A stretch of 64,000 nucleotides of DNA from positions 323,067 through 387,066 of the forward strand of contig JASEGC010000001.1 of the NCBI GenBank assembly GCA_030018415.1. The letters are read 5' to 3'. Origin of the DNA: Candidatus Aenigmatarchaeota archaeon (GTDB taxonomy: Archaea; Aenigmatarchaeota; Aenigmatarchaeia; CG10238-14). The notes beneath the pieces were generated by a model that saw only the letters and a list, made by a program, of their open reading frames with translations, was not told where the DNA came from and did no database searches. A program made the translations under genes and the position numbers. Below are positions 1 to 64,000 of the stretch, piece by piece; the stretch's first letter is position 1; the number at the start of each line of letters is the position of its first letter.

Positions 1-227
1 TTATCAAAACTAAAAAGGATGAAATTATAAAGAAGTTTAGACCGAATCCAATCACTTTTAACAAAATACCTAACAAACCAATTATTACAAAAGAAAGAAA
101 AAAAGAGATAGAAATCGTCTCTAAAAAGCTTCTTTTTATTCTTAGAAGAATTGTCAAGAATAGGCCAGGAACAATGAAAATAAAGGGGATCAAGATCAAT
201 GTAACAATATAATTTGCAATCATCTCA

Positions 228-1319
228 TCAACTTTCTATCAGTTTGATGTATTTTTCAGCAATTTTAGACCAGTCTAACTCCTTTTCAGCAAATCCCCCC
301 CCATTTTTCCCAAGAATTTTTCTTTTTTTAATATTTTCTGCTAAGTCTAACATTTTTTCGGTTAAATCTCTTTCATTCCCAGGCTCAAAAAGCAAACCAC
401 TATTGCTTTTTTTCACAACTTCACTCAAACCGCCCACATTTGATGCAATAATTGGTCTACCACAAGCCATAGCTTCTGCAATGACAATCGCAAAAGCTTC
501 TGAGTATTCTGAAGGAATTACTACTATATCTGAAGCTCTATAAATTTTTGGTAATTTTTTATGCTCCTTTTTACCGAGAAGCTTTACATTTGTAATTTTT
601 TCTGAACTAATAAGAGTTTTAATTTTCCTCTCCTCAGGCCCACTTCCGATAATCCATAACTCAAATCTCTCTGGGTTCAAATTTCTCATAGCTGCTAGTA
701 ATGTGTATACACCTTTCTTTTTCAGGAGTCCGCCGACGTATAAGAAAAAAATTTTTTCTTTTTCTTTAATTTTTGAAGGATAAAACAGTTTGGTATTCAC
801 ACCATTATAGATAACTTCGCTATCCAAACCTACTGTTTTTTTAACCTCTTTTTTCACAAAGTTGCTTATTGATACTATTTTGTCTGATGAACCAAACAAC
901 AAAGGATAATATAAAGGTTTTGTAAGTTCTCTCGGTCTACTTTGAAAGCAAAAAATGCTTTTGAATTTTTTTATTTTCTTTAACAGAAAAATTGAGTAAA
1001 TATCTGACCATTGACATGAAATTATAACATCAAAATTGAAATTCATCAAAAATGGGAATGATGAGATAGAAAGCGATGCTGATTCGATTAATGAACTGAT
1101 TTCCTCAAATGGTCTTCGCCCATATATCAATGATTCTCTCTTTATTATTGGAAATTTCAATAAATTAACTTTTATTTTTTTTCTTGGAGTTAAATTTTGC
1201 CCACAAATTAAATATACATCAAACCCTTTCTTTACGAATTCTCTACTAATATTTTCTGCCCAAATCTCTATTCCTCTAAATATTCTTCCATAACCAGAGC
1301 AGGGTATTAAAATTCTCAT
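228..1319 (-). CDS. Glycosyltransferase family 4 (GT-B fold)
   Basis: 363-aa ORF; C-terminal region 'EYSEAFAIVIAEAMACGRPIIASNVGGLSEVV' matches the Glycos_transf_1/GT4 signature. Confidence 0.8.
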   Translation of the reverse strand: MRILIPCSGYGRIFRGIEIWAENISREFVKKGFDVYLICGQNLTPRKKIKVNLLKFPIIKRESLIYGRRPFEEISSLIESASLSISSFPFLMNFNFDVIISCQWSDIYSIFLLKKIKKFKSIFCFQSRPRELTKPLYYPLLFGSSDKIVSISNFVKKEVKKTVGLDSEVIYNGVNTKLFYPSKIKEKEKIFFLYVGGLLKKKGVYTLLAAMRNLNPERFELWIIGSGPEERKIKTLISSEKITNVKLLGKKEHKKLPKIYRASDIVVIPSEYSEAFAIVIAEAMACGRPIIASNVGGLSEVVKKSNSGLLFEPGNERDLTEKMLDLAENIKKRKILGKNGGGFAEKELDWSKIAEKYIKLIES

Positions 1320-1326
1320 AATATTC

Positions 1327-2253
1327 CTACTTTATAATTCTTACGATTAAAAGCTCTGTAGAAACCCTTAGGATTTCTAGGATAAAAATTTTAACATGTC
1401 TGTAGATGTTGTAGCAGAAGTTCTTGAGTTTAACTTCCTTGTTCCTGAATCTATCACTTCTACTGCACAGAACATCTCCGAACACTCGTTTTTCAACTGA
1501 TATTACTGTCTCTGCTATACTACGCCTATGGTACTTCTCTTCATCGAATTCTTCGAGCATGAGTCTTCTGTACCTTCCCTTAACTCTTTTTCTTTTCCTT
1601 TCTCTAATCGGTATCATACTCTCTGCTCTGCATTCTTTTCTTGCAACCTTATGATTCTTCTCAGCATCGAATCCTTTGTCCATGCTGTAACCTCTTGGTT
1701 TCACGGCTCTATGACTTTTTCTTATCATAGAGACAGAATCCCTGTTGTCGTTCTTAGGACCCTTTCTCGTCCTCTGAGCAACTATGACTTGTTTTTCAGT
1801 ATCGACTGCTACTGAATTCTTCGTATAACCCTTTCTCTTCCTCTTCTTCTGTTTCTTGAGCTTCTTCGCGTAGTAAGCGCTCGCATGACTAGAGCTGTGT
1901 CCCGTACTGTCAATCGCTACCCAAGGATCTTTTATGTCGAATAGCTTTATACTCTCGTTGAAGATTCTGTCGAAGATGGATTAGCCAAGCCTCGCAAAGA
2001 ATTTCTGAATGGCTGAGAAATGTGGTATCCTCTTTAACTTCAAGATCTTTCTAACCTCGGACATCAACTCGAGGAGTTCAACAATTTCCCTGTACTTCAG
2101 CCTGAGCCTCTTCTTTATGCTGAGTATGCTTAGATGTTGATACTGAGTGTAGATGTGGTTCGAGAACTTGCATGAGTATGGAGGCAAAGACTTCTTGGCG
2201 ACTTTGATAACGGTCTTGACAAACTTTATAAGCTCATTTGACTTATTTTTCAT
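1327..2253 (-). pseudogene. DDE transposase (IS4/IS5-superfamily-like) interrupted by a single in-frame stop
   Basis: ORFs 1981-2253 and 1327-1728 share one frame. My translation of 1729-1980 in that frame is open and reads 'DPWVAIDSTGHSSSHASAYYAKK...KGYTKNSVAVDTEKQVIVAQ' (DDE-like core). The only interruption is the TAA at 1981-1983. N-terminal HTH-like 'HFSAIQKFFARL' and C-terminal '...EKRVFGDVLCSRSDRF' resemble IS5-type transposases. Confidence 0.55.
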
Positions 2254-2352
2254 AGGGGTTACACCTCGTTCCTTGTAAAAGGACGAACACCCCCAACTCC
2301 AATTAAAGATTAGTTATTGCAGAATTAAAGGGTTTCTACAAAGCTCGATTAA

Positions 2353-2814
2353 ATGATATTTATGAAAGTATGTATAACTTGTAGTGCTGGAGGTCATTTA
2401 ATAGAATCCTTTAGGTTATTGCCAACAGTAAAAAAATATGATTTTTTCTATTTCACCTTTTTTGTGAAACATTTAAAAAAAACACTGAAAAAATATAGAG
2501 TTTATTTTACCATAAATCCAAAAAGAGGCCCGATAAAATTTCTAAAAGTAATATTCGATTCGATAAAGGTCTTGTTAAAGGAAAAACCAAACGTTATAAT
2601 ATCAACGGGTGCTGGTGTTACAGTACCTCTATGTCTGCTAGGTAAATTTTTCTTTAGGACAAAGTTGATTTATGTCGAGTGCTCTGCACAAGTTTATAAA
2701 CCATCTTATGCAGGTAGAGTGCTTTATTGGTTTGCAGACATGTTTTTTGTTCAATGGCCTTTTTTAGCTAAAGTATATGGAAAGAAAGCAGTGTATGGTG
2801 GATTATTAATATGA
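2353..2814 (+). CDS. Alg14-like glycosyltransferase accessory subunit (membrane-anchoring half of a bipartite GT28-type enzyme)
   Basis: 153 aa; 'CSAGGHLIE' GGH motif and size typical of the Alg14/Cps14F/EpsF family; overlaps the next gene by 4 nt. Confidence 0.6.
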   Translation: MIFMKVCITCSAGGHLIESFRLLPTVKKYDFFYFTFFVKHLKKTLKKYRVYFTINPKRGPIKFLKVIFDSIKVLLKEKPNVIISTGAGVTVPLCLLGKFFFRTKLIYVECSAQVYKPSYAGRVLYWFADMFFVQWPFLAKVYGKKAVYGGLLI

Positions 2815-3305
2815 TACTGGTAACTTGTGGAACTCATGAACAACCATTTAATAGGCTTCTAAAAAAAGTTGACGAACTTGTTCGATTTAAAAAAATAGGG
2901 GAGAAAGTCATTGCACAGGTTGGTTATTCAACATATATACCAAAAAACATCGAGTATTTTAGATTTGCTGATTTTAATGAGATGGAGAAGTTATTTGGCT
3001 CTGCTAACTTGATAATAACACATGGCGGAATTGGTTCGGTTTTACTAGCTATAAGAAAAAGAAAGAAGGTGATAGTGGTGCCAAGACTGAAAAAATTCAA
3101 TGAGCATTCTGATGACCACCAGGTGCAGGTAGTTAAGGAGCTGGAACGTCAAGACCTGATACTTGCAGTGTATGATATAGATAATTTGTATGATTCTATT
3201 GTTAAATCAAAAAAATTTTCATTACCAAAAAAATCCTTCGAGCAAAATATTATAGTTAATAAAATCAGGGAAGAATTGAATCGATGGGAGAAAATCAAAT
3301 GGTAA
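2811..3305 (+). CDS. Alg13-like glycosyltransferase catalytic subunit (Glyco_tran_28_C)
   Basis: 164 aa; 'ITHGGIGSVLLAI' motif; translationally coupled to the upstream Alg14-like gene. Confidence 0.65.
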   Translation: MILVTCGTHEQPFNRLLKKVDELVRFKKIGEKVIAQVGYSTYIPKNIEYFRFADFNEMEKLFGSANLIITHGGIGSVLLAIRKRKKVIVVPRLKKFNEHSDDHQVQVVKELERQDLILAVYDIDNLYDSIVKSKKFSLPKKSFEQNIIVNKIREELNRWEKIKW

Positions 3306-4018
3306 GCGACAAGACAAGAGTAAAATTAGCAAAGCTACTGAATGTAGTACCAGCTTGGGGTTCTGCAATTGAGAGGAAGTACATAGTGTTTGATCTGTTG
3401 AACAAGAAAAAGAAGATGATTTTGGATATTGGCTGTGGGTGGGGAGATGTATCTAGGTTTCTATCAAGATTTGGTAAAAAAGCTGTTGCGGTCGACATAA
3501 TTAAAGAGAAAATCAAAACAGGAGACAATTTTTTCCATGTCCTAGCGAGTGCTGAACAATTGCCATTTAAGGATGGTTCATTTGACCAGATCTTATGCAT
3601 GGATGTGATAGAACACCTGAAAAACGACAGCATTGCAGCCTCTGAAATGGCACGAGTTCTAATAAAAAATGGCGAGGCAATAATTACAACACCATCAAAT
3701 TTTTGGAAATACCCTTATTGGGGATTTATGAGATATTTCACAACAGACGAGAAGACTTTCATCAAGCAGGCAGCGCATGTCAAGAAGGGCTACAGTTTGG
3801 AAGAGTTGAAAAGCCTGTTTAAAGGTTTTGAAGTCAAAGATTGTAAATTTTATATAAACAATGGATTTTCGGCATTTGCTTGTGACATAGAATTTTCTTA
3901 CCTCAGGGTATTGGAGAACCTAATGCTTAAGGCAATGGGACTATTTCTACTTCTTAATTTCAAATTGTCCTCAAAGGGCAGAGGAACTCATATAGGAGTC
4001 AATTTTGTTAAAAAATAA
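3284..4018 (+). CDS. Class I SAM-dependent methyltransferase
   Basis: 'LDIGCGWGDVSRFL' motif I and 'ILCMDVIEHL' motif; true start probably at the internal Met near 3299. Confidence 0.75.
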   Translation: MGENQMVSDKTRVKLAKLLNVVPAWGSAIERKYIVFDLLNKKKKMILDIGCGWGDVSRFLSRFGKKAVAVDIIKEKIKTGDNFFHVLASAEQLPFKDGSFDQILCMDVIEHLKNDSIAASEMARVLIKNGEAIITTPSNFWKYPYWGFMRYFTTDEKTFIKQAAHVKKGYSLEELKSLFKGFEVKDCKFYINNGFSAFACDIEFSYLRVLENLMLKAMGLFLLLNFKLSSKGRGTHIGVNFVKK

Positions 4019-4019
4019 T

Positions 4020-5003
4020 TCAAAATCTTTTAAAATACGGAGGATTTACCATAAACCTTCTTATCTGCAATTCTGTTACCTTCCTTCCCCTTTGTACCTT
4101 TTTTCTTAATTTTAATACTCTTGGCAAATCCTTCATAGCGTCTTTTATTGCTTTTAGATTGACCAATGAACCTCTTGCAAGACCTCTTAAAATTGATAGC
4201 ACATTCCAAGTGATAATAAATGGCGAATAGAGTATTAAAGAACTTAGAGAAAAATTTTTAATTATCATCCAAAGCCAATTTCTGTGTGCATAGTAAGCTC
4301 CCCTTTCTGAATACTTTCCCATAGTTGTGCCAACTTCATGTTGAACTGTAACAGGAACATAAACGGATTTCCACCCCCTTAATCTCATCCTCCATCCCAA
4401 ATCAGCATCTTCATTGTAAATAAAAAATTCTGAATCTAACAAACCAACATCTTCTAATGTTTTTTTTCTGTACATACAGGCAACATTGTTCACTGCAAAA
4501 ACTTCTTCAACTTTATCATATTGGCCAATGTCTTTTTCTTTCCAACCTCGGTATCTCACTAGACCATCTTTAGAAGCTATAGTACCAGCAGCGTTGATTA
4601 TCTTTGGATTACGCATAAACACAAGTTTTGGACCAATAGCACCGATTTTTTCATCAGATTCAGCTATTTTTACCATTTCCATTAACCAATTTTTATTTGG
4701 TTTTGTGTCATTTGCTAAATTGCAGATGTACTTACCTTTAGCTACTCTCATTCCAACGTTGTTACCTTCTGCACAACCAAGATTTCTTCCATTTTCTATA
4801 ATTTTTACTTCTGGATAGTTCTTTTTTACAAATTTTACTGAGTTATCTGTAGAACCATTATCGGAAAGAATAACTTCAAAACTTGGATAGGTTTGATTAA
4901 AAACAGCATCTAAACAACGCTTAATAATTTTTTTACCATTCCAATTAAGAACTACTACAGAAACTAAAGGATGCTTACTTTTTAACTTAATATTATTCAC
5001 CAA
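4020..5003 (-). CDS. Glycosyltransferase family 2
   Basis: 'VSVVVLNWNGKKIIKRCLDAVFNQTYPSFEVILSDNGSTDNS' GT2 N-terminal signature. Confidence 0.8.
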   Translation of the reverse strand: MVNNIKLKSKHPLVSVVVLNWNGKKIIKRCLDAVFNQTYPSFEVILSDNGSTDNSVKFVKKNYPEVKIIENGRNLGCAEGNNVGMRVAKGKYICNLANDTKPNKNWLMEMVKIAESDEKIGAIGPKLVFMRNPKIINAAGTIASKDGLVRYRGWKEKDIGQYDKVEEVFAVNNVACMYRKKTLEDVGLLDSEFFIYNEDADLGWRMRLRGWKSVYVPVTVQHEVGTTMGKYSERGAYYAHRNWLWMIIKNFSLSSLILYSPFIITWNVLSILRGLARGSLVNLKAIKDAMKDLPRVLKLRKKVQRGRKVTELQIRRFMVNPPYFKRF

Positions 5004-5107
5004 TAAACTAACTATTATTTAGGTTTAATAACGGATATAATTATAGAAAAATGGAGATAGACAACCGAACCTAGAGATAAACAACTAATAGAGAACTTCT
5101 TTATTTT

Positions 5108-6790
5108 TTAGTGAGTAGTGTTTAATACAATAAAAGTTCCAATCTTGAAATTTGGGTATTTTTCAATGGCATAATTCAATTGGTTTGGCAAACCAGCTAA
5201 AATATACTCGTCTATTATGGCATATCTAACATTGTATTTCAAAATGGTATCTTCAAAGGCAGTAAAGTTTTTTACTATCATATGATGTCTACTCACACTA
5301 AAAAACGGTTGGTTAGAATAAATCGCAACATCTGGTGGGGAGATGATTGTTTCATCTGGGCTAACATTATTTTTGACGAATTTAACTGTTTCTTCCAAGC
5401 CATATGATCCGTAATCGTATATCGTATCAAAAGTAGCTAAGATATGAATGCCGTTGATGTAAATGGAAGTTGCTAACAGAAGTACAACTACATAAAAAGC
5501 CAAATGATTCTGATACTTCTTATTGAAAATAAATGACAAAAGTATAACCGGTGCGAAATAAATCGCGCTAACTAATGCGACATCTCCTAAATTGTAACCC
5601 AGTCTAGGTGTTATAGTAAATGGGTCTTTTAGGAGTGATGTATAGTAAATTATCAGAAGAAACAAAATCACAACACCAAGTAAACATTGCTTTAGTTTGA
5701 TAGGTCGAATTACACCAGATACCCAATAAGCTATTAAAATGGAAAATGGGGCTAGGAGTACGTAATGGTATCTAGGGTAACCGTACGGAGCTGATGGCAA
5801 GATAATTGTATATAGAATTAAAACAAGTAGCCCATAAATTAACAAAAAATAACATTCATCTCTCTTATGTTTTGAAAACAATTTAAAAAAGAAAAATAAA
5901 CTAGTAGTGTGTATTAACACAAAAAATGCTGGAGAGAGTCTAAATGATAAAATTTGCAATATATTCAGAATGTATAATGGTTTCAAAAAGAATGTGGACG
6001 ATACAGAAGCTTGCCACTTAAAGATACAATTAAAATCAAGGTTATACACTGTTGTAGCAACGTACCATATAGAAAGCATTATAAAAATTCCAATCAACGC
6101 TATCACTATCGAATATACAATACCAAGCTTGAATTTTCCTTTTAGAATGTAATATGATAAAACTACAGGTGGCAAAAGTATGGGTGTGGTTTCTTTTACA
6201 AGGAGGCTCAATCCGAACATTAAACCAAGACCCAACAAGTATTTATTTTTTAATCTAAGATCTTTTGACTTTTTTACAATCCAAATAAATAAAAACACGA
6301 AAGAGAGGAGTACAAAATTAAGTACGGTGTTATCATTTTCTATAAGTAATGAACCACTTACAGCAAATGGGGTAATTGTATAGAAGAATATACTAAGATA
6401 CGCAAGTGCCATATTCCTTTTTCCAAACAGCTCTTTTGTTATGAGATATACTAATACAAGAGAAAATATGTTAAATAAAAATGCGAATGACCTTATAGAA
6501 ATAAACGATAGACCAAAAATACGTGTATAAGCTGTTAATAACAAAAGCCATGTTGGTATATGCCATATTGGATAGCATTCTTTTAGGTTGAAATCTTCTC
6601 CACCTCGATATATATCAAGATATAATATACCCTTATTTAACCCATCCACAACTTTCATAAAAATAGCTTCATCTTTTACAGGTGGTTTATTAAGACCACT
6701 TATAACAAAAATCAAATATAGTACAACTGATATATATGCAAGAAGCTTTGACAAAATTTGCCATGGTATTTTCTTTGTCTTCATTTTCAT
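5108..6790 (-). CDS. Polytopic membrane protein, putative GT-C fold glycosyltransferase (ArnT/PMT-like)
   Basis: 560 aa, more than 10 hydrophobic segments; sits in the glycosylation cluster; family assignment tentative. Confidence 0.4.
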   Translation of the reverse strand: MKMKTKKIPWQILSKLLAYISVVLYLIFVISGLNKPPVKDEAIFMKVVDGLNKGILYLDIYRGGEDFNLKECYPIWHIPTWLLLLTAYTRIFGLSFISIRSFAFLFNIFSLVLVYLITKELFGKRNMALAYLSIFFYTITPFAVSGSLLIENDNTVLNFVLLSFVFLFIWIVKKSKDLRLKNKYLLGLGLMFGLSLLVKETTPILLPPVVLSYYILKGKFKLGIVYSIVIALIGIFIMLSIWYVATTVYNLDFNCIFKWQASVSSTFFLKPLYILNILQILSFRLSPAFFVLIHTTSLFFFFKLFSKHKRDECYFLLIYGLLVLILYTIILPSAPYGYPRYHYVLLAPFSILIAYWVSGVIRPIKLKQCLLGVVILFLLIIYYTSLLKDPFTITPRLGYNLGDVALVSAIYFAPVILLSFIFNKKYQNHLAFYVVVLLLATSIYINGIHILATFDTIYDYGSYGLEETVKFVKNNVSPDETIISPPDVAIYSNQPFFSVSRHHMIVKNFTAFEDTILKYNVRYAIIDEYILAGLPNQLNYAIEKYPNFKIGTFIVLNTTH

Positions 6791-6804
6791 GACATCCTAA
6801 GTAA

Positions 6805-7959
6805 CTAACTACTTAGACAAGTTTCGTACAATTCTATATACTTCTTAACTATAATCCCTAGATCGAACTTTTTTGATACAAGTTTCCAACAATTTTTTGT
6901 CATTTTCTTTCGCAATGACGAATCTTCGTATAATGTTTTCATGGCACTTGTCATTTCACTTATATCAGGATTTACTAGTAGGGCGACACTATTATCAACG
7001 AGATATTTCATCTCTCCATTGTTTGTACTTATTATAGGAGTTCCACATGCCAAAGATTCCATAATAGATATGCTTATACTAGGTTCATAGGCAAAATAAT
7101 GCAATGTGGCGTCAGAACTTCTATAGTAGTTAATTAGTTCGCTTCTTTTCACAGCACCTGCTAAAATTACATTATTTTGAATGTCTAGTTTTTTGATTAA
7201 TTTTCTTAGAACTACTTCACCACCACCAAAACCAACAATTATATATTTTGCATTGTTTGCGTACTTAAGAAATTTTTCAAAAGCTAGTATAGAGTTAATT
7301 AACCCCAAAGTATTAGACTTAGAAAATATTTTAACTGATAAAAAAAGGAAATCATTTTTTTCGATGTTAAATAGGGGCCTTATATTTTTAATTTTTTTAA
7401 AAGGGTTCATAGCTTCAGTATCAATACCACTAGGAATTATTTTGATTTTTTCATGATTAATTTCCCATTTGTAAAAGTAGTTTTTAGCTAGATGTGTACT
7501 CCATGAAACTAAGTAATCATAATTTAAATGTTCGATGAAAAATTTTTCTAGTCCGAAATGAATTTTAGAGTGCATGGTGAGACGATTGGGCAAAACCTCA
7601 TTAACTAGTACATATGGCGTTTTAAATTTTCTTTTACACTTCTCTGCGAAAATTCCTTCGAAAGTGTGTTGAGAATGAATTATATCAACATCTTTAATTA
7701 GGGATTCCTTGTTTAGAAGACGAATTGCAAATTCATAATTTGTAATTGGCATATTAGTTTTACAATTTACTCTATATACCTCTGCTCTACCAAATCTACT
7801 TTTTAATTGCTCATTTGAAATACCAACGGTTATGACTTTTATTTCGTCTATTGATTTTTCTTTTTCTAAATTTTTTATAAAAGCACCAGCATACACACTA
7901 CTTCCAGCTTCAGTTTTACTACTTCTAGTAAAAGACAAGCTTAAAAAACCAAGCCTCAT
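6805..7959 (-). CDS. Glycosyltransferase family 4
   Basis: 384 aa; C-terminal 'ESLACGTPIISTNNGEMKYLV' Glycos_transf_1 motif. Confidence 0.75.
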   Translation of the reverse strand: MRLGFLSLSFTRSSKTEAGSSVYAGAFIKNLEKEKSIDEIKVITVGISNEQLKSRFGRAEVYRVNCKTNMPITNYEFAIRLLNKESLIKDVDIIHSQHTFEGIFAEKCKRKFKTPYVLVNEVLPNRLTMHSKIHFGLEKFFIEHLNYDYLVSWSTHLAKNYFYKWEINHEKIKIIPSGIDTEAMNPFKKIKNIRPLFNIEKNDFLFLSVKIFSKSNTLGLINSILAFEKFLKYANNAKYIIVGFGGGEVVLRKLIKKLDIQNNVILAGAVKRSELINYYRSSDATLHYFAYEPSISISIMESLACGTPIISTNNGEMKYLVDNSVALLVNPDISEMTSAMKTLYEDSSLRKKMTKNCWKLVSKKFDLGIIVKKYIELYETCLSS

Positions 7960-8006
7960 AATTCTCTATTAAAAGGTTTATAGATAAAATTATAAATGAT
8001 GGTTAA

Positions 8007-8969
8007 ATGACCATACTCCTAACAGGTGGAGCAGGATTTATAGGCAGCCACTTAGCAGACAAATTGCTTGAATTAGGGTACAAGGTTTGTGTTATTGATA
8101 ATTTTGATCCATATTACGAACGAAGAATAAAAGAACACAATATCAAACACAATTTTGGAAATGAAAAATATATTTTCATTGAAGGTGATATAAGGGATAC
8201 AAATCTAGTTAAAGAAACTATAAAAAAGCATGAAATCGATAGAATTTTTCATATAGCAGCAAGGGCCGGTGTTAGATTTTCTGTCGAAGACCCGTACTCT
8301 TATCACAATATTAATGTTAATGGAACATTGAGTTTATTAAAGGCTTCTCTTGAAAGTAGGATAAAACGGATAGTTTTTTCTTCTAGCTCCTCTGTTTATG
8401 GAATTAAAGAATATTTACCCGTAGACGAAAATCATCCCACTAAACCAATATCACCTTACGGAGCAAGTAAAGTAGCATGTGAGGCATTTTGTAATTCTTT
8501 TATGCATGTTTTTGGTTTACCAATAGTTATTCTTCGATATTTTACAGTTTATGGACCTAGACAAAGGCCAGACATGGCAATTCATAAGTTTTTCAGACTA
8601 GCTTTTGAAGGAAAACCAATTCAGATATATGGGGATGGAAATCAGACGAGAGATTTTACTTTTGTTTCAGATATAATAAATGGAACAATTAAAGCAATGG
8701 AAAGTAATGTTGTTGGTACTTTTAATCTCGGAAGTGGCAAAAGAATTAGTATGAATGATTTGGTTAAAATAATCGAAGACGTTACAGGTAAGGAAATAAA
8801 AAAAGAGTACTTAGAAAGGCAGAAGGGAGATGTTCCTGATACTTGGGCTGATATTAGAAAAGCCAAAAGAGCATTTGGTTACCATCCCAGGGTAGAAATT
8901 AGAGACGGTATTAAAATATTTTATAGATGGTTTGAGGAAAATGTTGTCAGTAGTAATTCCAGCTTATAA
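8007..8969 (+). CDS. NAD-dependent nucleotide-sugar epimerase/dehydratase (SDR family)
   Basis: 'LLTGGAGFIGSHLADKLL' Rossmann motif; 'YGASKVACE' YxxxK catalytic motif. Confidence 0.85.
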   Translation: MTILLTGGAGFIGSHLADKLLELGYKVCVIDNFDPYYERRIKEHNIKHNFGNEKYIFIEGDIRDTNLVKETIKKHEIDRIFHIAARAGVRFSVEDPYSYHNINVNGTLSLLKASLESRIKRIVFSSSSSVYGIKEYLPVDENHPTKPISPYGASKVACEAFCNSFMHVFGLPIVILRYFTVYGPRQRPDMAIHKFFRLAFEGKPIQIYGDGNQTRDFTFVSDIINGTIKAMESNVVGTFNLGSGKRISMNDLVKIIEDVTGKEIKKEYLERQKGDVPDTWADIRKAKRAFGYHPRVEIRDGIKIFYRWFEENVVSSNSSL

Positions 8970-9870
8970 TGAAGAAGAAAATATTAAACTACTTTACGGT
9001 AAGCTAAAACAAGTGCTGGATAAATTAAAACAGAAGTACGAGATTATTTTTGTTGATGACGGAAGTGAAGATAAAACCTTTTCTGTTCTTAGTAAGTTAG
9101 CCAAATTAGATAGGAAATTAAGAATAATCAGATTTAAAAGAAATTTTGGTCAAAGTGCAGCCATATCCGCTGGATTTCAACATGCCAAAGGAAATATTAT
9201 TATAACTCTTGATGCTGATTTACAAAACGATCCTTCAGATATACCAAAATTACTTGAAAATTTAAGTAAAGGATATGATATTGTTTGTGGTTGGAGGAAA
9301 AAAAGAAAAGACCCATTTTTCACAAAAAAACTCCCATCAACATTTTCAAATTGGGTTGCCTCTAAATTAACGGGACTTAAAATTCATGATTTTGGTTGCA
9401 CATTAAGAGCATATAAAAAAGAAGTGGTAAAAGATATGGATGTTTATGGAGAAATGCACAGGTATATTCCAGCATTAGCTAGGTTAGATGGTTATTCTGT
9501 AACAGAGGTTGAGGTAAAACATCATTCAAGAAAGCGAGGAAAAACAAAATATAACATATTCAGAATTTTTAAAGGTTTGTCGGATTTAGTTACTTTAGTT
9601 TTTATTGAAAAATTTGGAACTAGACCGGGGCATATTTTTATCAGTGCTGGAGTACTATCAGGTTTTGTTGGTTTTCTTATTTTATCAGGTCTAATAATTC
9701 ATCAAAAAATTTATAATGTACCAACAATTGTAAGACCATTGCTTTATATTTCGATTATTATGATGTTTGGTGGTGTTCAGTTTGTGACTTTTGGTATTTT
9801 GAGCGAAATGATCACAAAGCTTAGATATGAAATAAAAGGCAAATTTTATAAAATTAAAGAAATTATATAA
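8932..9870 (+). CDS. GT2 polyprenyl-phosphate glycosyltransferase (DPM1/GtrB/ArnC-like) with C-terminal TM helices
   Basis: 'VVIPAYNEEENI...DDGSEDKT...DADLQNDPSDIPKLL' plus two C-terminal hydrophobic helices. Confidence 0.75.
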   Translation: MRKMLSVVIPAYNEEENIKLLYGKLKQVLDKLKQKYEIIFVDDGSEDKTFSVLSKLAKLDRKLRIIRFKRNFGQSAAISAGFQHAKGNIIITLDADLQNDPSDIPKLLENLSKGYDIVCGWRKKRKDPFFTKKLPSTFSNWVASKLTGLKIHDFGCTLRAYKKEVVKDMDVYGEMHRYIPALARLDGYSVTEVEVKHHSRKRGKTKYNIFRIFKGLSDLVTLVFIEKFGTRPGHIFISAGVLSGFVGFLILSGLIIHQKIYNVPTIVRPLLYISIIMMFGGVQFVTFGILSEMITKLRYEIKGKFYKIKEII

Positions 9871-9930
9871 GTTTTGCACTTTTATAAAATTCTTCGTTTT
9901 CTGAGCCAAAATAATTATTGGTGATGAAAA

Positions 9931-11109
9931 ATGTTTGCAAATTTGTCTATAATACCATCTCTGGCTAAATTCAGGTCTCTATTCACAAAGCCAAGCTTTA
10001 AACATGCTGTCAAATACATACATGGGCTGATAGCAGGAGAGAGGAAAAGAAAGAATGTCAAATCGATAAACGACATGTTTCTTGATAGGAAGGATCAAAG
10101 CTCGATGAACAGGTTCTTGACAAAGTACAGATGGGATGAGAATGAGCTCAACCACCGCAGGCTTAGAACTTTTCTCATAAGAAAAAATGGTGGTGTGTTG
10201 ATCGTTGATGATTCTTTGATCGAAAAGAGCGGTAAAAGAATGGAGGGTGTTGGTTTTTTATTTGATCATTCGAAGCACAAGAACATACTCTGTCACAACA
10301 TCGTATTTACTCATTATGTCAATGGTAATGAACAGATGCCCATGCATCTCGAGCCTTATCTCAAGAAAGAAGTTGTTAAGGATTTGGGAAAGAAATTCAA
10401 AACAAAGATAGAAATCGCAATCGAGCTGCTCAAGAAAGGACTGAACTACATCAATCCATCGGTCATACTGTTTGATGCATGGTATTTAGCCAAAAAACTG
10501 GTCAAATCGCTGAAAAAACCGTGGATTTCAAGGGTTAAGACCAATAGACTTGTTTGGCAGAAAGACAGCTGGATGCCTGTAAAGAAATTGGTTAGAGCCA
10601 TAGCAATAGAAAAGTTCAGGCCGGTGGACATAAAGATCTCCGATAAGAAATATCGTTGGATAACATCACTTACTATCAAGCTAAAAGGTATTGACAAAGT
10701 CAAACTGGTTGTACTGAAAAAGAAAATCAATTCGGTCAAAGCAATCGTTCTAGCTACCAATCTAGAATGGTCTGTCCAATCGATAGTAAAAACTTATAAG
10801 AAGAGGTTCTGCATAGATGTATTTTATAGGGACTGTAAACAGTATCTCGGCTTAGGAGAGTATCAACTAAGGAAGATACAGGGGATAGTTAAACACCTAT
10901 TCCCAGTGTTCCTGGCATACTCTCTGCTAAAGAGTCTGAAACAGTCCCTATCAGGGTTTGTTAAATCAAAGCTCAGAACAATAGGTCAGCTCTGCAGAGT
11001 GCTCAAACAAAAGATATTGAGCTACTTTGTTGGTTGGACGATAGGCCTGTTCCATAAGGTTGGGTCTGTAGATAAGGTTATAAACATAGTCATAGAATGT
11101 TTAAACTAA
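9931..11109 (+). mobile_element. IS4/IS701-like DDE transposase gene, apparently intact
   Basis: 392 aa; 'VLIVDDSLIEKSGKRMEGVGFLFDHSK' DDE-region signature; inserted between a GT2 gene and a radical SAM gene; IS ends not resolved. Confidence 0.55.
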
Positions 11110-11142
11110 AAAGTACAAAAGTTATAGAAATTATAGATTAGT

Positions 11143-12546
11143 ATGAGAATCCTTTTAGTAAATCCTCCAATGAAACAGGGAGAGATTTATTCCAAATATG
11201 CTAAAGGAGCACCTTGCTTTCCACCATTGGGTTTATGTTATATAGCTTCTATGCTAGAAAAAAATCATAATATCAAAATAATTGATGGGGTCACGGAAAA
11301 ATTAACTTTACAACAACTACGGAATGCTATACAAAAATTTGATCCTGATATTGTTGGTATTACCTCGACTACGGTCAGTTTTCTTAGGGCTGTAGATACA
11401 GCAAAAGTGGTAAAATCGGTTGATAAAGATATAATTGTCATATTGGGTGGTCCTCATGTAAGTGCAATTCCAAAAGAAACTTTTGAAAATTATAAATGTT
11501 TTGATATTGGTGTAGTTGGTGAGGGGGAATATACAATGTTAGATTTGTTGCAAGCAATCGAAAAACAACGTAAGCTTAAAACCATAAGGGGAATCGTATT
11601 TAGAAAAAACAGAAAAATAATTATTACACAAGGAAGAGAGTCGATCAAAAACTTGGATGAGTTGCCATTTCCAGCGAGACACTTACTCCCAAACTTTCCA
11701 GATGTATATAATCCACCACACTATGAAAAGAGATTACCAGTAGCACATATGATTACTAGTAGAGGTTGCCCTTATAGATGCATTTTCTGTACTCAAGCTG
11801 TATTTGGAAGAACTTGGCGTGGGAATTCTCCTAAGTATATGCTGCAAGAAGTAACTCATTTAATTGAGAAGTTTAAGATAAAAGATATATTATTTCAAGA
11901 TGATCTCTTTACATTTTCTCAATTAAGGGTTATGGAATTTTGTGATTTACTAATAAATGAAAATATAGATTTAACATGGAGTTGTTCTACCAGAGTTAAT
12001 CTCGTCAACAAATTATTACTAGAGAAGATGTACAAAGCTGGATGTAGGACGATCTATTATGGAATCGAATCTGGCGATCAAAACATTTTAAATTTTATGA
12101 ATAAAGGTATTACCTTGAAACATGTTATTAAGGTCATAAATTTGACTAAATTATCTGGAATAGAATCTTATGGTTCATTTATATTAGGTTTTCCAACAGA
12201 AACTCCAGAAACCATAGAGAAAACTATAGAATTTGCACTAAAACTTCCCCTAGATGCAGTAAGCTTTCATATAACCGTTCCTTACCCAGGCACAGTATTA
12301 AGTCAGATTGCCAATCAATATGGTACTACATGCAGACCAGATGATTGGAGTCGATATAGAGGACACCCAGATGATCTTGTTTTTATTGCACATGGCTTAA
12401 CTGATAAATTTCTAATTAAAAAACAAAAAGAGGCGTATAGAAGATTTTATTTTAGATTTCCAATGATTCTCAGAAAACTTAAAGAGATTGATAGTTTAGG
12501 AAAGGTCAAGTTATATATTAACGGATTTTTGTCACTCATTTCATAA
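11143..12546 (+). CDS. Cobalamin-binding radical SAM enzyme (class B rSAM, COG1032-like)
   Basis: N-terminal Rossmann-like B12-binding region, then 'SRGCPYRCIFCTQ' CX3CX2C radical SAM motif; 467 aa. Confidence 0.8.
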   Translation: MRILLVNPPMKQGEIYSKYAKGAPCFPPLGLCYIASMLEKNHNIKIIDGVTEKLTLQQLRNAIQKFDPDIVGITSTTVSFLRAVDTAKVVKSVDKDIIVILGGPHVSAIPKETFENYKCFDIGVVGEGEYTMLDLLQAIEKQRKLKTIRGIVFRKNRKIIITQGRESIKNLDELPFPARHLLPNFPDVYNPPHYEKRLPVAHMITSRGCPYRCIFCTQAVFGRTWRGNSPKYMLQEVTHLIEKFKIKDILFQDDLFTFSQLRVMEFCDLLINENIDLTWSCSTRVNLVNKLLLEKMYKAGCRTIYYGIESGDQNILNFMNKGITLKHVIKVINLTKLSGIESYGSFILGFPTETPETIEKTIEFALKLPLDAVSFHITVPYPGTVLSQIANQYGTTCRPDDWSRYRGHPDDLVFIAHGLTDKFLIKKQKEAYRRFYFRFPMILRKLKEIDSLGKVKLYINGFLSLIS

Positions 12547-12549
12547 TAT

Positions 12550-13350
12550 GTGATTTTAATGAGCAGCATTTTCAAGAAAACCGTTGAAAGTTTTGGGTAC
12601 GAATGGCAAAAATTTCCAATACTATATCCAGTATACGAAAGTGAGTTTTTAGAATGGATAAAACCGATCAAACAAGATTTCTTCAAAGATAAACTGGTTC
12701 TTGATGCTGGATGTGGAGGGGGTAGACATAGTTATTTTGCTGCAAAATACGGAACAAAAAAAGTTATAGCCATGGATATAAGCAAGGGCGCTATAAAAGC
12801 GGCCTATAAACTTCTTAAAAATTTTAAAAATGTTAATGTAATTTGTGGTAATATTTGTAATCCACCGTTCAAACAAAAGTTTGATTTTATATATTCCATT
12901 GGTGTGTTACATCACCTTCCAGACCCAGAAAAAGGATTTAAAAACTTGGTTAAATTATTAAAACCAAACGCTACGATTTTTATTTGGGTATATGGTAAAG
13001 AAAACAATTTCGTTTTTGTGAATATGATCGATCCTATAAGAAGGTACCTTACTTCAAGATTACCTCCTAACATACAATACATAATTAGTTTTTTCCTAGG
13101 TGGTTTACTACATCTCACCACAAAAATATACAATATACTTAAGTTCTTACCTTACAGAGACTACTTCTTAAGTATCTCTAGTCACCCATTCAAGTTTAAG
13201 CATTTGACTAGCTTTGATTTCATTTCTGCGCCATCAGTTAAGTTTGTACGGAAAAATGAAATAAGAAAATGGTTTGATGATGCCAATTTTAAAAACATTA
13301 GTATTTTATGGCGTAATCGAAATAGTTGGAAAGGAATTGGTACTAAATAA
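12550..13350 (+). CDS. Class I SAM-dependent methyltransferase
   Basis: 'LVLDAGCGGGRHSYFAAKYG' motif I; 'VLHHLPDPEKGFKNL'. Confidence 0.7.
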   Translation: MILMSSIFKKTVESFGYEWQKFPILYPVYESEFLEWIKPIKQDFFKDKLVLDAGCGGGRHSYFAAKYGTKKVIAMDISKGAIKAAYKLLKNFKNVNVICGNICNPPFKQKFDFIYSIGVLHHLPDPEKGFKNLVKLLKPNATIFIWVYGKENNFVFVNMIDPIRRYLTSRLPPNIQYIISFFLGGLLHLTTKIYNILKFLPYRDYFLSISSHPFKFKHLTSFDFISAPSVKFVRKNEIRKWFDDANFKNISILWRNRNSWKGIGTK

Positions 13351-13355
13351 AAAAG

Positions 13356-15275
13356 GTGTTAAAATTGTGTGGTATCTGTGGAATTGTGGGGTTTGATGAT
13401 AGAACCTTACTTAAAAGAATGTGTAATGTTATTTACCATCGTGGTCCAGACGATTCTGGAATCTTTTTGGATAGAAATATTTGTATGGGCGCTCAATCTT
13501 TGTTTCTAACAAGAAAGATACGTCAGCCAATACGTAACGAAGATGGGTCTTTATGGTTAGTATGCGATGGTACCATTTACAATTTTCAAGAGCTAGTGCG
13601 ATACCTTGAGAGTAGAGGTCATGAGTTTTATACAAACTCCGATATCGAAGTAATTGTGCACCTCTATGAAGAGTTTGGTAATTTTTGTGTCAAAAAAATC
13701 AGGGGAACCTTCGCTTTTGGTATTTGGGATGGAACAAAAAAGAAGCTTTTTTTGGCAAGGGACAGGATAGGAGTAAAGCCATTGTATTACGTAATAATAG
13801 GTAATAATTTTTTGTTCGCTTCAGAAATCAAGTCTCTGTTACAATACGATGAGATAAAGAGAGAAATTGATACGCGAGCACTTCATTATTTTCTAACTTT
13901 TCGTTATGTACCTGGACCTAGAACAATGTTTAAAGGAATTAAGAAATTACAACCTGGCCATAATTTAACTTATAAAAAAGGAAAAGTTAAGATCTCTAAA
14001 TATTGGGATTTGAGCTATTCTCCAATCAAAGAATCGGAAAAATATTACATAGAAAGATTACAAGAACTAATTAAAGAATCTATAGAAATTAGGTTGAGAA
14101 ATGTACCCATAGCTGTTTACTTATCTGGTGGTCTTGATTCTAGTTACGTTACTGGAGTTATAAGCAATTTGGTAGATGAGCCAATAAAAACTTTTAGCGT
14201 CGGCTTTGGAGTCGAAAGGTTCGATGAACTTAAATATGCTAAAGTAATTGCCAATCATTTTAATACAGATCATCATGAGTTTATTATTGAATCAGATGCC
14301 GCAAGGCTTCTTCCAGAAATAATATGGCGTTTTGATGAGCCAATAGCAGATCCAGCGGCGATACCAACGTATTTCATTTCGAAAGAGGCTAAAAATCATG
14401 CAAAGATAATTTTTGGAGCTGAGGGTGGTGATGAGTTGTTTGGTGGCTATGAGCATTGGAAGATTATGCTAATGAGCAGAAAATATTTGAAATTTGTTCC
14501 AAAGGAGGCAATTTTTTGGTTCGCTAATAAGTTACCAAAGTTCTTATTAGATAAATTTTTTATGTACAGTTCTGTTTTAGGGGAAGAAGGGATGAGAAGA
14601 TTTTCAGATTACTTGCTTTCTATGAGCAATATAGGGAAAAGTTATCTTTCAATAATTTCAATTTTTGACGAAAAAGAAAGGAACGAACTTTGTATAAATA
14701 AAACAGGTTTTAAGATAGCCAAAAATCTTAACGACAATTACTTTAAAAATATAGATTCAAACAATCTTTTAAATCACCTGAGTTTATTCGAAATAAAAAC
14801 ACAGATGCCAGACGACCTTGCTATGAAATGGGATAAAATGTTGATGACATTTTCCTTAGAACCAGAACTACCTCTTTTAGATCATAAGCTTATGGAATTT
14901 TCTGCAACAATACCATCTTCTTTTAAGATAAGAGGATTAACAGAAAAATATATATTTCGAAAATTGATGTCTTCCTTTATTCCAAAGGAAATAGTAAAGA
15001 GGAAGAAACAAAGGTTCTTTGTTCCTATAGATTCTTGGATTGAAAAAGATTTATGGGATATAATTTGCCAGATCTTTTCTGAGCAAAATGTTCGCAGTAG
15101 GGGGTACTTTAAATGGAACTATATTTCTCATATTTTCCAAAATTTTGGAAAGTCAAAGTTGTATTATAGTCGTCAACTCTGGAATTTGTTAACTTTCGAA
15201 TTATGGCATAGAATTTTTATAGACAGTGATAATTTACGTAGACCACAATCTATACTTAAAAGGGCATTATTATGA
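13356..15275 (+). CDS. Asparagine synthase (glutamine-hydrolysing)-family amidotransferase
   Basis: 'MCGICGIVGF' Ntn Cys2 start; 'SGGLDSS' PP-loop; 639 aa. Confidence 0.85.
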   Translation: MLKLCGICGIVGFDDRTLLKRMCNVIYHRGPDDSGIFLDRNICMGAQSLFLTRKIRQPIRNEDGSLWLVCDGTIYNFQELVRYLESRGHEFYTNSDIEVIVHLYEEFGNFCVKKIRGTFAFGIWDGTKKKLFLARDRIGVKPLYYVIIGNNFLFASEIKSLLQYDEIKREIDTRALHYFLTFRYVPGPRTMFKGIKKLQPGHNLTYKKGKVKISKYWDLSYSPIKESEKYYIERLQELIKESIEIRLRNVPIAVYLSGGLDSSYVTGVISNLVDEPIKTFSVGFGVERFDELKYAKVIANHFNTDHHEFIIESDAARLLPEIIWRFDEPIADPAAIPTYFISKEAKNHAKIIFGAEGGDELFGGYEHWKIMLMSRKYLKFVPKEAIFWFANKLPKFLLDKFFMYSSVLGEEGMRRFSDYLLSMSNIGKSYLSIISIFDEKERNELCINKTGFKIAKNLNDNYFKNIDSNNLLNHLSLFEIKTQMPDDLAMKWDKMLMTFSLEPELPLLDHKLMEFSATIPSSFKIRGLTEKYIFRKLMSSFIPKEIVKRKKQRFFVPIDSWIEKDLWDIICQIFSEQNVRSRGYFKWNYISHIFQNFGKSKLYYSRQLWNLLTFELWHRIFIDSDNLRRPQSILKRALL

Positions 15276-16882
15276 TAAGAGTACTTTTTTTCATGATATT
15301 ACTCATAGGACTATTATTTTTGTTCGTTACGTTTGCTGTTAATTTTTTCTATCTTAATAGATCGATTTTTTTCTTAGGTTTTATTGTTATACTCCTATTT
15401 ACTACTTGGTTTGTTGAAGGACTACCAAAAACTAAATTCCCCAAAATTAACAACAGAGTACTATATTTTCTGTTATTTTTGTTCATTCTCACATTTTTTC
15501 ATAGTACTTTAGTTAATGTTAGCATCAGTTCAGATTTTCATGGCGATTCATTACCATTTTCTGTATATCTTTTTGAACATGGAAAAATGCCAAGTTTTGA
15601 ATATTTTATAAATTATGATGGTGGTGCATTAGTTGCACATTCTTCTAACCCTTTCTGTACATTTTTTCCAACAGTTGGTCATTTTCTACTAGGAAAAATT
15701 AGTATGAAACCTTACTTATTTGCAGATTTCCTTATCTTCCTTTTAACAACTTTGCTTCTACTATTCTTCTTACGAGACTTAAAAGAAAACTATTTCTTAG
15801 GTATAATATTATTTTTTTCTGTTCCACAAGTAGTTTTTAATTCTTTCTGGTCTTCTTGTGATTCTTCTGTGATGTTGTTTGCTTTAGCCTCTTTTTATTC
15901 GTTCTTCCTTTATTCTAAAATCAAAAATAAAAAATTGTTAATAATTACCTCATTATTTCTAACATTTACAGCTATGTCAAGATATTGGGGAATAATCTTA
16001 CTTTTACCGTTTTTCATTTATTTTCTTTTTAATAAGAAGTGGAGACAAATGATTACAATTTTAATGATGCCTATAATTATAACCTCCCTTTGGTTACTTA
16101 GAAATTATCTGGAATATAAAAATCCGATATATCCTCTCTTTCCCAAAATTTTTGATGGAAAGATGGTCGAAGGTATGAAAGAATATCTTGAACCTAGAAC
16201 CCCGACACTTGAATTATATAAAATATGGACTATCGGCTCTTTCAAAAGGTTCTGGTTAACATTTCCACTACTATTTTTTTTCTCCACTTTTGCTTGGGAT
16301 CTCAAAGATCCTATAAAATTCATAGCATCAACATTTGTAGTTTTGTATATTTTTGCTTGGTTAGTACAGGGTTTACCATCTATTTTAGGAACCATATTTC
16401 CATTATTAAACGTAGGGCTTATGTATACTGGTTTAGGTTCAAAATATTTTGTGGTGATTATTCCTTTCTTGATTATTTTATCTATAAAAAAATTTGCAAA
16501 ATTTTACACAAAATTAAACAAGTATACGAAAACTCTTTTTCTTGTTTTAATTTTCTCAATTTCGTTTATCTTTCTAATAAGAGGGAAAGGAAACAGTATT
16601 GACAGTTCAATTTACTTATATCAGAATTTCAGTAAACCATATAAAGAATTGTGGGAAGCTTTGCTTAAAGTTGATATAGAACAACTTAAAACTTTTGAAG
16701 CGCTTTATTCTTCAAACTGCTCATTAATACTTACAGATGAAACGTCGAGGGCTAGAGATTTGTCACAGGTAATAAATTCTGGGAAAGAACTAAGATACAT
16801 TTCAACATGGTCTGAAGATGTAAAAACAAAAGAAAAAGCAGATTGTTTGTTAATAAATCACAGCTTTACAAAAATTAAGTAA
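15272..16882 (+). CDS. Polytopic membrane protein (putative GT-C glycosyltransferase or glycan polymerase)
   Basis: 536 aa, many TM segments, C-terminal soluble domain; function inferred only from context. Confidence 0.35.
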   Translation: MIRVLFFMILLIGLLFLFVTFAVNFFYLNRSIFFLGFIVILLFTTWFVEGLPKTKFPKINNRVLYFLLFLFILTFFHSTLVNVSISSDFHGDSLPFSVYLFEHGKMPSFEYFINYDGGALVAHSSNPFCTFFPTVGHFLLGKISMKPYLFADFLIFLLTTLLLLFFLRDLKENYFLGIILFFSVPQVVFNSFWSSCDSSVMLFALASFYSFFLYSKIKNKKLLIITSLFLTFTAMSRYWGIILLLPFFIYFLFNKKWRQMITILMMPIIITSLWLLRNYLEYKNPIYPLFPKIFDGKMVEGMKEYLEPRTPTLELYKIWTIGSFKRFWLTFPLLFFFSTFAWDLKDPIKFIASTFVVLYIFAWLVQGLPSILGTIFPLLNVGLMYTGLGSKYFVVIIPFLIILSIKKFAKFYTKLNKYTKTLFLVLIFSISFIFLIRGKGNSIDSSIYLYQNFSKPYKELWEALLKVDIEQLKTFEALYSSNCSLILTDETSRARDLSQVINSGKELRYISTWSEDVKTKEKADCLLINHSFTKIK

Positions 16883-16921
16883 CGCTGAAAGTTTTATTTT
16901 TACTGTATAAGATTAAATTAT

Positions 16922-18805
16922 TTGATTAAAGAAATTGAGTATATGGAAATTAGAAAACCACTTCTCATACTTATAGCAATAATTTCATTTTCTTTAGTTT
17001 CTTTTCTTAAACTTTTATCTGGCTTACCAAATGCCATCGATACAGGTGCGCATTTATTTCGTTTAATTTATCTCAAGAAGCACTTGCAAGAAGGTATAGT
17101 TCCTTTGTGGAACGTTGATTGGTATGCTGGTGCACCATTTCTTCTTCTCTATGCACCACTAGCTTATTATTTTTCATCCTTCTGGCCAATAGGCGATTAC
17201 ATTTTTCTCTATAAATTTTTGGAAGTACTATTTGAAACATTTCTCACAGTTTCGGTTTATTTCCTGTCAAAGACTGTTCTTAAGAAAAGAGAATTAGCTT
17301 TGCTTTCTACCTTCTTATTTGTCATCGTACCACAAAACATCTGGAATTTTTCAGTTGTCGACAGATTCCCAACACTATTAGAAGCATTTTTCTTTGTTAG
17401 CAGTTTAATGTTTTTTATAAAATTTCTTTCTTTTCAAAAAAGTAGAGATAAAATAATCTCTGGAATATTTTCTGGTTTGGTTTTTCTCACTCAAGGTTTC
17501 GGCTATCTCTTAATGCTAATTATTTTGGTATTCTTCAAAATTATTGCTTGGAAAAAATGTAAAGTAAAGGATTTGTTTGTAATTATTCTCATCTCCTTCT
17601 TAGTAGCTTCACCATGGCTAATTCTAAGTGCAGGTAGTTTCATTTACTATCTTCAAAATCCCTATGAAATGGTTTGGATGGTCAGAAAATTTATAGATGT
17701 ACCCAGAATGGGTGCTATCCTTTTTTCATTAGGTTTACCACTTGTAGCATGCTTATTCTTAAAATTTAACTTATTAAAAAGGCTAAGATACTCCATAGCG
17801 ATTTGTTTAATTCTATTATCTCTACTTGTGTTTTTCGTTCAAATACCCTTAAAGTACAATATTACTAAACCAATAATCTCTGCTATACTTATACTCACTG
17901 CAATAGTTGTGATTACTACAAATAGAAACATCTACAAGTTCAACGAACTTTTAAAGTACTTATTTTATTTAACAATCTTTCTAGTAATTTTATCATCCTC
18001 ACTATTTCTATATTCTTTCACCTTTTTATCCTTCTTAGACCCTTATAGAGTAGCTTTTTATGCTTCAATTCCATTAGCAATAATTTCTGCTTTCATTCTT
18101 CAAAAAAATAGAGTTGGACTGACTCTTTCTATAGTAGCAATTCTAGTAGTTTCTTTGACATTCCTTTCAACTCGATACACAAAAATGTTACACATAGATG
18201 AAAATCTCATTGCTACATTAAAAAATTCGCCAGAAGAAGGAAGGCTATTAATGATCGAGCCAGAATTATGGATGCATATAGTACCAGCTTTGACAAACAA
18301 GCCTTCTATAGATGGTTTTTCTCCTTTTGAGAGATTTTTACCATATTTTAGAAACTTAGGTTTTTCTAATAACTTTGGTCTTTGGTTCGAAGGCACAACT
18401 TTAGAACAAAAGCAAGAAGTTTATAATCAAATCTTTTTAAACGTTTCTAAGTTCGCTATAAAGTACATAATTATTGCTGACAATTCTCCAATTAAACTTT
18501 CAGAATACCTAGAGTTTGAGACGATATATAATCAAAACGGGTGGAAAATTTTGAAATTAAAGCAACCAATCAGTTTTATAGAAAATGGCACTCTAACTAA
18601 GATAAGTCCAAATGAATTACTAATCTATCCTCAAGGTGACACACTTCTTCTAAAACAAACCTATTTTCCAGGTTGGCAAACTAGCTGTGGAAAAATTAAA
18701 AAATCTGTAGATGGTTTAACTATAATTGAAAATAAAAACTGTGAAAAAATAGTCTTAAAGTATAATCCTTTATCAGCTTTACCACAGCTATCGTTTAAAT
18801 CTTAA
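16922..18805 (+). CDS. Polytopic membrane protein (putative GT-C glycosyltransferase)
   Basis: 627 aa; N-terminal 'HLFRLIYLKKHLQEGIVPLWNVDWYAGAPFLLLYAPLAYY' resembles ArnT/PMT-like families; C-terminal soluble domain. Confidence 0.4.
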   Translation: MIKEIEYMEIRKPLLILIAIISFSLVSFLKLLSGLPNAIDTGAHLFRLIYLKKHLQEGIVPLWNVDWYAGAPFLLLYAPLAYYFSSFWPIGDYIFLYKFLEVLFETFLTVSVYFLSKTVLKKRELALLSTFLFVIVPQNIWNFSVVDRFPTLLEAFFFVSSLMFFIKFLSFQKSRDKIISGIFSGLVFLTQGFGYLLMLIILVFFKIIAWKKCKVKDLFVIILISFLVASPWLILSAGSFIYYLQNPYEMVWMVRKFIDVPRMGAILFSLGLPLVACLFLKFNLLKRLRYSIAICLILLSLLVFFVQIPLKYNITKPIISAILILTAIVVITTNRNIYKFNELLKYLFYLTIFLVILSSSLFLYSFTFLSFLDPYRVAFYASIPLAIISAFILQKNRVGLTLSIVAILVVSLTFLSTRYTKMLHIDENLIATLKNSPEEGRLLMIEPELWMHIVPALTNKPSIDGFSPFERFLPYFRNLGFSNNFGLWFEGTTLEQKQEVYNQIFLNVSKFAIKYIIIADNSPIKLSEYLEFETIYNQNGWKILKLKQPISFIENGTLTKISPNELLIYPQGDTLLLKQTYFPGWQTSCGKIKKSVDGLTIIENKNCEKIVLKYNPLSALPQLSFKS

Positions 18806-18823
18806 AATTTAAATATTGATAGG

Positions 18824-19525
18824 ATGTACAAAGGATTAAAAGTTTCAGTAGTCATACCAGCTTATAACGAAGAAGAAAGTATTTTCAAAACTGTAAAAGA
18901 TTTTTCTCAGCCATGTGTAGATGAGATAATAGTTGTTGATAATAATTGTACGGATAAAACCCCAGAATTAGCAAGGAAAGCCGGTGCAAAGGTAATTAAG
19001 CAACCATTACAAGGTTATGGTTTTGCTATTAGGAAAGGTTTAGAAAAAGCTAAAGGGGATGTGATAATAATCACAGAAGCAGACCAAACTTTTATTGGTA
19101 AAGATGTTTACAAGCTTTTGGCCTATATAGAAGATGCCGACATGGTTTTGGGTACAAGAACTTGTTTACAACTAGTTTCTAAAGATGCAAATATGGGTAG
19201 ATTTTTCCTATGGGGCAACATTTTCATTGCCAAATTAATTCAATTTTTCTATGGAAATGTTCGCCTAACCGATGTTGGTTGTACGATGCGTGCAATAAGA
19301 AAAAAAGCTTTAAAGAAAATTATAAAAAAATTTTTAGTTGGTGGAAGTCATTTTTCACCAGAAATGATAATCGAGGCTTTAAAGGCAAATTTAAAAATTG
19401 TAGAAGTTCCTTTGAATTACAGAAAAAGGATTGGGATTGGGAAAATTACTTCTTCTGGAAAATGGCGAGCATTTAAAGTTGGGTTGAGGATGATTTGGTT
19501 GATTTTCCAAAAAAGATTTTCATAA
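18824..19525 (+). CDS. Glycosyltransferase family 2 (DPM1-like, soluble)
   Basis: 'KVSVVIPAYNEEESI...IIVVDNNCTDKT'. Confidence 0.75.
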   Translation: MYKGLKVSVVIPAYNEEESIFKTVKDFSQPCVDEIIVVDNNCTDKTPELARKAGAKVIKQPLQGYGFAIRKGLEKAKGDVIIITEADQTFIGKDVYKLLAYIEDADMVLGTRTCLQLVSKDANMGRFFLWGNIFIAKLIQFFYGNVRLTDVGCTMRAIRKKALKKIIKKFLVGGSHFSPEMIIEALKANLKIVEVPLNYRKRIGIGKITSSGKWRAFKVGLRMIWLIFQKRFS

Positions 19526-19538
19526 GAAGAATGATATT

Positions 19539-21053
19539 ATGTCTTCAATAAAAAGAATGGTTTCAAACACATTCTACTTATTTCTAAACTTATTCTCTTC
19601 CACACTTCTAAGCATACTTTACTTCATTATTGCAGGAAAATTACTTACACCTTCTGAATACGGCATAGCAAACTCAACCATCCAGTTCGTAGCTCTAATA
19701 ACTGCCTTTTCAACGATCGGGATGACGAACGCGACATTAAAATTAGTTTCAGAATATTTTGCGACGAAAAAAATGAAAAAACTCTATGGCTCTGTCAAAT
19801 ATTGTCTAAAATTTCTTCTCGTAGCGAATATACCAATATCAGTTTTTATCTTCATATTCTCTCCAACCCTAGCCACGTATATTTTTAAAGACCCAAATCT
19901 TGCCCCACCTTTTAGAATATCTGCGTTCATGATCATGGTTTTAACTCTGAGCTCGTACTTTGGTTCAGTCATATACGGACTAGGAAAAGTAAAAATTTAC
20001 TTTTTAACAGATTTTTTGGCAAATGCTACGAAAGTACTATTAGCTGTGATTTTGATAGTATTTCTCAAATTAGGGTTCTGGGGACCTATCATCGGTTATT
20101 TTCTCGGATTAACTTTCTCGACTGTCATGAGGTTTAAAAAAATGGGAATAGAGGATGATGGTGAACCGGATAAAAAAGTTATATGGCAATATGCGCTTCC
20201 TGCCCTAATAACAACAATTTTTGGGACAATACTGACCACAACGCCAGTACTAATCCTTTCTTCTTTTTCTTCGACTACTGAAGCAGGAGTTTTTTCTTTA
20301 GTTAACGCTCTCGCTTCTTTACTCATGTTCATGCCGAACGTTCTCTACACAGCAAGTTTTCCAATATTCTCGGGTATGCACGGGAAGAAAGATCGTTCGG
20401 GGATCGAGAAACTTCTGAATGTAACGTTCAAATATGCTATTCTCATTTCAGTTCCCATATCTTTGGTTTTTATAGTTTTCCCAGAGTTCATGATAAGGCT
20501 GGTTGCAAAGCCTGCTTACCTTCCCGGCGTTACAACGTTATCTGTTCTGGGTATGGTTGGTTTGTTCTGGGGTATAGGAAATATATTACTCAATGCTTTG
20601 TATGCATTAGGCAAACCAAAGATTAACAGGAACATCATGCTAGGAACTTCTATCATTTATCTGATACTCTCTGTTCCTCTATCTATACATTATGCTTCTC
20701 TCGGCATGGCAACAACTTACCTTATAGCCATTTCATTCCTGTTTTTTTCCTCATTCTTTTTCATAAGGAAATTTTACAGGTTACATCTAGATTACAAGTA
20801 TTTAATAAAAATTCTTTCTTCCTCCTTCATCGCTTTGATAATACTGATAACTCTGATGTCTGGAAGCGATTCTGTCTACATGTTTATAATCATTTCTTTA
20901 ATCAGTTTCGCTTTCTACATATTCTTACTCCTCATCTTGAAGACTTTTGATGTGAACGATTTGAAATTCTTGAATGAGTCGAAAAAGATGTCTCCAAAAA
21001 AACTTTTATTCATTTTTGAATTCCTGGAGAAGTTATTAAAGAAGTTTTTGTGA
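19539..21053 (+). CDS. Wzx-like oligosaccharide flippase (MOP superfamily polysaccharide biosynthesis protein)
   Basis: 504 aa with about 12-14 TM helices, typical flippase length and topology. Confidence 0.6.
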   Translation: MSSIKRMVSNTFYLFLNLFSSTLLSILYFIIAGKLLTPSEYGIANSTIQFVALITAFSTIGMTNATLKLVSEYFATKKMKKLYGSVKYCLKFLLVANIPISVFIFIFSPTLATYIFKDPNLAPPFRISAFMIMVLTLSSYFGSVIYGLGKVKIYFLTDFLANATKVLLAVILIVFLKLGFWGPIIGYFLGLTFSTVMRFKKMGIEDDGEPDKKVIWQYALPALITTIFGTILTTTPVLILSSFSSTTEAGVFSLVNALASLLMFMPNVLYTASFPIFSGMHGKKDRSGIEKLLNVTFKYAILISVPISLVFIVFPEFMIRLVAKPAYLPGVTTLSVLGMVGLFWGIGNILLNALYALGKPKINRNIMLGTSIIYLILSVPLSIHYASLGMATTYLIAISFLFFSSFFFIRKFYRLHLDYKYLIKILSSSFIALIILITLMSGSDSVYMFIIISLISFAFYIFLLLILKTFDVNDLKFLNESKKMSPKKLLFIFEFLEKLLKKFL

Positions 21054-21057
21054 TCGT

Positions 21058-21459
21058 GTGAAAAAACATGTTCACAGCAAAAAATACGAGAATTTTATCA
21101 AAGGTTTATTGTTGTCTCCGAGCGTTAACTTGGGATGCGGAAGTTTCAAGATAGCAGACGTGAACATAGATGTCGAGGGAACAGTTAGTCCAGATATAAT
21201 ATGGGACTTAAACAAATTTCCATATCCTTTCAGAGAGAAAGTGTACAAAAGTGTTTTGTTGCATCACTCGTTAGAGCACTTAGAGAATCCATATAAAGTT
21301 TTGAGTGAATGTGTTAGAATACTTCAGGACGACGGCAGGATAATAATCGTCGTTCCAAGTCCACAAAATCCAAGATACAGAATGGAAAACCATAAACAAT
21401 TTTTCACCAGGAATTCCCTTAAAAATTTAGTTTCAAAATATTTTTCGAATGTACCATAA
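21058..21459 (+). CDS. SAM-dependent methyltransferase (Methyltransf_11-like), C-terminus truncated by a tandem duplication
   Basis: 'LGCGSFKIADVNIDVEG...LLHHSLEHLENPYKVL...DDGRIIIVVPS'; the stop lies at the junction of the 64-bp duplication. Confidence 0.6.
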   Translation: MKKHVHSKKYENFIKGLLLSPSVNLGCGSFKIADVNIDVEGTVSPDIIWDLNKFPYPFREKVYKSVLLHHSLEHLENPYKVLSECVRILQDDGRIIIVVPSPQNPRYRMENHKQFFTRNSLKNLVSKYFSNVP

Positions 21460-21516
21460 ACAATTTTTCACCAGGAATTCCCTTAAAAATTTAGTTTCAA
21501 AATATTTTTCGAATGT
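21389..21516. repeat. Perfect 64-bp tandem duplication (2 copies)
   Basis: Copy 1 at 21389-21452 and copy 2 at 21453-21516 are identical ('accataaacaatttttcaccaggaattcccttaaaaatttagtttcaaaatatttttcgaatgt'). Confidence 0.9.
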
Positions 21517-21637
21517 AAGAGTTTTTGGTTACAGAGGAGACACAAAAAATTTTCCAATAATAATCTGTAAACTCTTAGGAATATTCGTGCCAAATCAATT
21601 TATATGTATCGCTTCAAAAACTTGATAAAGTGATGAA

Positions 21638-23107
21638 ATGAAAATACTACTTTTGAACCCATCATTCTTACCAAGATACACAAGAGCTTCGCGCAGCCCA
21701 TGCGTGGCACGAGGAGGTACTTTTTACTATCCTTATTTTTTGGCTTATGCCTGCGGGGTTTTAGAGAAAAATGGTTTTGACGGTAAAGTTAAGCTAGTAG
21801 ATGCTGTTGCTAATGAATGGGATCATAAAAAAACCGTAAGGTTTGTTAAATTTTTTGCTCCAAATTTAGTTGTTATTGATACGTCTACACCGAGCATATA
21901 CAATGACATAGAAGTTGCAACAAAGATTAAAAAAGCTTTACCAAAGGTTCACATCAACTTAGTTGGTACTCATCCTACAAGAGTAACAGATGAAACTTTT
22001 GGTTTGTCTAAAGCTATAGATTCAATCTGTAGAGACGAGTATGATTATACTTTAGTCGATTTAGCTAAAGCTATAGAAAAAGGTAAACCTTTAAAAGGAA
22101 TAAAAGGACTTTCCTTCAGGAAAGATGGAAAAATTATTCACAATGAACCGAGGGAAAGAATTAAAAATTTAGATGAACTACCATTTGTCTCAGAAGTCTA
22201 CGAAAAACACTTTGGAATAGGAGGAATTAAAAGATATTTCTATGCTTCTTTAAAACATCCACAAGTAACAATTTTAACAGCCAGAGGATGTCCTTTCAAC
22301 TGCTTATTTTGTAATATACCGTTCAAAGCTTCCTATAGGGCGAGATCTCCCAAAAATGTAATCGAAGAATTTGAGTATATCCAAACTGAATTGCCAGAAG
22401 TTAATGAAGTGATGATAGAAGACGACACCTTTCCTATATCAAAAGAAAGAACTTTGAAGGTTTGCAAGCTTTTGAAAGAAAGAGGAATTAAATTGACATG
22501 GTCCTGTAACGCAAGAGTAAACACCGATTTGGAAACTTTGAAAGCCATGAAAGAAAGTGGTTGTCGTTTGCTTTGTGTTGGTTTTGAGTCCCCAGTTCAA
22601 TCAGTTTTGGATGAAGTACACAAAAAAACAACTGCTGAAATGCAAATCAAGTTCATGAATGATTGTAGAAAAGTTGGTTTATTGGTTAACGGTTGTTTTA
22701 TCCTTGGGATGCCTGGAGATACGAAAGAAACTATAAGAGAAACGATAGAGTTTGCGAAAAAACTAAATCCAGATACAGCACAATTCTACTCGGCTTACGC
22801 TTATCCTGGAACAGAGATGTGGGATTGGGCAAAAGAAAACGGTTATTTAACTTCAGAGAGGTATGACGCTTTGCTAACAGAAGAAGGTTATCATAAAGGA
22901 AACATTAATCTTCCTGATCTACCGGCTGAGGAAGTTGATAGATTATGCAGAGAAGCTCTAAAGGAGTTCTATCTCAGGAAAGATTACATATTTTATAAGC
23001 TTAGTCAAATCATTACCAATTTTGATGAAGCCAGAAGGACATTGATGTCAGGAAGGTTTTTTTTCAAGCATATACTCCTACCACAACCACAGGCAGCATC
23101 TCCTTAA
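21638..23107 (+). CDS. Cobalamin-binding radical SAM enzyme (paralog 2)
   Basis: 489 aa; 'ARGCPFNCLFCNIP'; near-identical N-terminus to 26806-28278 ('LLLNPSFLPRYTRASRSPCVARGGTFY'). Confidence 0.8.
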   Translation: MKILLLNPSFLPRYTRASRSPCVARGGTFYYPYFLAYACGVLEKNGFDGKVKLVDAVANEWDHKKTVRFVKFFAPNLVVIDTSTPSIYNDIEVATKIKKALPKVHINLVGTHPTRVTDETFGLSKAIDSICRDEYDYTLVDLAKAIEKGKPLKGIKGLSFRKDGKIIHNEPRERIKNLDELPFVSEVYEKHFGIGGIKRYFYASLKHPQVTILTARGCPFNCLFCNIPFKASYRARSPKNVIEEFEYIQTELPEVNEVMIEDDTFPISKERTLKVCKLLKERGIKLTWSCNARVNTDLETLKAMKESGCRLLCVGFESPVQSVLDEVHKKTTAEMQIKFMNDCRKVGLLVNGCFILGMPGDTKETIRETIEFAKKLNPDTAQFYSAYAYPGTEMWDWAKENGYLTSERYDALLTEEGYHKGNINLPDLPAEEVDRLCREALKEFYLRKDYIFYKLSQIITNFDEARRTLMSGRFFFKHILLPQPQAASP

Positions 23108-23135
23108 GTATAAATTTTCTCAAGAGTACAATCTT

Positions 23136-24128
23136 TTGAAGAAAATGTTATCAGTCATAATCCCAGCTTACAACGCAGAAAAAACGATTGCTTCTACTAT
23201 TAAGGCTTTACTAGATCAGAATTACCCAAAAAATAAATATGAAATAATAATCGTTGACGATGGGTCTGTTGACAAAACAGTTGAAGTTGCTTCCCAGTTT
23301 CCAGTAAAAGTCATAAAGTTGAAACATAATGGTCCAGCCCATGCAAGGAACATGGGAGCAAAAAAAGCCAAGGGTAGTATTATTCTCTTCACAGACTCTG
23401 ATTGCATTCCCGATAAGAATTGGATTAGAGAAATGATAAAACCCCTTAAAAATTCTGGGGTCGTTGGAGTATCAGGGACTTACAAGACCTTGAATCAAGA
23501 TAAACTCATGGCAAGGTTTATTGGATATGAGATCGAGCAAAGACATGATAACATGAAAAAACTTAAGTATATCGATTTCGTGGGAACTTTCAGTGCCGCT
23601 TACAAAAAAGATATCTTCCTTAAGTTCGGTGGTTTTGATGAAAGGTTTAAAAAAGCTTCTGGTGAAGATCCTGAGTTATCGTTTAGGATTTCGAAAGCAA
23701 GCTTAAAGATGGTTTTTAATCCCAAAGCCTTTGTTTATCATCCCCACATCGATTCGTTCTGGAAATACCTAAAATGGAAATACGAAAGAGCTGTATGGAG
23801 AAACTTGATGTACTGGGAAAAACACAAAGAAAAAGTTTTTTCAGATAGTTATACTCCTAGGATGTTGTTACCACAAATTCTTTTATCTGGTTTGGTCGTT
23901 TTAGCATCTTTGATACCGATTCTACTCGGGCAAATATCTCTTATCTTCATTCCCCTTGTTCTACTCTTGGTTATAGCTTTCATTTTCAACTTAGATGTTA
24001 TCGTCTTTATTTGGAGAAGGGAAAAAAAGTTAGCCGTATTATCTCCGCTCGTATTTTTCTTCAGGAATATTTCTGTATTGGTAGGAGTAATCGTGGGAGT
24101 TTTAAAATTTTTATTCAAGAAGTTTTAA
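23136..24128 (+). CDS. Glycosyltransferase family 2 with C-terminal TM domain
   Basis: 'LSVIIPAYNAEKTI...IIIVDDGSVDKT...FTDSDC'; paralog of 25806-26801. Confidence 0.75.
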   Translation: MKKMLSVIIPAYNAEKTIASTIKALLDQNYPKNKYEIIIVDDGSVDKTVEVASQFPVKVIKLKHNGPAHARNMGAKKAKGSIILFTDSDCIPDKNWIREMIKPLKNSGVVGVSGTYKTLNQDKLMARFIGYEIEQRHDNMKKLKYIDFVGTFSAAYKKDIFLKFGGFDERFKKASGEDPELSFRISKASLKMVFNPKAFVYHPHIDSFWKYLKWKYERAVWRNLMYWEKHKEKVFSDSYTPRMLLPQILLSGLVVLASLIPILLGQISLIFIPLVLLLVIAFIFNLDVIVFIWRREKKLAVLSPLVFFFRNISVLVGVIVGVLKFLFKKF

Positions 24129-24159
24129 CAAACTTTGATTGTACTGAAAGGATGTTTAC

Positions 24160-25773
24160 TTAAACTATCTCATAAATGATATTTCCATCACAACCTCCTT
24201 GTTGTAAGCATTGTTCCAAAGATGGCCCATTTTCGTATATCTTTTTAAAGTGTTGTGGGTTGTCTTCTAAGAATTTTACAAAATCGATGTCATAATTTTC
24301 TGAAAAGTGCTGATTTCTATAGTCGATGCTGAACTTTTGAATGAATATATGAGTGATTCCATGTTGCTTCGCCACATCTACAGTATAGTTAACATCCCTA
24401 CTCAGAGCTATGTCAGGGATTGTACCTGTTCCCACAGCATTCCTTTGGCAGTTATACAAAGCTCTCCAGCCCCAAACAGTGTATAAGGAGACATTTTTAG
24501 GAGTGTTTTCCTTCACCCAGTTGCATGCCTCGAAGAAGATAGGTGAGAATTGTTTGACTCTAAACATCACATCGAGTTTTGATCTGACATTCTGATAACT
24601 GAAGAAAAATATAGCGAGAAAAACTACAAGTGCAATGTATTTTTGGTAGTTCTTTAAAAAATTATACAGTTCTGCAAAATAAACACCAGATACTAAGGCA
24701 AATACAGGGACCCAACCTAGAGTATTTCTGGCTGTGTCTTCAGCTCTATCAGTTGAGAAATAAAACATGACAAAAAACAGTAAGAGATAAATTGCGATGT
24801 AACTAGTTACATATCTCCTCTTTGAAAATAAAATTATTAATCCGCTAAAAGTACCTAATAAAATCAACCATATGTTACCGTAGGCGAAATCTAAATAGTT
24901 AACAATGCCCATACTATAAACACTTTGTTCTGTACCTACTTGTTCTACTCGACCAGCGAAATGATATTTTTCCTCGAATTCATCCGTGGAACATTTGCTG
25001 TTATCAAAAATATTTATGAGTGGTAAATCACGACAAAGTGGGTTGTTGAAATAGTAAATATTTCTTATGAGAAAAGTGCTTGGTATTAAAATAAGAATTG
25101 ATAGTAATATGGTGTATTTTTTAATGATGTTTGAGAACTTCTTTTTTATCATCAATTCGTAAAGAAGCCCGATCAAAACGAAAGGGTAGATTGCTAAACC
25201 AGATATATCAGTTAAGAAGGCAAGGCCACCAAAAATACCAGCTAAAATCAAAATTTTTTTGTTATCATCCTTCATCGCGATAAGAAACAAAAGAAAAAAT
25301 AGAGTAACATACAATGTATACAAAGTATCCGTATAAAACAAGACAGAGTAAGTAACAAGGGAAGGTATGGTCACTGAGAAAATAGCTGCGATAAGGCCAA
25401 CTTTTTCATTCCAAATTTTTTTGGTTAGCAGGTAGACGACTATACCGATTAAAAAAGTAGTGAATGGGGTTAAAAATTTAATTATACTATCTTCATGACC
25501 CAAAAGAAGAAAGAAACTCCCTTCCAACAAGTTAAACAAAGGAGGTCTTACGAACCCACCATAATTGAGTTTTGTTTCCCCCATTCCAGTTAAAACGGGG
25601 TATTCAACTTCTTCAGCCATATACTGGGCCATTCTGGTATGAAACCCTTCATCTCCAAAAGCTATAGGAGAGTTGAAAGTAACTTGCAACTTTAAAACCA
25701 GTATAATCGAAAGAAAAACCAATAAAATAATTATTTCCGGCCTTTTAATTTCAATCGTTATTTCCTTTTCCAT
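24160..25773 (-). CDS. Polytopic membrane protein (putative GT-C glycosyltransferase) with C-terminal extracytoplasmic domain
   Basis: 537 aa, more than 10 TM segments; lies between the two rSAM/GT2 modules. Confidence 0.4.
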   Translation of the reverse strand: MEKEITIEIKRPEIIILLVFLSIILVLKLQVTFNSPIAFGDEGFHTRMAQYMAEEVEYPVLTGMGETKLNYGGFVRPPLFNLLEGSFFLLLGHEDSIIKFLTPFTTFLIGIVVYLLTKKIWNEKVGLIAAIFSVTIPSLVTYSVLFYTDTLYTLYVTLFFLLFLIAMKDDNKKILILAGIFGGLAFLTDISGLAIYPFVLIGLLYELMIKKKFSNIIKKYTILLSILILIPSTFLIRNIYYFNNPLCRDLPLINIFDNSKCSTDEFEEKYHFAGRVEQVGTEQSVYSMGIVNYLDFAYGNIWLILLGTFSGLIILFSKRRYVTSYIAIYLLLFFVMFYFSTDRAEDTARNTLGWVPVFALVSGVYFAELYNFLKNYQKYIALVVFLAIFFFSYQNVRSKLDVMFRVKQFSPIFFEACNWVKENTPKNVSLYTVWGWRALYNCQRNAVGTGTIPDIALSRDVNYTVDVAKQHGITHIFIQKFSIDYRNQHFSENYDIDFVKFLEDNPQHFKKIYENGPSLEQCLQQGGCDGNIIYEIV

Positions 25774-25805
25774 GCTTCCACTTCTAATGAATTTTAAAAA
25801 TACAG

Positions 25806-26801
25806 TTATACTAATTTATCTCTTATGAAACTTAATAAACCAAACAACAACCCGCTTGCCCACACGAATCCCCTTATAAAAAATAAGAATGCAATAAGAA
25901 TAGCAACTTTGTAATCCTTTTTTTTCAACGGAATTACAGTAGCTGGTATATGGATGATTAAAAGCACAAATGAAAAAACGAGAAATAAGAATTTTGAAAT
26001 TAAAAGAGAGAACGGAAGTAAAATATACAAGAACGGTTGAATTAAGGTTGTTATTCCTGCGTATTCATCCCCTTTCATAAATTCAGGTCTTCTTAGGTAG
26101 AGGAGAACTCTCCAGAAAGCATGATTAAATTGTTTTTTGAAGTATTCTACCAGAGATTCAGGATGCTTATGCCACACGTATGTATTCTTCAAGAAAATCA
26201 GATGGTATCCACTCTTTATTATTCTATAGCTTAAGTCGTTATCTTCTGCAGATGCAGTTTTAAAACTAGTATCGAACCCTTTCAACTTCTCAAGAATATC
26301 ACGTCGATAAGCAGTGCTATAACTGGCTAAAAAATTTGTTTTTTCACTGATCTTATTATGTCTTTGTTCTATTTCATATCCAACAAACCTAGCAATCCAG
26401 GAATTTTTATTCCATGTTTGGTACTTTACGCCCACACCAGCGACTTTTTCATTCTCGAATGGTTTTAGTATGTTTTTTAACCAATTCTTCCCGACTTTAC
26501 AATCAGAATCAAGAAAGATTACTATTTTCCCTCTAGCTTTTTTCCATCCGAGGTTTCTAGCTTCGGCTGGGCCTTTGTGTCTTTGTTTTACTAGTTTTAT
26601 CGGATAATTCTTCACTATTCTCAGCGTATTATCTTTGCTTCCATCATCGATAACGATTATTTCCACTTTCTCCCTGAATTTCTTTCTTTGTTTTAATAAA
26701 GAGTCTAAGACTTCTCTTATCGTGCTTTCAGAATTATAAGTCGGGATAACTATTGATATCATTAATCTTAAATAACTATTCAAAATATTTGTTTTTATCA
26801 T
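25806..26801 (-). CDS. Glycosyltransferase family 2 with C-terminal TM domain
   Basis: 'ISIVIPTYNSESTI...IIVIDDGSKDNT...FLDSDC'; likely true start at the internal 'MISIVIPTYN'. Confidence 0.75.
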   Translation of the reverse strand: MIKTNILNSYLRLMISIVIPTYNSESTIREVLDSLLKQRKKFREKVEIIVIDDGSKDNTLRIVKNYPIKLVKQRHKGPAEARNLGWKKARGKIVIFLDSDCKVGKNWLKNILKPFENEKVAGVGVKYQTWNKNSWIARFVGYEIEQRHNKISEKTNFLASYSTAYRRDILEKLKGFDTSFKTASAEDNDLSYRIIKSGYHLIFLKNTYVWHKHPESLVEYFKKQFNHAFWRVLLYLRRPEFMKGDEYAGITTLIQPFLYILLPFSLLISKFLFLVFSFVLLIIHIPATVIPLKKKDYKVAILIAFLFFIRGFVWASGLLFGLLSFIRDKLV

Positions 26802-26805
26802 AAGA

Positions 26806-28278
26806 GTGGTATCAATGAGAATCTTATTACTTAACCCACCTTTTTTACCGAGATACTCTAGACAGAGTAGATCGCCTTGTGTGAGTAAAGGTGGTACCTT
26901 CTATTTGCCATATTATTTGGCATATGCGGCAGGAGCTTTGGAGAAATCAGGATTTTCTGATATTAAGCTCATGGATGCTATAGCAAAGAATTGGTCTCGT
27001 AAAGAAACGATAAATTTTATCAAGTCCTTTAATCCAGATTTGATAATTGTTGATACAAGTACTCCAAGCATCCATAATGATGTCGAAGTTGCAGCTGAGA
27101 TAAAAAAAGCTTTACCAAATTCTCATGTTAACCTAGTTGGGACCCATCTAACCAGAAAAACAGAAGAAACTTTTGGTTTATCAGAAGCTATAGATTCAAT
27201 TTGTAGAGGAGAATATGATTTTACCTTAGTTGAGCTAGCCGAAGCTATAGAAAGTGAAAAACCTCTAAGAGAGATTGAAGGCTTATCTTTCAGAGAAGAT
27301 GGGAAAATTTTTCATAATCCTGAAAGACCATTGCTTACTTCAAAAGAATTGGATGAATTACCGTTTGTTTCTGAAGTCTATAAAAAACACTTGAACATAT
27401 GGGATTACTTTTATGCGTCTCTACTCTACCCACAAGTCACCATCTTAACTGCAAGAGGATGTCCGTTTAGTTGTAGCTTCTGTAACATACCTTTCAAAAA
27501 TTCTTACAGACCTAGAAGTCCAGAGAATGTGGTTGATGAATTTGAATACATTCAAGATGAATTACCGGAAGTAAGAGAAGTTATGATAGAGGACGATACT
27601 TTTCCAGTTTCAAAGAGAAGAACCATCGAAATTTCTGATTTGTTGATTAAAAGGAAAATAAAGATTTCTTGGTCATGTAATGCAAGAGTCGATACAGATT
27701 ACGAAACTTTGAAAAGAATGAAAGATGCTGGTTGCAGGCTATTATGCGTGGGGTTCGAGAGTCCTGTTCAAAAAACTCTAAACACTGTTCATAAAAAAAC
27801 AACTGCTAGAATGCAATTAGAGTTTATGAAGAATTGCAACAAACTTGGTTTACTGGTTAATGGGTGTTTTATTCTTGGCTTACCAGGAGATACAGAGGAA
27901 ACTATAAAAGAAACGATAGAATTTGCAAAAAAACTTAATCCTGATACTGTTCAATTCTATCCTCTTTTCTTATACCCAGGAACGGAAGCCTGGGATTGGG
28001 CAGAAGAAAATGGGTATCTTGCCAGCAAAGATTACTCAGCTTTGTTAACTAGAGAAGGTAAACACTTAAGTAATGCAGATTTACCTGGTTTAAACCATCT
28101 AAGGGCTACTTATCTTTGTGATAAGGCATTGAGAGAGTTCTACCTTCGACCAAAATACATTTTTTACAAACTCTTTCAGATTCTTTCCAACTTAGGAGAA
28201 GCTCAAAGGACTTTTCTTTCAGCAAAAATTTTCTTCAAGAACTTAATTTCTCCTTCCGTCCAACAAGCGTCTCTTTAA
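26806..28278 (+). CDS. Cobalamin-binding radical SAM enzyme (paralog 3)
   Basis: 490 aa; 'ARGCPFSCSFCNIP'; likely true start at 'MRILLLNPP'. Confidence 0.8.
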   Translation: MVSMRILLLNPPFLPRYSRQSRSPCVSKGGTFYLPYYLAYAAGALEKSGFSDIKLMDAIAKNWSRKETINFIKSFNPDLIIVDTSTPSIHNDVEVAAEIKKALPNSHVNLVGTHLTRKTEETFGLSEAIDSICRGEYDFTLVELAEAIESEKPLREIEGLSFREDGKIFHNPERPLLTSKELDELPFVSEVYKKHLNIWDYFYASLLYPQVTILTARGCPFSCSFCNIPFKNSYRPRSPENVVDEFEYIQDELPEVREVMIEDDTFPVSKRRTIEISDLLIKRKIKISWSCNARVDTDYETLKRMKDAGCRLLCVGFESPVQKTLNTVHKKTTARMQLEFMKNCNKLGLLVNGCFILGLPGDTEETIKETIEFAKKLNPDTVQFYPLFLYPGTEAWDWAEENGYLASKDYSALLTREGKHLSNADLPGLNHLRATYLCDKALREFYLRPKYIFYKLFQILSNLGEAQRTFLSAKIFFKNLISPSVQQASL

Positions 28279-28683
28279 ATAATTTTTGGTAAAAATTTTC
28301 CGATTTTTCTTATTATTTGAGATAATTATTTCTTAACTTAAAAAATAATTTCTTGAGGAAAATTAACAACTCTTCTAAAAATGGAACAATTGCTATTTGT
28401 CTAAATTTTACTATATGAAAATTATTATTTGTTAGCATCCTTATAAAGTTGGGTTTAGTGAAAATTTCTTATGATCTTCAAAAAATGAACATAAAATCAA
28501 GTGTTAGTATTTAGTAATTCAACCGTAATGACAAATGCCCCGATAAAAATTAGCACTGGTAAATCATAAGTTAGAAAATAAAGCTAGAGGAACATACAAT
28601 GAAAAATTTGGATTGGTTGATTTTATCAATAAACTCGAAAAATTTTATGAAAAAACTTTTTGAAGGAATTTTAATTCTTTACA

Positions 28684-29199
28684 CTAAGAAATTTTTCTAA
28701 ACGCAAAAACCCAACCTGTAGCTATTGCTGGGGTCATCTTACCAAGCAAAATATCGACCAATAAAAAATTTTTATAGAATGGTAGGAATCCTAAACTTTC
28801 ACCGAACATCGGTCTAGGGTAAAAATCAATCAATTCAAATCCATATTTTTGTAATAAAATTTTGAATTCATTTGGTTTCCAATAGTGTTTGTGTTCTTCT
28901 AGTTTCAGAAATAAATTAAGAACCTCCCAAAAGGACGATTTATTCGGTATGCTTACTATTAGCAAACCATTGGATTTAAGATGATTATGAATTTTCTTTA
29001 AACTTTTATTGGGGTATTTTAAATGCTCTAAAATATCTAAAGCGAGAATTAAGTCAAACTTTTCTTTAAAATCAATTTTTACAATTTTTCTTGCAATGTT
29101 GAGTCTATCTTTGTTAACGTTAATGCCGATAACATTCCATTTTTCGCTTAAAATCAAAGTTAACAAACCACATCCGCAACCTATATCCAGAATTAACAC
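28684..29199 (-). CDS. Class I SAM-dependent methyltransferase
   Basis: 'MLILDIGCGCGLLTLIL' motif I; 'ILALDILEHL'. Confidence 0.7.
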   Translation of the reverse strand: MLILDIGCGCGLLTLILSEKWNVIGINVNKDRLNIARKIVKIDFKEKFDLILALDILEHLKYPNKSLKKIHNHLKSNGLLIVSIPNKSSFWEVLNLFLKLEEHKHYWKPNEFKILLQKYGFELIDFYPRPMFGESLGFLPFYKNFLLVDILLGKMTPAIATGWVFAFRKIS

Positions 29200-29549
29200 T
29201 AAATGATATTTGTACTAGTCTTAAAATAGCTGAGCCAAAAAAATTTTTGCAATTAAATCATTGCTTGCTATCAAATACATTTGATGGATTTGTAAACATC
29301 CGCAGGCATGTGCATCCACATCTTTGTCTAGCTAGTTGGAATTGTTCTGTAGTCGCTATTAATCCTTTTATGTATTTGGTAACTTCATTTCTAAAAGACA
29401 AAACCTTAGTTATTCGTTCAAGCTAACCCAGTAATGTAATGTTCTTTTCCCTTAGATGCTAACCTTCACACAACCTACATTCAAATCTACTCTCTCTATA
29501 CATTTTCTTATCTCAAGGTTGTCTGCCTTTACAAATTTATAATAAATTT

Positions 29550-30498
29550 TCATTCTAGGCATAAACCATTATAAATATTTCTTAATTTTTTTGCAATTAT
29601 TTTCCAGTCTAATTTTTCTTCCGCTGTTTTTCGTGCATTTCTTTCTATTTTCTTTCTAAGCATCTCATTATACAACAATTCAACTGTTGCTTCACCGAAC
29701 TTCTTTGGATTATTCGAAGTCAAAATGCCATTATGATAGTTTTCTATAATTTCTTTGGCAACACCAACATTACTTGCAACTACGGCTTTTCCGCTAGCTA
29801 AGTATTCGCCAAGTTTAACAGGACTTCTTGAGTGGTTAGCCAAATTATCCTTCATCGGTAGTACGACCACATCTGCAGCTCCGATGAATTCAGGTACCAA
29901 TTCCCTTCTTTTATGACCAACAAAAATTACATTTCTTTCAAGTTTTAATTTTTTAACTCGTTCAAAAAATTCTATTTTCCTCGGTCCATCTCCTACAATT
30001 ATTAATTTTGCAGGAAGATCATTTACAACATATTTCATAGCGTCTATAACTATATCTAAATCGCACGACTTGTAAAGAACACCAACAAAAACAATCAGAG
30101 GACAACTGAATTTATCTCTAATTTTTGAACCCTTATATTTCGGTTTAAAAAAATCAACATCAACTCCGTTTGGTATCAAGTACACTTTTGAATTAAATTT
30201 TTCGGCTATTTTTTTAGAAAAGTGGTAACTGTTACTATCGCATCGGCTTTTCTTACGCATGATATCTGGAATGAATCCAAAAAATCCCTGAGAAAGAATG
30301 GATCGAATTCAGCGAAGCCGCCTTCCCCCTCCCAATCGTCCCAATCGAGTATTAGCTTTGCACCCTTCAATTTTGAAATAACATAAGAAGGAATAAATGA
30401 ACTCAGCAAAGGTTTAAAACAATGTACAATATCATAATCTTTCATGAATTTTATAACTTTGTAGAAAATACCATGTGAAAGTGTTAAGTACAAACTTT
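29550..30498 (-). pseudogene. GT4 glycosyltransferase, frameshifted body (C-terminal and middle parts)
   Basis: ORFs 29550-30260 (GT4 C-terminal domain 'PLIVFVGVLYKSCDLD...AADVVVLPM') and 30206-30493 (middle part) overlap out of frame; upstream half separated by an IS insertion. Confidence 0.6.
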
Positions 30499-31361
30499 AG
30501 GGGTGTGCAAAATTACAACACACCCCAGCTCTAATTCTTATGTATGAACAAAGCCTATGAAATAGTTAGACTCTTGATAAATAAAAAGATTGTTCATGAA
30601 AAACATGGAAGAGGCAGAAAGGGCTACGGAGTACTGAGGAGGGTTAGACTTCTAGCGTATGCGATGCTCAAGAGGATACACACTGACAAGGGTTTGATAG
30701 AACACTTGAAGAAGAACCCAAGAGTAACGAGAATATTGGGATTCAAGACAATTCCACACAGAACAACTATAGGAAGGTGGAAGAACCATTCTGATGCATT
30801 AAAACAAACCTTCAACAGATTGAGTGACATGATTCAATCGATGATACCGACTGAGCTTCTGATAGTAGACTCGACTCCTCTAGAGGATGATGATCCTGAT
30901 GCAAGAGTAGGCTTCTACTCCAGAGGACCATTCAAGGGATTCAAGACTCATTCGAGCATTAACCAGGCTGGCATACCTTTGAGAGCAGAAGTGACAACAG
31001 GGAACAGACACGATTGTCCATTGCTGCCAAAGTTACTAGTCAAGTCAGTCCAAACTCTGGGGGATTCAGGATATGACAGTAAGAGTAACAGGAAGGCTAT
31101 CAGGAGCATTGGTAGCAAATCAATCATAGCCAAGAACAGAAGGAGGTCGAAGAAGAGGAGATGGGTGCCGAAGATTCTCAAGAAGAAACGATACATAGTT
31201 GAACAGTTCAATTCATTACTCAAAGAAGTTCTCAGAGAATGCTGGAAGAGGTTCAGAGGATTAGAGAAGAAAGCTTCAGTAGTCTACTCAGCGTTGATAT
31301 CGATACTGTTGATTGCTCTACAAGCGATGATAAGAAAGTTAATTAATTTTGCACACATCTA
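30499..31361 (+). mobile_element. IS5-family insertion sequence inserted into a GT4 gene
   Basis: Terminal inverted repeats 'gtgtgcaaaatta' at 30503-30515 and, reverse-complemented, 31344-31356. Flanked by 10-bp direct repeats 'tacaaacttt' (30489-30498, 31362-31371) consistent with a target-site duplication. Contains a transposase ORF. Confidence 0.6.
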
Positions 31362-31386
31362 TACAAACTTTTTAAATAGGGAGTGA
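30544..31386 (+). CDS. IS5-family DDE transposase
   Basis: 280 aa; 'LLIVDSTPLED', 'GDSGYDSKSNRKAI', 'YIVEQFNSLLK' match the IS5 D-D-E blocks; ORF runs slightly past the right IR. Confidence 0.65.
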   Translation: MNKAYEIVRLLINKKIVHEKHGRGRKGYGVLRRVRLLAYAMLKRIHTDKGLIEHLKKNPRVTRILGFKTIPHRTTIGRWKNHSDALKQTFNRLSDMIQSMIPTELLIVDSTPLEDDDPDARVGFYSRGPFKGFKTHSSINQAGIPLRAEVTTGNRHDCPLLPKLLVKSVQTLGDSGYDSKSNRKAIRSIGSKSIIAKNRRRSKKRRWVPKILKKKRYIVEQFNSLLKEVLRECWKRFRGLEKKASVVYSALISILLIALQAMIRKLINFAHIYTNFLNRE

Positions 31387-31549
31387 ATTTTATGTTTAAT
31401 TCTTCAAACCACTCTCCGGCATTATTACTCTTACTACCATCAAAAACTACTTCTACATCAAATTTCTTTGAAACATTTTTTGCCAAATTCAATATTCTTG
31501 TAGCATTTCCACTAGTTATATCAGAGTAAGACATCATGCAGATTTTCAA
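31362..31549 (-). pseudogene. N-terminal fragment of the IS-disrupted GT4 glycosyltransferase
   Basis: 68-aa ORF 'MKICMMSYSDITSGNATRILNLAKNVSKKFDVEVVFDG' (typical GT4 N-terminus) ends inside the IS right end. Confidence 0.55.
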
Positions 31550-31615
31550 GCTTTCACCTATAAAACATTAATAAAAGTAACATTCAAATATCAAAGTATA
31601 TCTTAAGGCATTGGC

Positions 31616-33811
31616 ATGATAGACTTAAACAAAATAAGAAATTGGTCGATCACTCTAGGAATACTTCTTTTCATAATTTTTTTATCAACGTGGGTAAGAC
31701 TTTCAACCATAAATTCTCCTACTGTCCTCGATTACGATCCGTTTTGGTGGTATAGGTATGCAAAAATTATACTGGAAAACGGTTTTAAAATGCCAGAATG
31801 GGATATCTTGAGTTTCTACCCACCAGGAAGACCAACAGAGCCATTTCAAGGTTGGCCGTATACGATAGCAATTTTCTACAAGATATTGAATTCCCTCTCT
31901 GGAATGGATTTCACAAGAGCAGCAATCATCTCTCCATTGATAACGGTTGCTTTAATCCCGATCCCAGCCTTCTTTCTAGGAAAATTTTTAACAGGGAATA
32001 ATATAGCAGGCTTAGCTACTGCTATATTCGCTACTCTTACACCAGCCTTCATCGGAGTAAGTATGGCTGGTTACTGCGATAGTGACGCTCCAGTTGTTTT
32101 TTACTCTTTCTTCTCTGTTTTATTCACTATTCTTGCTATGAAGAAAAGGTCAATCCCCTTCTACTTTCTAGCAATCCTTGCGAATTTGATGTTTATCTAC
32201 AATTGGGGCGGAGGCTGGATTACTCTTATTTTGTTCCTTGTTTTTATTCTGACAATTATTCCATTCAGAGTTTTAGAAGATGTTATTCACACAAAAAAAC
32301 TCACTTTAAGTCTGAGTGGTGTTTTGAAGGAGGTAAAAACCCTTTTCATCCCACTGATAGTCATCATCTTGATAACTAATGTTGTAGGTTTTATACTCTG
32401 GCGAATGACCATGTTTCACTCTCTTTTCGGTGGGTTAGTGTTCACCGGGTTAGTTGGCCAACCTCTTATAGTTAACGTTTCTGTGGCTGAGTTACAACCA
32501 ATAAATGTCTTCTCGAGAGAAGGTTTTCTGGCTGTAGTAAGTAGAGTTGGTTTACTTCCAGTCATTTTAACATTTTTTGGTCTTCCACTTTTAGTATTGT
32601 ATAAATTATACAGAAGAGAGAGGATCGCTTTCGAGGAAATATTTCTTTTTCTTTGGGCTTTAGTTATGTTCTACTTGATAACCCGAGGTATAAGGTTTTC
32701 TTTACTGTTTTCTATCGCAGCTGCCACTTCAGCCGGATACGCAATCGGGAATTTCTACAATTATCTTAAAGGTAGAAACTTAGTTATTTTTTCAACTGCT
32801 TTTGGTTTGGTAGGACTCTTAATCTTGATGTTTATTTCAGACGCAATACAGATAGGTTATGCATCATCAGGAATGCTTTTGAGTCAAAATTGGTACGATA
32901 TGCTCGATTGGCTAAAAAGCAATGCTAAGAAAGATGCTATAGTAGCTACATGGTGGGATCCTGGACATATTATAGCTGGTTACACTGGCTTAAGAGTTCA
33001 TGCAGATGGTGCTCACTGTGGCCCTACCGTATGCATTCCATACAATCACAACGTCAGGATACAAGACATGGGGAGGATTATGTCCACGAGCGACGAAAAG
33101 GAAGCTATATCCATCTTGAAAAAGTACATGCAATTAACTCCAGAACAATGTCAAGAAGTTAAACAAAAATTCGGCGATATCATCCCAAAAGAAGCATGCG
33201 AACCTGCTTCAGAGATGTACTTCATTTCCAGCAATGATTTGATAGGAAAATTCACATGGATGAATTACTTTGGCGGCTACAGAGCACCTATCAAATCTAA
33301 CGCAGATTTCCAAGCTAATCCTGGAGTTTGTTGTGCCTCCACACCAAAAACAGAACCTGGTCAAATATCATGCGGAGAGTTTGCTGCTCAAGGCAAGGGA
33401 GTATGGGTGTGGTGTCCTTGGATATTCTCTTTCTCAGAAGTGAAGCAAGATCAAGAAGGTAACCCTGTCTATGTCTACGATTATGCTGGTTTAAAGATAG
33501 CGATCATCCAGAAAGGGGACAACCTTATCCCCATCTACAACAACAGATTCCTCATAAATCATCTCACCTTTTTCCCACAAGGGTCAGCTAAACCGCAAGC
33601 TATTGATTTAACAAGGCTAAACACATCATTGGAAAGAATAGATGGTTTGATATGGATAGACCCAAGCTTCAGGAATTTGATATACTTTGCACCCTCTATC
33701 AAAGACAGTATCTTCACGAGGACTTTCTTCTTCGACGGCGAGGGTTTGAAGCATTTTGATTTAGTTTACTCTAACCCAGAAATAAGGTTGTATAAACTCA
33801 ATTTTGATTAA
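31616..33811 (+). CDS. aglB: Archaeal oligosaccharyltransferase AglB (STT3 family)
   Basis: 731 aa; about 13 N-terminal TM helices, then 'ATWWDPGHIIAGYTG' (WWDYG catalytic motif) and a large C-terminal soluble domain. Confidence 0.85.
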   Translation: MIDLNKIRNWSITLGILLFIIFLSTWVRLSTINSPTVLDYDPFWWYRYAKIILENGFKMPEWDILSFYPPGRPTEPFQGWPYTIAIFYKILNSLSGMDFTRAAIISPLITVALIPIPAFFLGKFLTGNNIAGLATAIFATLTPAFIGVSMAGYCDSDAPVVFYSFFSVLFTILAMKKRSIPFYFLAILANLMFIYNWGGGWITLILFLVFILTIIPFRVLEDVIHTKKLTLSLSGVLKEVKTLFIPLIVIILITNVVGFILWRMTMFHSLFGGLVFTGLVGQPLIVNVSVAELQPINVFSREGFLAVVSRVGLLPVILTFFGLPLLVLYKLYRRERIAFEEIFLFLWALVMFYLITRGIRFSLLFSIAAATSAGYAIGNFYNYLKGRNLVIFSTAFGLVGLLILMFISDAIQIGYASSGMLLSQNWYDMLDWLKSNAKKDAIVATWWDPGHIIAGYTGLRVHADGAHCGPTVCIPYNHNVRIQDMGRIMSTSDEKEAISILKKYMQLTPEQCQEVKQKFGDIIPKEACEPASEMYFISSNDLIGKFTWMNYFGGYRAPIKSNADFQANPGVCCASTPKTEPGQISCGEFAAQGKGVWVWCPWIFSFSEVKQDQEGNPVYVYDYAGLKIAIIQKGDNLIPIYNNRFLINHLTFFPQGSAKPQAIDLTRLNTSLERIDGLIWIDPSFRNLIYFAPSIKDSIFTRTFFFDGEGLKHFDLVYSNPEIRLYKLNFD

Positions 33812-33892
33812 AAGTTCTAATTTCTTTGTTTATCAAAAAATAAAGATTTAAATAATTGCTTTTTCTTTAAAAATATATGGAGGTATGAGTTC

Positions 33893-34117
33893 ATGGCTGA
33901 AAAACCGAAAAAAGACATTCCATTGGCTCCTTTAGAGCGCTTGTTGAGGAGGGCTGGAGCAAAGAGAGTTTCGAAGTCTGCGGTGAGAGAATTTGCTCAT
34001 GTTATTGCTGATTATACGCACGATCTATCGGCTGAAGCCCTAGTGTTAGCAAAACACGCAGGTAGGAAGACAATAGTGGCAGCAGACGTGAGGATGGCAA
34101 GAAGAAAGTTAGAATAA
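33893..34117 (+). CDS. Archaeal histone (HMf-like histone fold)
   Basis: 74 aa; 'LPLAPLERLLRRAGAKRVSKSAVREFAHVIADYTHDLSAEALVLAKHAGRKTIVAADVRMA'. Confidence 0.85.
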   Translation: MAEKPKKDIPLAPLERLLRRAGAKRVSKSAVREFAHVIADYTHDLSAEALVLAKHAGRKTIVAADVRMARRKLE

Positions 34118-34151
34118 TTTTTTCAATTATTATTAAATTGTAAGTGATAAC

Positions 34152-35156
34152 ATGCTCACACTAGAAGATATACTATCAGAATTGGAAAAGAACACGAAAT
34201 ATTCCAGGAAACAATTGTACGATATGATCAAGAATAAACATGAAGAACTATCAGGCTTAGTTTCTTTAGAAGGAGCGGGTCATCTTGTGGCGAGGGATTT
34301 GGGCGTTAACCTTTTGGTACCAGAGAAAATGGTCTTGAAGATAGGCAACATAGTAAGTGGAATGAAAAACATTAGCGTTAAAGCGAGAGTGATCCAGGTT
34401 TCTGAGATTAGAGAATTCGAAAAAAAGGATGAAAAAAAAGGTAAAGTTTGTAACCTTATCCTGACAGATGGCACAGGTGAAGTTAGACTCACGTTATGGG
34501 ATAAACAGGTTGGTATGATCGAGGAAGGAAAGATAAAAGAAGGAGACGTCATCGAGGTCAAGAACGCGTTCGCAAAAGAAAACATCTTTGGTGGTGTTGA
34601 GTTAGGACTATCAAGACTAGCAAGGATAGAGAAGGTTGAGGATGACGAATCCATTCCACGTCAGATGGTTGGTTTAATGTATAAGAGGATTCCCATCAAG
34701 GATATAACAGAAGGATATTACGAGATAAAAGGCAACATCGTTCAAATCTTCAATGTTAACCCCATTTTTCAGGTTTGTCCGAACTGTAGAGTAAAAGTCG
34801 AGAAGACAAAGAAAGGATATGAATGTCCTGAACATGGAAAAGTTGAGCCCGAGAATAACATGATAATATCTGGTGTAGTGGATGATGGTACGGATACCAT
34901 CAGAGCAGTTTTCTTCAGAGAACAAGCTCAGGCTGTTTCTGGACTGGAATCTTCTGTTCTTCTGAGTATGTCGCAGGATGAAGCGATGAATCTGGTAAGA
35001 CAGAATACATTAGGCAACGAGATTGTAATGAGAGGGAGAATACAGAAGAATAAGATTTTTGATACTTTGGAGATGATTGTCAGCGATGTGAGAGAATTGG
35101 ATATAGAAGAGGAGAGTAAAAGACTGATAAATGAGATAAAGGCTCTTTCTGCGTGA
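34152..35156 (+). CDS. Replication protein A-like ssDNA-binding protein (OB folds plus C4 zinc ribbon)
   Basis: 334 aa; OB-fold-like repeats; 'CPNCRVKVEKTKKGYECPEHGK' zinc ribbon. Confidence 0.6.
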   Translation: MLTLEDILSELEKNTKYSRKQLYDMIKNKHEELSGLVSLEGAGHLVARDLGVNLLVPEKMVLKIGNIVSGMKNISVKARVIQVSEIREFEKKDEKKGKVCNLILTDGTGEVRLTLWDKQVGMIEEGKIKEGDVIEVKNAFAKENIFGGVELGLSRLARIEKVEDDESIPRQMVGLMYKRIPIKDITEGYYEIKGNIVQIFNVNPIFQVCPNCRVKVEKTKKGYECPEHGKVEPENNMIISGVVDDGTDTIRAVFFREQAQAVSGLESSVLLSMSQDEAMNLVRQNTLGNEIVMRGRIQKNKIFDTLEMIVSDVRELDIEEESKRLINEIKALSA

Positions 35157-35294
35157 ATCATTGAGCAAAAATCTAATTCAGTATTGTCAATCCGTTAAAT
35201 TGAAGAAAAAGTATAAGTAATTTATCTCTAATAGTTAATTAGAAGATTTTCTTGTTTTTAATTATTTATAAATAGAATCAAATCTCTAAAATAG

Positions 35295-36251
35295 GTGCAT
35301 GACTTGAAAGAAAAAAAAATTGAACTGGAAGACATTCCTGGTGTTGGTCCTAAACTTGCAGATAAATTAAGGGAAATGGGATTTTCTGACCCGATGTCCA
35401 TTGCAGTAGCTTCACCAAGCGAGTTAGCGAGTATTCTGGAGATAGGGGAAGTCACTGCCACGAAGATCATCAACAAAACAAGGGATATGCTTGAGATTGG
35501 TTTTACTTCTGCTGATAAAGTCTGGGAGCAGAGACAAAAGATCGGTAAGATTACAACAGGAAGTAAAGCTCTGGATGATTTATTGGGTGGGGGAGTTGAG
35601 ACTCAAGCGATAACAGAAGCATATGGAGCTTTCGGCTCAGGAAAAACTCAAATTGGGTTTCAACTTTCTTTGAACGTTCAGTTACCACCAGAAAAAGGAG
35701 GATTAAACGGAAATTGTTTGTTCATTGACACGGAAGCCACTTTTAGGCCAGATCGTGTATTACAAATGGCAAAATCGATGGGTTTGGATCCTGATAAGGC
35801 TTTGAAGAACATTTATGTCGCCAGGGCATATGATTCAGACCATGAGATTTTCCTCATAGATAAAGCCGGAGAAATGATAAAAGAAAAGAACATAAGACTC
35901 GTGATCATCGATTCTTTGACCTCACACTTCAGGGCAGATTATGTTGGAAGAGGAGAATTAGCACCTAGACAACAGAAGTTGAATAAACTGTTACATAATC
36001 TACAACGTTTAGCCGATTCTCAGAATGTAGCGATTTTTGTCACGAATCAAGTGTTAACCAACCCTGCAATTTTGTTCGGTGATCCTACGATGCCGATTGG
36101 GGGCCATGTGCTCGCGCATCAAAGTACGTATCGGGTTTATTTAAGGAAATCTTCTGGCGAAAAAAGGATTGCAAGGATGATGGATAGTCCCAATTTACCT
36201 CCTGGCGAGTGTGTGTTCAAGATTACTCCTGATGGTATCAGAGATGTTTAA
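35295..36251 (+). CDS. radA: DNA repair and recombination protein RadA
   Basis: GTG start; N-terminal HhH '[12 protein letters not shown]'; Walker A '[11 protein letters not shown]'; Walker B '[12 protein letters not shown]'. Confidence 0.9.
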
Positions 36252-36283
36252 AATATTTTAAACCCAGAATATTATGGTTTATC

Positions 36284-36946
36284 ATGTGGGTTGTTAAATT
36301 AAGGATTAAACACGACTGTACGATAGCTGTTAGATGTAAAAAATTTAAAGTGACTTCTTTTTCTTGGAGTTTAATGCCTTTTGAGAAAGGTGGTAAATCA
36401 TACACTTATCAAATGCATCATCTAGTTGGAAAGGAAGAAAACATCAAAGCATTCATCAAAGACTTGAAGGAAGATAAACGAATCACAAACTTAGAGGTTG
36501 AGAAAAACGTAATATTTTTTATTGAAGTAAGACCTAGAAAAGAAATACCGTCTTCTTTCTACAACCCAGAGATGTTTTACATTAAGCCATGCCTCGTAGA
36601 TACTGATGGATATGAAGTCTGGGAATTGGCTTCTGTTCATAGGTCAGTATTAACGAATTTGATAAGCGAGCTAGAGAAAATAAAAAAAGATTTTGAAGTT
36701 AAAATCTTGAAACTAGCAGAGACAAAGTTGAGCGATGTCTATTATCCAAGAATAACCCCGAAGTTGACCAAACAACAAAAGATAGCAATTGATTTGGCGG
36801 TTAAACATGGTTATTATTCAGTTCCTCGCAAAGCAAATTTAGAAAAACTCAGTAAAATTATGGGAGTTTCTCTTTCTACATTCCAAGAACACCTTAGAAA
36901 AGCAGAGGGTAGATTAATTCCAGATCTCCTCAAAGAGATTGAATAG
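36284..36946 (+). CDS. HTH_10 (bacterio-opsin activator-type) family transcription regulator
   Basis: C-terminal 'LTKQQKIAIDLAVKHGYYSVPRKANLEKLSKIMGVSLSTFQEHLRKAEGRLI' matches the HTH_10 pattern. Confidence 0.6.
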   Translation: MWVVKLRIKHDCTIAVRCKKFKVTSFSWSLMPFEKGGKSYTYQMHHLVGKEENIKAFIKDLKEDKRITNLEVEKNVIFFIEVRPRKEIPSSFYNPEMFYIKPCLVDTDGYEVWELASVHRSVLTNLISELEKIKKDFEVKILKLAETKLSDVYYPRITPKLTKQQKIAIDLAVKHGYYSVPRKANLEKLSKIMGVSLSTFQEHLRKAEGRLIPDLLKEIE

Positions 36947-37058
36947 GATACCTTCAAAAAACATTAGTAAATCCCCGTTTTTAATTAAATTTCTTAAAAA
37001 CCCGTAATATTACGGTAAAAAATTATACTTCTTGTAGTACTACTTTTTAGTAAATAAA

Positions 37059-37943
37059 ATGTTAGAAATATCATCACCTATCGAGAATCTAATAATCAAG
37101 AGAGCAAATGAGAAAATTTTAGACGAGAGATTGTTTCTTGGGATAAAAAACAAAATGATAACAGGAGAACAATGGTTTAGGAACCCTGATAATTGGTATA
37201 ACATAACAGCGTTTGCTAATCCACACAAAACTCCATACAGTGAACTCAGGATACTCTTTGAGAATGAGGATGAATTAAAACCTCTTTTAGATAATACTAT
37301 AAAGATTTTTTACGGTATCGGAATGGGAGAAACAGAGACTTTAATCGTCAAATGGGACCTGGAGAATAATAATTACACTGAAGTTATAGCTATAGATGCG
37401 ATAAATGTTTTTATCGAGAATTTTATTCAGATATTGAGAAATTTAAAATACAACTACTCAAAGAGTGAGATATTCTTTAGAGGGATACGTGACCTATTCG
37501 AAAATCTTAATAAAGATGATCTATTTTTTTCAAGGTCAAAGTTTGAGAATGCTACTCATATTTGTTTTGGCAACACAATCGGTAATTTTGAACAACAAAA
37601 TGAGATCTTTACAATTTTTCAGAAAAACATGGATAGAGGAGACAAACTCTTACTTGGCATTCATTTAAATAAATTTCCAGAAAAAACCTTCTCTGAGTAT
37701 GCAAACAATGTTTTGTTTAAGAAACTTATTCTCAATTCTATAAAATTTGATGGAGACCTTTATTGGAAATACAATAGAGATGATGACAGAGTCGAGGCTT
37801 GGTTCGGAGATGTTTTAGCTTTCCAATCAAAAAAATATGATTTGAAAAAACTCCTTGAGTTTGTGAAAGAATTTGGTTTAATTTCAATCAGAACTTTCGA
37901 ACATCAAGAATTCGCAGTTGTTTTGTTTGAAAAAGAAAACTAA
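37059..37943 (+). CDS. Methyltransf_33/EgtD-like family protein (putative SAM-dependent methyltransferase)
   Basis: 'FGNTIGNFEQQNEIFTIFQKNMDRGDKLLLGIHLNK' resembles the EgtD-family 'STIGNF...GD.LLIGVDL.K' block; weak assignment. Confidence 0.35.
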   Translation: MLEISSPIENLIIKRANEKILDERLFLGIKNKMITGEQWFRNPDNWYNITAFANPHKTPYSELRILFENEDELKPLLDNTIKIFYGIGMGETETLIVKWDLENNNYTEVIAIDAINVFIENFIQILRNLKYNYSKSEIFFRGIRDLFENLNKDDLFFSRSKFENATHICFGNTIGNFEQQNEIFTIFQKNMDRGDKLLLGIHLNKFPEKTFSEYANNVLFKKLILNSIKFDGDLYWKYNRDDDRVEAWFGDVLAFQSKKYDLKKLLEFVKEFGLISIRTFEHQEFAVVLFEKEN

Positions 37944-37954
37944 TTTTTTATCTA

Positions 37955-37991
37955 GGACATTGTCCACTATTTATTTACTTATGTATATAAA
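37955..37991 (+). promoter_or_regulatory. Putative promoter/operator: perfect palindrome GGACAtTGTCC followed by TATA-like box
   Basis: 'ggacattgtcc' at 37955-37965 and 'tatataa' at 37984-37990, about 35 bp upstream of the wHTH gene start at 38025. Confidence 0.4.
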
Positions 37992-38024
37992 TCTTTATAT
38001 ATTATATATGTCCAATTATAAATT

Positions 38025-38231
38025 ATGGTCAGAAAACCAGACCCAGAAAAAATTGAAAAAATAAGAAAACTGTTAAAAGAAAATCCAGAAGGTTTGTGGA
38101 TCAGAGAAATTGCAAGAAGGTCAAATTTAACAAAGTCTACAGTGAGCAAATACGTTAATGAATATATGAAAGATGAGATAGAGGATGTCTGGAAGCGTGG
38201 GTTTATAAGGATAGTGAGGTTGAAGGAATGA
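38025..38231 (+). CDS. Small winged-helix DNA-binding protein
   Basis: 68 aa; 'GLWIREIARRSNLTKSTVSKYVNEY' HTH; stop overlaps the start of the next gene (ATGA). Confidence 0.5.
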   Translation: MVRKPDPEKIEKIRKLLKENPEGLWIREIARRSNLTKSTVSKYVNEYMKDEIEDVWKRGFIRIVRLKE

Positions 38232-39715
38232 ACTGGAGAAATGGATTGAATTTCGGTCAAGCAAAATACGAAGTTATCGATAGGGACACCTTTATTCCAT
38301 ACATAAGATCTGATTTTAGGGCTGTTATTCCATTCGAGATTTTAATAGACTTTACTGAGCAAAGGCGGAATGATTTGGTTGCATTATTAAAAATTACTGA
38401 TCGAGTATCCAAAAAGAGTAATATCAGAGTAAAGAAATTGTGTAGAAGTGGCGAGAGTTTAAGTTTTTCTTTAGAAAAAGAAAGAAACCTGAAGGATATT
38501 ATCGTGAAAGTTCTGAGTATTAAAACAGTACAAGACTGTGTAAATAGAATGTCATCGAATTCAAGAGAAAACATCCCCACGTTGTCTATTCTTCCAAGTC
38601 ACACTTCAAATTATTCATTTCCGTACCAGAATTCTAAGAGAGTGACTCCTATATTTGCTTTCGAGCTAGAAGATGCGGTTTATTGCATCTCTCATTTTGG
38701 CTGGAAGAACATAATTTTCAAGAAAGAAATAATGCCAGACGAACTTACTGCCCTTGCAATTGGTCTTTACTTTGCTGAAGGCGGAAAAGTCACAGCATCT
38801 TTCACGAATTCTTCTCCAAAAATTATTAACGTTATGTTAGATTTTATAGAACAATACTCAAACATTGAAAGAGACAAAATCAACGCCAGAATATACTGTC
38901 ACACCAGACTTCAAAATAAAAAAAAGAATTTAGAAGAATTTTGGTATTCTCAAGTAGGGATTTCTAATTATGGGAGTAAGCTTCATTTGAGTGAAAATTC
39001 TAGATCACCTTGCGGAACATTAGAACTGAACTTTTGTAGTCAGATATTGAAGAATCTCTTGTGTGGTTTAATCAAAAAGGCTTTTGACGATCCTTTAACG
39101 TTCGATCCAAAAAACATAATACGAGGGATATTTTCTGGCGATGGTTGTCCGATACAACAAACTAAATATTTTATTTGCCATCATATAACCCTTGATAAAA
39201 ATTACTGGAAGAGTCAATTTGATTTTATAGACAAATTAATTTCTCGGCATGGTATACAGCTTAAAACAGTCCCATCTAATCCGAATAAAATAAAAGACCA
39301 GATCAGGGCTGTTATCTACAGTAATTGGTATACCAATATGTATTTCATGTTTCTGGATCCTTACAGGTTCGAATTAATAAACAGAGAAAAATTTGCAAGA
39401 AGATTTTTATCGTTAGAAAAAACAAGATTGTTTCTAAGTTTGGAGGACGGATGTTTAATAAAAGGGATAGATCTAGTTAATGGACTAAGACCACTTATCA
39501 GCTTGAGAAACCATGACTTCATAAATTTAGTTCAAAAGAGTCCTAAACCCAACAGAAAATACGAAGTCCAATTTTCAGAGAATGGTTTACAAGTTAGGAA
39601 AATTCTACAAGATTTTCTTAATAATGTCTATCCTAAGTATAGAAAAGAATTGGAGAATTTTAAGGTTCTATTGGGAAAGTTTGATTTGCTAGAAAAAAAC
39701 AATAGAGGATGCTAG
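38228..39715 (+). CDS. Free-standing double-motif LAGLIDADG-like (homing-endonuclease-fold) protein
   Basis: 495 aa; two motifs about 120 aa apart: 'LTALAIGLYFAEGGKVTAS' (I-DmoI-like) and 'IRGIFSGDGCPIQQTKYF...DKLISRHGI'; no intein (Hint) or intron context evident. Confidence 0.45.
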   Translation: MNWRNGLNFGQAKYEVIDRDTFIPYIRSDFRAVIPFEILIDFTEQRRNDLVALLKITDRVSKKSNIRVKKLCRSGESLSFSLEKERNLKDIIVKVLSIKTVQDCVNRMSSNSRENIPTLSILPSHTSNYSFPYQNSKRVTPIFAFELEDAVYCISHFGWKNIIFKKEIMPDELTALAIGLYFAEGGKVTASFTNSSPKIINVMLDFIEQYSNIERDKINARIYCHTRLQNKKKNLEEFWYSQVGISNYGSKLHLSENSRSPCGTLELNFCSQILKNLLCGLIKKAFDDPLTFDPKNIIRGIFSGDGCPIQQTKYFICHHITLDKNYWKSQFDFIDKLISRHGIQLKTVPSNPNKIKDQIRAVIYSNWYTNMYFMFLDPYRFELINREKFARRFLSLEKTRLFLSLEDGCLIKGIDLVNGLRPLISLRNHDFINLVQKSPKPNRKYEVQFSENGLQVRKILQDFLNNVYPKYRKELENFKVLLGKFDLLEKNNRGC

Positions 39716-39727
39716 TGGTGATTTTAG

Positions 39728-41005
39728 ATGAAAGTAGTGATGGATGCGCACATCCATTCTCGGTTTAGTAGAGCCACCAGTGGAAACATAACGATTTCGA
39801 ACTTGGAAAGGTATGGAAGGATGAAAGGTGTCAACCTCATCGGTACAGGGGATTTTACGCATCCCACGTGGTTGTCTGAGTTGAAAGAAAATTTGATAGA
39901 AGATGGTTCTGGGATATTAAAAACAAAAACAGGGTTTAATTTTATTTTGACGGCTGAAATCTCAAATATTTATGTTCAAGACGGTAAACAAAGAAGAGTT
40001 CATAATATTATCCTTTCCCCAAGCTTTGATGTTGTAGAACAAATAAATAGTGAATTATTGAAACATGGAAGATTGGATTATGACGGTAGACCGATTTTTG
40101 GTTTCACTTGTTCTGAATTAGTGGAGATGATAATGTCAATCTGTAGGGAATGTATGATTATCCCCGCTCACATACTTACCCCATGGTTCTCAATTTTTGG
40201 CTCCAAATCTGGTTTTGACTCAGTAGAAGAATGCTTCAAAGACCAGACAAAACATATTCATGCCCTAGAGACAGGCTTATCAAGCAATCCTGCCATGAAC
40301 TGGAGAGTTTCTTCTTTAGATAAATACACATTGGTTTCCTTTTCAGATGCCCACTCATGCAATCCTTGGAGGTTAGGTCGCGAGAATTGTGTATTAGATG
40401 TTAACAAACTCACTTATAAAGAAATTACTGACACCATTAAGAAAAAAGAAAAAGGGTTTTTGTTCACCACCGAATTCTTCCCTCAGGAAGGAAAGTATTT
40501 CTTCGATGGGCATAGAAACTGTAACGTATCATTACATCCAAAAGAATCGATTAAAATGAATAATTTCTGCCCCGTTTGCAAAAGAAAATTGACAGTAGGA
40601 GTGCTACATAGGATAGAAGAATTGGCCGATAGGCCCGAAGGATTCGTTCCAAAGAATGTCATACCTTTCAAGAGTTTGATACCACTTTCTGAATTGATTA
40701 AAACCATACTGAGAATAGATACGATATACTCAAAAACTGTTTGGGAAGAATACAATAAACTGATAAAGGAATTTAAGAATGAATTGAACGTTTTACTTGA
40801 CGTTCCAAAAGAAGAGTTGATGAAGGTAACTTATGAAAAGGTAGCAGATACGATAATAAAAGTCAGAGAAGGAGAAGTGAAATACATCGCTGGTTATGAT
40901 GGTGTTTATGGAAAGCCTGTGTTCGATGAAGAAGAATTTAAGAAACGTGAAGAAAAACAGAAAGACGTAAAAATTCATACTCAAAAAAGATTAATCGATT
41001 TTTAG
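39728..41005 (+). CDS. PHP-domain metal-dependent nuclease, EndoQ-like (TIGR00375-type) with C-terminal zinc ribbon
   Basis: 'MDAHIHSRFSRATSGN...NLIGTGDFTHPTW' PHP N-terminus; 'CPVCKRKLTVGVLHRIEEL' zinc finger; about 425 aa as in archaeal endonuclease Q. Confidence 0.5.
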   Translation: MKVVMDAHIHSRFSRATSGNITISNLERYGRMKGVNLIGTGDFTHPTWLSELKENLIEDGSGILKTKTGFNFILTAEISNIYVQDGKQRRVHNIILSPSFDVVEQINSELLKHGRLDYDGRPIFGFTCSELVEMIMSICRECMIIPAHILTPWFSIFGSKSGFDSVEECFKDQTKHIHALETGLSSNPAMNWRVSSLDKYTLVSFSDAHSCNPWRLGRENCVLDVNKLTYKEITDTIKKKEKGFLFTTEFFPQEGKYFFDGHRNCNVSLHPKESIKMNNFCPVCKRKLTVGVLHRIEELADRPEGFVPKNVIPFKSLIPLSELIKTILRIDTIYSKTVWEEYNKLIKEFKNELNVLLDVPKEELMKVTYEKVADTIIKVREGEVKYIAGYDGVYGKPVFDEEEFKKREEKQKDVKIHTQKRLIDF

Positions 41006-41075
41006 GGTCTGTAGTCTAATGGTAGGACACTGCTCTCACACAGCAGAGAATTGGGTTCGATTCCCAACAGACCCA
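41005..41075 (+). tRNA. tRNA-Val (anticodon CAC)
   Basis: Manual cloverleaf: acceptor GGGTCTG/CAGACCC, D arm GTCT-AATGGTA-GGAC, anticodon arm CTGCT-CTCACAC-AGCAG, T arm TTGGG-TTCGATT-CCCAA, discriminator A; no encoded CCA. Confidence 0.8.
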
Positions 41076-41153
41076 TGATTATCATCTGCAGATAAACTAG
41101 AGCGACTATTTTTATAAGACTTAGTTTTAAAGTTTATAAATGCAGCTTTCTAA

Positions 41154-41576
41154 ATGGGGTTTATGGAAGAGGTTTACAGAAAATTAGGAGAAGACGAGAA
41201 GAAAAAGGTCGAAGAAACTATCGCGAAAATCCTTTCAAAGTACAAGTTTATCGACGCGGCCCTAATTTTCGGCTCTTTTGTGACGAGAAAATTTTTCAGG
41301 GATATAGATGTGGCAATTGTTTGTGAAAAAGTAAGAGAAAAAGATTTGGAAAGAATTGCCCTTGAAATAGAGAAAAAAATCAAGATTCCGGTTGATCTAA
41401 AAGTTCTTGATGAACTTCCTCTCAAACTTAAGTTTTTTGTGATAAGACAAGGAAAACTTGTGATGGTAAACCAAAAAGAAAGATATTTTATTGTAAAACA
41501 TAGTGTTATCACTCAATTTCTTGATTTTAAGCCATTTCTCGAGAGATACACAAAAGGTGTACTAGGATGGAGTTAA
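41154..41576 (+). CDS. Minimal nucleotidyltransferase (MNT) antitoxin-like protein
   Basis: 'LIFGSFVTRKFFRDIDVAIV' GS...D.D NTase motif; 140 aa. Confidence 0.7.
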   Translation: MGFMEEVYRKLGEDEKKKVEETIAKILSKYKFIDAALIFGSFVTRKFFRDIDVAIVCEKVREKDLERIALEIEKKIKIPVDLKVLDELPLKLKFFVIRQGKLVMVNQKERYFIVKHSVITQFLDFKPFLERYTKGVLGWS

Positions 41577-41992
41577 CAGTCGAGCATTTGAAAGAGTTCA
41601 AACGTTATCTTGATGTTTGGAAGAGGTATAAAAAGGAAGTAAAGCTTAAGGATTTTACTGAGAACATAGATAAGCAGAACATGGTATTACATGCGATGTT
41701 TGTTGCGATACAATCTGCGATAGATTTGGCGAACGATATGATAGTTTCTCGTAATCTAGAAGAGCCAGAAACCTATAGAGAGACCTTTGAAATACTTGGA
41801 AAGAACAAAATAATTCCCTCTAATCTTTCCTCGAGACTTGCATCTCTCGCGGGTTTTAGAAATGTCATAGCACATGTTTACTTTAGATTAGATGCGAAGC
41901 GTGCATACAAAGTTTTTCAACATGGCTATATAACATTAGGAGAATTTGAGAAATTTATAGAAAGAATAGTGAAAAAGAGTAAGGAAAAGTAA
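41567..41992 (+). CDS. HEPN (DUF86) domain protein, toxin partner of the MNT
   Basis: 'GFRNVIAHVY' R-X4-6-H HEPN motif; overlaps the upstream MNT gene by 10 nt. Confidence 0.7.
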   Translation: MELTVEHLKEFKRYLDVWKRYKKEVKLKDFTENIDKQNMVLHAMFVAIQSAIDLANDMIVSRNLEEPETYRETFEILGKNKIIPSNLSSRLASLAGFRNVIAHVYFRLDAKRAYKVFQHGYITLGEFEKFIERIVKKSKEK

Positions 41993-42084
41993 AACCAGCT
42001 TGTGATTCCTGGAAAGTAAGAAGCTTCTTAAACTAAGAATAACCTGCTAAGGACAGTATGGAAAGCGGTTTGGCTCTACTAGAC

Positions 42085-43002
42085 TTAAGTCAAAGGCTTC
42101 TTAACGGTTATGCCTGTTGAACTGTCTACACGCCAATCGTAGTTGAAGCCCAAAGCTATGCTGAAATCCTGTTTATTCAGGATATCTGTTTTACCGAGAG
42201 TAAGAGTGCATGAAAAGCTTGCTGTTTTTCCAGCTGATAATCTTATTCCTTTCGTTTTTACTTCGTCTGGACATGATATTGTTATTCCAGTTGAACTCTT
42301 CTCTGAGATGAGTTTTATCACATCTTTAGGCTCTCCACTACCGACGTTATTTATGTCAACTCTTATAGTGTAATTTATCTGGGCTGGATCAATCACAAAG
42401 GGTCTCTCCCTTACTCCGGCATAGAGTTTTACTGCTATTGGACCACCAGTCTGACGTAATTGTGTTACGCCAGCTTTGGTAGATAAAGCCTCCTTTTCTG
42501 ATTTAGATAAACGATTCCAGTAGTCTTTCGAAACAAACGTTAATATACCTGAAACATCTGTCAAATAATTATACTCAACTCTCACGTCAAAACTGTAAGT
42601 AGTATCAGCTTTTATACCGGTTGGGGCTTTGAAAGTCCAGAAATAAGTTGCAATTTCTCCAGGAATGCCTTCTTCAGGCGGGAGTAGTTGACTTATTCCC
42701 TCTTCAGAAAATCGAAAACTTAGCTTTCCCTGTGCTACTTGCCAATCATACTCACCGGGCGGTTCCGCAAAAGTTACACCGTAGAGGCTTACGTTGATGT
42801 CTGAAGCCTTAGCTCCACCCACATTTTGAACTTCCAAGTATAGATTAACAGTGTCGCCAGCCATGATTTTATTAGCGTCAGGAGAAAAATCTGGTATGAT
42901 CAAACCATTCATTCCTACGGGTATTTCTTTTGGTTGTGTACCAAGGCATCCAGAAGCTAAGACAACGCCAATCAGCATCAACAAAAGCAAAATTCTTTTC
43001 AT
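42085..43002 (-). CDS. Secreted lipoprotein / cell-surface protein
   Basis: Signal peptide with lipobox-like 'VVLASGCLGT'; 305 aa, no recognisable enzymatic motif. Confidence 0.45.
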   Translation of the reverse strand: MKRILLLLMLIGVVLASGCLGTQPKEIPVGMNGLIIPDFSPDANKIMAGDTVNLYLEVQNVGGAKASDINVSLYGVTFAEPPGEYDWQVAQGKLSFRFSEEGISQLLPPEEGIPGEIATYFWTFKAPTGIKADTTYSFDVRVEYNYLTDVSGILTFVSKDYWNRLSKSEKEALSTKAGVTQLRQTGGPIAVKLYAGVRERPFVIDPAQINYTIRVDINNVGSGEPKDVIKLISEKSSTGITISCPDEVKTKGIRLSAGKTASFSCTLTLGKTDILNKQDFSIALGFNYDWRVDSSTGITVKKPLT

Positions 43003-43056
43003 TGTAATTCACTCATATTTTTACTTAATATTTTATGGATTCTATAATTTAAAGTT

Positions 43057-43506
43057 TCACACTCTGATACAATTCATACAATTCATAGCTATTAAAACTG
43101 TTATTATTAATAATATCAACAGAACAATCCAGATCTTCCTCTCTTTTCTGGTTTCAAACAACCATATTATGAACCCAAACCAGATGGCAAAATAAGCGAC
43201 TAAAGGAAGGTTGAATTTTAAAACCAATTCAAAGATATTGTATCCCTCAGCATAAAAAGCAGATTCTAAGCCAGCAAAAGAACTTGCTAAGAACAGACAA
43301 CCCCAGATTAATAACAACCTAGATTTCTTCTTTTCTTTTTCTAAAAAAACCCCCAGAGTGAACAAAAAACAAGACATCACCCCAGCAATCAAAGAATAAG
43401 ACAGAGCTAGGTTCGAAAACATCTTCCCATTACTAATATTCTCTATTGAATTTATATCTGATTCTTCAAAATCTTTCTCATGAACTTTCAGGATTTGTTT
43501 TATCAT
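43057..43506 (-). CDS. Small integral membrane protein
   Basis: 149 aa with about 4 hydrophobic helices. Confidence 0.35.
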   Translation of the reverse strand: MIKQILKVHEKDFEESDINSIENISNGKMFSNLALSYSLIAGVMSCFLFTLGVFLEKEKKKSRLLLIWGCLFLASSFAGLESAFYAEGYNIFELVLKFNLPLVAYFAIWFGFIIWLFETRKERKIWIVLLILLIITVLIAMNCMNCIRV

Positions 43507-44241
43507 TATTTTTTTGAGACTGGTTACAACCCTGTGAATACCGTTACTTATGCGATCATTCTTATTGCATCTGTTTACACCGTTTACAAGATATTGAAAA
43601 AATTAAAAGTCAAGATCGATAGAAGGCTTGCCTTAGCAGTATCACCTTTTGTTGTTCTTGGCAGCTCGATCAGAGTGTTAGAAGATGCTCAAATCATATC
43701 TGGATGGATTTTCTTCACACCAGGAATCTATTTCTTGATTTTTTTTATGACATTCCTCACTCTTTTGATATCCTTAACCTTAGAAAGAAAATTTCATATT
43801 TCTTACTACAAACTCATGTTCGTCGTTGGGATCGTTCTAGTCAGTCCAGTACTAGGAATTCTCAAATACAGAAATTTTTTTGGTGTTGGCTATGTTCTAC
43901 TTTACTTCATACCTTGGATAATTTTTTTGAAGATAATCCCTTGGTTGAAAGAGAATAAAATTGTTACTGGTATACATGTTTTTGATGGAACTGTCACTTC
44001 TGTTGCGATGAATTATTTCGGTTACTATGAACAGCATGTCCTGCCAAGATACATTATCGATTTGGTTGGGACGCCTTTATCATTCGTTTTCTTGAAATTC
44101 ATACTAATTCTTATCATACTGGTCTTCATCGATAGATATTCTAAGGATAAAGAATTCAACAATTATTTAAAATTGATGATAGGAATATTGGGTGCGGCAA
44201 CTGGAATAAGAGATTTTATCAGCTTATTTTGTTTGACTTAA
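43480..44241 (+). CDS. DUF63-like archaeal membrane protein
   Basis: 253 aa polytopic; pattern 'HVFDGTVTSVAMNYFGYYEQHVLPRY' reminiscent of DUF63. Confidence 0.4.
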   Translation: MNFQDLFYHYFFETGYNPVNTVTYAIILIASVYTVYKILKKLKVKIDRRLALAVSPFVVLGSSIRVLEDAQIISGWIFFTPGIYFLIFFMTFLTLLISLTLERKFHISYYKLMFVVGIVLVSPVLGILKYRNFFGVGYVLLYFIPWIIFLKIIPWLKENKIVTGIHVFDGTVTSVAMNYFGYYEQHVLPRYIIDLVGTPLSFVFLKFILILIILVFIDRYSKDKEFNNYLKLMIGILGAATGIRDFISLFCLT

Positions 44242-45347
44242 GGTTGTCTATAAAATATTGTTATCTTCGCTTTTTCTATTTTGTAAGTAGTTCCGATCTC
44301 TGTGGAGAATGAGATAGTGTTTTCCCCGCTGACCAAACCGACATCAACATACTCAAACTTCAAAGAAACACGGCCCGTAGTCTTACCTTCGTATACCTTC
44401 CGGTCGTTTATCTTAACTGTGAGATAACCATCTCCTCCCACGCTTTCAACGTAGAATTCAACCCTACCTTCTTTGAAGTTGATTATCTCGTCCCTAGACA
44501 CAGTGAATACTTCTTTCTTTTCCAGATTACCGAAAAAGTTTATACCGAATTCAACTTTATCGATTTTATAGATGCTATCAACCCAGAATTTCCAACCCGG
44601 GACAGATGTGCTTATTTCTATCACGTTGTATTCGCTCAAATATTCTCTATCGATCGGTATCCTTATCCTTCCTGGTAACACTTTTTGATTGAAGATAACT
44701 TGGTTGTTGAATTTTATGATCAGATTACCTTCGCTGTTTGTATAATAAATATCGATGATGATGAAACCATCTGTCACCAAATTCATATCTCTTTCTATAG
44801 CCCCGCCCATGTTAACTTTTTTATCTTTACTGACTTCTACATTAGTCTTACTTCTAACCGTTTCTGAGCCGGCAGCATAGGTTACTGTGAAATCGCCGAT
44901 GTAATGGGAGCGTGAGAATTCTTCAACTTTTTCAACTTCTCTGATGACAGTAACAGTTAGCGAAACAATGGCTTTACCGCCTTCAGCAGACTCAACTTCT
45001 ATCGTGCCATAATAGTCTCTTTCCTCCGTGTCATAAGGAACGGTAACAGTCACTTTAACACTCGACAAACCAGCAGATTCAAAGTTATTGTTGCTGAACT
45101 TTATCCAATTGCTTATGATGCCTTTAGCCTTCAATGTAACTAAATCTGAAGTAACGTTTATCTGAAGGAAAAAACTCTCTGTTTCGCCTCTCTTGATGGT
45201 TAAGGATTGAGAAGTCGGTGAAACAACAGGAATCTGTATTTCTGTAGGCACGCCCCACATCAAAAACATGACGATGATTATTAACAACCCTGCAATGAGG
45301 ACAAAAGCAAACTCATCTATTTTCCCTGCTCCCTTCATTCTGTCCAT
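44238..45347 (-). CDS. Membrane-anchored extracellular protein (N-terminal TM / possible class III signal peptide)
   Basis: 'MDRMKGAGKIDEFAFVLIAGLLIIIVMFLMW' then 340 aa beta-rich sequence. Confidence 0.4.
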   Translation of the reverse strand: MDRMKGAGKIDEFAFVLIAGLLIIIVMFLMWGVPTEIQIPVVSPTSQSLTIKRGETESFFLQINVTSDLVTLKAKGIISNWIKFSNNNFESAGLSSVKVTVTVPYDTEERDYYGTIEVESAEGGKAIVSLTVTVIREVEKVEEFSRSHYIGDFTVTYAAGSETVRSKTNVEVSKDKKVNMGGAIERDMNLVTDGFIIIDIYYTNSEGNLIIKFNNQVIFNQKVLPGRIRIPIDREYLSEYNVIEISTSVPGWKFWVDSIYKIDKVEFGINFFGNLEKKEVFTVSRDEIINFKEGRVEFYVESVGGDGYLTVKINDRKVYEGKTTGRVSLKFEYVDVGLVSGENTISFSTEIGTTYKIEKAKITIFYRQP

Positions 45348-45672
45348 AATCTTCTTTTGATTTGTGTACTAATATCTTTTATCACTCAATTAAAATTCAA
45401 AAAAGATTATAAATTTTAGCGATTTTGGTTCTGTTAATTTATCGGGTGTTTTGACCTCAAAACAATGAGTGTTAAGTTATCGAGGGGCACAAAATATTTT
45501 TAAAAATTAAGGTAATGGTATCCCTACACTCTCTGGAACAGGTGGAGGCTCTATAAGTTGAGGTCCCAAAAATTGATTAAAAAATATACTAATAATGAAG
45601 ATTATTATTAAAATAATTATAATAAACAAAATTATTTTCTGTATATTTTTTGCTTTTCTCATTCTACTCACC

Positions 45673-47007
45673 TCATCCAGGAACTGGCGGTCCTCCTACT
45701 TCATATTCTAATCTACAATCTTGATCAACTTTGATGAAGTATCCTTTAGTAGGTTCAAGTAGTGTTGGATTATCCCATCCTCTTTTCAATGGATTATATC
45801 TCCACAATTCATACCCCTGATATTTTATGACATGATTCTTACAAGTTCCTAAAATATCTGCCAAATAACCATCACCAGATATCATATTCCAACCTCTATA
45901 AAGTTGCTTAGAAGTAAAGGTGTATTTTGTTTCGTAAAATGACGCTCTACATTCATTATTAGAATAAACATAAACTCCATCATTTGGGATGTAATTCGGA
46001 TGAGTCCATCCATTTAAAGGATCGTAATGCCATGTTTTGAAACCTTTATACGAAATTAAATCACAACCAGCATTTTCAATATCCGTTATTAACATCGTTC
46101 TTTGTATTGATGATGAAATCATATTCCAACCTTTGTATAATTTTATTTCGAATGATTCTTCTGCAGGTATAGTTGTTGTCATTTCTATAACTGTATAGAA
46201 TCCTTGACCAATGACAACTATATCAGTAGGGAAAGTTCCAGGGGGGACGCTTGCTGCAGAAAGATCAATGATATATTCTCTTAACTCAGCATCAGTTGGA
46301 GATTTTACCTTTAAAGTAAATGATTTAGATTCTCCTGGCCAAAGAGTGATTTGAGAAGGGAAATCAGTAATAATCCACCCTTTTTGATATCTTTGAAGAC
46401 TAACATCTAAGTAAAAAGTCCCTTCACCACATGCTTCTTCATTGTTGTTTGTGATGGAAATTGTATAAGTCAAAGCTTCGCCTCTCCTACCTTCCTGAGA
46501 TTTTGGAGAGAATACGGCATATAAATTTGCAGCATGACATGTTGGAATAACTTTATAGAAGCCCTGACCAATAACATAGTAGGTTGATGGGCCAGTACCG
46601 ATTTCATAACCTGGAGCTAATAAAGCTGCTGCGAGATCGATGATATACGAATATGATAAGTATTCGGCAGTGGTAGAAGATCTTACAGATAAAGTAAAAG
46701 ATGTTGACTGACCTGGTGATAGTGTGACTGAAGAAGGCAAACCAGTAATGGTCCATCCAGTTCCATATCTTTGGAGATTAGCGGTTAGGTAAAAGGTTCC
46801 TGTGCCACATGTAGCATCATTGTTATTCTGAATGGTAACCAAGTAATTTAGAGTTTCACCTCTTGTGCCGTTCTGTTCTCTGGGTGAAAAAGTTGCAACA
46901 AGGTTTGAAGCATGACATGTTTGAGCTGCAACCATTGGAATTAAACTTATAGTCCCAATACTAACGATTGTTATAAATAAAATAAGGCTTATCAATAGCT
47001 TCTTCAT
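45673..47007 (-). CDS. Secreted cell-surface protein with two about 120-aa internal domain repeats plus two C-terminal repeats
   Basis: Signal peptide; repeat A 'CHASNLVATFSPREQNGTRGETLNYLVTIQNNNDATCGTGTFYL...' vs repeat B 'CHAANLYAVFSPKSQEGRRGEALTYTISITNNNEEACGEGTFYL...'; C-terminal 'GWNMIS...W.YDP' units. Confidence 0.5.
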   Translation of the reverse strand: MKKLLISLILFITIVSIGTISLIPMVAAQTCHASNLVATFSPREQNGTRGETLNYLVTIQNNNDATCGTGTFYLTANLQRYGTGWTITGLPSSVTLSPGQSTSFTLSVRSSTTAEYLSYSYIIDLAAALLAPGYEIGTGPSTYYVIGQGFYKVIPTCHAANLYAVFSPKSQEGRRGEALTYTISITNNNEEACGEGTFYLDVSLQRYQKGWIITDFPSQITLWPGESKSFTLKVKSPTDAELREYIIDLSAASVPPGTFPTDIVVIGQGFYTVIEMTTTIPAEESFEIKLYKGWNMISSSIQRTMLITDIENAGCDLISYKGFKTWHYDPLNGWTHPNYIPNDGVYVYSNNECRASFYETKYTFTSKQLYRGWNMISGDGYLADILGTCKNHVIKYQGYELWRYNPLKRGWDNPTLLEPTKGYFIKVDQDCRLEYEVGGPPVPG

Positions 47008-47080
47008 AAATATTAATTCAATATAATTGAATTTAAATATGACGCATGTATGTATTTAGAACGATTTTATCTCATTAAAT

Positions 47081-47470
47081 TCAAATGTTTCTGATCATTG
47101 GGATGATTGAATGTACATTTTTCTGAAATAGTGAAAATGTATCTTGGAAATAAATCTTTATAGAATTCTCAAATTCAACCGCTTTATCATAAGTTTTGAA
47201 TTCTGTCTTCATTCCTTCAGGATTCTTGATTTCTCTATTGTCAGGAGAAAACACTCGTACTACATATGAAATTTTTGGATAAGTTATTCTTCTGTATTTA
47301 CGTTTTTCTTTTCTTCTTATTCCCAGTTCCCATGGATATTTTCTCTCTTCTATTTGTCCATTATTTTCACTATTAACAGCAAGATTGATGAGCTCAATCC
47401 ATCTATTTCCTCCATTCAGTTGTAAATTAATCCCAGCTTCTTGAGCTGGTGTGTTTCCATTAAGAGACAT
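47081..47470 (-). CDS. Hypothetical protein
   Basis: 129-aa ORF, no recognisable motifs. Confidence 0.3.
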   Translation of the reverse strand: MSLNGNTPAQEAGINLQLNGGNRWIELINLAVNSENNGQIEERKYPWELGIRRKEKRKYRRITYPKISYVVRVFSPDNREIKNPEGMKTEFKTYDKAVEFENSIKIYFQDTFSLFQKNVHSIIPMIRNI

Positions 47471-47685
47471 GTGAGGTCGAATGTAATCTTCGTGGAGAAG
47501 GAAAAATTAAAGGAAAGTTTATTGGTCCTGGAAAAGGAGTTTGGATCTGGTGGAAAAAAGACGCCTTTTGATTAATTAAATTCTTGTTCTTACAGTTATT
47601 TCTGATGATCTTCTACCACTCGAAGAGTTAACAAACTTATTTTAATTGATTCACCACTCTATAAATTAACAGAACCGCGATTTTT

Positions 47686-48717
47686 ATGGAAATCATCAAG
47701 TTCAACATAAAGAAAGGGTTTGTGGTCGTTAAAATCAACGTAAACGATGACCTATGGTATTTAGAGAGTGTAATAGAACCAGGAGATTTGATTAAAAGTA
47801 AAACTTTGAGGAGTTTATTCGTGGAGAGAGAGGGTAGAAAGATTAAGGCAGAGAAGAAGCCAATGACACTGAAGGTTGAGGTGGAGAAGATCGAGTTTAA
47901 TGAATTCGCGAACCAGTTGCGTTTGAACGGAAAGATAGTAGAAGGGCCTGAGGACATTCAATTAGGCTCTTACCATACTATAGAAGTTAAACTCGGCACG
48001 ATTTTAACAATCTACAAGAAAGAATGGAAACAGTATCAAATAGACAAATTAAAGAAAGCTCAGATCACGATGCCAGATGTCCTGATTTCGGTTGTAGATT
48101 CAGATCAAGCAACTTTCGGTTTATTGAAAAGAAGCGGTGTGGAAATCTTATCAGAGTTGAGAAACCCCCATTCAATTCAAGAAGAAGATAAGCTGCTAGA
48201 ATTCTACAAAAAAATAGCTTCTGAAATAAACAAGTTCTCCCAGAATATCAGTAGTATAGTTTTAGCAGGCCCAGGGTTCACGAAAGAACATGTTCAGAAG
48301 GTTATTCAAGAGGATTATCCGAACATACACAAAAAATTGATAATCGACACGACAACATCAGCAACTAAGGCAGGAATAAATGAAATATTGAGGAGAGGAA
48401 CTTTAAACAAAGTGATAAAAGAGAGTGAGGTAGTGAAGGAAAGTCAAATCATACAAGAATTCTTTATCCATCTTCAAAAAGATGATGGCTTGTCTGTCTA
48501 TGGATTAGAACAAATAAAAGATGCTGACAGTGCTGGTGCTATAAAAACTCTACTAGTCTCGGACGAGAACATAAGGAAAGACGAAATCGACCAACTTGCT
48601 GGACGAGTAGAACAGAAAAAAGGTCAAGTTGAAATAATATCAAAGACGCATGAGCTTGGAGAACAGTTTCATAGAATGGGTGGATTAGGAGCGATATTGA
48701 GGTTTAGAATTTATTAA
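47686..48717 (+). CDS. pelA: Pelota/Dom34 mRNA surveillance protein
   Basis: 343 aa; N-terminal 'MEIIKFNIKKGFVVVKINVNDDLWYLESVIEPGDLI' Pelota pattern; eRF1-like domains. Confidence 0.85.
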   Translation: MEIIKFNIKKGFVVVKINVNDDLWYLESVIEPGDLIKSKTLRSLFVEREGRKIKAEKKPMTLKVEVEKIEFNEFANQLRLNGKIVEGPEDIQLGSYHTIEVKLGTILTIYKKEWKQYQIDKLKKAQITMPDVLISVVDSDQATFGLLKRSGVEILSELRNPHSIQEEDKLLEFYKKIASEINKFSQNISSIVLAGPGFTKEHVQKVIQEDYPNIHKKLIIDTTTSATKAGINEILRRGTLNKVIKESEVVKESQIIQEFFIHLQKDDGLSVYGLEQIKDADSAGAIKTLLVSDENIRKDEIDQLAGRVEQKKGQVEIISKTHELGEQFHRMGGLGAILRFRIY

Positions 48718-48743
48718 GGAATTAATATTACTCCTGTGGCAAA

Positions 48744-49286
48744 CTACAAAGTCAAACGTTTAATACCATAATATGTAACGCATGATTCACCATCAACAAC
48801 TGCCCAGATCATCTCACTCCTAATGTTTTGTGCAAGCCTAACAGCTCTTGATAATTCTGGAAAGGAACAAGAAAATTCTTCAGGAATTGCATGAGCAACG
48901 AATTTTGTGTGCTCAAAGGCGGCTTTAGGTCCTTTCTTTAATTTAACTCCCCTCTCGTAAATTCTAAAATCTGTCCCGAATTTAAACCCAGTCTTTACGA
49001 GAAAACCCCTATCTCTCAAGTCAGTATAAACAACCAATCTTGCATGAAAGTTTCTCTCGTTTTTGACACAATACTCATACAATTCCTCTTTCGATAATTT
49101 TTTTTTCTCATTTTCTTCTTTAACAAAAACGGCTAATTTTCCTTTATTGAACAGAAACATTGCTTCTACTAAGGTTAACTCAAGTCTATCCTCTAAAACT
49201 TTCCCGTATCCAGATTCTTCTAACTCACTAAATGCTTCTTTATCCCAAATGATCACACGCTGTTCTAACAACTCTCCTTCTAACAT
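48744..49286 (-). CDS. endA: tRNA-splicing endonuclease catalytic subunit (about 180-aa alpha-type)
   Basis: 'LRDRGFLVKTGFKFGTDFRIYERG...HTKFVAHAIPEEF' catalytic-domain signature; 180 aa. Confidence 0.8.
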   Translation of the reverse strand: MLEGELLEQRVIIWDKEAFSELEESGYGKVLEDRLELTLVEAMFLFNKGKLAVFVKEENEKKKLSKEELYEYCVKNERNFHARLVVYTDLRDRGFLVKTGFKFGTDFRIYERGVKLKKGPKAAFEHTKFVAHAIPEEFSCSFPELSRAVRLAQNIRSEMIWAVVDGESCVTYYGIKRLTL

Positions 49287-49376
49287 AATGTCCTCTATAA
49301 TCTATTGCTAATTCATTGATAAATTTAAATTTTTATCTTAAACTTCACCAACACTATGTAAAAAGTATTCTGCAGA

Positions 49377-49802
49377 CTATTTACCTACGTGTTTGAATCT
49401 TTTAACTAATTCGTTTATTCTTTTTTCTAACGATTCATTTTTCAATTTCTCTAAAAACTTCTTAAAAGATTCATATTCCTCAACAATTTTTTCAAACTGT
49501 TTAGAATTGTTAATGATAGCCTTAATCTTTCTTTCATTCCTTATCACATTCGGATTTTTTAGCAATAATTTCACATCCTTTGATTTTAACTCTACAATTT
49601 CATTTATCGAAAAATTGTGAAAAGCTTCTTTTATCTTTGGCCACTTCTTCCTGACCAAGCTCCAACTTAATCCGGATTGGAGGATTGTCAATGAAAGGAT
49701 TTCGAAGTATTCATCATCGCTAGAAGGCCCTTTCCCTGGCTTACAAACGTTAGAATCCTCTTTTGCATAAGTACATTCCCAAGGAGCGGTATGAACTTTC
49801 AT
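49377..49802 (-). CDS. DNA-3-methyladenine glycosylase I (Tag)-like protein
   Basis: 'YFEILSLTILQSGLSWSLVRKKWPKIKEAFHNFSINEIVEL' matches the Adenine_glyco pattern. Start set at the ATG (49802-49800) that overlaps the archaemetzincin TGA; the longer ORF start at 49889 is an alternative. C-terminal zinc ligands of E. coli Tag are not obvious. Confidence 0.5.
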   Translation of the reverse strand: MKVHTAPWECTYAKEDSNVCKPGKGPSSDDEYFEILSLTILQSGLSWSLVRKKWPKIKEAFHNFSINEIVELKSKDVKLLLKNPNVIRNERKIKAIINNSKQFEKIVEEYESFKKFLEKLKNESLEKRINELVKRFKHVGK

Positions 49803-50257
49803 AATCCTAATTGTAGTTTGCACATATAGCATAAATACTTTGTTTTCTTGTCTACATCCCCGACTGTGCTTGAAAAAGTCATTACACATCCTCTCTTATT
49901 GCAATGACCTAATCCGAGAGTATGACCGATTTCATGGATGCATTCTTTTATCGTCCTCTCCTCCACTAATTCTTTATCTTCAGGTTGATGCCAGAAAGTA
50001 GGGTCGAGTCTAGCTATAGATACGACAGAAACTCTTCCTTTCATCTTGGCTTGACCGAAAACGAAATTTAATCCTTCTGTATATAAATCTTCTTTCGTTA
50101 TACCCAATATTCTACCTTCAAAATTTCTCTCAAGAAATTCCAATACTTGATCGGAACGGTACTGATTTCTCAATTGATTAAAGGCAGATTTAGGTATTTT
50201 TTCTACTTGACTTATCTCACTGACCATTCGAAAAGTTGACTTTAACTCTTCTGCCAC
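49799..50257 (-). CDS. amzA: Archaemetzincin (zinc metalloprotease)
   Basis: 'ECIHEIGHTLGLGHCNKRGCVM' HExxHxxGxxH plus C-terminal CxxC. Confidence 0.85.
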   Translation of the reverse strand: MAEELKSTFRMVSEISQVEKIPKSAFNQLRNQYRSDQVLEFLERNFEGRILGITKEDLYTEGLNFVFGQAKMKGRVSVVSIARLDPTFWHQPEDKELVEERTIKECIHEIGHTLGLGHCNKRGCVMTFSSTVGDVDKKTKYLCYMCKLQLGL

Positions 50258-50358
50258 TTTTTCTAGAATTTCTTTTTGGACTTCACCTAAGGGGATTATC
50301 TTCAGTCTAATGCTTTACACCTAACTAATTTTAGGATTTTTAAAATAAAGAAACTTAT

Positions 50359-50526
50359 GGGAAGGGCGTGAATTTCAGGTTAATACCTTTTGAACACGCG
50401 ACATCTTAACCCTGCTTTTGGCAGTGCGGTCTTCAGCTTCGCCAGATGAGATCTTCGTGCGCTTACGAGAGACCTCTCCCGGACTGAGCTACCTATATGG
50501 CAATAGTTCCCATGGTTTACCTTCCC
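50359..50526 (-). ncRNA. Candidate structured ncRNA of unresolved class (GC-rich element with 7-bp terminal helix)
   Basis: 168-nt GC-rich island in AT-rich, non-coding DNA; ends 'GGGAAGG' (50359-50365) and 'CCTTCCC' (50520-50526) are perfectly complementary; internal hairpins (GAGAGGTCTCTC, GCGTG/CACGC), an 'AGTCCGGG' motif, and a C-box-like 'AGATGAGA' with a 'CTGA' 40 nt downstream. I could not fit a tRNA cloverleaf, 5S, SRP or RNase P model by eye; strand uncertain. Confidence 0.3.
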
Positions 50527-50555
50527 ATTAACTAACTTATTATGAATAAAGTTCT

Positions 50556-51239
50556 TTAAATTTTACTCAACCTATACTTAATTCCTTCTATGATGATAAA
50601 GATTAAAATCCCAAAAAACATCCTTGTAAAGTGAGAGACACGTCCTTTTCTGTATTTTACGCTTACTGGAATTTGCTTAATCTTTATCTCATTCCGTATC
50701 GCATCTCCAAGCATGGCATTTTCAATGATGTATCCTCCACGAACTCTCCCGATTTTTTTAATAGCTTTTCTAGTTAAGCCAATGTAACCGCAATTAGTGT
50801 CTTTTAAATTTGTGTTAAAAAAGAGATTGAAAAGGATCCTCCAGACAAAATTCCCCATGGCATTCGCATAAGGAACCTTCTTCCAATTTCTATATCCCAT
50901 AACAAATTCTGCTTTTTTTTCCTGCAACGGTTTAACGATTTTAACTATTTCATCGATGTAATATTGTCTATCAGTGTCAGCGACAACGACTATATCAACT
51001 TCTGGATGTTGTTTAAGAAAGTACTCAAAACCGGTATTCAAAGCATCGCCTTTACCTTTGTTTATTTCATGTCTTAGGACTGTAACTCCAGCTTGCCTTG
51101 CTAGTTCATTCGTCCTATCAGTAGAACCGTCATCGACTACTAATATCTCAGAATTAGGGAGATACTTCTTCACGTCTTTTATGACTGTTCGGATGTTTTT
51201 TTCTTCGTTGTAAGCGGGTAATAAAACTCCTATCTTCAT
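50556..51239 (-). CDS. GT2 dolichyl/polyprenyl-phosphate glycosyltransferase (AglJ/DPM1-like) with C-terminal TM helix
   Basis: 'KIGVLLPAYNEEKNI...ILVVDDGSTDRT...VVADTDRQY', C-terminal 'MFFGILIFIIIEG'; start moved to the internal ATG at 51239, which overlaps the upstream ORF stop (ATGA). Confidence 0.7.
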   Translation of the reverse strand: MKIGVLLPAYNEEKNIRTVIKDVKKYLPNSEILVVDDGSTDRTNELARQAGVTVLRHEINKGKGDALNTGFEYFLKQHPEVDIVVVADTDRQYYIDEIVKIVKPLQEKKAEFVMGYRNWKKVPYANAMGNFVWRILFNLFFNTNLKDTNCGYIGLTRKAIKKIGRVRGGYIIENAMLGDAIRNEIKIKQIPVSVKYRKGRVSHFTRMFFGILIFIIIEGIKYRLSKI

Positions 51240-51748
51240 CTTTTCACTTTGATATTCGAAATTTTTTTCAAGTTTTCCACCATCTTCAAGTATAAAATTT
51301 TGCTTATTTTCTCGCATGCATAACTGTAATGCTTCGTTACCTTATCACCAGGCTTCACGTTGACAAAATCGATCTTCAACTTTATATAATCATCAAAAAA
51401 CTCTGATTTCACGGTTGCGTTGTCTTTATCTATCAACAAAACTTCACAAGGAATTATCATACATTCTTTCAAGAGTTTTTCATCGAGAATCTGGGATTTT
51501 TTCGACATAAGAATCTTATTATGTTCGAACCTCCAGTATCTTCTAACTGCTTGTATGTTTGTAATCGATTCGACGAAATTCATAGCACGCCAAAAAATAC
51601 TTTCTATTTTCTCTAGAGGTAAGTATAGTTTTTCATCTTTGGCTGATTTGTAAAGTAATTTATGTTCTTTTTGGGTAATCTCTTTCCTTGACATAAGAAC
51701 AAACGAACATGGAAATGCGTACTTTAGAAAAAAAATTTCTGGTTTCAT
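51236..51748 (-). CDS. Hypothetical protein
   Basis: 170-aa ORF translationally coupled to the downstream GT2 gene; no motifs recognised. Confidence 0.35.
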   Translation of the reverse strand: MKPEIFFLKYAFPCSFVLMSRKEITQKEHKLLYKSAKDEKLYLPLEKIESIFWRAMNFVESITNIQAVRRYWRFEHNKILMSKKSQILDEKLLKECMIIPCEVLLIDKDNATVKSEFFDDYIKLKIDFVNVKPGDKVTKHYSYACEKISKILYLKMVENLKKISNIKVKR

Positions 51749-51782
51749 GTTTAATAATTGATGAGAGAAAAATAAATCATTC

Positions 51783-52640
51783 TTAAGCTGCAGTTACGAA
51801 TTCACTTCTAATTCTCGAGACTATGAATGCTCCTACTAGTATTAGGGCTGAACCGAGTAGCTGAATGGAGGGAGCAGGTTCATCGAGCCAAACAACACCC
51901 AAGAACAAGGAAATTACTGGGGCAAGTAATAAAAGTGGAGCTGCCTTCGAAACGTTTATGTACTTAATCCCCCAGTACCAAGTCAAGACATAGCCAAACA
52001 AGATTGTTGTGGATAACAAGAGCCTGTTCACTTGATCATAGGTAAGGGTAAGAAGTTGATATATTTTCCCTAGGAAGAGAACAGCCCCGAACAGAAAAAT
52101 AGCTCCGAAGAACATCCTGGCAAAAGTTACTACAAAATTGGATTCGCCCTTAATCATCGCTCCTCTGGCTATTGTATTCTCAACCCCCCATAAAAACGTG
52201 GCTACGATAACTAATAAATCTCCTAAAGAAGGGTTTTCCCAGAATTCTGATGGCTTAATCTCAGCTGAATGGACAATTATCGCTCCTATAAACATCAAAA
52301 CAACAGCAAAAACTTGTTTTTTTGTGACCTTTTCTTTGAGAAAGAGAAAAGCTAGGATTATCGTGTAAATAGGGAGAGTTTTGTGTAAGAATGCAGCTCT
52401 TCCACTGGTTGTTAGCTTTAGACCAGTAAAATAAAGAAGGAATGCTAATCCTCCACCTATGAAGCCTATGGCTAGAAGACATTTCCAAGGAACCTTCTTG
52501 AATTTTTTGTAATTGAACTTACTTTGAATGGGAGCTAATATGAAGAAGCCGATTCCTATGAAGATCGCTCTAGTTGCTGTGAAGATGGTGGGATCAAGAC
52601 CAGTGATAAGGAACTTATTTACTGGTATCGCAAAAACCAC
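51783..52640 (-). CDS. EamA/DMT-superfamily transporter
   Basis: 285 aa, 10 TM helices in two 5-TM halves. Confidence 0.7.
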   Translation of the reverse strand: MVFAIPVNKFLITGLDPTIFTATRAIFIGIGFFILAPIQSKFNYKKFKKVPWKCLLAIGFIGGGLAFLLYFTGLKLTTSGRAAFLHKTLPIYTIILAFLFLKEKVTKKQVFAVVLMFIGAIIVHSAEIKPSEFWENPSLGDLLVIVATFLWGVENTIARGAMIKGESNFVVTFARMFFGAIFLFGAVLFLGKIYQLLTLTYDQVNRLLLSTTILFGYVLTWYWGIKYINVSKAAPLLLLAPVISLFLGVVWLDEPAPSIQLLGSALILVGAFIVSRIRSEFVTAA

Positions 52641-53213
52641 TTATGATTGCAGTACAGATTATCAAAAAAGTCCCTAAAGTTTCTCTTCTCATCGCTTTAA
52701 ATTATGAGTTAGTTCAAATAAAATTAACTCTTCATCGTGTTATATGTTCGGGTGCGATTATACTACATTTCGCTCGTAATGTTCTTGCCTTCGACTCGCG
52801 TAATTACCGTGTTCTTAAATAAAGTATTTTATTACTAAATACAAAATTTAATTGTGAATTTGAAAGAATTTTTAGGGTTTGATTGGAAAAAAGGATTTAT
52901 TTTTTTGATACACTGGGTAATATATTTTTTCCATTTATTATCTAAGTCCTACAGTTAATTTTACTTTTAAGAATTATAACATTGTTTTATTGGTATTTCA
53001 TATCTTGTGTAAAATTTTCTCAATTTTTGTACTAATTTTAATTCCTGAACGTAGCCAACTTTTTGTCGTTGCTCTCAGCTCATGTAATTTAAATAGGTCG
53101 AACATGTTATATCTTATATAATATTGTCTATATTTTAATACTTAAGTAATTGATATATTCTCAGAAACTCGGTCATAATTTTGAGTTATATCTTTAATAT
53201 CATATTTTTAATT

Positions 53214-53840
53214 ATGCAGATAATTTGTCGTGGTGCGGAAAGCATAATACATCTGGGTCGTTATCAAGGCAAAGAAGTTATAATTAAAGAGCGAATAAAA
53301 AAGAATTACAGAATTAGTAAAATAGATGAAAAAATAAGGAAAAATCGGACGAAGAAAGAAGCTAAACTTCTGACTGAAGCCAGAAGAGTAGGGGTTCCTA
53401 CACCAAAAATACTTCTTGTAGATAATGTTGGATATAAAATAATAATGGAAAATTTGATCGATGGTAAAAGAATCAAAGAGTTCTTGAATTCATCAGATAG
53501 AAAAACAATACAAAAAACTTGTTTTGAAATTGGAAGATCTATTGGAAAACTCCATTCTATCGGCATCATTCATGGAGACCTCACAACGTCCAATATGATA
53601 CTGAGAAAAGAAAAAATCTATTTCATAGATTTTGGATTAGGATACTTCTCGAAGAAGATAGAGGATCAAGGTACAGACTTAAGGCTTTTACATGAGGCTT
53701 TGAAATCAACCCATTTCAAGATTCTTGATATTTGTTGGAAAAAAATCATGGAAGGATACAAGAAAGAGTATTCCAACGCAGATCAAATAATTAAAAAAAT
53801 CGAAGAGATTAAAAAAAGAGCTAGGTATATGGAAAGATGA
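53214..53840 (+). CDS. bud32: KEOPS complex kinase/ATPase Bud32
   Basis: 'IICRGAESIIHLG', 'IIHGDLTTSNMIL', 'IYFIDFGLG' RIO/Bud32 motifs; ORF track start at 53181 is probably upstream of the real Met at 53214. Confidence 0.75.
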   Translation: MQIICRGAESIIHLGRYQGKEVIIKERIKKNYRISKIDEKIRKNRTKKEAKLLTEARRVGVPTPKILLVDNVGYKIIMENLIDGKRIKEFLNSSDRKTIQKTCFEIGRSIGKLHSIGIIHGDLTTSNMILRKEKIYFIDFGLGYFSKKIEDQGTDLRLLHEALKSTHFKILDICWKKIMEGYKKEYSNADQIIKKIEEIKKRARYMER

Positions 53841-53900
53841 TTTAAAATATTTCAAAGGAAACCCTTAAGTATATTTATGATGAAATAAAAGGGTGTTGAT

Positions 53901-54131
53901 ATGAAGATTTTTGAGACGCTGAAGAGTAAGAATAAGTATGAAAGAGCAGAGAGTTACTGCATAGTATTTTTGTTAGCTGGATCAATCATGCTATCTGCAG
54001 GTATTGGTTTGACTGTTATAAACCCTAAAGGTATTTCCGCGATTCTTGCCATGTTGGGAAGCTTCATAGCATTTTTGTCAACTGTTGCGTTGATATTCAC
54101 TTGGCTTGCGAAAGAATTTTTCGGTGAGTGA
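53901..54131 (+). CDS. Small two-TM membrane protein
   Basis: 76-aa ORF with two hydrophobic helices, directly upstream of the S15 gene. Confidence 0.3.
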   Translation: MKIFETLKSKNKYERAESYCIVFLLAGSIMLSAGIGLTVINPKGISAILAMLGSFIAFLSTVALIFTWLAKEFFGE

Positions 54132-54593
54132 ATGGCTAGGATGCATGCAAGAAAGAAAGGAAAGGCAAGATCCAAAAGACCTTCAACCAAGACAATACCA
54201 AAATGGGTCAGGTACAGGAAGGAAGAAGTTGAAAAAATAGTCATAAAATTGGCAAAGGAAGGCAATTCTACTTCTAAGATCGGTTTAATATTACGTGATC
54301 AGTTTGGTATACCATCCGTGAAACTCATAACAAGTAAGACCATTTCTCAAATACTGAAAGATGAAAAAATTTATCCAAAATATCCTGAAGACATTTTTAA
54401 TCTATTAAAAAAATCCGTCAACTTGAGAGATCATTTGGAGAAGAATAAAGCTGACTATACTTCTAAAAGGGGTCTAGAACTTCTGGAATCAAAAATCAGA
54501 AGGCTTGGAAAATACTACGTGAAGAAAAGAGTACTTCCTCCAGATTGGAAATACGACCCAGAAAAAACGAAGTTATTAGTTCAACAGAAGTGA
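54132..54593 (+). CDS. rps15: 30S ribosomal protein S15 (uS15)
   Basis: 'MARMHARKKGKARSKRP...' archaeal S15/S13e N-terminus; 153 aa. Confidence 0.9.
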   Translation: MARMHARKKGKARSKRPSTKTIPKWVRYRKEEVEKIVIKLAKEGNSTSKIGLILRDQFGIPSVKLITSKTISQILKDEKIYPKYPEDIFNLLKKSVNLRDHLEKNKADYTSKRGLELLESKIRRLGKYYVKKRVLPPDWKYDPEKTKLLVQQK

Positions 54594-54597
54594 TGAG

Positions 54598-55155
54598 ATG
54601 CCGAAGAAAATGGGTAGAAAGGAATGGTATAGTCTGATTGCACCGAAGATGTTCAAGGAAAAAATAATAGGCGAAACACCCGTAGGTGATGCGAAAGTCT
54701 TGATCGGAAGAAGAGCACAAGTCAATTTGGTGAACCTCATCGGTGACTTGAGTAAGTATTACATCAATTTGTATTTCAGGGTGATTGATGTCAAAGAGAA
54801 AAATGCTTACACTGAATTTTCAGGTTTGGAATGTATGAGAGATTATATCTCTAGGTTTATAAGGTACGGCATTAAAAGAATAGACACGATTCAAGATCTC
54901 ACCACCAAAGACAATAAGAAAATAAGAGTTAAAACGATAATCATAACGAGTAAGAAAATTAAGAAGAGTGTTGCGGTAAATTTGAAGAAGTTTGTTGAAG
55001 ATGGATTAAAGGAGGAAGTCACAACCGGCAGGTTGGACGAATTTGTTGAGAAAATAATAGATGATACGATAAAAAAGTCGGTAATCGAAGAGGGGAACAA
55101 GATATATCCAATCAGGGCGTTTGAAATAAGAAAAATAGAGACTTCGAGTAAATGA
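54598..55155 (+). CDS. rps3ae: 30S ribosomal protein S3Ae (eS1)
   Basis: 'KEWYSLIAPKMFKEKIIGETP...IGRRAQVNL...KIYPIRAFEIRKIE' matches archaeal S3Ae. Confidence 0.8.
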   Translation: MPKKMGRKEWYSLIAPKMFKEKIIGETPVGDAKVLIGRRAQVNLVNLIGDLSKYYINLYFRVIDVKEKNAYTEFSGLECMRDYISRFIRYGIKRIDTIQDLTTKDNKKIRVKTIIITSKKIKKSVAVNLKKFVEDGLKEEVTTGRLDEFVEKIIDDTIKKSVIEEGNKIYPIRAFEIRKIETSSK

Positions 55156-56340
55156 TCATCTGACCCAAGCGAGGAAGCTGGGACCAAACAAGTTGATTAA
55201 AACCAAAGATAGAGTAAGCAAAGATAAACAATTCACCAAATATTTTGCTCCCTTACCTTTATAGAAATGTTTGACGATTGCCTCTAGCATTAGGCCACCA
55301 TCTAAAGGTTTTATCGGGAATAGATTAAAAACACCAATACCAATGTTAAGGACGAATACCCATCCGAACAATCCTAAGAACCATGATATGATGTGCAGAG
55401 TACTTTCTGGAACTACACCAAGGCCCTCAAATATGCCTTTATAGACGAATAATGTGCTTGGTTTGTTGATCCCTATGAAGGGTTTTTCTGGATTCTCTGG
55501 GTTGGGAATAGTTTTTACATGGAAAATTCCTTGGGTCGTCTCTATCTTCAAAACATCACCCACTTTTACATCTTTCATGATGTTTAAAAAATCAGCTATG
55601 GATTTAACCTCTTTGTCGTTGATTTTAATTATCGTCCCCTTCAATCCAGCATCACTCGCTCCAGTATTTTCTATGGTTTTTTCGAATACAACACCTTCAG
55701 CCGAAATAAAAGAATCGATCAAAAAATTATAGCTTAATATCAATAGGAAAAAAATTCCAGCAACGATTAAATTACCAAAACTACCTGCAGCAAAAATTCT
55801 CAGTTTTTTGACCGTAGAGAGTTTTTTTACCTGTCTTTCATCAGGATCGACGAATGCTCCTGGCAATACAAATAAAAGCAATAAACCGAAGGATTTTATC
55901 TTGATTCTTTCAGCTCTTGCCACCAAAGCATGCATCGGTTCATGTGCAAACATCACTACAAAGACTGCTATAATCCAATACCAGAATGGCACGCCTAATA
56001 TGAATCCTGGCAGTTCAATTCCACTCACTGATGGAAAAACCAGTTTAATTTCTGGCATTGCTTCTTCAGGCTTAAGAAAAAGGTTGTAGGATGAACGGAT
56101 AAGGAGGAATAAACCTGAAGCCGATGCAATAATACCCACGATTATCGCGATGTTGCCGATGATTTTCAATTTTTTTCTATGTTTATCTCCAAATTTGTAT
56201 ATCGCTTTTTTTCCCATTTTCGTCCTTCTTCTGATCAAACCAAACTTGAATTCAATGTTCTTCCTGTCCCAATAGATTAAAAATGACAGTATTCCTAAGA
56301 ATATTAGGACAGATAGCACTTCTAAGTCCATCTTTTTCAC
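55156..56340 (-). CDS. Site-2 protease family (M50) intramembrane metalloprotease with PDZ domain
   Basis: 'FAHEPMHALVA' HExxH in a TM helix; central PDZ-like region; C-terminal TM helices. Confidence 0.7.
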   Translation of the reverse strand: MKKMDLEVLSVLIFLGILSFLIYWDRKNIEFKFGLIRRRTKMGKKAIYKFGDKHRKKLKIIGNIAIIVGIIASASGLFLLIRSSYNLFLKPEEAMPEIKLVFPSVSGIELPGFILGVPFWYWIIAVFVVMFAHEPMHALVARAERIKIKSFGLLLLFVLPGAFVDPDERQVKKLSTVKKLRIFAAGSFGNLIVAGIFFLLILSYNFLIDSFISAEGVVFEKTIENTGASDAGLKGTIIKINDKEVKSIADFLNIMKDVKVGDVLKIETTQGIFHVKTIPNPENPEKPFIGINKPSTLFVYKGIFEGLGVVPESTLHIISWFLGLFGWVFVLNIGIGVFNLFPIKPLDGGLMLEAIVKHFYKGKGAKYLVNCLSLLTLSLVLINLFGPSFLAWVR

Positions 56341-56395
56341 CGTTTTAATAATACTAATTTTATTAGAAATTAATACTATAAAAAGGAATGAGAAA

Positions 56396-57130
56396 ATGGT
56401 AGTAGAATGTGTTCGAAGATCATGGGAGACTTACAGGAAAAATACGATCAGTTTTATAATCGCTGAGTTAATATCTCTGGTAATAACTGGAATGATTGCT
56501 TTAGTTGGTGTCTGGATCGTATTCAATTCTATCGGGATATCAAGCTTGATGGATTTGTATAATCTAGAATTGTTAGTAAGAAAGATAGTATCAATTCTTC
56601 CCCTCTTAACAGAACTTGCCATTTCGCTAGTCTTTTTTTTTATCGCTGGAGTTGTAAGGGCGTTTATGAATGCAGGCTTATATGGTATGGCTGCTGAATC
56701 TTTGAGAGGGAGGATAAAAGTTGACATGATGTTTCAGTCCACAAAAAACTTTGGTTTCAAAGGGATAATTTCGTCGATGATAGTTGGTATAATAGCTTTC
56801 GTGCTGTTCATGATACTTGTTATAGGTTTGAATGTATTCTTTCCTTTAACTGGAGGAATGATTGGGTTTGTAATATTTTTTTTGATAATCCTGACCTTTT
56901 CTCTTGTATATCCGGGAATTGTTGTGGATGGATTGAGTTCAACAAAAGCTATTCAAGAAAGTTTTAGCGTTTCGAAGAAAAATTATTTTGAGATTCTTGG
57001 TTTGTTGTTGTTCTATGCGTTGATGAGTTTAGTTGCTCTGATTCCGTTGATAGGAATTTTTATTTTTTGTTTTGTTATCGCTCCGATGATGAGGATAAGT
57101 CTTGTTTTCTTCTACAAGAGAAAAAAATAA
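56396..57130 (+). CDS. Polytopic membrane protein of unknown function
   Basis: 244 aa, about 6 TM helices. Confidence 0.35.
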   Translation: MVVECVRRSWETYRKNTISFIIAELISLVITGMIALVGVWIVFNSIGISSLMDLYNLELLVRKIVSILPLLTELAISLVFFFIAGVVRAFMNAGLYGMAAESLRGRIKVDMMFQSTKNFGFKGIISSMIVGIIAFVLFMILVIGLNVFFPLTGGMIGFVIFFLIILTFSLVYPGIVVDGLSSTKAIQESFSVSKKNYFEILGLLLFYALMSLVALIPLIGIFIFCFVIAPMMRISLVFFYKRKK

Positions 57131-57743
57131 GTGCACTTAAATTTTCATAGCAAATTTGGTATTAGGGAGCAACCCCTATAGGCGTAACTGATACTCAAGG
57201 TACAAATAGAGAAGTTAAGTGCCGATAAAAATATTGTAAAGACTAGAAACATACTAATTAACATGACTTCTTTTTTTTCTAATAGTTTGGACTTAATGAA
57301 TAAAATTATAAATAAAGGTATTTCTATCAAAGAAATTGAGAACCTGTTTAACGCGGACATCATAAATATACTTTCTTGAGAGTACTATTTCCCAAAGAAA
57401 AAAGTATTAGCAAAGAAGAACCCTGCCAAAAACCCAATAAATGTAACTACAAAAATAATTAAAGCATAAGTTTTTAGTTTGTACTTATAATCAAACATCT
57501 TAAATATACTAGCCCAGATTCCTTAATTGAAAATAAAATTCAAAATCAGAAAACCAACCATGATTGATACAGGCGCTGTGGGTCTACACTAACTAACACT
57601 GATACGAAGAATAATAAAATAACTATTATATCCAATCCTAATTTCTTCCATTCCTGTTTCATTAATTATTAATAGAATATCGTTTATTAAAAAGTTGTTG
57701 CCTATCTCACTTTATTTGTATGAGATTCTAACTTGTAGTTCTA

Positions 57744-57829
57744 TGCAGGGGGAGAGATTTGAACTCTCGAACTCACTAAGAGACTAGGCTCTGAACCTAG
57801 CGCATTTGACCAGACTTTGCTACCCCTGC
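57744..57829 (-). tRNA. tRNA-Leu (anticodon CAG), 86 nt, no intron
   Basis: Manual fold: GCAGGGG-TA-GCA-AAGTCTGGTCAAA-TGC-G-CTAGG-TTCAGAG-CCTAG-TCTCTTAGTGAGTTC(long variable arm)-GAGAG-TTCAAAT-CTCTC-CCCCTGC-A. Confidence 0.8.
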
Positions 57830-58109
57830 CTAATGAGTTAATATTTTCATCATTTTCCAATTCATTTTTAGTTAGAACTATACCTATATACCTTTACTTA
57901 AAAGATAAAGTACAACATCTGGTGGAAACAAATGTTTACAAGAAGAATATTTTCTTTTCTTTTTTGTTAAAAGTAATAAAGGAACATTGATATTATTTTT
58001 TCTAACCGTAATTTTCCGAACTTTTCCTGACTCTAATTTAAGTCAATTTCTATACTTCAAAATATAAATAATATCATTACTTTTTTTCACAAAGCGTAAA
58101 AAAGAACTA

Positions 58110-58235
58110 TGCAGGGACTGGGATTTGAACCCAGGAACTCAATTCTCCAAGATTCATTATATCTTTGTCTAAGAGACAGGATACCTTAACTCATTCTTAA
58201 GTCCTGCGCCTTTGACCAGACTTGGCAACCCCTGC
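58110..58235 (-). tRNA. tRNA-Leu (anticodon UAA) with two predicted introns (13 nt after position 37; 27 nt in the variable arm)
   Basis: Same acceptor/D/T architecture as the CAG isoacceptor. Anticodon arm CAGGA-CTTAAGA...TCCTG is interrupted by 'ATGAGTTAAGGTA'. Variable arm TCTCTTAG...TGAGTTC is interrupted by 'ACAAAGATATAATGAATCTTGGAGAAT'. Mature length after removal is 86 nt, equal to the CAG isoacceptor. Confidence 0.65.
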
Positions 58236-58258
58236 TTCAATAAGATATTGTAGAATAG

Positions 58259-59041
58259 TTATTTTAATTTACTTAAATCTTTTGATAATTCTTCCAACTT
58301 TTCTTCAAGGATATCCATGGATTTCAACACGATTTCTTCTGGCTTTAACCCACAAGTTGATTCGACATTAAACAAAAACTTTGTCTCATCAGCCTCAACC
58401 TTTATCGCTCCGTTAGAAAGTTCCACACATTGAAGACACATATTACATTCTAGAGGTTTATCGACTTCCAATTTTTTATTCTGGAAAACAAACACATGCT
58501 TTGGACATCTTTTCTCATAATCACTCTTGTTTCCACCCTTTCCTATGATTATATTCGGAACATTCCTGTAACCGACAACAGCGGCCTGCCATTTCGCATG
58601 CTCTTTTCCCAGATTCAACTCTGCGAATGCTTCGAGTTCTAACTCCTGTCCTTCTGTCAATTCCACGATTGGTATGTTATCATAAACAGGTCTCACTTTT
58701 TCATCTGAAGGTACCATATCGCCAGAGTAAACCATACAAGGCCCTTTTTTCTTAAGCTTAAAACTTACTTGACAATGTACACAACCTTTCCCTCCACACT
58801 TACAATTTCCCTTTAAGTTGTAGAATTTTGCATCGAAGACTAGAGGAATCAAACCAAGTCTACTTGCTATTATCTCATCCCATAGGACAGAATCATTCTT
58901 GTGAAAATCAACCCATTCTATTGCCATTGTGGGGATTTCAGAGATCATCACTCTTCTCAGTTCACCAGCGAGTGCAGGAGTTATGTCTTCGACGACAAAT
59001 CTTATTTTTTTGTCGCCTTTTTCCAGAATTTTCACTTTCAA
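58259..59041 (-). CDS. rpoD: DNA-directed RNA polymerase subunit D (Rpo3)
   Basis: 260 aa; N-terminal 'MKVKILEKGDKKIRFVVEDITPALAGELRRVMISEIPTMAIEWV'; 4-Cys cluster 'CKCGGKGCVHCQ'. Confidence 0.9.
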   Translation of the reverse strand: MKVKILEKGDKKIRFVVEDITPALAGELRRVMISEIPTMAIEWVDFHKNDSVLWDEIIASRLGLIPLVFDAKFYNLKGNCKCGGKGCVHCQVSFKLKKKGPCMVYSGDMVPSDEKVRPVYDNIPIVELTEGQELELEAFAELNLGKEHAKWQAAVVGYRNVPNIIIGKGGNKSDYEKRCPKHVFVFQNKKLEVDKPLECNMCLQCVELSNGAIKVEADETKFLFNVESTCGLKPEEIVLKSMDILEEKLEELSKDLSKLK

Positions 59042-59217
59042 TCAATCACCAGTCATCTAGATTTTCTATTGATGAAAATTTAAGTTTATAGTTTTTTATG
59101 GACACCAAAAATTGAAAAACTGATTGAAAGATTCCAATATCATACTAGAAAAAAACATTACAATTTTGGAAGAGGTTCAAATTTGCCAGAGACAAGAATT
59201 TTCTCAACAAGAATAAA

Positions 59218-59802
59218 ATGAAGCCAATTTCTAAATTAACAGAAGAAGAACTTAAGAGATGGTTCGACGTAGTTAAGGAAGTAACAAACAATTTCTCTGA
59301 TTTTGATCCAAGAATTTTAATGCAAAGTCCTCAATACATTTTAATGTTTAGCTTAGTCCTTGGTTTTGATCATAAATTTTTGCAAGGGTGTCGGACAAAA
59401 ATCCCAGAACTGTACGAGCTTGGGAGCATTTGGAGCTTCAAATGAGATGTCGGACTGCCAAAGATGTTATGAATAAAATCAGGGAATTGTTTGATAGAAT
59501 AAATCCTATAATTTCTTTTGAGACGGTTCTAAGGAATTTTAGAATATTTACTGCTTCTTCGGGCACAGGAATGTTGAAGCTGGATGAAATGGGGATTAAG
59601 GTTCTCGACTAATCATGGATTCACTATATTTGAAAAAGAAATAGTCGAACTTCTGAATGAGAATGGATGTGGGCAATTTCAAGTACACTCAATAATAGAA
59701 GGCGTGAAGAAAAGGTTTAATGTCGATTTTGTCGTTGAAAATAATTTATTTCCGAAAGTGGTTATTGAAGTTTTTACATTCAACCGAAAAAAAATTCCAT
59801 AA
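59218..59802 (+). pseudogene. Frameshifted ORF of unknown function inserted between rps11 and rpoD
   Basis: Three overlapping ORFs (59218-59445, 59388-59612, 59584-59802) in frames 1/0/1 look like one about 195-aa gene broken by two frameshifts; opposite orientation to the surrounding operon. Confidence 0.3.
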
Positions 59803-59880
59803 TTGTCATAGTAGGTTATTACTATCGGCCATAGGTTTCAAATGATAACGCTAAATATAAAGTATTTAACTAAAATAAGT

Positions 59881-60321
59881 CTAAACTCGCCTTCCCCTCC
59901 TCCCCCCCTTGCGTTTTGTTCCATCAGTTGGGATCGGTGTAACATCTTCTATAGTACCAATCTTTAACCCACTTCTTGCTAATGCTCTGATGGCAGGTTG
60001 TGCACCAGCTCCAGGAGCCTTCTTGTGATGTCCTCCCATTCCCCTCACTCTTATGTCAACACCGATGATACCCTTTTCTTTTGCATCTTCTGCTGCGCGT
60101 TTCGCTGCCAACATTGCTGGAAAAGGATCCCCCCCCTCCCTATCTTTATCCGTCATCATTCCACCAGAATACCTTGCGATAGTTTCGGCTCCAGTTATGT
60201 CAGTTATGTGAATGATCGTGTTGTTCACCGTAGAAAAAATATGGGCAATTCCCCAAGTACCTGTTTTATAGGCCTTTGTCTCGTATTTTCTTCTTTTGCT
60301 TATTCTTTCTTTTTCTGCCAT
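59881..60321 (-). CDS. rps11: 30S ribosomal protein S11 (uS11)
   Basis: '[32 protein letters not shown]...[14 protein letters not shown]'. Confidence 0.95.
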
Positions 60322-60810
60322 TCATCCACCTGTTTTCGTCGCTATTTTTAAATCTGAGCCTTTATAGAATGAAATTTTATCTTCTAACTCCCTTGTTACG
60401 ATGAAACTTGGATATATAATCTTTCTACCATCGACTGCTATGTGACCGTGAGTTATCAATTGCCTTGCATGTTTTATCGTGTTCGCTAAATTCTTCTTAG
60501 AGACGAAGGTTTGTAGTCTTCTCTCCAGTAAGTTTTCTGCAGTCAAACTCAAAACAACATCAAGGTTTGCACCATTCTCCAATAAACCCATTCTGTAAAG
60601 TTTATCTATCAATATTTTTTCTTGGTTTTTATCTCTTTTTGCCGCTAGACTTCTTGCCCTTCTCCTAAAAGATCTCAGGATTGACTCTGCTTTCCATATC
60701 TCACGTTTCTTTGTCAAACCATAAGTCTTCATCAAATCATTCTCTTTCTTTATCCTTTCACTGTCCCAAGGTGATCTTGGTTTTTGAAATTTTTTCTTTA
60801 TCTTTCTCAT
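60322..60810 (-). CDS. rps4: 30S ribosomal protein S4 (uS4)
   Basis: 'LENGANLDVVLSLTAENLLERRLQTFV...IAVDGRKIIYPSFIV' S4 domain. Confidence 0.95.
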   Translation of the reverse strand: MRKIKKKFQKPRSPWDSERIKKENDLMKTYGLTKKREIWKAESILRSFRRRARSLAAKRDKNQEKILIDKLYRMGLLENGANLDVVLSLTAENLLERRLQTFVSKKNLANTIKHARQLITHGHIAVDGRKIIYPSFIVTRELEDKISFYKGSDLKIATKTGG

Positions 60811-61280
60811 TATTTCACCTTCTTAGCAGGCATGACTTTCTTCCTAACGACACCGACACTCCTTCCTTTCCTGAAAGAGCTTCTTGTTCTTTGTCCCCTT
60901 ACAGGCAAACCAAACATGTGTCTGATACCTTTGTACGATTTTATTTTTATCATCCTTTTTATGTCCTGTTCTTGCATGAACTTTAGGTCCGAACCCGATA
61001 CATGTCTATCATCTCCAGATTCTATATCTCTTCTCCTGTTCAACATCCATTGAGGTATGCCAAATTTTGCTGGGTTTTCTATCGTTTCTTCTATTTTCTT
61101 TATCTCAGAAGCAGTCAGTGTACCTACCTTTCTGTTGCGGTCAAAGTTATGGGTTAGACAAACAGCGTTAGCCATAGCATTTCCCACACCCTTTATTCGC
61201 AAGAGAGAGGGGAATAACTGTTTCTCACCTTTAATATCCACGCCTGCAATTCTCACAATTCCTTTAATTTCCTCTGGCAT
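60810..61280 (-). CDS. rps13: 30S ribosomal protein S13 (uS13)
   Basis: 'VRIAGVDIKGEKQLFPSLLRIKGVGNAMANAVC...YKGIRHMFGLPVRGQRTRS'. Confidence 0.95.
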   Translation of the reverse strand: MPEEIKGIVRIAGVDIKGEKQLFPSLLRIKGVGNAMANAVCLTHNFDRNRKVGTLTASEIKKIEETIENPAKFGIPQWMLNRRRDIESGDDRHVSGSDLKFMQEQDIKRMIKIKSYKGIRHMFGLPVRGQRTRSSFRKGRSVGVVRKKVMPAKKVK

Positions 61281-61326
61281 ACGATCAACATTATTTTAAT
61301 GTAAAAGTTTTTAAAACTTCTTAAAA

Positions 61327-61440
61327 TGGACCGGCAGGGATTTGAACCCTGAGCCTCTTCATTGCAGCTTGAAGCTCATGCCTTTTCCGCTGAACTAAGG
61401 AAGCGATCTTGGCATCATTCTACCATTGATCTACCGGCCC
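61327..61440 (-). tRNA. tRNA-Ala (anticodon UGC) with two predicted non-canonical introns (12 nt in D arm; 30 nt at about 33/34)
   Basis: Acceptor GGGCCGG/CCGGTCC with G3:U70 wobble (Ala identity element) and discriminator A; T arm CAGGG-TTCAAAT-CCCTG. Removing 'ATGATGCCAAGA' restores D arm GATC-AATGGTA-GATC. Removing 'AGTTCAGCGGAAAAGGCATGAGCTTCAAGC' gives anticodon arm CTTCC-TTTGCAA-TGAAG and variable loop AGGCT, for a 72-nt mature tRNA. Exact splice positions ambiguous. Confidence 0.55.
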
Positions 61441-61583
61441 AAAACGTTTAATAATTAATGATATCGTTAATAGTTTCTTTTAATATGTAGATTTGGCGTG
61501 AAATATTTTTACTCGTTTATCATGAGTTTTGCCATGTTTTGATTTTAAACATCGCTAAAGACTTCGATTTTGTCCCAAGACCA

Positions 61584-61760
61584 TTACTCTTTTTTTTCAG
61601 AGAATTTAACCCATTTCACCTTCTTTGGATCTCTGCCCATTTTCCAATTTTTTTCACATTTTTTTGAACAAAAATATCTAATAGTGCCTGATTTGAGAAC
61701 TAACATTTTTCCTCTACCTGGACTTAACCTCCCTCCACAAAAGGAACACCTCAAAATCAT
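61584..61760 (-). CDS. rpl24e: 50S ribosomal protein L24e (eL24)
   Basis: 58-aa ORF absent from the ORF track: '[58 protein letters not shown]'; zinc-ribbon C-x2-C...C-x3-C; its ATG overlaps the S28e TGA (ATGA). Confidence 0.8.
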
Positions 61761-61966
61761 CTACCTTCCATCTTACCTGCAGCTTCCATTTCAGTCTCTC
61801 TTAACATCAGTATATCTCCTTGTCTTATTGGTCCGAAGACATTCCTTATCAGTATTTTTCCCCTGTCAACACCATCTAAAACTCTACACCTTACTCGCAT
61901 CACTCCTCTTACACCTGTTCTACCTAACAATTGAACAACTTCTGCTGGTACTGCTTCCTCCGGCAT
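61757..61966 (-). CDS. rps28e: 30S ribosomal protein S28e (eS28)
   Basis: '[55 protein letters not shown]'. Confidence 0.9.
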
Positions 61967-61970
61967 CCTA

Positions 61971-62327
61971 TCACTTCATCGTTTTTATTTTTCTGATGAT
62001 ATCCTCGACTAAATCCTTGGCTTCTCCCGGTTCGACGACACAAGCCGAGGCCGTGCTTACGTTGATACCGACAGCTCTACCTAATTCTTCTTTAGATGGG
62101 ACATAGACATAATCACACTTTTTCTCTTCACAGAGGATTGGTAAATGCATAACAATCTCTTTAGGTTCTACATCCTTCGCGATAACAACCAATTTTGCCA
62201 CTCCTCTTTCGATAGCTTTAGTAGTTTCATTAGTTCCTTTCTTTATTTTTCCGGTATTCTTAGCTATTTCTATGGCTTGCAAAACTTTATCGATCAAATC
62301 TTTGGGTATCTCAAACTCAGTCATCAA
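61971..62327 (-). CDS. rpl7ae: 50S ribosomal protein L7Ae (K-turn binding)
   Basis: '[60 protein letters not shown]'. Confidence 0.9.
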
Positions 62328-62397
62328 ATTTCACCTCCTCTAAAGGATCGATCTTCATCACCCGATAAACAAAACAAGTATTTAATATTTATAAATT

Positions 62398-64000
62398 TTA
62401 CCTGTGTGTGAAATAGAGGACTAGTCTTGGTTTTGTCTGATCAATCCTGGTAAATCCTATTCTTATTAGCTGTATCCTATCATCAACTTTAAGTTTTTTA
62501 ATTTCAGGTTCTGCTACACATTCTTTCACACTACCGTCAGACATGACAATTTTTATCGGAACATTCTCTTCAGAAACCCATTGTATCTTCGGCATTTTCA
62601 TCACAAGTTTTTTGGATGTAAATTTCGCCTTTCTATCGAGCTTGACGTTAAACAAACCAATCAGACGAATTTCCTTCCCTTTAAATTTGTCAAAATCTTC
62701 TCTCGAGATTAAAATCTTGTTGAGGTTAACTGGTATCTCTCTAAAACCCCTTTTTGGGAAATCAGGATGCAGATGAACTTTAACTTTGTCTATCTCAGGG
62801 GCATCAATGATTTTAATCTCTTCAGGATTAAAAACAGCAAAGTATCTGTTGCATTTTGAATCGATGACACTCCTGTTGAAACTTTCTAATACATCCCAAG
62901 TTAACATGGATTCTGTTTTAGTAACACCAGTCGATATCAAGAATTCTTTTATCCCTTCTGGGTCAAAACCTCTTTTTTTCAAGGCTATCAATGTAGTCAA
63001 CCTAGGGTCATCCCATCCCGTCAGTTCTTTACTCCGGATCATTTCTCTGATTTGTCTACCAGAAGACGGAACGCCTTCCAAGTTGAACCTTGCCATTTCG
63101 GTTATGTAAGTAATTTTTAGACCAACAGCTTTTTGAATGAATTGTTGTAATTCCTTTCTCATCTCGAATTCCTTTGACCTGACTCTATGTGTCACGCCTT
63201 CCCAACCATCAATTAATGCTGTAGCAAAATCGTACATCGGCCAAACTCTGTATTTGTTTATAGTCCTGGGATGTGGATGATCTATAATCCTCATGATACT
63301 TGGATCTCTCATCGCAGCATTCTTATGGTCCATTGAAATTTTTATCCTGACAGAAGCCTCACCTTCTTTGAAGGTTGTGAACATTTTTTTCCACAGTTCG
63401 AAGTTTTTTTCAACAGGATTATTCCTGCATTTACACTCGATCATGAACCTTCTATTTTTTTTGATTTCACTCTGTTCACATACACAAACGTAAGCCTTGT
63501 TTTCCTTAATCAACTTTTCAGTAGCTTTGTAGAATTCTTCGAGATGATCAGAAGTATAATCTAACTTATCCCATTTTATGCCCAACCATTTTAGACCATT
63601 GATGATTGCATCATAGTATTCATTTTTAACTAATTTTGGGTTTGTATCCTCGAATCGGGTGATAAACTTGCCTTTATACTTCTTAGCATACAGATAGTTG
63701 ACTAACGCAGCCTTTGCATGGCCGAGATGCGGATATTTGCTGGGTTCAGGTGGAAATACAGTCACGACTTTACCAATTTTAGCATTCGGCAAATCTGGTA
63801 GTTCTTTTTTCTCTTCAACTTTTTTTTCAACAGTAACTCCAATTTTTTTAATCTCATTTTGTTGTCTTTCTTTATTCCAAGAGTTTACTTCAGTAACAGT
63901 TTTTTTAATTTCAGGAATTAGTTCCTTAATTTTATTCCTAAACTCTGGTTTCTCAGCAACAATCTTTCCTAGAACTGCCTGTACGTCAGCTTTGCCATCA
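62398..64000 (-). CDS. gltX: Glutamyl-tRNA synthetase, archaeal/eukaryotic type (5' end beyond window edge)
   Basis: HIGH motif 'PHLGHAKAA', 'RFEDTNP', C-terminal anticodon-binding beta-barrels; the reading frame stays open upstream of the annotated Met through 64000 ('...NEIKKIGVTVEKKVEEKKELPDLPNAKIG'), matching the archaeal GluRS N-terminal extension. Confidence 0.8.
   Translation of the reverse strand, partial: DGKADVQAVLGKIVAEKPEFRNKIKELIPEIKKTVTEVNSWNKERQQNEIKKIGVTVEKKVEEKKELPDLPNAKIGKVVTVFPPEPSKYPHLGHAKAALVNYLYAKKYKGKFITRFEDTNPKLVKNEYYDAIINGLKWLGIKWDKLDYTSDHLEEFYKATEKLIKENKAYVCVCEQSEIKKNRRFMIECKCRNNPVEKNFELWKKMFTTFKEGEASVRIKISMDHKNAAMRDPSIMRIIDHPHPRTINKYRVWPMYDFATALIDGWEGVTHRVRSKEFEMRKELQQFIQKAVGLKITYITEMARFNLEGVPSSGRQIREMIRSKELTGWDDPRLTTLIALKKRGFDPEGIKEFLISTGVTKTESMLTWDVLESFNRSVIDSKCNRYFAVFNPEEIKIIDAPEIDKVKVHLHPDFPKRGFREIPVNLNKILISREDFDKFKGKEIRLIGLFNVKLDRKAKFTSKKLVMKMPKIQWVSEENVPIKIVMSDGSVKECVAEPEIKKLKVDDRIQLIRIGFTRIDQTKPRLVLYFTHR

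Follow-up and report, generated by a model that had tools for sequence, protein, structure and literature searches.

HpnJ is a proposed ring-contraction enzyme that converts a hexose into a cyclitol, an assignment made from a knockout only, and HpnI/HpnJ, Cds and PtmC provide precedents for pathways in which a glycosyltransferase acts first and a radical ring contraction follows. AglD/AglS and ArnC/ArnT represent another described logic, which would be followed by the branch of Dol-P-sugar donors and GT-C enzymes proposed below. The DNA analysed here is a 64-kb stretch (hereafter the window) from a Candidatus Aenigmarchaeota MAG, a tiny, uncultured DPANN archaeon, in which a 34-kb protein-glycosylation gene island occupies the first 33.8 kb. 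About 23 of the 28 ORFs in this part (1-33.8 kb) are glycan-related, whereas the remaining 34-64 kb contain just a single GT2 and an EamA transporter, and we regard the block as very probably an AglB-linked glycosylation island. Pfam, NCBIfam and PDB searches backed, near item for item and at the respective positions, every gene class listed by the initial annotation: AglB/STT3, five GT2, two intact GT4 and a GT4 pseudogene, a split Alg14/Alg13-type transferase, Wzx, four PMT_2/GT39-like GT-C enzymes, one epimerase, AsnB, four methyltransferases (one truncated), three B12-radical SAM enzymes and three IS elements. The GT2/GT4 count of at least eight thus holds for genes present, one of them being disrupted.

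The island occupies a conserved chromosomal site. The comparison of AglB neighbourhoods with related archaea gave the order AglB-histone-RPA-RadA at the right border, matched in relative L088 (RPA and RadA were called by Pfam; the archaeal histone gene at 33917-34111 (+) was found by tblastn with the L088 histone, 51% identity). The left border lies outside the window because a hydrophobic membrane-protein ORF (5' part at 1-224 (-), frame open over 1-227, N-terminus MIANYIVTLILIPFIF) runs off the left edge. A co-directional gene run of 16 kb (8007-24128, +) starts at the epimerase/dehydratase gene. No known glycoprotein target was found in the window, and sequons were not enriched in nearby secreted proteins, both points against the pathway proposed below.

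AglB itself (31616-33811 (+), 731 aa; Pfam STT3, 77 bits) has at least 10 N-terminal TM segments and closes the block as had been claimed. Its DYD (residues 39-41) and WWDPG (446-450) motifs align with EFD and WWDYG, respectively, of the STT3A/B and AglB structures. The two intact GT4 genes are located at 228-1319 (-) (GT-B; Glycos_transf_1, 139 bits, and Glyco_transf_4; 69% identity to a GT4 of relative L090) and 6805-7959 (-) (Glycos_transf_1, 86 bits; 47-49% identity to GT4s of relatives L089 and L090). The bipartite transferase is confirmed by an Alg14-like membrane-association/acceptor half of EpsE/PssD/Cps14F type (2353-2814 (+); Pfam Alg14, 74 bits; NCBIfam PssD, 130 bits, over the cutoff of 110) and an Alg13-like catalytic half of EpsF/PssE/Cps14G type (2811-3305 (+); Glyco_tran_28_C, 63 bits; PssE, 138.6 bits, over the cutoff of 120). 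The Wzx/MOP-family flippase, also as annotated, lies at 19539-21053 (+) (Polysacc_synt, 62 bits, Polysacc_synt_3 and MatE; 12 TM by hydropathy). A soluble GT2 is encoded at 4020-5003 (-) (Glycos_transf_2, 92 bits; no TM segment predicted).

Three polyprenyl-phosphate GT2s had been proposed, but only that at 8932-9870 (+) is full-length ArnC/GtrB-type, a predicted maker of Dol-P-sugar donors: it matches ArnC structures (E 1e-50) and GtrB (E 4e-43) over its full length, scores 209 bits on NCBIfam ArnC (below the cutoff of 529) and has two C-terminal TM segments (237-255 and 266-284). The GT2 at 18824-19525 (+) (233 aa, no TM) is AglJ/Dol-P-hexose-synthase-like, with sub-cutoff scores on two NCBIfam models (AglJ, 120 bits; Dol-P hexose transferase, 100 bits). 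Its counterparts in L088 and L089 share 87.5% identity with it, and it is a candidate for loading dolichyl phosphate with its first sugar. The two remaining membrane GT2s are of another type (see below). Four large GT-C-like proteins were found, in line with the expected four to five. Three of them match PMT_2: 5108-6790 (-) (57.5 bits, about 11 TM by hydropathy), 15272-16882 (+) (29.8 bits, above the cutoff of 26.1; about 10 TM by hydropathy) and 24160-25773 (-) (52.9 bits), which sits between the two rSAM cassettes and whose counterparts in L088 and L090 (56-63% identical) are separated from the GT2 by a GPT gene. The fourth, divergent and GT39-like (16922-18805 (+); about 10 TM plus a soluble C-terminal domain of about 210 aa), had no match in the Pfam search; hhalign against the PMT_2 set of the window gave 94.9% probability (E 4e-8) with the loop-1 D-x-G-x-H motif aligned, an identical protein is named GT39 by NCBI, and one homolog carries PF13231.

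Other predicted enzymes of the island are an NAD-dependent nucleotide-sugar epimerase/dehydratase (8007-8969 (+); GDP_Man_Dehyd, 225 bits; Epimerase, 203 bits; NCBIfam GalE, 227 bits, below the cutoff of 262) and an AsnB-type glutamine-dependent amidotransferase (13356-15275 (+); Asn_synthase, 287 bits, and GATase_7; TIGR01536, 461 bits, above the cutoff of 267) that probably converts a uronic acid into a uronamide. Two class I SAM methyltransferases, MT1 (3284-4018 (+), 244 aa; Methyltransf_11/23/25) and MT2 (12550-13350 (+), 266 aa; Methyltransf_11/25/31), are accompanied by a small class I enzyme of 171 aa (28684-29199 (-); Methyltransf_23, 66 bits), which may be slightly 5'-shortened, its motif I beginning at residue 4; equivalent small methyltransferases beside rSAM in other loci have 177-190 aa. 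The fourth locus (21058-21459 (+)) is cut short by an exact 64-bp tandem duplication (21389-21452/21453-21516). With one repeat copy removed, the ORF grows from 133 to 167 aa and stops just short of the rSAM start, and the counterpart in L088 is reduced to a 63-aa remnant; the gene is probably a pseudogene. The inferred capacity for methylation and amidation is supported, but part of what had been counted is pseudogenised.

The three IS elements are further signs of turnover; all of them have inverted repeats and are flanked by target-site duplications of 8-10 bp. IS1 (1352-2345), decayed and located where the GT4 and Alg14 genes diverge, has 18-bp inverted repeats (1352-1369/2328-2345), an 8-bp direct repeat CGATTAAA (1344-1351 and 2346-2353) and only a 133-aa DDE fragment of its transposase (1327-1728 (-), C-terminal part of DDE_Tnp_1). 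IS2 (9868-11125 (+)), with inverted repeats and an intact DDE_5/ISC1217-type transposase by Pfam (9931-11109), is flanked by the 10-bp duplication AGAAATTATA (9858-9867 and 11126-11135) and was inserted exactly between the stop codon of the ArnC/GtrB-type GT2 and the start codon of rSAM3, which would otherwise be 1 nt apart (stop to ATG); it could be polar on the 13-kb gene run downstream. IS3 (30499-31361 (+)), with an IS5-like DDE_Tnp_1/DUF772 transposase (30544-31386; Pfam), inverted repeats at 30498-30515/31344-31361 and the 10-bp duplication TACAAACTTT (30489-30498 and 31362-31371), lies inside the GT4 pseudogene (29550-31549 (-)), which is also frameshifted near 30206-30260. Its N-terminal pieces (31343-31549 and 30206-30493), separate from the C-terminal domain (29550-30260), merge into a single 164-aa frame when IS3 is excised in silico. 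The island is thus partly eroded, by the IS-split GT4, the duplication in the methyltransferase and the absence of a priming GPT (PF00953), none of which was found within the window, whereas close relatives encode one inside the cluster. The fast turnover that the initial annotation had suggested from three IS elements and a duplication is borne out by the target-site duplications, a lower GC3 (0.280 vs 0.343, p = 4.5e-4) and an AglB that shares just 39% identity with its counterpart in a close relative, against 56-87% for that relative's flanking genes; with this divergent aglB allele, a second cassette copy and the losses named above, the island is undergoing reshaping.

The three B12-radical SAM enzymes, all with a CxxxCxxC motif, had been taken as evidence of C-methylation; the enzymes are present, but C-methylation is not the best reading, two of them being sisters of HpnJ. 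rSAM1 (21638-23107 (+), cassette 1; CPFNCLFC at residue 218) and rSAM2 (26806-28278 (+), divergent from its GT2; CPFSCSFC at residue 219) are 67.6% identical by blastp and score 431.6 and 412 bits on NCBIfam HpnJ over the full length (residues 18-478 vs model positions 20-466 of 472). BchE follows at 190 bits. rSAM1 is 39.5% identical to an annotated HpnJ; tblastn searches against plasmids gave 44.5% for a Lawsonia homolog, 35-39.5% for annotated HpnJ and at most 31% for any other B12-rSAM. rSAM1 also scores higher with HpnJ (317 bits) than with rSAM3 of the same island (227 bits), and in the NJ tree, which sets rSAM3-like proteins and BchE apart, the GT2-linked rSAM clade including rSAM1 and rSAM2 is, by these sequence comparisons, the sister of bacterial HpnJ. 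rSAM3 (11143-12546 (+); Pfam B12-binding and Radical_SAM, 78 bits each) belongs to a separate, more diverse family (homologs at most 63% identical; sub-cutoff NCBIfam scores of 234 bits for HpnJ, 219 for ApyD and 208 for BchE); AsnB, rSAM3-like and MT2-like genes also occur together, in another order, in locus L091.

For the two HpnJ-like enzymes, a non-methylating C-C rearrangement such as a hexose-to-cyclitol ring contraction is a tentative suggestion, and simple C-methylation appears less likely: the scores of rSAM1 and rSAM2 on all methylase models (PhpK best, 135-137 bits) fall well short of those on HpnJ, and the top PDB sequence match is AprD4, a sugar-modifying, non-methylating enzyme. 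The structure model of rSAM1 (pLDDT 85.7, class-B rSAM fold) does not discriminate between the two, because it fits the methylases TsrM, CysS, TokK and MgmA and the non-methylases AprD4 and OxsB equally well. Both enzymes remain below the HpnJ equivalog cutoff (577.6), which counts against an HpnJ-like function, and tblastn (E <= 1e-4) matched neither HpnI nor HpnK anywhere in the window and the 88 related loci. DPANN archaea may be without a cobalamin supply, another point against the proposal. A ring-contracted sugar cannot act as a glycosyl donor, so ring contraction fits only if the modified sugar remains in the glycan.

Established family functions suggest how these genes might act together, and the best overall reading, which we hold to be reasonably probable, is AglB-dependent N-glycosylation with Dol-P-sugar/GT-C decoration and radical remodelling of a lipid-linked sugar; a two-branch architecture, cytoplasmic and extracytoplasmic, is likely. 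On the cytoplasmic face, a dolichol-linked oligosaccharide would be built by the AglJ-like Dol-P hexosyltransferase, the split EpsE/EpsF (Alg14/Alg13-fold) enzyme, the two membrane-anchored GT2, the soluble GT2 and the two GT4, unless a GPT from another part of the genome starts it; Wzx would flip it and AglB transfer it to Asn. In the second branch, the epimerase/dehydratase product would feed the ArnC/GtrB-type GT2, yielding Dol-P-sugar donors for use outside the membrane by the four GT-C enzymes. Tailoring would involve three or four SAM methyltransferases, the amidotransferase and the three radical SAM enzymes: in the rSAM-GT2 cassette a sugar may be added to the lipid-linked intermediate and then radically remodelled, and the adjacent methyltransferase may O-methylate the product.

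The GT2 partner of rSAM1 (23136-24128 (+); Glycos_transf_2, 126 bits, Glyco_transf_21 and Glyco_trans_2_3) has a GT-A domain with DD, DSD and GED motifs and two C-terminal TM segments; it is neither ArnC-type nor HpnI (34 bits on HpnI vs a cutoff of 310). That of rSAM2 (25806-26801 (-); Pfam and blastp) has three by hydropathy and is 37.6% identical to the first (blastp), and the 'duplication' of the island is, judging from these identities and those of the rSAMs, an old pair of rSAM+GT2 paralogs. Among 67 related loci that extend far enough downstream, 56 have a GT2 like these two no more than 2.5 kb downstream of rSAM and on its strand (immediately adjacent in 37). Of 82 loci, 25 have a methyltransferase within 3.5 kb and 20 have Alg13/14. 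GPT was found in 19 loci, frequently in the order GPT-Alg14-Alg13-rSAM-GT2, and two Chloroflexota proteins are fusions of rSAM with an FkbM-type O-methyltransferase. The claim of far more tailoring than in characterised Agl clusters holds only against model organisms, as the rSAM-GT2(-MT) cassette, multiple B12-rSAMs, Alg14/13 and GT-C recur in dozens of loci of DPANN, Hydrothermarchaeota and some bacteria. This recurrence points to rSAM-GT2, the pairing to which rSAM1 and rSAM2 belong, as a hitherto unstudied and widely conserved cassette for the early assembly of lipid-linked oligosaccharides rather than a local oddity.

The window is archaeal in its gene content (it encodes RPA, RadA, a histone, a tRNA-intron endonuclease and aRF1) and has a GC content of about 34%. 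All 28 open reading frames of at least 100 aa in the island (positions 1-33,811) were searched with Pfam, NCBIfam and PDB sequences, and the gene inventory of the initial annotation was recovered almost item for item. It comprises an STT3-family protein (31616-33811), five GT2 glycosyltransferases (4020-5003, 8932-9870, 18824-19525, 23136-24128 and 25806-26801), two intact GT4 glycosyltransferases (228-1319 and 6805-7959), an overlapping Alg14-like/Alg13-like pair (2353-2814 and 2811-3305), a Wzx flippase (19539-21053; 12 transmembrane segments (TM); Polysacc_synt 62.3 bits against a cutoff of 28.2), three GT-C proteins of the PMT_2 family (5108-6790, 15272-16882 and 24160-25773), a nucleotide-sugar epimerase/dehydratase (8007-8969), an AsnB-type amidotransferase (13356-15275; above the equivalog cutoff), four genes for class I methyltransferases, and three B12-binding radical SAM enzymes with the CxxxCxxC motif (rSAM1, 21638-23107; rSAM2, 26806-28278; rSAM3, 11143-12546). 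The count of at least eight GT2/GT4 transferases had to be lowered to the five GT2 and two intact GT4, the third GT4 being a pseudogene. About 23 of the 28 ORFs are related to glycans, and the other 30 kb of the window contains one GT2 and one EamA transporter. The island extends past the left edge of the window, as a hydrophobic ORF on the reverse strand is open through 1-224(-).

The single GT2 outside the island is a stand-alone, DPM/AglJ-like protein of 253 aa (region 50556-52640(-), 17 kb away; 30% identical to the GT2 at 18824-19525), with the EamA-family transporter about 470 nt from it, and it may be a further Dol-P-sugar synthase. Three proteins encoded at 42085-47007(-) begin with a signal or anchor sequence and match CARDB, NPCBM_assoc or fn3-like domains weakly, which makes them candidate surface proteins; N-x-S/T sequons were not enriched in the nearby secreted/CARDB-like proteins (0.2-0.7 per 100 aa; background 0.44). 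An MNT/HEPN toxin-antitoxin pair (a Polbeta nucleotidyltransferase and a HepT RNase, 41154-41992(+)) directly follows tRNA-Val (41005-41075). A tRNA gene of 126 nt at 58110-58235(-), evidently intron-bearing, was found by Rfam (39 bits) and missed by ARAGORN; it is located 280 nt from tRNA-Leu (57744-57829), with which it shares acceptor-end sequences (repeat families D8 and D16), and a third 24-mer resembling a tRNA 3' end (61326-61349) was called by neither program.

The STT3-family protein at 31616-33811 (AglB) matches PF02516 with 77.4 bits (cutoff 24.5) and the structures of STT3A, STT3B and AglB in the PDB at E-values from 7.5e-10 to 2.6e-4. Its assignment had been tied to the membrane topology of STT3, and this topology is present: a crude hydropathy scan placed about 10 TM (an approximate count) within residues 7-407, and the 320 aa after them are non-hydrophobic. 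D39-Y-D41 (in LDYDPFWWYR) aligns with EFDPYFNYR of human STT3A and WWDPG (446-450) with its WWDYG, and further downstream, where a DK or MI motif would be expected, only a DK-like DMGRIM (484-489) was seen, in which Arg replaces Lys. The protein is predicted to transfer a lipid-linked glycan to Asn.

The Alg14-like and Alg13-like genes overlap by 4 nt, and their products match Alg14 (74 bits) and Glyco_tran_28_C (63 bits) in Pfam as well as PssD (130 bits, cutoff 110) and PssE (138.6 bits, cutoff 120). The pair resembles Alg14/Alg13, EpsE/EpsF (Cps14F/Cps14G, PssD/PssE) and the fused Agl24 of Sulfolobus, all GT-B transferases acting on a lipid-linked sugar. Judged by the model scores, it would group with the EpsE/EpsF type, members of which transfer Gal or Glc onto lipid-linked Glc, and it falls outside the eukaryote-like, GlcNAc-transferring Alg13/14 clade that has been described (10.1101/2021.01.19.427365).

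We regard the block with high confidence as an AglB-dependent N-glycosylation island with a cytoplasmic branch for the assembly of a lipid-linked oligosaccharide (LLO), and an extracytoplasmic Dol-P-sugar/GT-C branch alongside it is likely. Methylation, amidation and radical SAM chemistry would decorate the N-glycan further. The agl cluster of Haloferax volcanii (AglB, AglJ, AglG, AglI, AglE, AglD, AglR, AglS, AglP, AglM) is comparable in the clustering of genes with aglB and in its components: an AglJ-like GT2 charging Dol-P, soluble glycosyltransferases extending the glycan, a flippase, a SAM methyltransferase, and a Dol-P-sugar synthase with a GT-C that add a sugar outside the membrane. The island differs in having four GT-Cs instead of one, and in its split Alg14/Alg13-type transferase, AsnB and three B12-rSAMs. 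To our knowledge, none of these additions (nor four GT-Cs) is found in the characterised haloarchaeal, methanococcal or Sulfolobus pathways. Our literature searches found no N-glycan structure from any DPANN archaeon.

The rSAM1 sequence occurs unchanged in a Candidatus Aenigmarchaeota (DPANN) MAG, and an identical 11-kb stretch is present in an independent Logan assembly. In three close relatives (L088, L089 and L090), the rSAM is 81-84% identical to that of the window, and the order of the core genes is common to all, GT-C(627)-AglJ-like GT2-(PMT_2)-Wzx-methyltransferase remnant-rSAM-GT2-methyltransferase-GPT(-)-PMT_2(-)...GT4-AglB, as is the right border, AglB-histone-RPA-RadA, so that the site is old, with variable content. 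The histone gene (33917-34111(+), 65 aa and thus below the 100-aa cutoff for ORFs) lies between aglB and RPA, in the same place as in L088. The relatives carry the priming enzyme GPT (PF00953) between the GT2 and the GT-C, whereas the window has a second, inverted GT2-rSAM pair instead, and three GPT queries found no match by tblastn in the 64-kb window. AglB is only 39% identical to that of the closest relative (L088:13356-15776), compared to 56-87% for the flanking genes, but 59% identical to AglB of an unrelated MAG (L044), which suggests, as far as sequence comparison goes, that the aglB allele was replaced at the right end of the island.

The three insertion sequences reported earlier are all bona fide elements with inverted repeats and target-site duplications of 8 or 10 bp. 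IS1 (1352-2345; 8-bp duplication, decayed transposase) sits between the GT4 and the start codon of the divergent Alg14 gene. IS2 (9868-11125; 10-bp duplication AGAAATTATA, intact transposase) inserted precisely at the junction of the ArnC-like GT2 gene and rSAM3, where stop codon and ATG were originally 1 nt apart, and it breaks a co-directional run of 14 genes (8007-24128). IS3 (30499-31361; 10-bp duplication TACAAACTTT) splits the GT4 gene at 29550-31549, which is also frameshifted; the "236-aa GT4" is therefore a fragment of a pseudogene. A perfect tandem duplication of 64 bp at 21389-21516, a length not divisible by 3, introduces a premature stop codon that leaves only 133 of the 167 aa of the small methyltransferase upstream of rSAM1. 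The mutation may be very recent, or the duplication may have arisen in the assembly (the Logan contig begins downstream of it). GC3 is lower in the genes of the island than in the rest of the window (0.280 versus 0.343; Mann-Whitney p = 4.5e-4). By composition the island could not be classified as foreign, since its tetranucleotide profiles are similar to those of the rest (r = 0.94-0.98) and only GC3 is lower. The description of a fast-evolving accessory region agrees with the target-site duplications of the three elements, the lower GC3 and the divergent aglB.

Three of the GT2s had been assigned to the polyprenyl-phosphate type. This holds for the protein at 8932-9870, which matches ArnC (E 1e-50) and GtrB (E 4e-43) over its full length (residues 3-304) and has two C-terminal TM, but not for those at 23136-24128 and 25806-26801, which reach 30-39 bits on ArnC and show PDB matches over the N-terminal 100-170 residues only. 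That the latter two are not of the ArnC/GtrB type weakens, for the rSAM1 and rSAM2 cassettes, a scheme in which a Dol-P-monosaccharide is modified and then transferred by a GT-C. The gene at 8932-9870 overlaps that of the epimerase/dehydratase (8007-8969), and the genes follow the order epimerase, Dol-P-sugar synthase, rSAM3, methyltransferase, AsnB, GT-C and GT-C. Judging from this order and from what is known of the families, the arrangement would mirror the logic of ArnC/ArnD/ArnT, in which a lipid-phosphate sugar is made, modified and transferred outside. ArnC-ArnD-ArnT and GtrA-GtrB-GtrC follow the same logic (a polyprenyl-P-sugar is made, modified, flipped and transferred by a GT-C), and as in these systems the synthase precedes, in the original operon, the modifying enzymes and the GT-Cs. 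The window differs in that a B12-rSAM, a methyltransferase and AsnB take the place of the deformylase as modifying enzymes, and in that no small flippase of the GtrA/ArnEF type was found in the island; the synthase is below the ArnC equivalog cutoff, so its sugar should differ from that of ArnC.

The claim of four to five large GT-C-like membrane proteins is supported at the lower number. The three PMT_2 proteins score above the Pfam cutoff (57.5 bits for 5108-6790, 29.8 for 15272-16882 and 52.9 for 24160-25773), and the GT-Cs have 8-11 TM each. The protein at 16922-18805 (627 aa) had no Pfam match; an identical NCBI protein is named GT39, one homolog carries PF13231, and in a profile-profile comparison (hhalign) it matched the PMT_2 proteins of the window with 94.9% probability (E 4e-8), the D-x-G-x-H of loop 1 being aligned. 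By these sequence criteria it is a divergent GT-C. The rSAM3 family is a diverse group of uncharacterised B12-rSAMs; the homologs of rSAM3 are at most 63% identical to it, and it scores about 208-234 bits on each of the HpnJ, ApyD and BchE models. The block of AsnB, rSAM, methyltransferase and membrane protein recurs, in another order, in locus L091.

rSAM1 and rSAM2 are 67.6% identical to each other. Radical_SAM scores are 78-89 bits for the three enzymes, and the B12-binding domain reaches 78 bits in rSAM3, 31.6 in rSAM1 (just below the cutoff of 32.1) and 39 in rSAM2, with CxxxCxxC at residues 209, 218 and 219, respectively. On the full-length NCBIfam model of HpnJ (TIGR03471) rSAM1 scores 431.6, rSAM2 412 and rSAM3 234 bits, all below the equivalog cutoff of 577.6; on BchE, rSAM1 and rSAM2 score 190 and 179 bits and on every methylase model at most 137. 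Among plasmid and chromid records, rSAM1 is 35-39.5% identical over about 92% of its length to annotated HpnJ proteins from hpnI-hpnJ-hpnK clusters, 44.5% identical to an unannotated homolog of Lawsonia, and at most 31% identical to BchE and all other B12-rSAMs. It is nearer to HpnJ (317 bits) than to rSAM3 of its own island (227 bits), and a rough NJ tree placed the rSAM1/rSAM2 family as sister to HpnJ, apart from the rSAM3-like proteins and BchE. Databases name the rSAM1 protein only "radical SAM protein". Its best PDB sequence match is AprD4, a radical SAM sugar dehydratase. An AlphaFold model of rSAM1 (pLDDT 85.7) displayed class B architecture, with TsrM, AprD4, OxsB, CysS and TokK matching at TM-scores of 0.6-0.77 in Foldseek; the best E-value was that of the methylase TsrM and the highest TM-score that of AprD4. 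Because methylases (TsrM, CysS, TokK) and non-methylases (AprD4, OxsB) match alike, the fold does not settle the chemistry.

HpnJ is considered, from a knockout only, to act on BHT-glucosamine once HpnI, a GT2, has put the sugar in place, and to contract this glucosamine to a cyclitol ether; Cds (calditol) and PtmC (pactamycin) have been proposed to act like it. The hpn module (HpnI-HpnJ-HpnK; BHT to BHT-GlcNAc to BHT-GlcN to BHT cyclitol ether) likewise combines a membrane GT2 with an adjoining B12-type rSAM, and HpnJ and the rSAM1/rSAM2 family are each other's closest characterised relatives. An identity with this module was rejected: the partner GT2 is not HpnI (34 bits versus a cutoff of 310) and HpnK is lacking, HpnI and HpnK from a genuine hpnIJK cluster having no tblastn match (E <= 1e-4) in the window or in 88 related loci. 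There are also no hopanoids, and the context is that of GPT, Alg14/Alg13, GT4, Wzx and AglB. Thus, the link to the hpn module is one of analogy and rSAM homology, not of membership. Cds (Saci_1489 of Sulfolobus acidocaldarius), an archaeal rSAM proposed to contract a hexose to a cyclopentitol on a lipid after glycosylation, is similar in its proposed reaction; its homologs have been reported mainly from acidic habitats, whereas the rSAM1/rSAM2 family occurs mostly in DPANN, Hydrothermarchaeota and some bacteria. AprD4 (aminoglycoside 3'-deoxygenation) and OxsB (ring contraction in oxetanocin) are non-methylating enzymes that dehydrate a sugar ring or rearrange it and have the B12-type domain at the N-terminus, but they are only 15-21% identical to rSAM1 and their substrates are soluble small molecules.

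The rSAM1/rSAM2 family is 60-85% identical across Aenigmarchaeota, Pacearchaeota/Nanoarchaeota, Micrarchaeota, Hydrothermarchaeota and MAGs labelled as Asgard archaea. A scan of species-representative genomes yielded 80 loci, mostly from DPANN and Hydrothermarchaeota, with Iainarchaeota in addition, and at 45-49% identity members from Fibrobacterota, Chloroflexota, Omnitrophota and one Pirellulales MAG. Related loci were annotated by ORF calling and blastp against the proteins of the window. A GT2 of the type encoded at 23136-24128 (next to rSAM1) and 25806-26801 (next to rSAM2) lies at most 2.5 kb downstream on the same strand in 56 of the 67 loci with at least 1.3 kb of downstream sequence, and is directly adjacent in 37. 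Within 3.5 kb of the rSAM, this GT2 was found in 78% of the loci, a GT4 in 55%, an epimerase/dehydratase in 44%, a methyltransferase in 30% and Alg13/14 in 24%; GPT occurs in 19 loci, with GPT-Alg14-Alg13-rSAM-GT2 as a frequent order, and AglB, Wzx and GT-C genes recur. The partner GT2s have DD, DSD and GED motifs and 2-3 C-terminal TM. In two Chloroflexota MAGs (L062:2059-4425 and L081:10001-12481; 789 and 827 aa), the rSAM is fused to a C-terminal O-methyltransferase domain of the FkbM/RfbT type, which places the recurrent small methyltransferase at the step of the rSAM.

In some loci the HpnJ-like rSAM has other neighbours. Genes of the GDP-heptose type (SIS isomerase, GHMP kinase, HAD phosphatase/nucleotidyltransferase) flank it in an Aenigmarchaeota MAG (L002:1-2704) and on the 27-kb plasmid 1 of Lawsonia intracellularis (L086; NC_008012.1), a plasmid that has, in addition, a further radical SAM gene and five genes for methyltransferases; the enzyme might act on a heptose in these lineages, and the window is without such genes. 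A gene for an LPG_synthase_TM (MprF-flippase-like) protein follows hpnK in the hopanoid cluster (L087:8186-9247) and is also found near archaeal rSAMs (L002:7296-8267; L092:7410-8309); its product could be a dedicated flippase for a modified lipid-linked sugar, and the gene is absent from the window.

Our tentative preference is that the partner GT2 would add a sugar to a lipid-linked intermediate and that rSAM1 and rSAM2 would remodel this newly added sugar by radical, non-methylating chemistry, the leading candidate being ring contraction to a cyclitol followed by O-methylation by the small methyltransferase. C-methylation ranks next, with dehydration, epimerisation or other chemistry making up the remainder. 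As originally conceived, all three B12-rSAMs are cobalamin-dependent C-methyltransferases (GenK/Fom3-like) acting on sugars of a heavily decorated N-glycan; methylation is the commonest reaction among class B radical SAM enzymes, each of the three proteins has a B12-binding and a radical SAM domain, TsrM gives the top Foldseek E-value and CysS, MgmA and TokK match too, and rSAM3, about equally close to HpnJ, ApyD and BchE, also matches P-methylases and the MCR glutamine C-methyltransferase. We nevertheless consider this view rather doubtful, and for rSAM1 and rSAM2 it is not the best reading: they score at most 137 bits on any methylase model against 412-432 on HpnJ and 179-190 on BchE, their nearest solved sequence relative, AprD4, is a non-methylase, and the rSAM is persistently accompanied by, or fused to, a separate SAM-dependent O-methyltransferase, a partner that class B methylases do not need, so that the methyl chemistry probably comes from that protein. 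More speculative is the fuller proposal that rSAM, GT2 and O-methyltransferase together place a sugar reshaped by radical chemistry, such as a carbocyclic (cyclitol-type) unit with an ether linkage that withstands glycosidases and acid, on the dolichol-linked intermediate early in N-glycan assembly, directly after GPT, Alg14 and Alg13 have acted. It is unlikely that the rSAM-GT2 cassettes, and perhaps the GT-C genes, build the head group of a glycolipid or lipoglycan (one like calditol or a cyclitol ether, resistant to acid and glycosidases and carried by archaeal lipids that were scavenged) and not an N-glycan. HpnJ and Cds do act on a hexose already on a membrane lipid, the partner GT2 combines C-terminal TM with the signatures of GT21 (ceramide-glucosyltransferase-like) and Glyco_trans_2_3, and an LPG_synthase_TM gene is found with hpnJ in the hopanoid cluster as well as near the archaeal homologs in some loci; the cassette, however, is found repeatedly in one operon with GPT, Alg14/Alg13, GT4, Wzx and AglB, which points to a dolichol-linked oligosaccharide.

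The four GT-Cs might instead belong to a second system independent of AglB (PMT-like O-glycosylation or a separate surface polysaccharide), so that the island would hold two pathways, a possibility already raised in the initial annotation and compatible with our main explanation. The PMT_2 matches and the dedicated Dol-P-sugar synthase of the ArnC/GtrB type with its own epimerase speak for it, but the AglS of Haloferax, a GT-C that adds the last sugar of the N-glycan from Dol-P-mannose, shows that GT-Cs need not mean a separate pathway, and no Wzy polymerase or chain-length regulator was among the Pfam matches of the island; we judge it possible, though not probable. Very unlikely, in our view, is that the island is largely a decaying remnant with much of its apparent capacity unexpressed. 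This reading could point to an IS in the Alg14 promoter region, a second between GT2 and rSAM3, a split and frameshifted GT4, a truncated methyltransferase and the missing GPT; yet 22 long ORFs are intact, rSAM1 and rSAM2 retain 60-85% identity to homologs across phyla together with all invariant residues of the family alignment, and the perfect 10-bp duplications at two of the three IS suggest recent events.

AglB-anchored clusters are well known, and this GT-rich DPANN island adds a member to that kind. In the literature, we found nothing linking radical SAM enzymes with AglB in archaea or with DPANN, the sole co-mention being an unrelated paper on Pectobacterium genomics, and the HpnJ-sister rSAM-methyltransferase-GT2 cassette inside LLO operons appears to be undescribed. 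The island also documents routes by which such a locus evolves, namely IS insertion, duplication of a cassette, exchange of the aglB allele and disappearance of the priming enzyme. The surface chemistry of DPANN archaea matters because these organisms rely on contact between their surface and the host cell.

What emerges is a compact and highly conserved three-gene cassette (HpnJ-like rSAM, small methyltransferase, membrane GT2) in the core of DPANN LLO operons. If the enzymes act like HpnJ, carbocycle-forming sugar chemistry would be extended from lipid head groups to protein glycans, and the cassette would offer a soluble-substrate-free test system for the uncharacterised reaction of HpnJ; if they are C-methylases instead, this would still be a new sugar modification of archaeal glycans. 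The interest would rise to high if the carbocyclic-sugar reading were true: the modification would then represent a class undescribed for any N-glycan and common to many DPANN, Hydrothermarchaeota and some bacteria, and the hopanoid enzyme HpnJ would be a specialised offshoot of a broader enzyme family that glycosylates and then contracts the ring.

What the first reader, a model, noticed from the sequence alone, without database searches (positions are those of the whole stretch)
11143..28278. Three paralogous cobalamin-dependent radical SAM enzymes embedded in the glycosylation island
ORFs 11143-12546, 21638-23107 and 26806-28278 each combine an N-terminal B12-binding Rossmann domain with a CX3CX2C radical SAM core (CPYRCIFC / CPFNCLFC / CPFSCSFC). 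Paralogs 2 and 3 are about 70% identical at the N-terminus. Class B rSAM enzymes typically C-methylate unactivated carbons (sugars, isoprenoid lipids). Their co-localisation with AglB and glycosyltransferases is not part of any characterised archaeal Agl pathway. They could modify sugar units or the dolichol carrier, and this is the most likely undescribed system in the window.
Basis: partly seen in the sequence, partly recalled or inferred. Interest (0 to 1): 0.8.

Follow-up and report, generated by a model that had tools for sequence, protein, structure and literature searches.

The report
Radical enzymes paired with sugar transferases
Three radical SAM enzymes sit in the surface-sugar gene island of a small DPANN archaeon; two belong to a large unstudied family whose only studied relative (HpnJ) contracts the ring of a lipid-bound sugar, and each is paired with its own membrane sugar-transferase, which points to an undescribed way of tailoring cell-surface sugars.

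Summary
All three ORFs encode an N-terminal B12-type Rossmann domain followed by a CX3CX2C radical SAM barrel. They fall into two families, not one.

rSAM2 and rSAM3 are 68% identical. They belong to a large family found in DPANN and other archaea and in many anaerobic bacteria: more than 4000 protein clusters and 306 species genomes. In a tree this family joins the hopanoid enzyme HpnJ in 100 of 100 bootstraps. It scores 369-432 bits on the HpnJ model, against a cutoff of 577.6 and 842 bits for true HpnJ. No hpnI or hpnK orthologue, and none of the LPG-synthase-like gene that flanks both hpn clusters examined, was found; SHC and hpnH were not searched for.

In 65 of 80 genome loci the enzyme lies within 3 kb of a membrane-embedded GT2. 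In Aenigmarchaeota-type loci a small methyltransferase, a PMT_2 GT-C transferase and a Wzx flippase often join it. The window holds two such cassettes.

rSAM1 is 33% identical to the other two. It has its own conserved partners, a class-I methyltransferase and an AsnB-like amidotransferase.

Best reading: HpnI/HpnJ-like tailoring, on the cytoplasmic face, of a GT2-installed, lipid-anchored sugar. The chemistry is unproven and could be ring rearrangement or C-methylation. This is a new variant of a known kind, and interest is moderate to high.

The parts
21638..23107 (+). rSAM2: HpnJ-like radical SAM enzyme with a B12-type domain (489 aa, CPFNCLFC)
   Evidence: On TIGR03471 HpnJ it scores 431.6 bits against a cutoff of 577.6. 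AF2 model and Foldseek matches. Placed in the HpnJ-containing clade. It is 100% identical to a protein of a Candidatus Aenigmarchaeota MAG on a 610-kb contig.
23136..24128 (+). GT2a: membrane-embedded family-2 glycosyltransferase, the dedicated partner of rSAM2
   Evidence: Pfam GT2, Glyco_tranf_2_3 and GT21 hits. C-terminal hydrophobic helices at about 242-327. AF2 model with pLDDT 91. Best PDB matches are PcManGT of Pyrobaculum and the hyaluronan and cellulose synthases. Orthologues lie directly next to the rSAM in most loci.
24160..25773 (-). PMT_2-type GT-C glycosyltransferase lying between the two cassettes
   Evidence: PF13231 at 52.9 bits and multiple predicted TM segments. Orthologues scoring 255-543 bits occur in four other independent Aenigmarchaeota-type loci: L003 (L004 repeats that locus), L005, L007, L032.
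25806..26801 (-). GT2b: second membrane GT2, partner of rSAM3 and transcribed divergently from it (probable start at 26762)
   Evidence: It is only 37.6% identical to GT2a. This and rSAM2 being closer to L007's rSAM than to rSAM3 suggest the two cassettes are old and distinct.
26806..28278 (+). rSAM3: second HpnJ-like radical SAM enzyme (CPFSCSFC; probable start at ATG 26815)
   Evidence: (HpnJ model 412.0 bits).
21058..21459 (+). Small class-I SAM methyltransferase just upstream of rSAM2, truncated by a frameshift
   Evidence: Methyltransf_11 and Methyltransf_23 hits. Orthologues of 176-187 aa sit directly upstream of the rSAM in L003 and L005. Removing one copy of the 64-bp repeat restores a 169-aa ORF.
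21389..21517 (.). Perfect 64-bp tandem duplication (2 copies) that frameshifts the methyltransferase gene
28684..29199 (-). Small class-I SAM methyltransferase downstream of rSAM3
   Evidence: Related to the cassette methyltransferases of L003 and L005.
19539..21053 (+). Wzx-type flippase upstream of cassette 1
   Evidence: Polysacc_synt and MatE hits. A Wzx gene lies next to the cassette in L003, L005, L007 and L032.
11143..12546 (+). rSAM1: B12-domain radical SAM enzyme of a different clade (467 aa, CPYRCIFC)
   Evidence: No NCBIfam model comes near its cutoff (HpnJ 234, ApyD 219, BchE 208). It is 33% identical to rSAM2/3 and falls in a separate clade with 93% bootstrap.
12550..13350 (+). 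Class-I SAM methyltransferase, conserved partner of rSAM1
   Evidence: Orthologues lie next to rSAM1 orthologues in L090 (41% identity) and L091 (36%).
13356..15275 (+). AsnB-like glutamine amidotransferase, partner of rSAM1
   Evidence: Asn_synthase and GATase hits. TIGR01536 scores 461 bits. A 41%-identical orthologue lies directly upstream of the rSAM1 orthologue in L091.
31616..33811 (+). STT3/AglB oligosaccharyltransferase at the end of the island
   Evidence: PF02516 at 77.4 bits, 731 aa.

Best explanation
rSAM2 and rSAM3 are each half of a two-gene cassette. The other half is a dedicated membrane-embedded GT2 (GT2a, GT2b). The cassettes work inside a surface-glycan assembly island.

Proposed sequence:
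1. On the cytoplasmic face, the GT2 transfers a sugar from an NDP-sugar onto a lipid-anchored acceptor. The acceptor could be a dolichol-linked oligosaccharide or a glycolipid.
2. The soluble radical SAM enzyme reductively cleaves SAM at its CX3CX2C [4Fe-4S] cluster and abstracts a hydrogen from that sugar.
3. By analogy with its sister enzyme HpnJ, it then rearranges the sugar skeleton rather than methylating it. The HpnJ reaction is ring contraction of a glycoside to an ether-linked carbocycle.
4. The small class-I methyltransferase then O-methylates the product.
5. Wzx flips the intermediate, and PMT_2 GT-C enzymes and AglB finish and transfer the glycan outside.

Shown here: domain architecture and fold, the clade shared with HpnJ, non-membership of HpnJ proper, the conserved rSAM-GT2 (plus MTase, PMT_2, Wzx) linkage, and the absence of TM segments in the rSAM.

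Inferred: order of action, substrate, chemistry and cobalamin use.

rSAM1 is a separate class-B-type enzyme that works with its own methyltransferase and an AsnB-like amidotransferase. It probably acts on another residue of the same glycan.
For: Family placement.
- TIGR03471 HpnJ is by far the best model for rSAM2/3 (431.6 and 412.0 bits, full length). BchE comes next at 179-190 bits, and methylase models score 137 or less.
- True HpnJ is 39.5% identical to rSAM2.
- In an NJ tree, family plus HpnJ form a clade in 100 of 100 bootstraps, separate from the rSAM1 family and BchE. The family alone is monophyletic in only 64 of 100, so HpnJ may be an offshoot of it.
- The family and HpnJ share the TSTPS motif, a G[TA] replacement of the canonical GG(x)H motif, and an N-terminal S-R loop that the rSAM1 family and BchE lack.

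Gene context.
- A GT2a/b-type GT2 lies within 3 kb of the rSAM in 22 of 30 archaeal and 43 of 50 bacterial genome loci, usually directly adjacent. The same holds in all 4 independent metagenome loci examined.
- hpnJ is followed directly by hpnI in Paraburkholderia, the same rSAM-then-GT2 order.
- In L003 the order is Alg14-Alg13-MTase-rSAM-GT2a-Wzx-(PMT_2), which places the cassette in lipid-linked oligosaccharide assembly.

The GT2 partner. Its model (pLDDT 91) best matches the membrane GT2 PcManGT and the hyaluronan and cellulose synthases.

Location. The rSAM proteins have no predicted TM segment.

Literature. Loss of hpnJ abolishes BHT cyclitol ether while BHT glucosamine persists. HpnJ is listed among the few non-methylating cobalamin-type radical SAM enzymes (PMC13459092, PMC9092360, PMC13598231, PMC12583986).
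Against: - HpnJ's own chemistry rests on genetics only. No in vitro data exist (PMC9092360).
- At 39% identity and 146-208 bits below the HpnJ cutoff, function could have diverged.
- The partner GT2 is not an HpnI orthologue: 34 bits against a cutoff of 310, and no BLASTP hit.
- No HpnK-type deacetylase occurs in any locus, so the substrate cannot be the same.
- Contigs such as L003 carry six B12-type rSAM genes, each beside a GT. That pattern looks more like repeated tailoring, for example methylation, than ring contraction.
- A ring-contracted residue has no anomeric centre. It could therefore only be a terminal or reducing-end unit.
- Cobalamin binding is unproven. PF02310 is weak in rSAM2/3, and the best structural match, AprD4, binds no cobalamin to my knowledge.
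Confidence: 0.4

Rival explanations
1. rSAM2/3, and rSAM1, are classical class B methylases. They use methylcobalamin plus a 5'-deoxyadenosyl radical to C-methylate an unactivated carbon of a sugar in the lipid-linked glycan.
For: - The architecture is that of the methylase-dominated class B.
- Most cobalamin-type radical SAM enzymes are annotated as methylases (PMC13459092).
- Some loci carry up to six such enzymes, one beside each GT, as expected for repeated tailoring.
- Anammox bacteria carry the family (L072, L074, L078, L079). The Kuenenia S-layer O-glycan has up to five methyl groups on six sugars. The methyls were located by mass only, so C- versus O-methyl is unresolved (PMC5088730).
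- From my own knowledge, MoeK5 is a precedent for a B12-radical SAM enzyme C-methylating a lipid-linked sugar in moenomycin.
Against: - Every curated methylase model scores far below its cutoff and far below HpnJ: PhpK 135-157 against 600, KedN5 54-102 against 700, HpnR 90-112 against 650, GenK-like models absent.
- The two nearest characterised relatives of rSAM2/3, HpnJ and BchE, are both non-methylating.
- A separate class-I methyltransferase is already part of the cassette.
- The canonical GG(x)H motif of the B12 domain is altered in the family and in HpnJ.
Confidence: 0.3
2. Other radical sugar chemistry on the same substrate. Examples are AprD4-like 1,2-diol dehydration or deoxygenation, epimerisation, or C-C bond formation. 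The N-terminal domain would serve a structural role and bind no cobalamin.
For: AprD4, a radical SAM diol dehydratase solved with its aminoglycoside sugar substrate paromamine, is the best match both by sequence (90 bits) and by fold (TM 0.72/0.77). PF02310 is at or below threshold in rSAM2.
Against: The sequence match to AprD4 covers only the radical SAM core (residues 207-425). The N-terminal domain aligns instead with the cobalamin binders CysS, TokK and OxsB. The NCBIfam AprD4 model scores only 71-84 bits against a cutoff of 500.
Confidence: 0.12
3. The radical SAM enzyme acts before transfer. It converts an NDP-sugar, such as an NDP-heptose or NDP-hexose, into an unusual donor that only the adjacent GT2 accepts.
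For: Tight rSAM-GT2 linkage is equally expected if the GT must recognise a rare donor. Heptose-nucleotide pathway genes (GHMP kinase, SIS isomerase, HAD/NTP-transferase) lie within 6 kb (about 10 kb in L002 and L087) in 10 of about 82 loci from four phyla. NDP-sugar epimerase/dehydratase genes often follow the rSAM in Chloroflexota loci.
Against: The sister enzyme HpnJ acts after glycosyl transfer, because the hpnJ mutant keeps BHT-glucosamine. The window holds no heptose pathway genes.
Confidence: 0.1
4. The target is the lipid, not the sugar: the dolichol carrier or an archaeol/GDGT chain.
For: Many lipid-modifying archaeal enzymes are B12-type radical SAM proteins, including GrsA/B and Hgm/Gmm.
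Against: The same cassette occurs in archaea and in at least ten bacterial phyla. By general knowledge these use different carrier and membrane lipids (not tested here), yet the partner is always a GT2. NCBIfam lipid-enzyme models score low: ladderane 85-137 against 360, HpnR 90-112 against 650.
Confidence: 0.04

Closest known systems
HpnJ (with HpnI and HpnK): bacteriohopanetetrol cyclitol ether synthesis in hopanoid-producing bacteria
   Same: - Same two-domain architecture.
- 36.6-39.5% identity over the full length (HpnJ versus rSAM3 and rSAM2).
- A joint clade with 100% bootstrap support.
- Shared TSTPS, G[TA] and N-terminal loop motifs.
- The gene lies directly beside a membrane GT2, in the same rSAM-then-GT2 order as in Paraburkholderia.

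   Different: - Scores are 369-432 bits against a cutoff of 577.6. True HpnJ scores 842-843.
- The partner GT2 is not HpnI.
- No HpnK deacetylase or LPG-synthase-like gene was found in any locus searched.
- Hosts include DPANN archaea and Dehalococcoidia. The loci examined show glycan genes and no hpnI, hpnK or LPG-synthase-like gene; whether these hosts make hopanoids was not checked.
- The genomic context is glycan assembly (Wzx, GT-C, AglB), not hopanoid synthesis.
Calditol synthase Cds (Saci_1489) of Sulfolobus acidocaldarius
   Same: It is an archaeal radical SAM enzyme proposed to contract a lipid-bound hexose to an ether-linked cyclopentane polyol. The glycosyltransfer step comes first (PMC13459092, PMC9092360). 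This is the nearest archaeal analogue of the proposed mechanism.
   Different: Sequence relatedness could not be tested. Neither the Cds sequence nor the 2018 paper was available. Cds homologues are reported mainly from acidic habitats (PMC13459092). The family here comes from groundwater, sediment, gut and anammox organisms.
AprD4 (PDB 6fd2), radical SAM 1,2-diol dehydratase of apramycin biosynthesis
   Same: It is the best solved-structure match by sequence and by fold. It acts on a sugar ring.
   Different: Identity is only 20%. The sequence match is limited to the radical SAM core. The NCBIfam AprD4 model scores 71-84 bits against a cutoff of 500.
Class B radical SAM methylases (TokK, CysS, TsrM, MgmA, GenK, MoeK5) and the ring-contracting OxsB
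   Same: Same overall fold of a B12 Rossmann domain plus a radical SAM barrel, with TM-scores of 0.63-0.70. From my own knowledge, GenK and MoeK5 methylate sugars.
   Different: Identity is 14-19%. All curated family models score far below their cutoffs. None is known to be paired with a GT2.
PcManGT (PDB 6yv7), the membrane GT2 of Pyrobaculum calidifontis (for GT2a/GT2b)
   Same: It is the best structural match to GT2a: a membrane GT2 with C-terminal TM helices, which I take to be a minimal cellulose-synthase-like fold (my own knowledge of PcManGT).
   Different: Identity is 17%. No radical SAM partner is described for it.

Membership tests
Radical SAM superfamily | A CX3CX2C motif that ligates the [4Fe-4S] cluster, within a PF04055 partial TIM barrel | tested here: met
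   Each protein has one motif. PF04055 scores 78-89 bits against a cutoff of 29.5. The barrel is present in the AF2 model.
Class B (cobalamin-dependent) radical SAM enzymes | An N-terminal B12-binding Rossmann domain (PF02310) | tested here: met
   rSAM1 scores 78.2 and rSAM3 39.2. rSAM2 scores 31.6, just under the 32.1 cutoff. The fold is confirmed for rSAM2, with top PDB matches TsrM, CysS, OxsB, TokK and MgmA. The N-terminal domain aligns with CysS, TokK and OxsB.
Class B (cobalamin-dependent) radical SAM enzymes | Actual binding of cobalamin and dependence on it | not testable with these tools
   There is no DxHxxG motif; to my knowledge class B enzymes do not use it. The GG(x)H motif reads VGTH in rSAM2/3 and VGA in HpnJ. 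AprD4, the best structural match, shows that the fold alone does not prove binding (my own knowledge).
HpnJ (NCBIfam TIGR03471, equivalog) | A score at or above the curated cutoff of 577.6 bits | tested here: not met
   rSAM2 scores 431.6, rSAM3 412.0 and rSAM1 233.8. As a positive control, two true HpnJ proteins score 841.8 and 843.2. Five other family members score 369-414.
HpnJ (NCBIfam TIGR03471, equivalog) | Occurs together with hpnI and hpnK in genomes that make hopanoids (SHC, HpnH) | tested here: not met
   GT2b scores 34 bits on HpnI against a cutoff of 310, and GT2a does not hit it at E <= 1e-5. No HpnK or LPG-synthase-like homologue occurs in the window or in 87 of the 91 loci then held (the four reference loci L088, L092, L093, L094 were left out). 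The literature reports HpnI and HpnJ only in genomes that also have SHC and HpnH (PMC12324291).
HpnJ-like clade (broader than the equivalog) | Groups with HpnJ and apart from other B12-type radical SAM enzymes, and is adjacent to a membrane GT2 | tested here: met
   The joint clade appears in 100 of 100 bootstraps. GT2 adjacency holds in 65 of 80 genome loci. hpnJ is followed by hpnI in Paraburkholderia graminis.
HpnJ-like clade (broader than the equivalog) | Ring contraction of a lipid-bound glycoside to a cyclitol ether | not testable with these tools
   Even for HpnJ this is known only from genetics.
Class B C-methyltransferases (PhpK, KedN5, HpnR, RiPP C-MT, Mmp10/MgmA and similar models) | A score at or above the cutoff of any curated methylase family | tested here: not met
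   The best methylase-type scores are 99.7-162 bits against cutoffs of 281.85-700.
BchE (the name JGI gives to rSAM1 homologues) | A TIGR02026 score of at least 481.35 bits, and a bacteriochlorophyll gene context | tested here: not met
   rSAM1 scores 207.8 bits. Its neighbours are a methyltransferase, AsnB and GT genes, with no bch genes. The JGI 'BchE' names are over-annotation.
Calditol synthase (Cds) | Sequence homology to Saci_1489 | not tested
   The sequence and the paper were unavailable.
Archaeal N-glycosylation (Agl) island | An AglB/STT3 oligosaccharyltransferase together with GTs and a flippase in one locus | tested here: met
   STT3 at 31616-33811, Wzx at 19539-21053, Alg14/Alg13 at 2353-3305, and an AglJ-like GT2 at 18824-19525.

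The most novel reading that the evidence does not exclude
HpnJ would be only the hopanoid-specific offshoot of a much larger and older glycoside-to-carbocycle system. On this reading, the rSAM-GT2 cassettes of DPANN archaea, Hydrothermarchaeota, Dehalococcoidia, anammox Planctomycetota, Gastranaerophilales, Lawsonia and others install ether-linked cyclitol (carba-sugar) units. These units would be calditol-like or BHT-cyclitol-ether-like and resistant to glycosidases and acid. They would sit in surface glycans or lipid head groups. That chemistry is so far known only from Sulfolobales lipids and hopanoids.
Probability: 0.25. Interest if true: 0.8.

Novelty: new variant of a known kind. Interest (0 to 1): 0.55.

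Why it matters
Databases label these proteins only as 'radical SAM protein', or wrongly as 'BchE' or 'YgiQ'. This analysis shows three things.

- A family of thousands of proteins forms one clade with HpnJ.
- The family is almost always paired with a dedicated membrane GT2.
- It sits in surface-glycan clusters of organisms about whose envelopes little appears to be known: genome-reduced DPANN archaea, Dehalococcoidia, anammox bacteria and the intracellular pathogen Lawsonia.

This gives a concrete two-gene unit to express and test. If the chemistry resembles HpnJ, carbocyclic sugar units would be far more widespread than thought. HpnJ and Cds, neither of which has been reconstituted in vitro, would also gain many alternative model enzymes. 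If the chemistry is C-methylation, it would be a new class of glycan tailoring that mass spectrometry would currently misread as O-methylation. Either outcome bears on how DPANN cells, which are reported to live attached to hosts, build their surface.

Tried and rejected
- The Cds comparison failed. The 2018 calditol synthase paper is not held, by DOI or by PMC id. 'Saci_1489' occurs in one review only. No Cds sequence was obtainable.
- The afdb50 fold library was unavailable, so annotated AlphaFold neighbours could not be ranked.
- Literature searches for radical SAM with AglB, or B12-radical SAM with DPANN and glycosyltransferase, or cobalamin radical SAM with C-methylation and polysaccharide, returned nothing relevant.
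- Searches for HpnK, HpnI and the LPG-synthase-like hpn neighbour in 87 of the 91 loci then held (the four reference loci left out) and the window gave only two faint HpnI hits, in L064 and L073. A full hpnIJK-type operon is therefore rejected.
- I tested whether GT2a is a Dol-P-sugar synthase of the DPMS/GtrB/ArnC type. Those models score 23-43 bits by sequence. The fold search favours PcManGT and the hyaluronan and cellulose synthases instead. The ArnC-like and AglJ-like GT2s of the island are other genes, at 8932-9870 and 18824-19525.
- I tested whether the island is a composite transposon. The three transposase genes share no repeats.
- A cobalamin riboswitch or other RNA element was sought. 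Only tRNAs were found.
- The first tree script timed out and was re-run with a faster distance method.
- No auxiliary Fe-S motif is conserved. Only the three cluster cysteines are invariant across the family plus HpnJ.

Full report
OBSERVATION. The three ORFs are at the stated coordinates on the + strand. Their translations each contain a single CX3CX2C motif: CPYRCIFC, CPFNCLFC and CPFSCSFC. Pfam finds Radical_SAM at 78-89 bits in all three. The B12-binding domain scores 78.2 bits in rSAM1 (11143-12546) and 39.2 in rSAM3 (26806-28278). In rSAM2 (21638-23107) it scores 31.6, just below the 32.1 cutoff. rSAM2 and rSAM3 are 67.6% identical over 490 residues. rSAM1 is 33-34% identical to either. 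At the DNA level only rSAM2 and rSAM3 resemble each other, at 74-77% in two segments. No DxHxxG motif is present. From my own knowledge, class B enzymes do not use that His-on motif. The probable true start of rSAM3 is the ATG at 26815. NCBI's protein for the second family member on this contig (P0022, assumed to be rSAM3) is 487 aa.

SOURCE AND SETTING. rSAM2 is 100% identical to a protein of a 'Candidatus Aenigmarchaeota archaeon' MAG on a 610-kb contig. The host is therefore a DPANN archaeon. The genes lie in a glycosylation island spanning about 228-33811. In order, the island holds:
- GT4, Alg14/Alg13, a methyltransferase, GT2, PMT_2 GT-C, GT4, an epimerase and an ArnC-like GT2
- a transposase
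- rSAM1, a methyltransferase and an AsnB-like amidotransferase
- PMT_2, a 12-TM protein with no family match, an AglJ-like GT2 and Wzx
- a methyltransferase, rSAM2 and GT2a
- PMT_2 and GT2b on the minus strand
- rSAM3, then a methyltransferase on the minus strand
- a GT1 fragment, an IS element and STT3/AglB

CLASSIFICATION. Against NCBIfam, rSAM2 and rSAM3 match the HpnJ equivalog over their full length at 431.6 and 412.0 bits. BchE comes next at 179-190 bits. All methylase families score 99.7-137 bits against cutoffs of 281.85-700. The HpnJ cutoff is 577.6. As a positive control, two annotated HpnJ proteins from Mycetohabitans and Paraburkholderia plasmids score 842-843 bits. Five other members of the window's family, from Lawsonia, Dehalococcoidales, Halanaerobacter, Thermococci and Scalindua, score 369-414. 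The family is therefore clearly outside HpnJ proper but nearest to it.

A neighbour-joining tree was built from 39 sequences and 478 columns, with BchE as outgroup. It recovers the clade (family + HpnJ) in 100 of 100 bootstraps and HpnJ alone in 100 of 100. The rSAM1 family is recovered in 93 of 100. The rSAM2/3 family without HpnJ is recovered in only 64 of 100, so HpnJ may branch from within it. The family and HpnJ share the TSTPS motif and a G[TA] in place of the GG(x)H motif seen in rSAM1 and BchE. They also share an N-terminal S-R-containing loop. rSAM2 is closer to an orthologue in another Aenigmarchaeota MAG (78%) than to rSAM3. GT2a and GT2b are only 37.6% identical. The two cassettes are therefore old and distinct.

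STRUCTURE. The AlphaFold2 model of rSAM2 (pLDDT 82.8, pTM 0.84) shows a Rossmann domain at residues 3-132 followed by a partial TIM barrel. Foldseek against the PDB ranks AprD4 first (TM 0.72/0.77), then TsrM, CysS, OxsB, MgmA and TokK. By sequence, AprD4 matches only the radical SAM core. The N-terminal domain aligns with the cobalamin binders CysS, TokK and OxsB. Cobalamin binding itself cannot be tested here.

DISTRIBUTION AND CONTEXT. The family is large. More than 4000 90%-identity clusters were found, and archaeal members are 59-85% identical to rSAM2. A scan of one genome per species found it in 306 species. At 50-78% identity these are Aenigmat-, Pace-, Micr- and Iainarchaeota, Hydrothermarchaeota and Thermococci. 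At 45-50% they are Dehalococcoidia, Planctomycetota including anammox lineages, Gastranaerophilales, Omnitrophota, Desulfobacterales and others. The one named, DSM-deposited strain among the 80 loci listed is Halanaerobacter jeridensis DSM 23230. Lawsonia intracellularis plasmid 1 also carries a member, at 44.5% identity, annotated only as 'radical SAM protein'.

In every metagenome contig I examined, the gene is followed directly by a GT2 of about 316-330 aa of the same type. Across the 80 genome loci, a GT2a/b-type GT2 lies within 3 kb in 22 of 30 archaeal and 43 of 50 bacterial loci. It is directly downstream in 27 of them. In 22 it is directly upstream; these are mostly Dehalococcoidia, where the GT2 is more divergent. 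Several of the remaining loci are contigs that end next to the rSAM.

In Aenigmarchaeota-type loci a small class-I methyltransferase sits directly upstream (L003, L005, L007, L013, L028). An orthologue of the window's PMT_2 GT-C gene (255-543 bits) and a Wzx gene lie nearby (L003, L005, L007, L032). L003 reads Alg14-Alg13-MTase-rSAM-GT2a-Wzx-(PMT_2).

GT2a has C-terminal hydrophobic helices. Its model (pLDDT 91) best matches the membrane GT2 PcManGT of Pyrobaculum and the hyaluronan and cellulose synthases. It does not best match the DPMS/GtrB type. It is not an HpnI orthologue. No HpnK-like deacetylase occurs in any locus. In Paraburkholderia graminis, hpnJ is followed directly by hpnI, the same gene order as in the cassette.

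rSAM1. No curated family comes near its cutoff: HpnJ 234, ApyD 219, BchE 208. Homologues are 40-63% identical, and JGI often mislabels them as BchE. Its two closest contextualised orthologues (50-51% identity) keep the same partners. These are a 260-293-aa class-I methyltransferase (36-41% identical to the gene at 12550-13350) and, in L091, an AsnB-like amidotransferase (41% identical to the gene at 13356-15275). More distant rSAM1-like genes sit beside GT4 or GT1 genes in many loci, up to six per 21 kb in L003.

MECHANISM. Shown here:
- the architecture and fold
- the clade shared with HpnJ, and non-membership of HpnJ proper
- the conserved rSAM-GT2 coupling, with methyltransferase, PMT_2 and Wzx in archaeal loci
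- the absence of TM segments in the rSAM

Established knowledge. Radical SAM enzymes need cytoplasmic SAM and reductant. Loss of hpnJ abolishes BHT cyclitol ether while BHT-glucosamine remains, so HpnJ acts after HpnI (PMC13459092, PMC9092360, PMC12583986). HpnJ and BchE are among the few non-methylating cobalamin-type radical SAM enzymes (PMC13598231).

Inference. GT2a and GT2b each add a sugar to a lipid-anchored acceptor on the cytoplasmic face. rSAM2 and rSAM3 then abstract a hydrogen from that sugar and rearrange it in the manner of HpnJ. The methyltransferase caps it. Wzx flips the intermediate, and GT-C enzymes and AglB complete the glycan. I put this at 0.4.

The rivals are:
- C-methylation, at 0.3. 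It is favoured by the class's general bias and by loci with many such enzymes. The nearest relatives are non-methylating, and all methylase models score low, which counts against it.
- Other radical chemistry such as AprD4-like dehydration, at 0.12.
- Action on an NDP-sugar before transfer, at 0.1. Heptose-pathway genes lie nearby in 10 of about 82 loci.
- Action on the lipid, at 0.04. Conservation across domains with different lipids counts against it.

COMPARISON AND NOVELTY. The closest known system is HpnI/HpnJ(/HpnK). The nearest archaeal analogue in function is calditol synthase, whose sequence I could not obtain. I found no paper describing radical SAM enzymes in archaeal Agl clusters or DPANN glycan clusters. 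These are new members of a known superfamily, in a conserved but undescribed pairing and pathway context. I rate this a new variant of a known kind. The chemistry and the cobalamin dependence remain unproven.

DEAD ENDS. These are listed under 'tried and rejected'. The main ones are:
- the afdb50 library was unavailable
- the first tree script timed out
- no IS-derived repeats flank the island
- no riboswitch was found

Noticed in passing
window 21389-21517: A perfect 64-bp tandem duplication (2 copies, 100% identical) lies inside the small methyltransferase gene upstream of rSAM2. It shifts the frame and ends the ORF at 21459. Deleting one copy restores a 169-aa ORF of the length seen in orthologues. 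It is either a recent inactivating mutation or an assembly artefact.
   Followed up: yes
L002, L011, L033, L038, L039, L041, L047, L066, L070, L087 (not in the window): Genes of a nucleotide-heptose pathway (GHMP kinase, SIS isomerase, HAD/NTP-transferase) lie within 6 kb (about 10 kb in L002 and L087) of the HpnJ-like rSAM in 10 of about 82 loci from four phyla. One of these is the 27-kb Lawsonia intracellularis plasmid 1. In some lineages the tailored sugar may be a heptose.
   Followed up: partly
L003/L004 (342-kb and 281-kb metagenome contigs), 1-21458: Six B12-domain radical SAM genes occur within 21 kb, each directly beside a glycosyltransferase (GT2, GT4, PMT_2, Alg13/14). There is also a stand-alone 142-aa B12-binding domain ORF. 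This is an unusually dense pattern of one radical enzyme per transferase.
   Followed up: partly
L087 (Lawsonia intracellularis plasmid 1) 9001-15611: The family member is followed by five class-I methyltransferase genes and a second, unrelated radical SAM gene. All lie on a small plasmid of an obligate intracellular pathogen, and the rSAM genes are annotated only generically.
   Followed up: no
window 58110-58235 (-): Rfam reports a tRNA of 126 nt (39.1 bits) that ARAGORN does not call. It is probably an intron-containing archaeal tRNA. Two ordinary tRNAs lie at 41005-41075 (Val) and 57744-57829 (Leu).
   Followed up: no
window 25806-26815: As called, GT2b (minus strand) and rSAM3 (plus strand) start only 4 bp apart. 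Using the likely true starts (GT2b Met14 at 26762, rSAM3 ATG at 26815) leaves a 52-bp divergent intergenic region that must hold both promoters.
   Followed up: partly
window 29550-30260 (-) and 30544-31386 (+); also 1327-1728 (-) and 9931-11109 (+): The GT1 ORF keeps only the C-terminal Glycos_transf_1 domain and abuts an IS (DDE_Tnp_1) transposase, so it is probably truncated by insertion. Two further transposase genes or fragments lie in the island, one directly upstream of rSAM1. They share no repeats with one another.
   Followed up: partly
window 16922-18805 (+): A 627-aa protein with about 12 predicted TM segments has no Pfam or NCBIfam match. It lies between a PMT_2 GT-C gene and an AglJ-like GT2. 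It may be an unrecognised GT-C enzyme or a polymerase.
   Followed up: no
window 2353-3305 (+): An Alg14-like and Alg13-like (Glyco_tran_28_C) gene pair is present. It resembles the two-part enzyme that makes the chitobiose core of eukaryotic and crenarchaeal N-glycans. The same pair sits directly upstream of the cassette in L003.
   Followed up: no
L002 7296-8267, L089 9410-10309, L088 8186-9247, L093 6602-7654: An LPG_synthase_TM (PF03706) membrane protein follows hpnK or hpnI in both hopanoid clusters examined. It also appears near B12-rSAM/GT2 genes in two archaeal contigs. phmmer with the hpn-cluster proteins found no homologue in any locus searched, L002 and L089 included. The two links rest on Pfam annotation alone.
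   Followed up: partly

Follow-up and report, generated by a model that had tools for sequence, protein, structure and literature searches.

How two radical SAM (rSAM) genes, each next to a gene for a membrane GT2 glycosyltransferase, came to flank a single GT-C membrane protein gene, and what these genes may make together, is the question raised by positions 21638-28278 of the window, the whole 64,000-nt stretch of DNA analysed here from an uncultured Aenigmarchaeota (DPANN) archaeon. An earlier note on this DNA gave the layout as rSAM(+) GT2(+), membrane protein(-), GT2(-) rSAM(+), and all five ORFs were confirmed with their coordinates and strands:

21638-23107, plus strand: rSAM1, cobalamin-type (class B) radical SAM, HpnJ-like (NCBI MDI6825967.1)
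23136-24128, plus strand: GT2a, membrane GT2, canonical downstream partner of the rSAM (PF00535/PF13641)
24160-25773, minus strand: GT-C/PMT_2 protein (PF13231), convergent to GT2a, same direction as GT2b
25806-26801, minus strand: GT2b, membrane GT2 from an old, separate subfamily (NCBI MDI6825970.1, 318 aa)
26763-26814, no strand: divergent spacer between GT2b and rSAM2, 52 bp, AT-rich
26815-28278 (ORF extendable to a GTG at 26806), plus strand: rSAM2, the other HpnJ-like class B radical SAM (NCBI MDI6825971.1, 487 aa)

An identical five-gene layout, at 100% identity, is present on Logan contig L001 (SRR23186779); because this run is possibly the source data of the MAG itself, the match does not exclude misassembly.

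The paralogy claimed for both gene pairs holds. rSAM1 and rSAM2 are 68% identical over 490 aa (BLASTP, 696 bits, E=0), and their nucleotide sequences align directly across 1149 nt at 70.7% identity. GT2a and GT2b share 38% identity across 327 aa, a stretch that takes in the C-terminal hydrophobic region (231 bits, E=1e-78), with an inverted nucleotide match of 248 nt at 65.7%. C-terminal hydrophobic blocks occur in both GT2s, at 242-330 in GT2a. The similarity is confined to coding sequence, with none found at the nucleotide level between the two arms outside coding regions, and the longest identical run between copies is 17 nt. Synonymous sites are saturated (pS 0.73 for the rSAM pair and 0.80 for the GT2 pair), and dN (0.26 and 0.58, respectively) is well below this divergence. 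One explanation of the locus starts from one rSAM-GT2 pair that was copied on the spot, followed by inversion of one GT2 and divergence of the copies within this lineage. True paralogues only 2.7 kb apart would fit it, and both rSAMs fall inside one 34-member clade (86% bootstrap), so that a duplication is allowed within a wider, possibly Aenigmarchaeota-level, group. The saturated synonymous sites speak against it, and the trees of rSAM, GT2 and GT-C proteins, which are neighbour-joining trees whose sampling was biased by the search patterns and whose deep nodes are weak, do not support a local duplication, because each copy groups with its own orthologues. rSAM1 clusters with eight orthologues (96% bootstrap) and rSAM2 with three other proteins (P0010, P0011 and P0015; 100%), at 73-84% and 77-78% identity to their own orthologues, and the two were sisters in 0 of 200 bootstraps. 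GT2a belongs to an 8-member clade (95%) with the GT2s directly downstream of rSAMs in L007, L017, L019, L025, L028, L071 and L087, and GT2b to a 19-member clade (P0122-P0139; 55-75% identity, 91%); these clades meet only at the root of the 165-sequence GT2 tree, and GT2a is 43-74% identical to partners from other phyla compared with 38% to GT2b.

Gene order in other metagenomes bears on the same question. A GT2 lies immediately downstream of 43 of the 67 distinct rSAMs of the family and is adjacent to 47, while 15 have no adjacent family GT2; in 19 of the 67 loci the module has a Wzx gene on one side or the other. Wzx, GT-C and AglB recur as neighbours, the rSAM and GT2 genes frequently overlap by 4 nt (for example in L028 and L025), and the canonical cassette is Wzx-methyltransferase-rSAM-GT2 with a convergent GT-C. 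Pair 1, with Wzx and a methyltransferase before rSAM1 and GT2a, is such a cassette, inherited together with the convergent GT-C. Pair 2 is also conserved, since in L009 a GT2b orthologue (64%) is divergent from an rSAM2 orthologue (78%), and in L094, L095 and L097 an rSAM on the minus strand is followed by GT2b, PMT_2 and GT4 on the plus strand, keeping the order in which GT2b diverges from an rSAM and leads into a GT-C. Moreover, in L096, from a close relative (RadA 89%, AglB 80%), methyltransferase, GT1, GT2b (73%) and GT-C run away from a type-B rSAM that leads into AglB, and this rSAM shares just 39% identity with rSAM2. The conservation of the divergent layout and of the link from GT2b to a GT-C, and the pairing of GT2b with another rSAM subfamily in a close relative, leave a duplication in place largely refuted and very improbable. 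Thus the present layout is shown to be old cassettes put together with no recent duplication, and the divergent GT2b/rSAM arrangement is inherited architecture, not a local inversion. Of the duplication with rearrangement and later divergence proposed in the earlier note, the paralogy stands and the local duplication does not. Pair 2 carries a deeply diverged GT2 subfamily in its customary arrangement and was grafted upstream of the GT-C of pair 1 in this lineage, and rSAM2, an old paralogue of rSAM1, took the place of the type-B rSAM that normally accompanies GT2b.

The central gene encodes a GT-C-like membrane protein, as had been proposed, with a PMT_2 match (PF13231) of 52.9 bits, a weak STT3 match, at least eight hydrophobic blocks and a C-terminal soluble part; a 'GDEGFH' motif follows its first TM segment. 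Its closest relative in the tree is the GT-C of L004 (74% bootstrap), and it is 56-60% identical to GT-Cs beside rSAM1 orthologues versus 44-51% to those linked to GT2b, so that by sequence it belongs with pair 1. In other genomes its orthogroup is found alongside both cassette types. The spacer of the divergent pair is very short, as first described: 4 nt between maximal ORFs (26801/26806), or 52 nt when counted from the start codons that orthologues share and NCBI annotates, the likely true start of GT2b being Met14 at 26762. It contains AAAATATTT at 26782-26790, ∼25-33 nt away from the ATG of rSAM2 and ∼20-28 nt from that of GT2b, and the corresponding spacers of L009, L094 and L095 are 57-65 bp long with TATA-like boxes. 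Hence 26763-26814 is probably a compact bidirectional archaeal promoter. A T-rich tract follows the rSAM2 stop codon.

The module lies in an N-/surface-glycosylation island of ∼4-34 kb with AglB at its end, for which 30 ORFs were annotated with Pfam and NCBIfam:

8932-9870, plus strand: ArnC/GtrB-like polyprenyl-phosphate glycosyltransferase (ArnC 208.6 bits over full length, PgfS 180.7; cutoffs 529 and 500)
11143-12546, plus strand: third B12-binding radical SAM (33% identity to rSAM1/2), with a methyltransferase after it
18824-19525, plus strand: AglJ/dolichyl-phosphate hexose transferase-like GT2 (AglJ 120 bits, DPhHxTase 100 bits; curated cutoffs 325 and 375)
19539-21053, plus strand: Wzx/MOP-type flippase (Polysacc_synt, PF01943/PF13440), first gene of the canonical cassette
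21058-21459, plus strand: small class I SAM methyltransferase, truncated (Methyltransf_11)
28684-29199, minus strand: class I SAM methyltransferase (Methyltransf_23/11/12)
29550-31552, minus strand: GT1/GT4-type glycosyltransferase pseudogene (Glycos_transf_1), frameshifted and IS-split
30544-31386, plus strand: DDE transposase ORF of an IS element (DDE_Tnp_1)
31616-33811, plus strand: AglB/STT3 oligosaccharyltransferase (PF02516), followed by histone, RPA and RadA

The AglJ-like GT2, whose orthologues (81-90% identical) hold the same position in L004, L013, L016 and L017, is a candidate for supplying Dol-P-sugar donors to the GT-C proteins, and the ArnC/GtrB-like protein, with two C-terminal TM blocks, is a candidate second Dol-P-sugar synthase. 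Two more PMT_2 proteins are present in the island besides AglB. The third rSAM matches HpnJ (234 bits), ApyD (219 bits) and BchE (208 bits). Wzx orthologues (66-68% identical) stand in the same position upstream of rSAM1 orthologues in L004, L005, L013 and L016, the AglB-histone-RPA-RadA order is common to L004, L010 and L096, and methyltransferases akin to that at 28684-29199 accompany the module in many loci.

Parts of this neighbourhood are eroded. A perfect 64-bp tandem duplication (21389-21452/21453-21516) frameshifts the methyltransferase upstream of rSAM1; removal of one copy in silico gives back a 167-aa ORF that ends ∼4 nt before rSAM1 and matches L014 6131-6637 along its whole length, with 71% identity. 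tblastn traced the GT1/GT4 pseudogene in three pieces: 29550-30260 encodes its C-terminal part, 30209-30472 a frameshifted middle part, and 31406-31552, past the transposase, its N-terminal 47 aa. Nearby IS elements and pseudogenes show that cassette shuffling is ongoing. It might therefore be supposed that pair 2, brought in by an IS-mediated rearrangement, is decaying or no longer functional and that pair 1 alone works, and to the IS-split pseudogene, the two transposases in the surroundings and the truncated methyltransferase may be added that rSAM2 stands alone before a 405-nt gap in which no gene was detected. This is hardly credible, because the GT2b and rSAM2 ORFs are intact, rSAM2 retains 84 of 84 family-invariant residues and GT2b all invariants of its own alignment, dN is well below pS for both pairs, and the GT2b/rSAM2 pair is conserved in L009. 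As GT2a also retains the GT2-family invariants (judged by eye), all four rSAM and GT2 genes look functional.

Both rSAMs contain PF04055 and a B12-binding domain (39.2 bits in rSAM2), and in rSAM1 the CX3CX2C cysteines are C218, C222 and C225. The AlphaFold model of rSAM1 (pLDDT 87) has a class B fold and matches TsrM, AprD4, CysS and OxsB. Their top NCBIfam model is HpnJ (TIGR03471), with 431.6 bits for rSAM1 and 412 bits for rSAM2. HpnJ itself is ruled out, since the cutoff is 577.6 bits and genuine HpnJ reaches 842; it is the closest characterised relative, at 37-39% identity (39% for rSAM1). HpnJ differs at 34 of the 84 family invariants, including the invariant N-terminal RxSRSP loop, and therefore the substrate and possibly the chemistry are not those of HpnJ. 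We infer cobalamin use, substrate and product for this family. The rSAMs could be ordinary cobalamin-dependent C-methyltransferases acting on an unactivated carbon of a lipid- or nucleotide-linked sugar placed by the GT2, as methylation is what most class B rSAMs catalyse (PMC13459092, PMC13598231), the structural neighbours include TsrM, CysS, TokK and MgmA, secondary NCBIfam matches are to PhpK-type and RiPP C-methyltransferases, and methyltransferase-rich glycan clusters suggest heavily methylated sugars. However, HpnJ and the second-best model, BchE (179-190 bits), score far ahead of the methylase families (at most 137 bits), and AprD4, a non-methylating sugar diol-dehydratase, is the nearest full-length structure (TMq 0.74), so we regard methylation as a serious but rather unlikely alternative. 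HpnJ, BchE and OxsB are among the few non-methylating Cbl-rSAMs, and all form or rearrange rings (PMC13598231).

The partner enzyme differs from that of HpnJ. GT2a and GT2b both match PF00535 and PF13641, and GT2b also PF13632; the AlphaFold model of GT2b (pLDDT 93.9) matches PcManGT (6YV7) best in Foldseek, at full length with E=1e-14, followed by hyaluronan (HAS) and cellulose (BcsA) synthases, and no DPMS or GtrB structure is among its top 50 matches. The membrane GT2 of the module thus has a 'minimal cellulose-synthase-like' (PcManGT-type) fold. A relationship to HpnI was rejected (no BLAST match; hhalign probability 45%). This weighs against the idea that the pairs are archaeal HpnI/HpnJ counterparts building a cyclitol (calditol-like) ether head group on a membrane lipid, apart from protein glycosylation, even though the GT2-rSAM pairing resembles hpnI-hpnJ, HpnJ is the nearest characterised enzyme, an LPG_synthase_TM gene adjoins both the hpnIJK locus and the module in L008, and the radical SAM calditol synthase Cds is proposed to share the ring contraction (PMC13459092). 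Moreover, an HpnK/YdjC deacetylase is absent among the annotated island ORFs, the module sits within AglB/Wzx/GT-C/GT4 glycosylation islands, and Cds homologues are mainly from acidophiles (PMC13459092) whereas this rSAM family, to judge from contig and MAG names, comes from sediment and groundwater metagenomes. A lipid cyclitol is hence improbable.

The module, a soluble cobalamin-type HpnJ-like radical SAM with a membrane GT2, is old, widespread and uncharacterised, with Wzx, class I methyltransferases and PMT_2 GT-C proteins as usual companions. We lean slightly towards an island that joins two old rSAM-GT2 cassettes with radical tailoring of dolichol-linked sugars in two parallel branches. 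Each GT2 would draw on a nucleotide sugar to attach a single sugar to an acceptor that is, or is linked to, dolichyl phosphate on the cytoplasmic side of the membrane, and the tightly coupled rSAM would abstract hydrogen from the lipid-linked sugar and remodel it, more likely by ring formation or rearrangement of the HpnJ/BchE/OxsB kind than by methylation. The methyltransferases may O-methylate the sugar and Wzx flip the product, which outside the membrane could become part of the N-glycan used by AglB, enter a step in which the GT-C protein takes part, or both. Against this reading, an HpnJ-type contraction, if on the reducing-end sugar, would leave a product unfit as glycosyl donor for the GT-C; the prevalence of methylation among class B rSAMs, the lack of an HpnI relationship and the family rSAMs without an adjacent GT2 also count against it. 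Two tailored sugars of different specification would come from the two modules, whose GT2s have diverged far more than their rSAMs. This agrees with the two substrate specificities suggested in the earlier note, as dN of 0.58 versus 0.26 fits a differing sugar or acceptor around a conserved radical chemistry.

Two rSAM-GT2 pairs flank a membrane protein gene, and all five ORFs lie where the earlier note had placed them:

21638-23107, plus strand: rSAM1, radical SAM gene of the first pair
23136-24128, plus strand: GT2a, glycosyltransferase gene of the first pair
24160-25773, minus strand: GT-C, a 537-aa membrane protein
25806-26801, minus strand: GT2b, glycosyltransferase gene of the second pair
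26806-28278, plus strand: rSAM2, radical SAM gene of the second pair

The Pfam domains are Radical_SAM and B12-binding in the rSAMs, Glycos_transf_2 in the GT2s and PMT_2/GT-C in the middle protein, and the G+C content of the window is ∼33%. The two pairs are paralogous as had been claimed, with rSAM1 and rSAM2 68% identical over their full length (696 bits) and GT2a and GT2b 38% identical (231 bits, E=1e-78), hydrophobic C-termini included. When 21.0-29.3 kb was compared with itself, the rSAM genes matched directly (1149 nt, 70.7%) and the GT2 genes matched inverted (248 nt, 65.7%), and this self-BLASTN gave no match beyond coding sequence. The region between the divergent genes of the second pair is indeed short, 4 nt between maximal ORFs and 52 nt with the starts common to orthologues and NCBI (GT2b, 318 aa from 26762; rSAM2, 487 aa from 26815); a promoter in this spacer is probable from a reading of the sequence, a sigma-70 scanner being unsuited to an archaeal organism. 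An identical layout, at 100% identity, is present on a Logan assembly contig (L001), possibly the source data of the MAG itself, and NCBI holds the proteins MDI6825967.1, MDI6825970.1 and MDI6825971.1 on a 610-kb contig of a Candidatus Aenigmarchaeota MAG.

The explanation offered with this layout, a duplication with rearrangement, found little support in the comparison with relatives. Trees were built by neighbour-joining with Kimura distances on samples selected by similarity and two peptide patterns, from 136 sequences with 200 bootstraps for the rSAMs and from 165 sequences for the GT2s. rSAM1 falls in a nine-member clade (96% bootstrap) and rSAM2 in a four-member clade (100%), both nested in one 34-member clade (86%), and the two were sisters in none of the 200 replicates. 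The homologous proteins P0002-P0009 are 73-84% identical to rSAM1 and nearer to it than rSAM2 is, and P0010, P0011 and P0015 are 77-78% identical to rSAM2 and only ∼70% to rSAM1. GT2a lies in an eight-member clade (95%) of canonical downstream partners and GT2b in a 19-member clade (91%; P0122-P0139, 55-75% identical), and the smallest clade that holds both contains 163 of the 165 sequences, so that the tree unites them only at its root; GT2a shares 43-74% identity with partners in distant archaea, compared with 38% with GT2b. Synonymous sites are saturated (pS 0.73 for the rSAMs and 0.80 for the GT2s), dN is 0.26 and 0.58, respectively, and identical nucleotide runs reach at most 17 and 10 nt. 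The rSAM copies show no gene conversion, the maximum identity in a 30-codon window being 83% and the longest identical run 17 nt. Thus the trees, the saturated synonymous sites and the short identical runs exclude recent in-place duplication, copy inversion and gene conversion, and a recent segmental duplication, for which we looked for mutual closest relatives, low dS and similarity past the coding sequence, was rejected because none of the three was found.

Instead of a local peculiarity, the rSAM-GT2 unit is a conserved module. Homologues of rSAM1 number in the thousands and bear generic names only; the best 120 share at least 59% identity with it and belong to MAGs of Aenigmarchaeota, Asgard, Hydrothermarchaeota, Pacearchaeota and Euryarchaeota, taxon labels being those of the MAG submitters. 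Identity within the family across archaeal phyla is 60-84%, which is unusually conserved. A search of genome contigs with rSAM1 gave only two loci, and the census consists of metagenome contigs and exact-protein look-ups: ∼95 related loci, lying on short contigs with mechanically called ORFs, were annotated with the proteins of the window, and 67 distinct family rSAMs were counted. A GT2 of the GT2a/b family is immediately downstream on the same strand in 43 of these 67, often with a 4-nt overlap; it is upstream on the same strand in two and upstream and divergent in two more (L009 and L054), an adjacent GT2 is absent in 15, and the contig ends there in five. Near the module a Wzx flippase recurs in 19 loci, an orthologue of the GT-C of the window in 10 and the oligosaccharyltransferase AglB in seven, and class I methyltransferases recur beside it. 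Window positions 19.5-25.8 kb (Wzx, methyltransferase, rSAM1, GT2a and convergent GT-C) match the related loci L028, L017, L004 and L010 gene for gene. The usual GT2 neighbour of the family, and its recurrence with Wzx, GT-C and AglB, are more informative than the layout of the five genes itself.

The divergent second pair has relatives of its own. In three related loci (L094, L095 and L097) an HpnJ-like rSAM is divergent from a GT2b-type gene across a 65-bp spacer, with a PMT_2 GT-C, a GT4 (AglH-like) and a membrane protein of ∼610 aa downstream of the GT2b-type gene, near STT3; in L093 a methyltransferase and PMT_2 come after GT2b. L009 has orthologues of both GT2b (64%) and rSAM2 (78%), transcribed divergently with 57 bp between them, and this pair adjoins an AglB fragment 78% identical to the AglB of the window. 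Judged by such gene orders, the divergent GT2b layout is inherited, and GT2b-type genes have their own customary neighbourhood. The rSAM of L094, L095 and L097 is only ∼37-38% identical to rSAM1/2 and scores 369-413 bits on the HpnJ model, and on these values we class it as a separate, ‘type-B’ HpnJ-like subfamily. Locus L096 comes from a close relative (RadA 89% and AglB 80% identical), and at its positions 4839-10871 the genes for GT-C, GT2b (73%), GT1 and a methyltransferase read one way and a type-B rSAM, only 39% identical to rSAM2, reads the other way towards AglB. Hence, when window positions 24160-28278 and L009 are set against L096, rSAM2 occupies the place of the type-B gene, directly abutting GT2b: rSAM subfamilies have been exchanged next to the same GT2, and the swap is visible between rSAM2 of the window and the type-B rSAM of L096. 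The GT-C of the window is 56-60% identical to GT-Cs beside rSAM1 orthologues and sister to that of L004 (74% bootstrap), compared with 44-51% to GT2b-linked GT-Cs, that of L096 included, in a tree whose deeper nodes lack resolution. In the simplest history, the first pair and GT-C would be the resident canonical cassette, a GT2b cassette would have recombined in upstream of the resident GT-C, and an old paralogue of rSAM1 would have taken the place of the rSAM partner of GT2b. The paralogous layout itself is unremarkable, cassettes having been shuffled within a glycosylation island.

By annotation of the neighbouring ORFs, this island is one large unit of ∼4-34 kb:

4020-5003, minus strand: GT2, 27-28% identical to GT2a/b, adjoining the next gene
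5108-6790, minus strand: PMT_2
6805-7959, minus strand: GT4-type glycosyltransferase
8007-8969, plus strand: epimerase/dehydratase
8932-9870, plus strand: ArnC/GtrB-like GT2 (ArnC model 208.6 bits over full length)
9931-11109, plus strand: DDE transposase, directly upstream of the third B12-binding rSAM
11143-12546, plus strand: third B12-binding rSAM, 33% identical to rSAM1/2
12550-13350, plus strand: methyltransferase
13356-15275, plus strand: AsnB-like amidotransferase
15272-16882, plus strand: second PMT_2
16922-18805, plus strand: 627-aa polytopic protein
18824-19525, plus strand: AglJ/Dol-P-hexose-transferase-like GT2
19539-21053, plus strand: Wzx flippase
21058-21459, plus strand: small methyltransferase
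21638-28278: the five genes rSAM1 to rSAM2
28684-29199, minus strand: methyltransferase
29550-31552, minus strand: GT1 pseudogene split by an IS
31616-33811, plus strand: AglB/STT3, followed by histone, RPA and RadA

The AglB-histone-RPA-RadA block is syntenic in the relatives L004, L010 and L096. A perfect 64-bp tandem duplication (21389-21516) frameshifts the small methyltransferase gene just 5′ of rSAM1; removal of one copy restores a 167-aa methyltransferase that matches its orthologue in L014 at 71% end to end and ends ∼4 nt before rSAM1. The gene is likewise split into two ORFs in L004, L013, L015 and L016, and the duplication could have inactivated the gene, perhaps reversibly, or could be an artefact of assembly. 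The GT1/GT4-type pseudogene consists of a C-terminal part (29550-30260), a frameshifted middle (30209-30472) and the first 47 codons (31406-31552), which are separated by an inserted DDE-transposase IS (ORF 30544-31386, plus strand). Two transposases, this IS-split gene and the methyltransferase broken by tandem duplication indicate that the island is actively reshuffled. In the 405-nt gap 3′ of rSAM2 (28279-28683), no degraded GT2 or other gene remnant was found. The XrtA/PEP-CTERM amidotransferase model gives the AsnB-like amidotransferase 482 bits (cutoff 816.9), and an asparagine-synthase-type glutamine amidotransferase in the island may be a sign that the glycan contains amidated uronic acids.

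Both rSAMs have the core of the superfamily, with PF04055 at 87-89 bits and the CX3CX2C cysteines C218, C222 and C225 invariant in 39 sequences, and the B12-binding domain PF02310 scores 39.2 bits in rSAM2 (cutoff 32.1) and 31.6, just below it, in rSAM1. The AlphaFold model (pLDDT 87) has the two-domain class B fold, both domains align with TsrM, CysS, OxsB, TokK and MgmA, and the top structural matches are TsrM, AprD4 (TMq 0.74), CysS, OxsB, MgmA and TokK. rSAM1 and rSAM2 are, by sequence and modelled fold, class B (cobalamin-binding-domain) radical SAM enzymes and putative cobalamin users; AprD4 has a B12-binding domain yet is not known to use cobalamin. HpnJ, the hopanoid cyclitol-ether radical SAM enzyme, is the top NCBIfam model for both over the full length (431.6 bits for rSAM1 and 412.0 for rSAM2), followed by BchE (190 and 179 bits), with methylase families at 137 bits or lower. 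HpnJ itself was rejected, because both scores are below the equivalog cutoff of 577.6 (TIGR03471), which a genuine HpnJ encoded on a Mycetohabitans megaplasmid between adjacent hpnI and hpnK (L092) exceeds with 841.8 bits; moreover, the GT2 partners are not HpnI-like, and no YdjC/HpnK is present among the annotated island ORFs. rSAM1/2 are 37-39% identical to this HpnJ over ∼92-98% of the length. Of 84 residues invariant among 39 family members, rSAM2 keeps all 84, a Lawsonia plasmid homologue 64, type-B 55, HpnJ 50 (34 are not shared) and the third rSAM of the island 36. An N-terminal RxSRSP loop (R16, S18, R19, S20 and P21) is invariant in the 39 members and absent from HpnJ. In rSAM1 the motif lies in residues 14-28 (window ∼21677-21721), the sole internal segment that AlphaFold leaves disordered (pLDDT <50), and from this model the motif could act as a lid that binds substrate or partner. 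A PDB sequence search with rSAM1, GT2a and GT-C gave generic or distant matches only, and in the literature we found no description of the archaeal rSAM family, its GT2 pairing or an rSAM in Agl clusters. This archaeal HpnJ-like family is unnamed, and its nearest characterised relatives are the rare ring-forming cobalamin enzymes; HpnJ, BchE and OxsB are among the few cobalamin-type rSAMs that form or rearrange rings instead of methylating (PMC13598231; PMC13459092).

The GT2s have the GT2 core (PF00535, 126-128 bits), and D39, D40, D85, D87, E173 and D174 are invariant or nearly so in 52 sequences and are also present in GT2a; one source labels a GT2 homologue ‘AglE’. In the AlphaFold model of GT2b (pLDDT 93.9), a GT-A domain is followed by an interface helix with a conserved W-R and four C-terminal helices (modelled helices 204-224, 238-255, 257-269, 272-280 and 284-317). 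Foldseek placed the archaeal PcManGT (6YV7) first, at E=1e-14 over the full length, and then HAS and BcsA (TMq 0.64-0.75), and with this fold GT2b is predicted to be a membrane ‘minimal cellulose-synthase-like’ (PcManGT-like) GT2, its C-terminal helical bundle being like one half of the BcsA/HAS channel. HpnI homology was rejected for GT2a/b, which gave no BLAST match, an hhalign probability of 45% and 23-34 bits on the HpnI model against a cutoff of 310. A DPMS/GtrB/ArnC type of synthase was not supported either (30-39 bits on the ArnC model against a cutoff of 529), and DPMS or GtrB structures are absent from the top 50 Foldseek matches of the GT2b model; the ArnC/GtrB-like and AglJ-like GT2s of the island are better candidates for Dol-P-monosaccharide synthases. 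The middle protein is, by its motifs, a GT-C glycosyltransferase of the PMT_2 type: PF13231 scores 52.9 bits against a gathering threshold of 26.1, at least eight hydrophobic blocks make it polytopic, and the acidic motif ‘FGDEGFH’ directly follows TM1.

Starting from the observed composition and conservation of the module, its fold classes, the island and its evolutionary history, we propose that each GT2 would transfer a sugar onto a dolichyl-phosphate(-linked) acceptor on the inner side of the membrane, as fold and context suggest, that the co-translated rSAM would remodel the lipid-bound sugar by radical chemistry, that methyltransferases would add O-methyl groups, that Wzx would flip the product, and that AglB and/or a PMT_2 enzyme would complete transfer outside the membrane. 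The HpnJ/BchE affinity of the rSAMs makes us lean to a rearrangement or ring-forming reaction; methylation of the sugar by the rSAMs themselves is a less likely reading that still carries some weight, and an AprD4-like deoxygenation is a further possibility. With two modules whose rSAMs are similar and whose GT2s differ strongly, the tailored sugars or acceptors are expected to be of two kinds. The earlier note had suggested a single modification step at the membrane protein, which both modules may feed; the GT-C orthogroup of the window is syntenic with both cassette types elsewhere, and the island has two further PMT_2 proteins.

Among known systems, the module would be most like HpnI/HpnJ in its working, within a pathway whose organisation would resemble the Agl (AglD/AglR/AglS) or Arn branches. 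As with HpnI/HpnJ, a membrane GT2 gene stands beside a soluble class B (B12-domain) rSAM gene, and the substrate of HpnJ, which contracts the ring of a hexosamine, is itself a lipid-linked sugar; however, the gene order in the window is reversed (rSAM, then GT2), HpnK and hopanoid genes are lacking, and the surroundings are the AglB glycosylation island of an archaeon. PcManGT (Pyrobaculum calidifontis Pcal_0472; PDB 6YV7-6YV9), the best structural match of the GT2b model with a full-length alignment, shares the GT-A domain and C-terminal helical membrane domain and is an archaeal enzyme whose gene lies in a putative N-glycosylation cluster, but its sequence is only ∼20% identical to GT2b. PcManGT is not known to have a radical SAM partner. 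The enzyme is said, after Gandini et al. in 2020, to be GDP-, Mn- and dolichyl-phosphate-dependent. In Haloferax volcanii AglD/AglR/AglS, the final sugar is carried on its own dolichol phosphate, flipped in a Wzx-like manner and transferred outside by a Dol-P-sugar-dependent membrane GT. This precedent for an N-glycosylation side branch with a GT-C enzyme resembles the window by gene types, with GT2, Wzx/MOP flippase and PMT-like GT-C near aglB, but that branch has no rSAM, and the fold of GT2a/b is that of PcManGT/cellulose synthase and not of a Dol-P-sugar synthase. PcManGT binds GDP-Man (PMC12595478). ArnC/ArnD/ArnEF/ArnT, which make lipid A aminoarabinose, are a precedent for tailoring a sugar on polyprenyl phosphate before flipping and GT-C transfer, and the island has an ArnC-like GT2 (8932-9870), but the Arn tailoring enzyme is a deformylase and not an rSAM. 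BchE is the second-best NCBIfam model, and the leading structural matches include OxsB, which contracts a ring, and AprD4, a sugar 1,2-diol dehydratase, but identity to the three is ∼15-28% and their substrates (porphyrin, nucleotide and aminoglycoside) are unrelated.

Calditol synthase, Cds (Saci_1489), of Sulfolobus acidocaldarius is an archaeal rSAM proposed to contract a lipid-linked glucose to a cyclopentyl polyol ether, and its homologues come mainly from acidic habitats (PMC13459092). From the review description, this is chemistry of the kind suggested by HpnJ similarity, but the rSAM family of the window comes from sediment and groundwater metagenomes, judged by contig and MAG names. 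That archaeal HpnJ-like rSAMs of the rSAM1/2 type and type-B, with a PcManGT-like GT2 and a PMT_2 GT-C by aglB, perform HpnJ/Cds-type ring contraction on a dolichol-linked sugar is a specific proposal that we consider improbable. A contracted sugar on a lipid phosphate would no longer be a glycosyl donor, and the product would thus be an end group and not a GT-C substrate. Were ring contraction to be true, many uncultured archaea (DPANN, Asgard, Hydrothermarchaeota and Thermococci-related), and a few bacteria (e.g. Lawsonia), would carry carbocyclic (cyclitol-ether) ‘sugars’ on surface glycans or lipids, and the organism of the window would make two kinds. Carbasugar ethers resist glycosidases and acid; they would represent a type of building block new to archaeal glycans and might serve as a biomarker. 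Whatever the reaction of the family, it would add a radical step to archaeal glycan or lipid-carrier biochemistry and give function to thousands of ‘radical SAM protein’ annotations, and the window, where rSAM chemistry is common to two modules with very different GT2s, is a natural experiment.

Heptose-pathway-type genes (SIS isomerase, GHMP kinase, HAD phosphatase and nucleotidyltransferase) lie near an HpnJ-like rSAM on an archaeal 1.1-Mb contig (L008, 1-2704), and the same types accompany an rSAM (44.5% identity) on the 27-kb Lawsonia intracellularis plasmid NC_008012.1 (L091, 7026-17434), which hints that the sugar modified in some lineages may be a heptose. In L092, the genuine hpnIJK locus, hpnK is followed by an LPG_synthase_TM (MprF flippase-domain-like) gene (8186-9247), and a gene with a homologous domain is two genes upstream of the rSAM-GT2 pair of L008 (7296-8267); it is possibly a lipid-flipping component common to hpnIJK and the L008 module. 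Finally, the glycosylation island of L006/L007 (ERZ27247709 k141_166560; Ga0315282_10000036), 21 kb in length, holds six full-length B12-binding rSAM genes and one ORF with the B12-binding domain only. Genes for PMT_2, GT1, Alg13/14-like proteins and methyltransferases lie between them, and class B rSAMs are thus present at a density unusual for glycan clusters.
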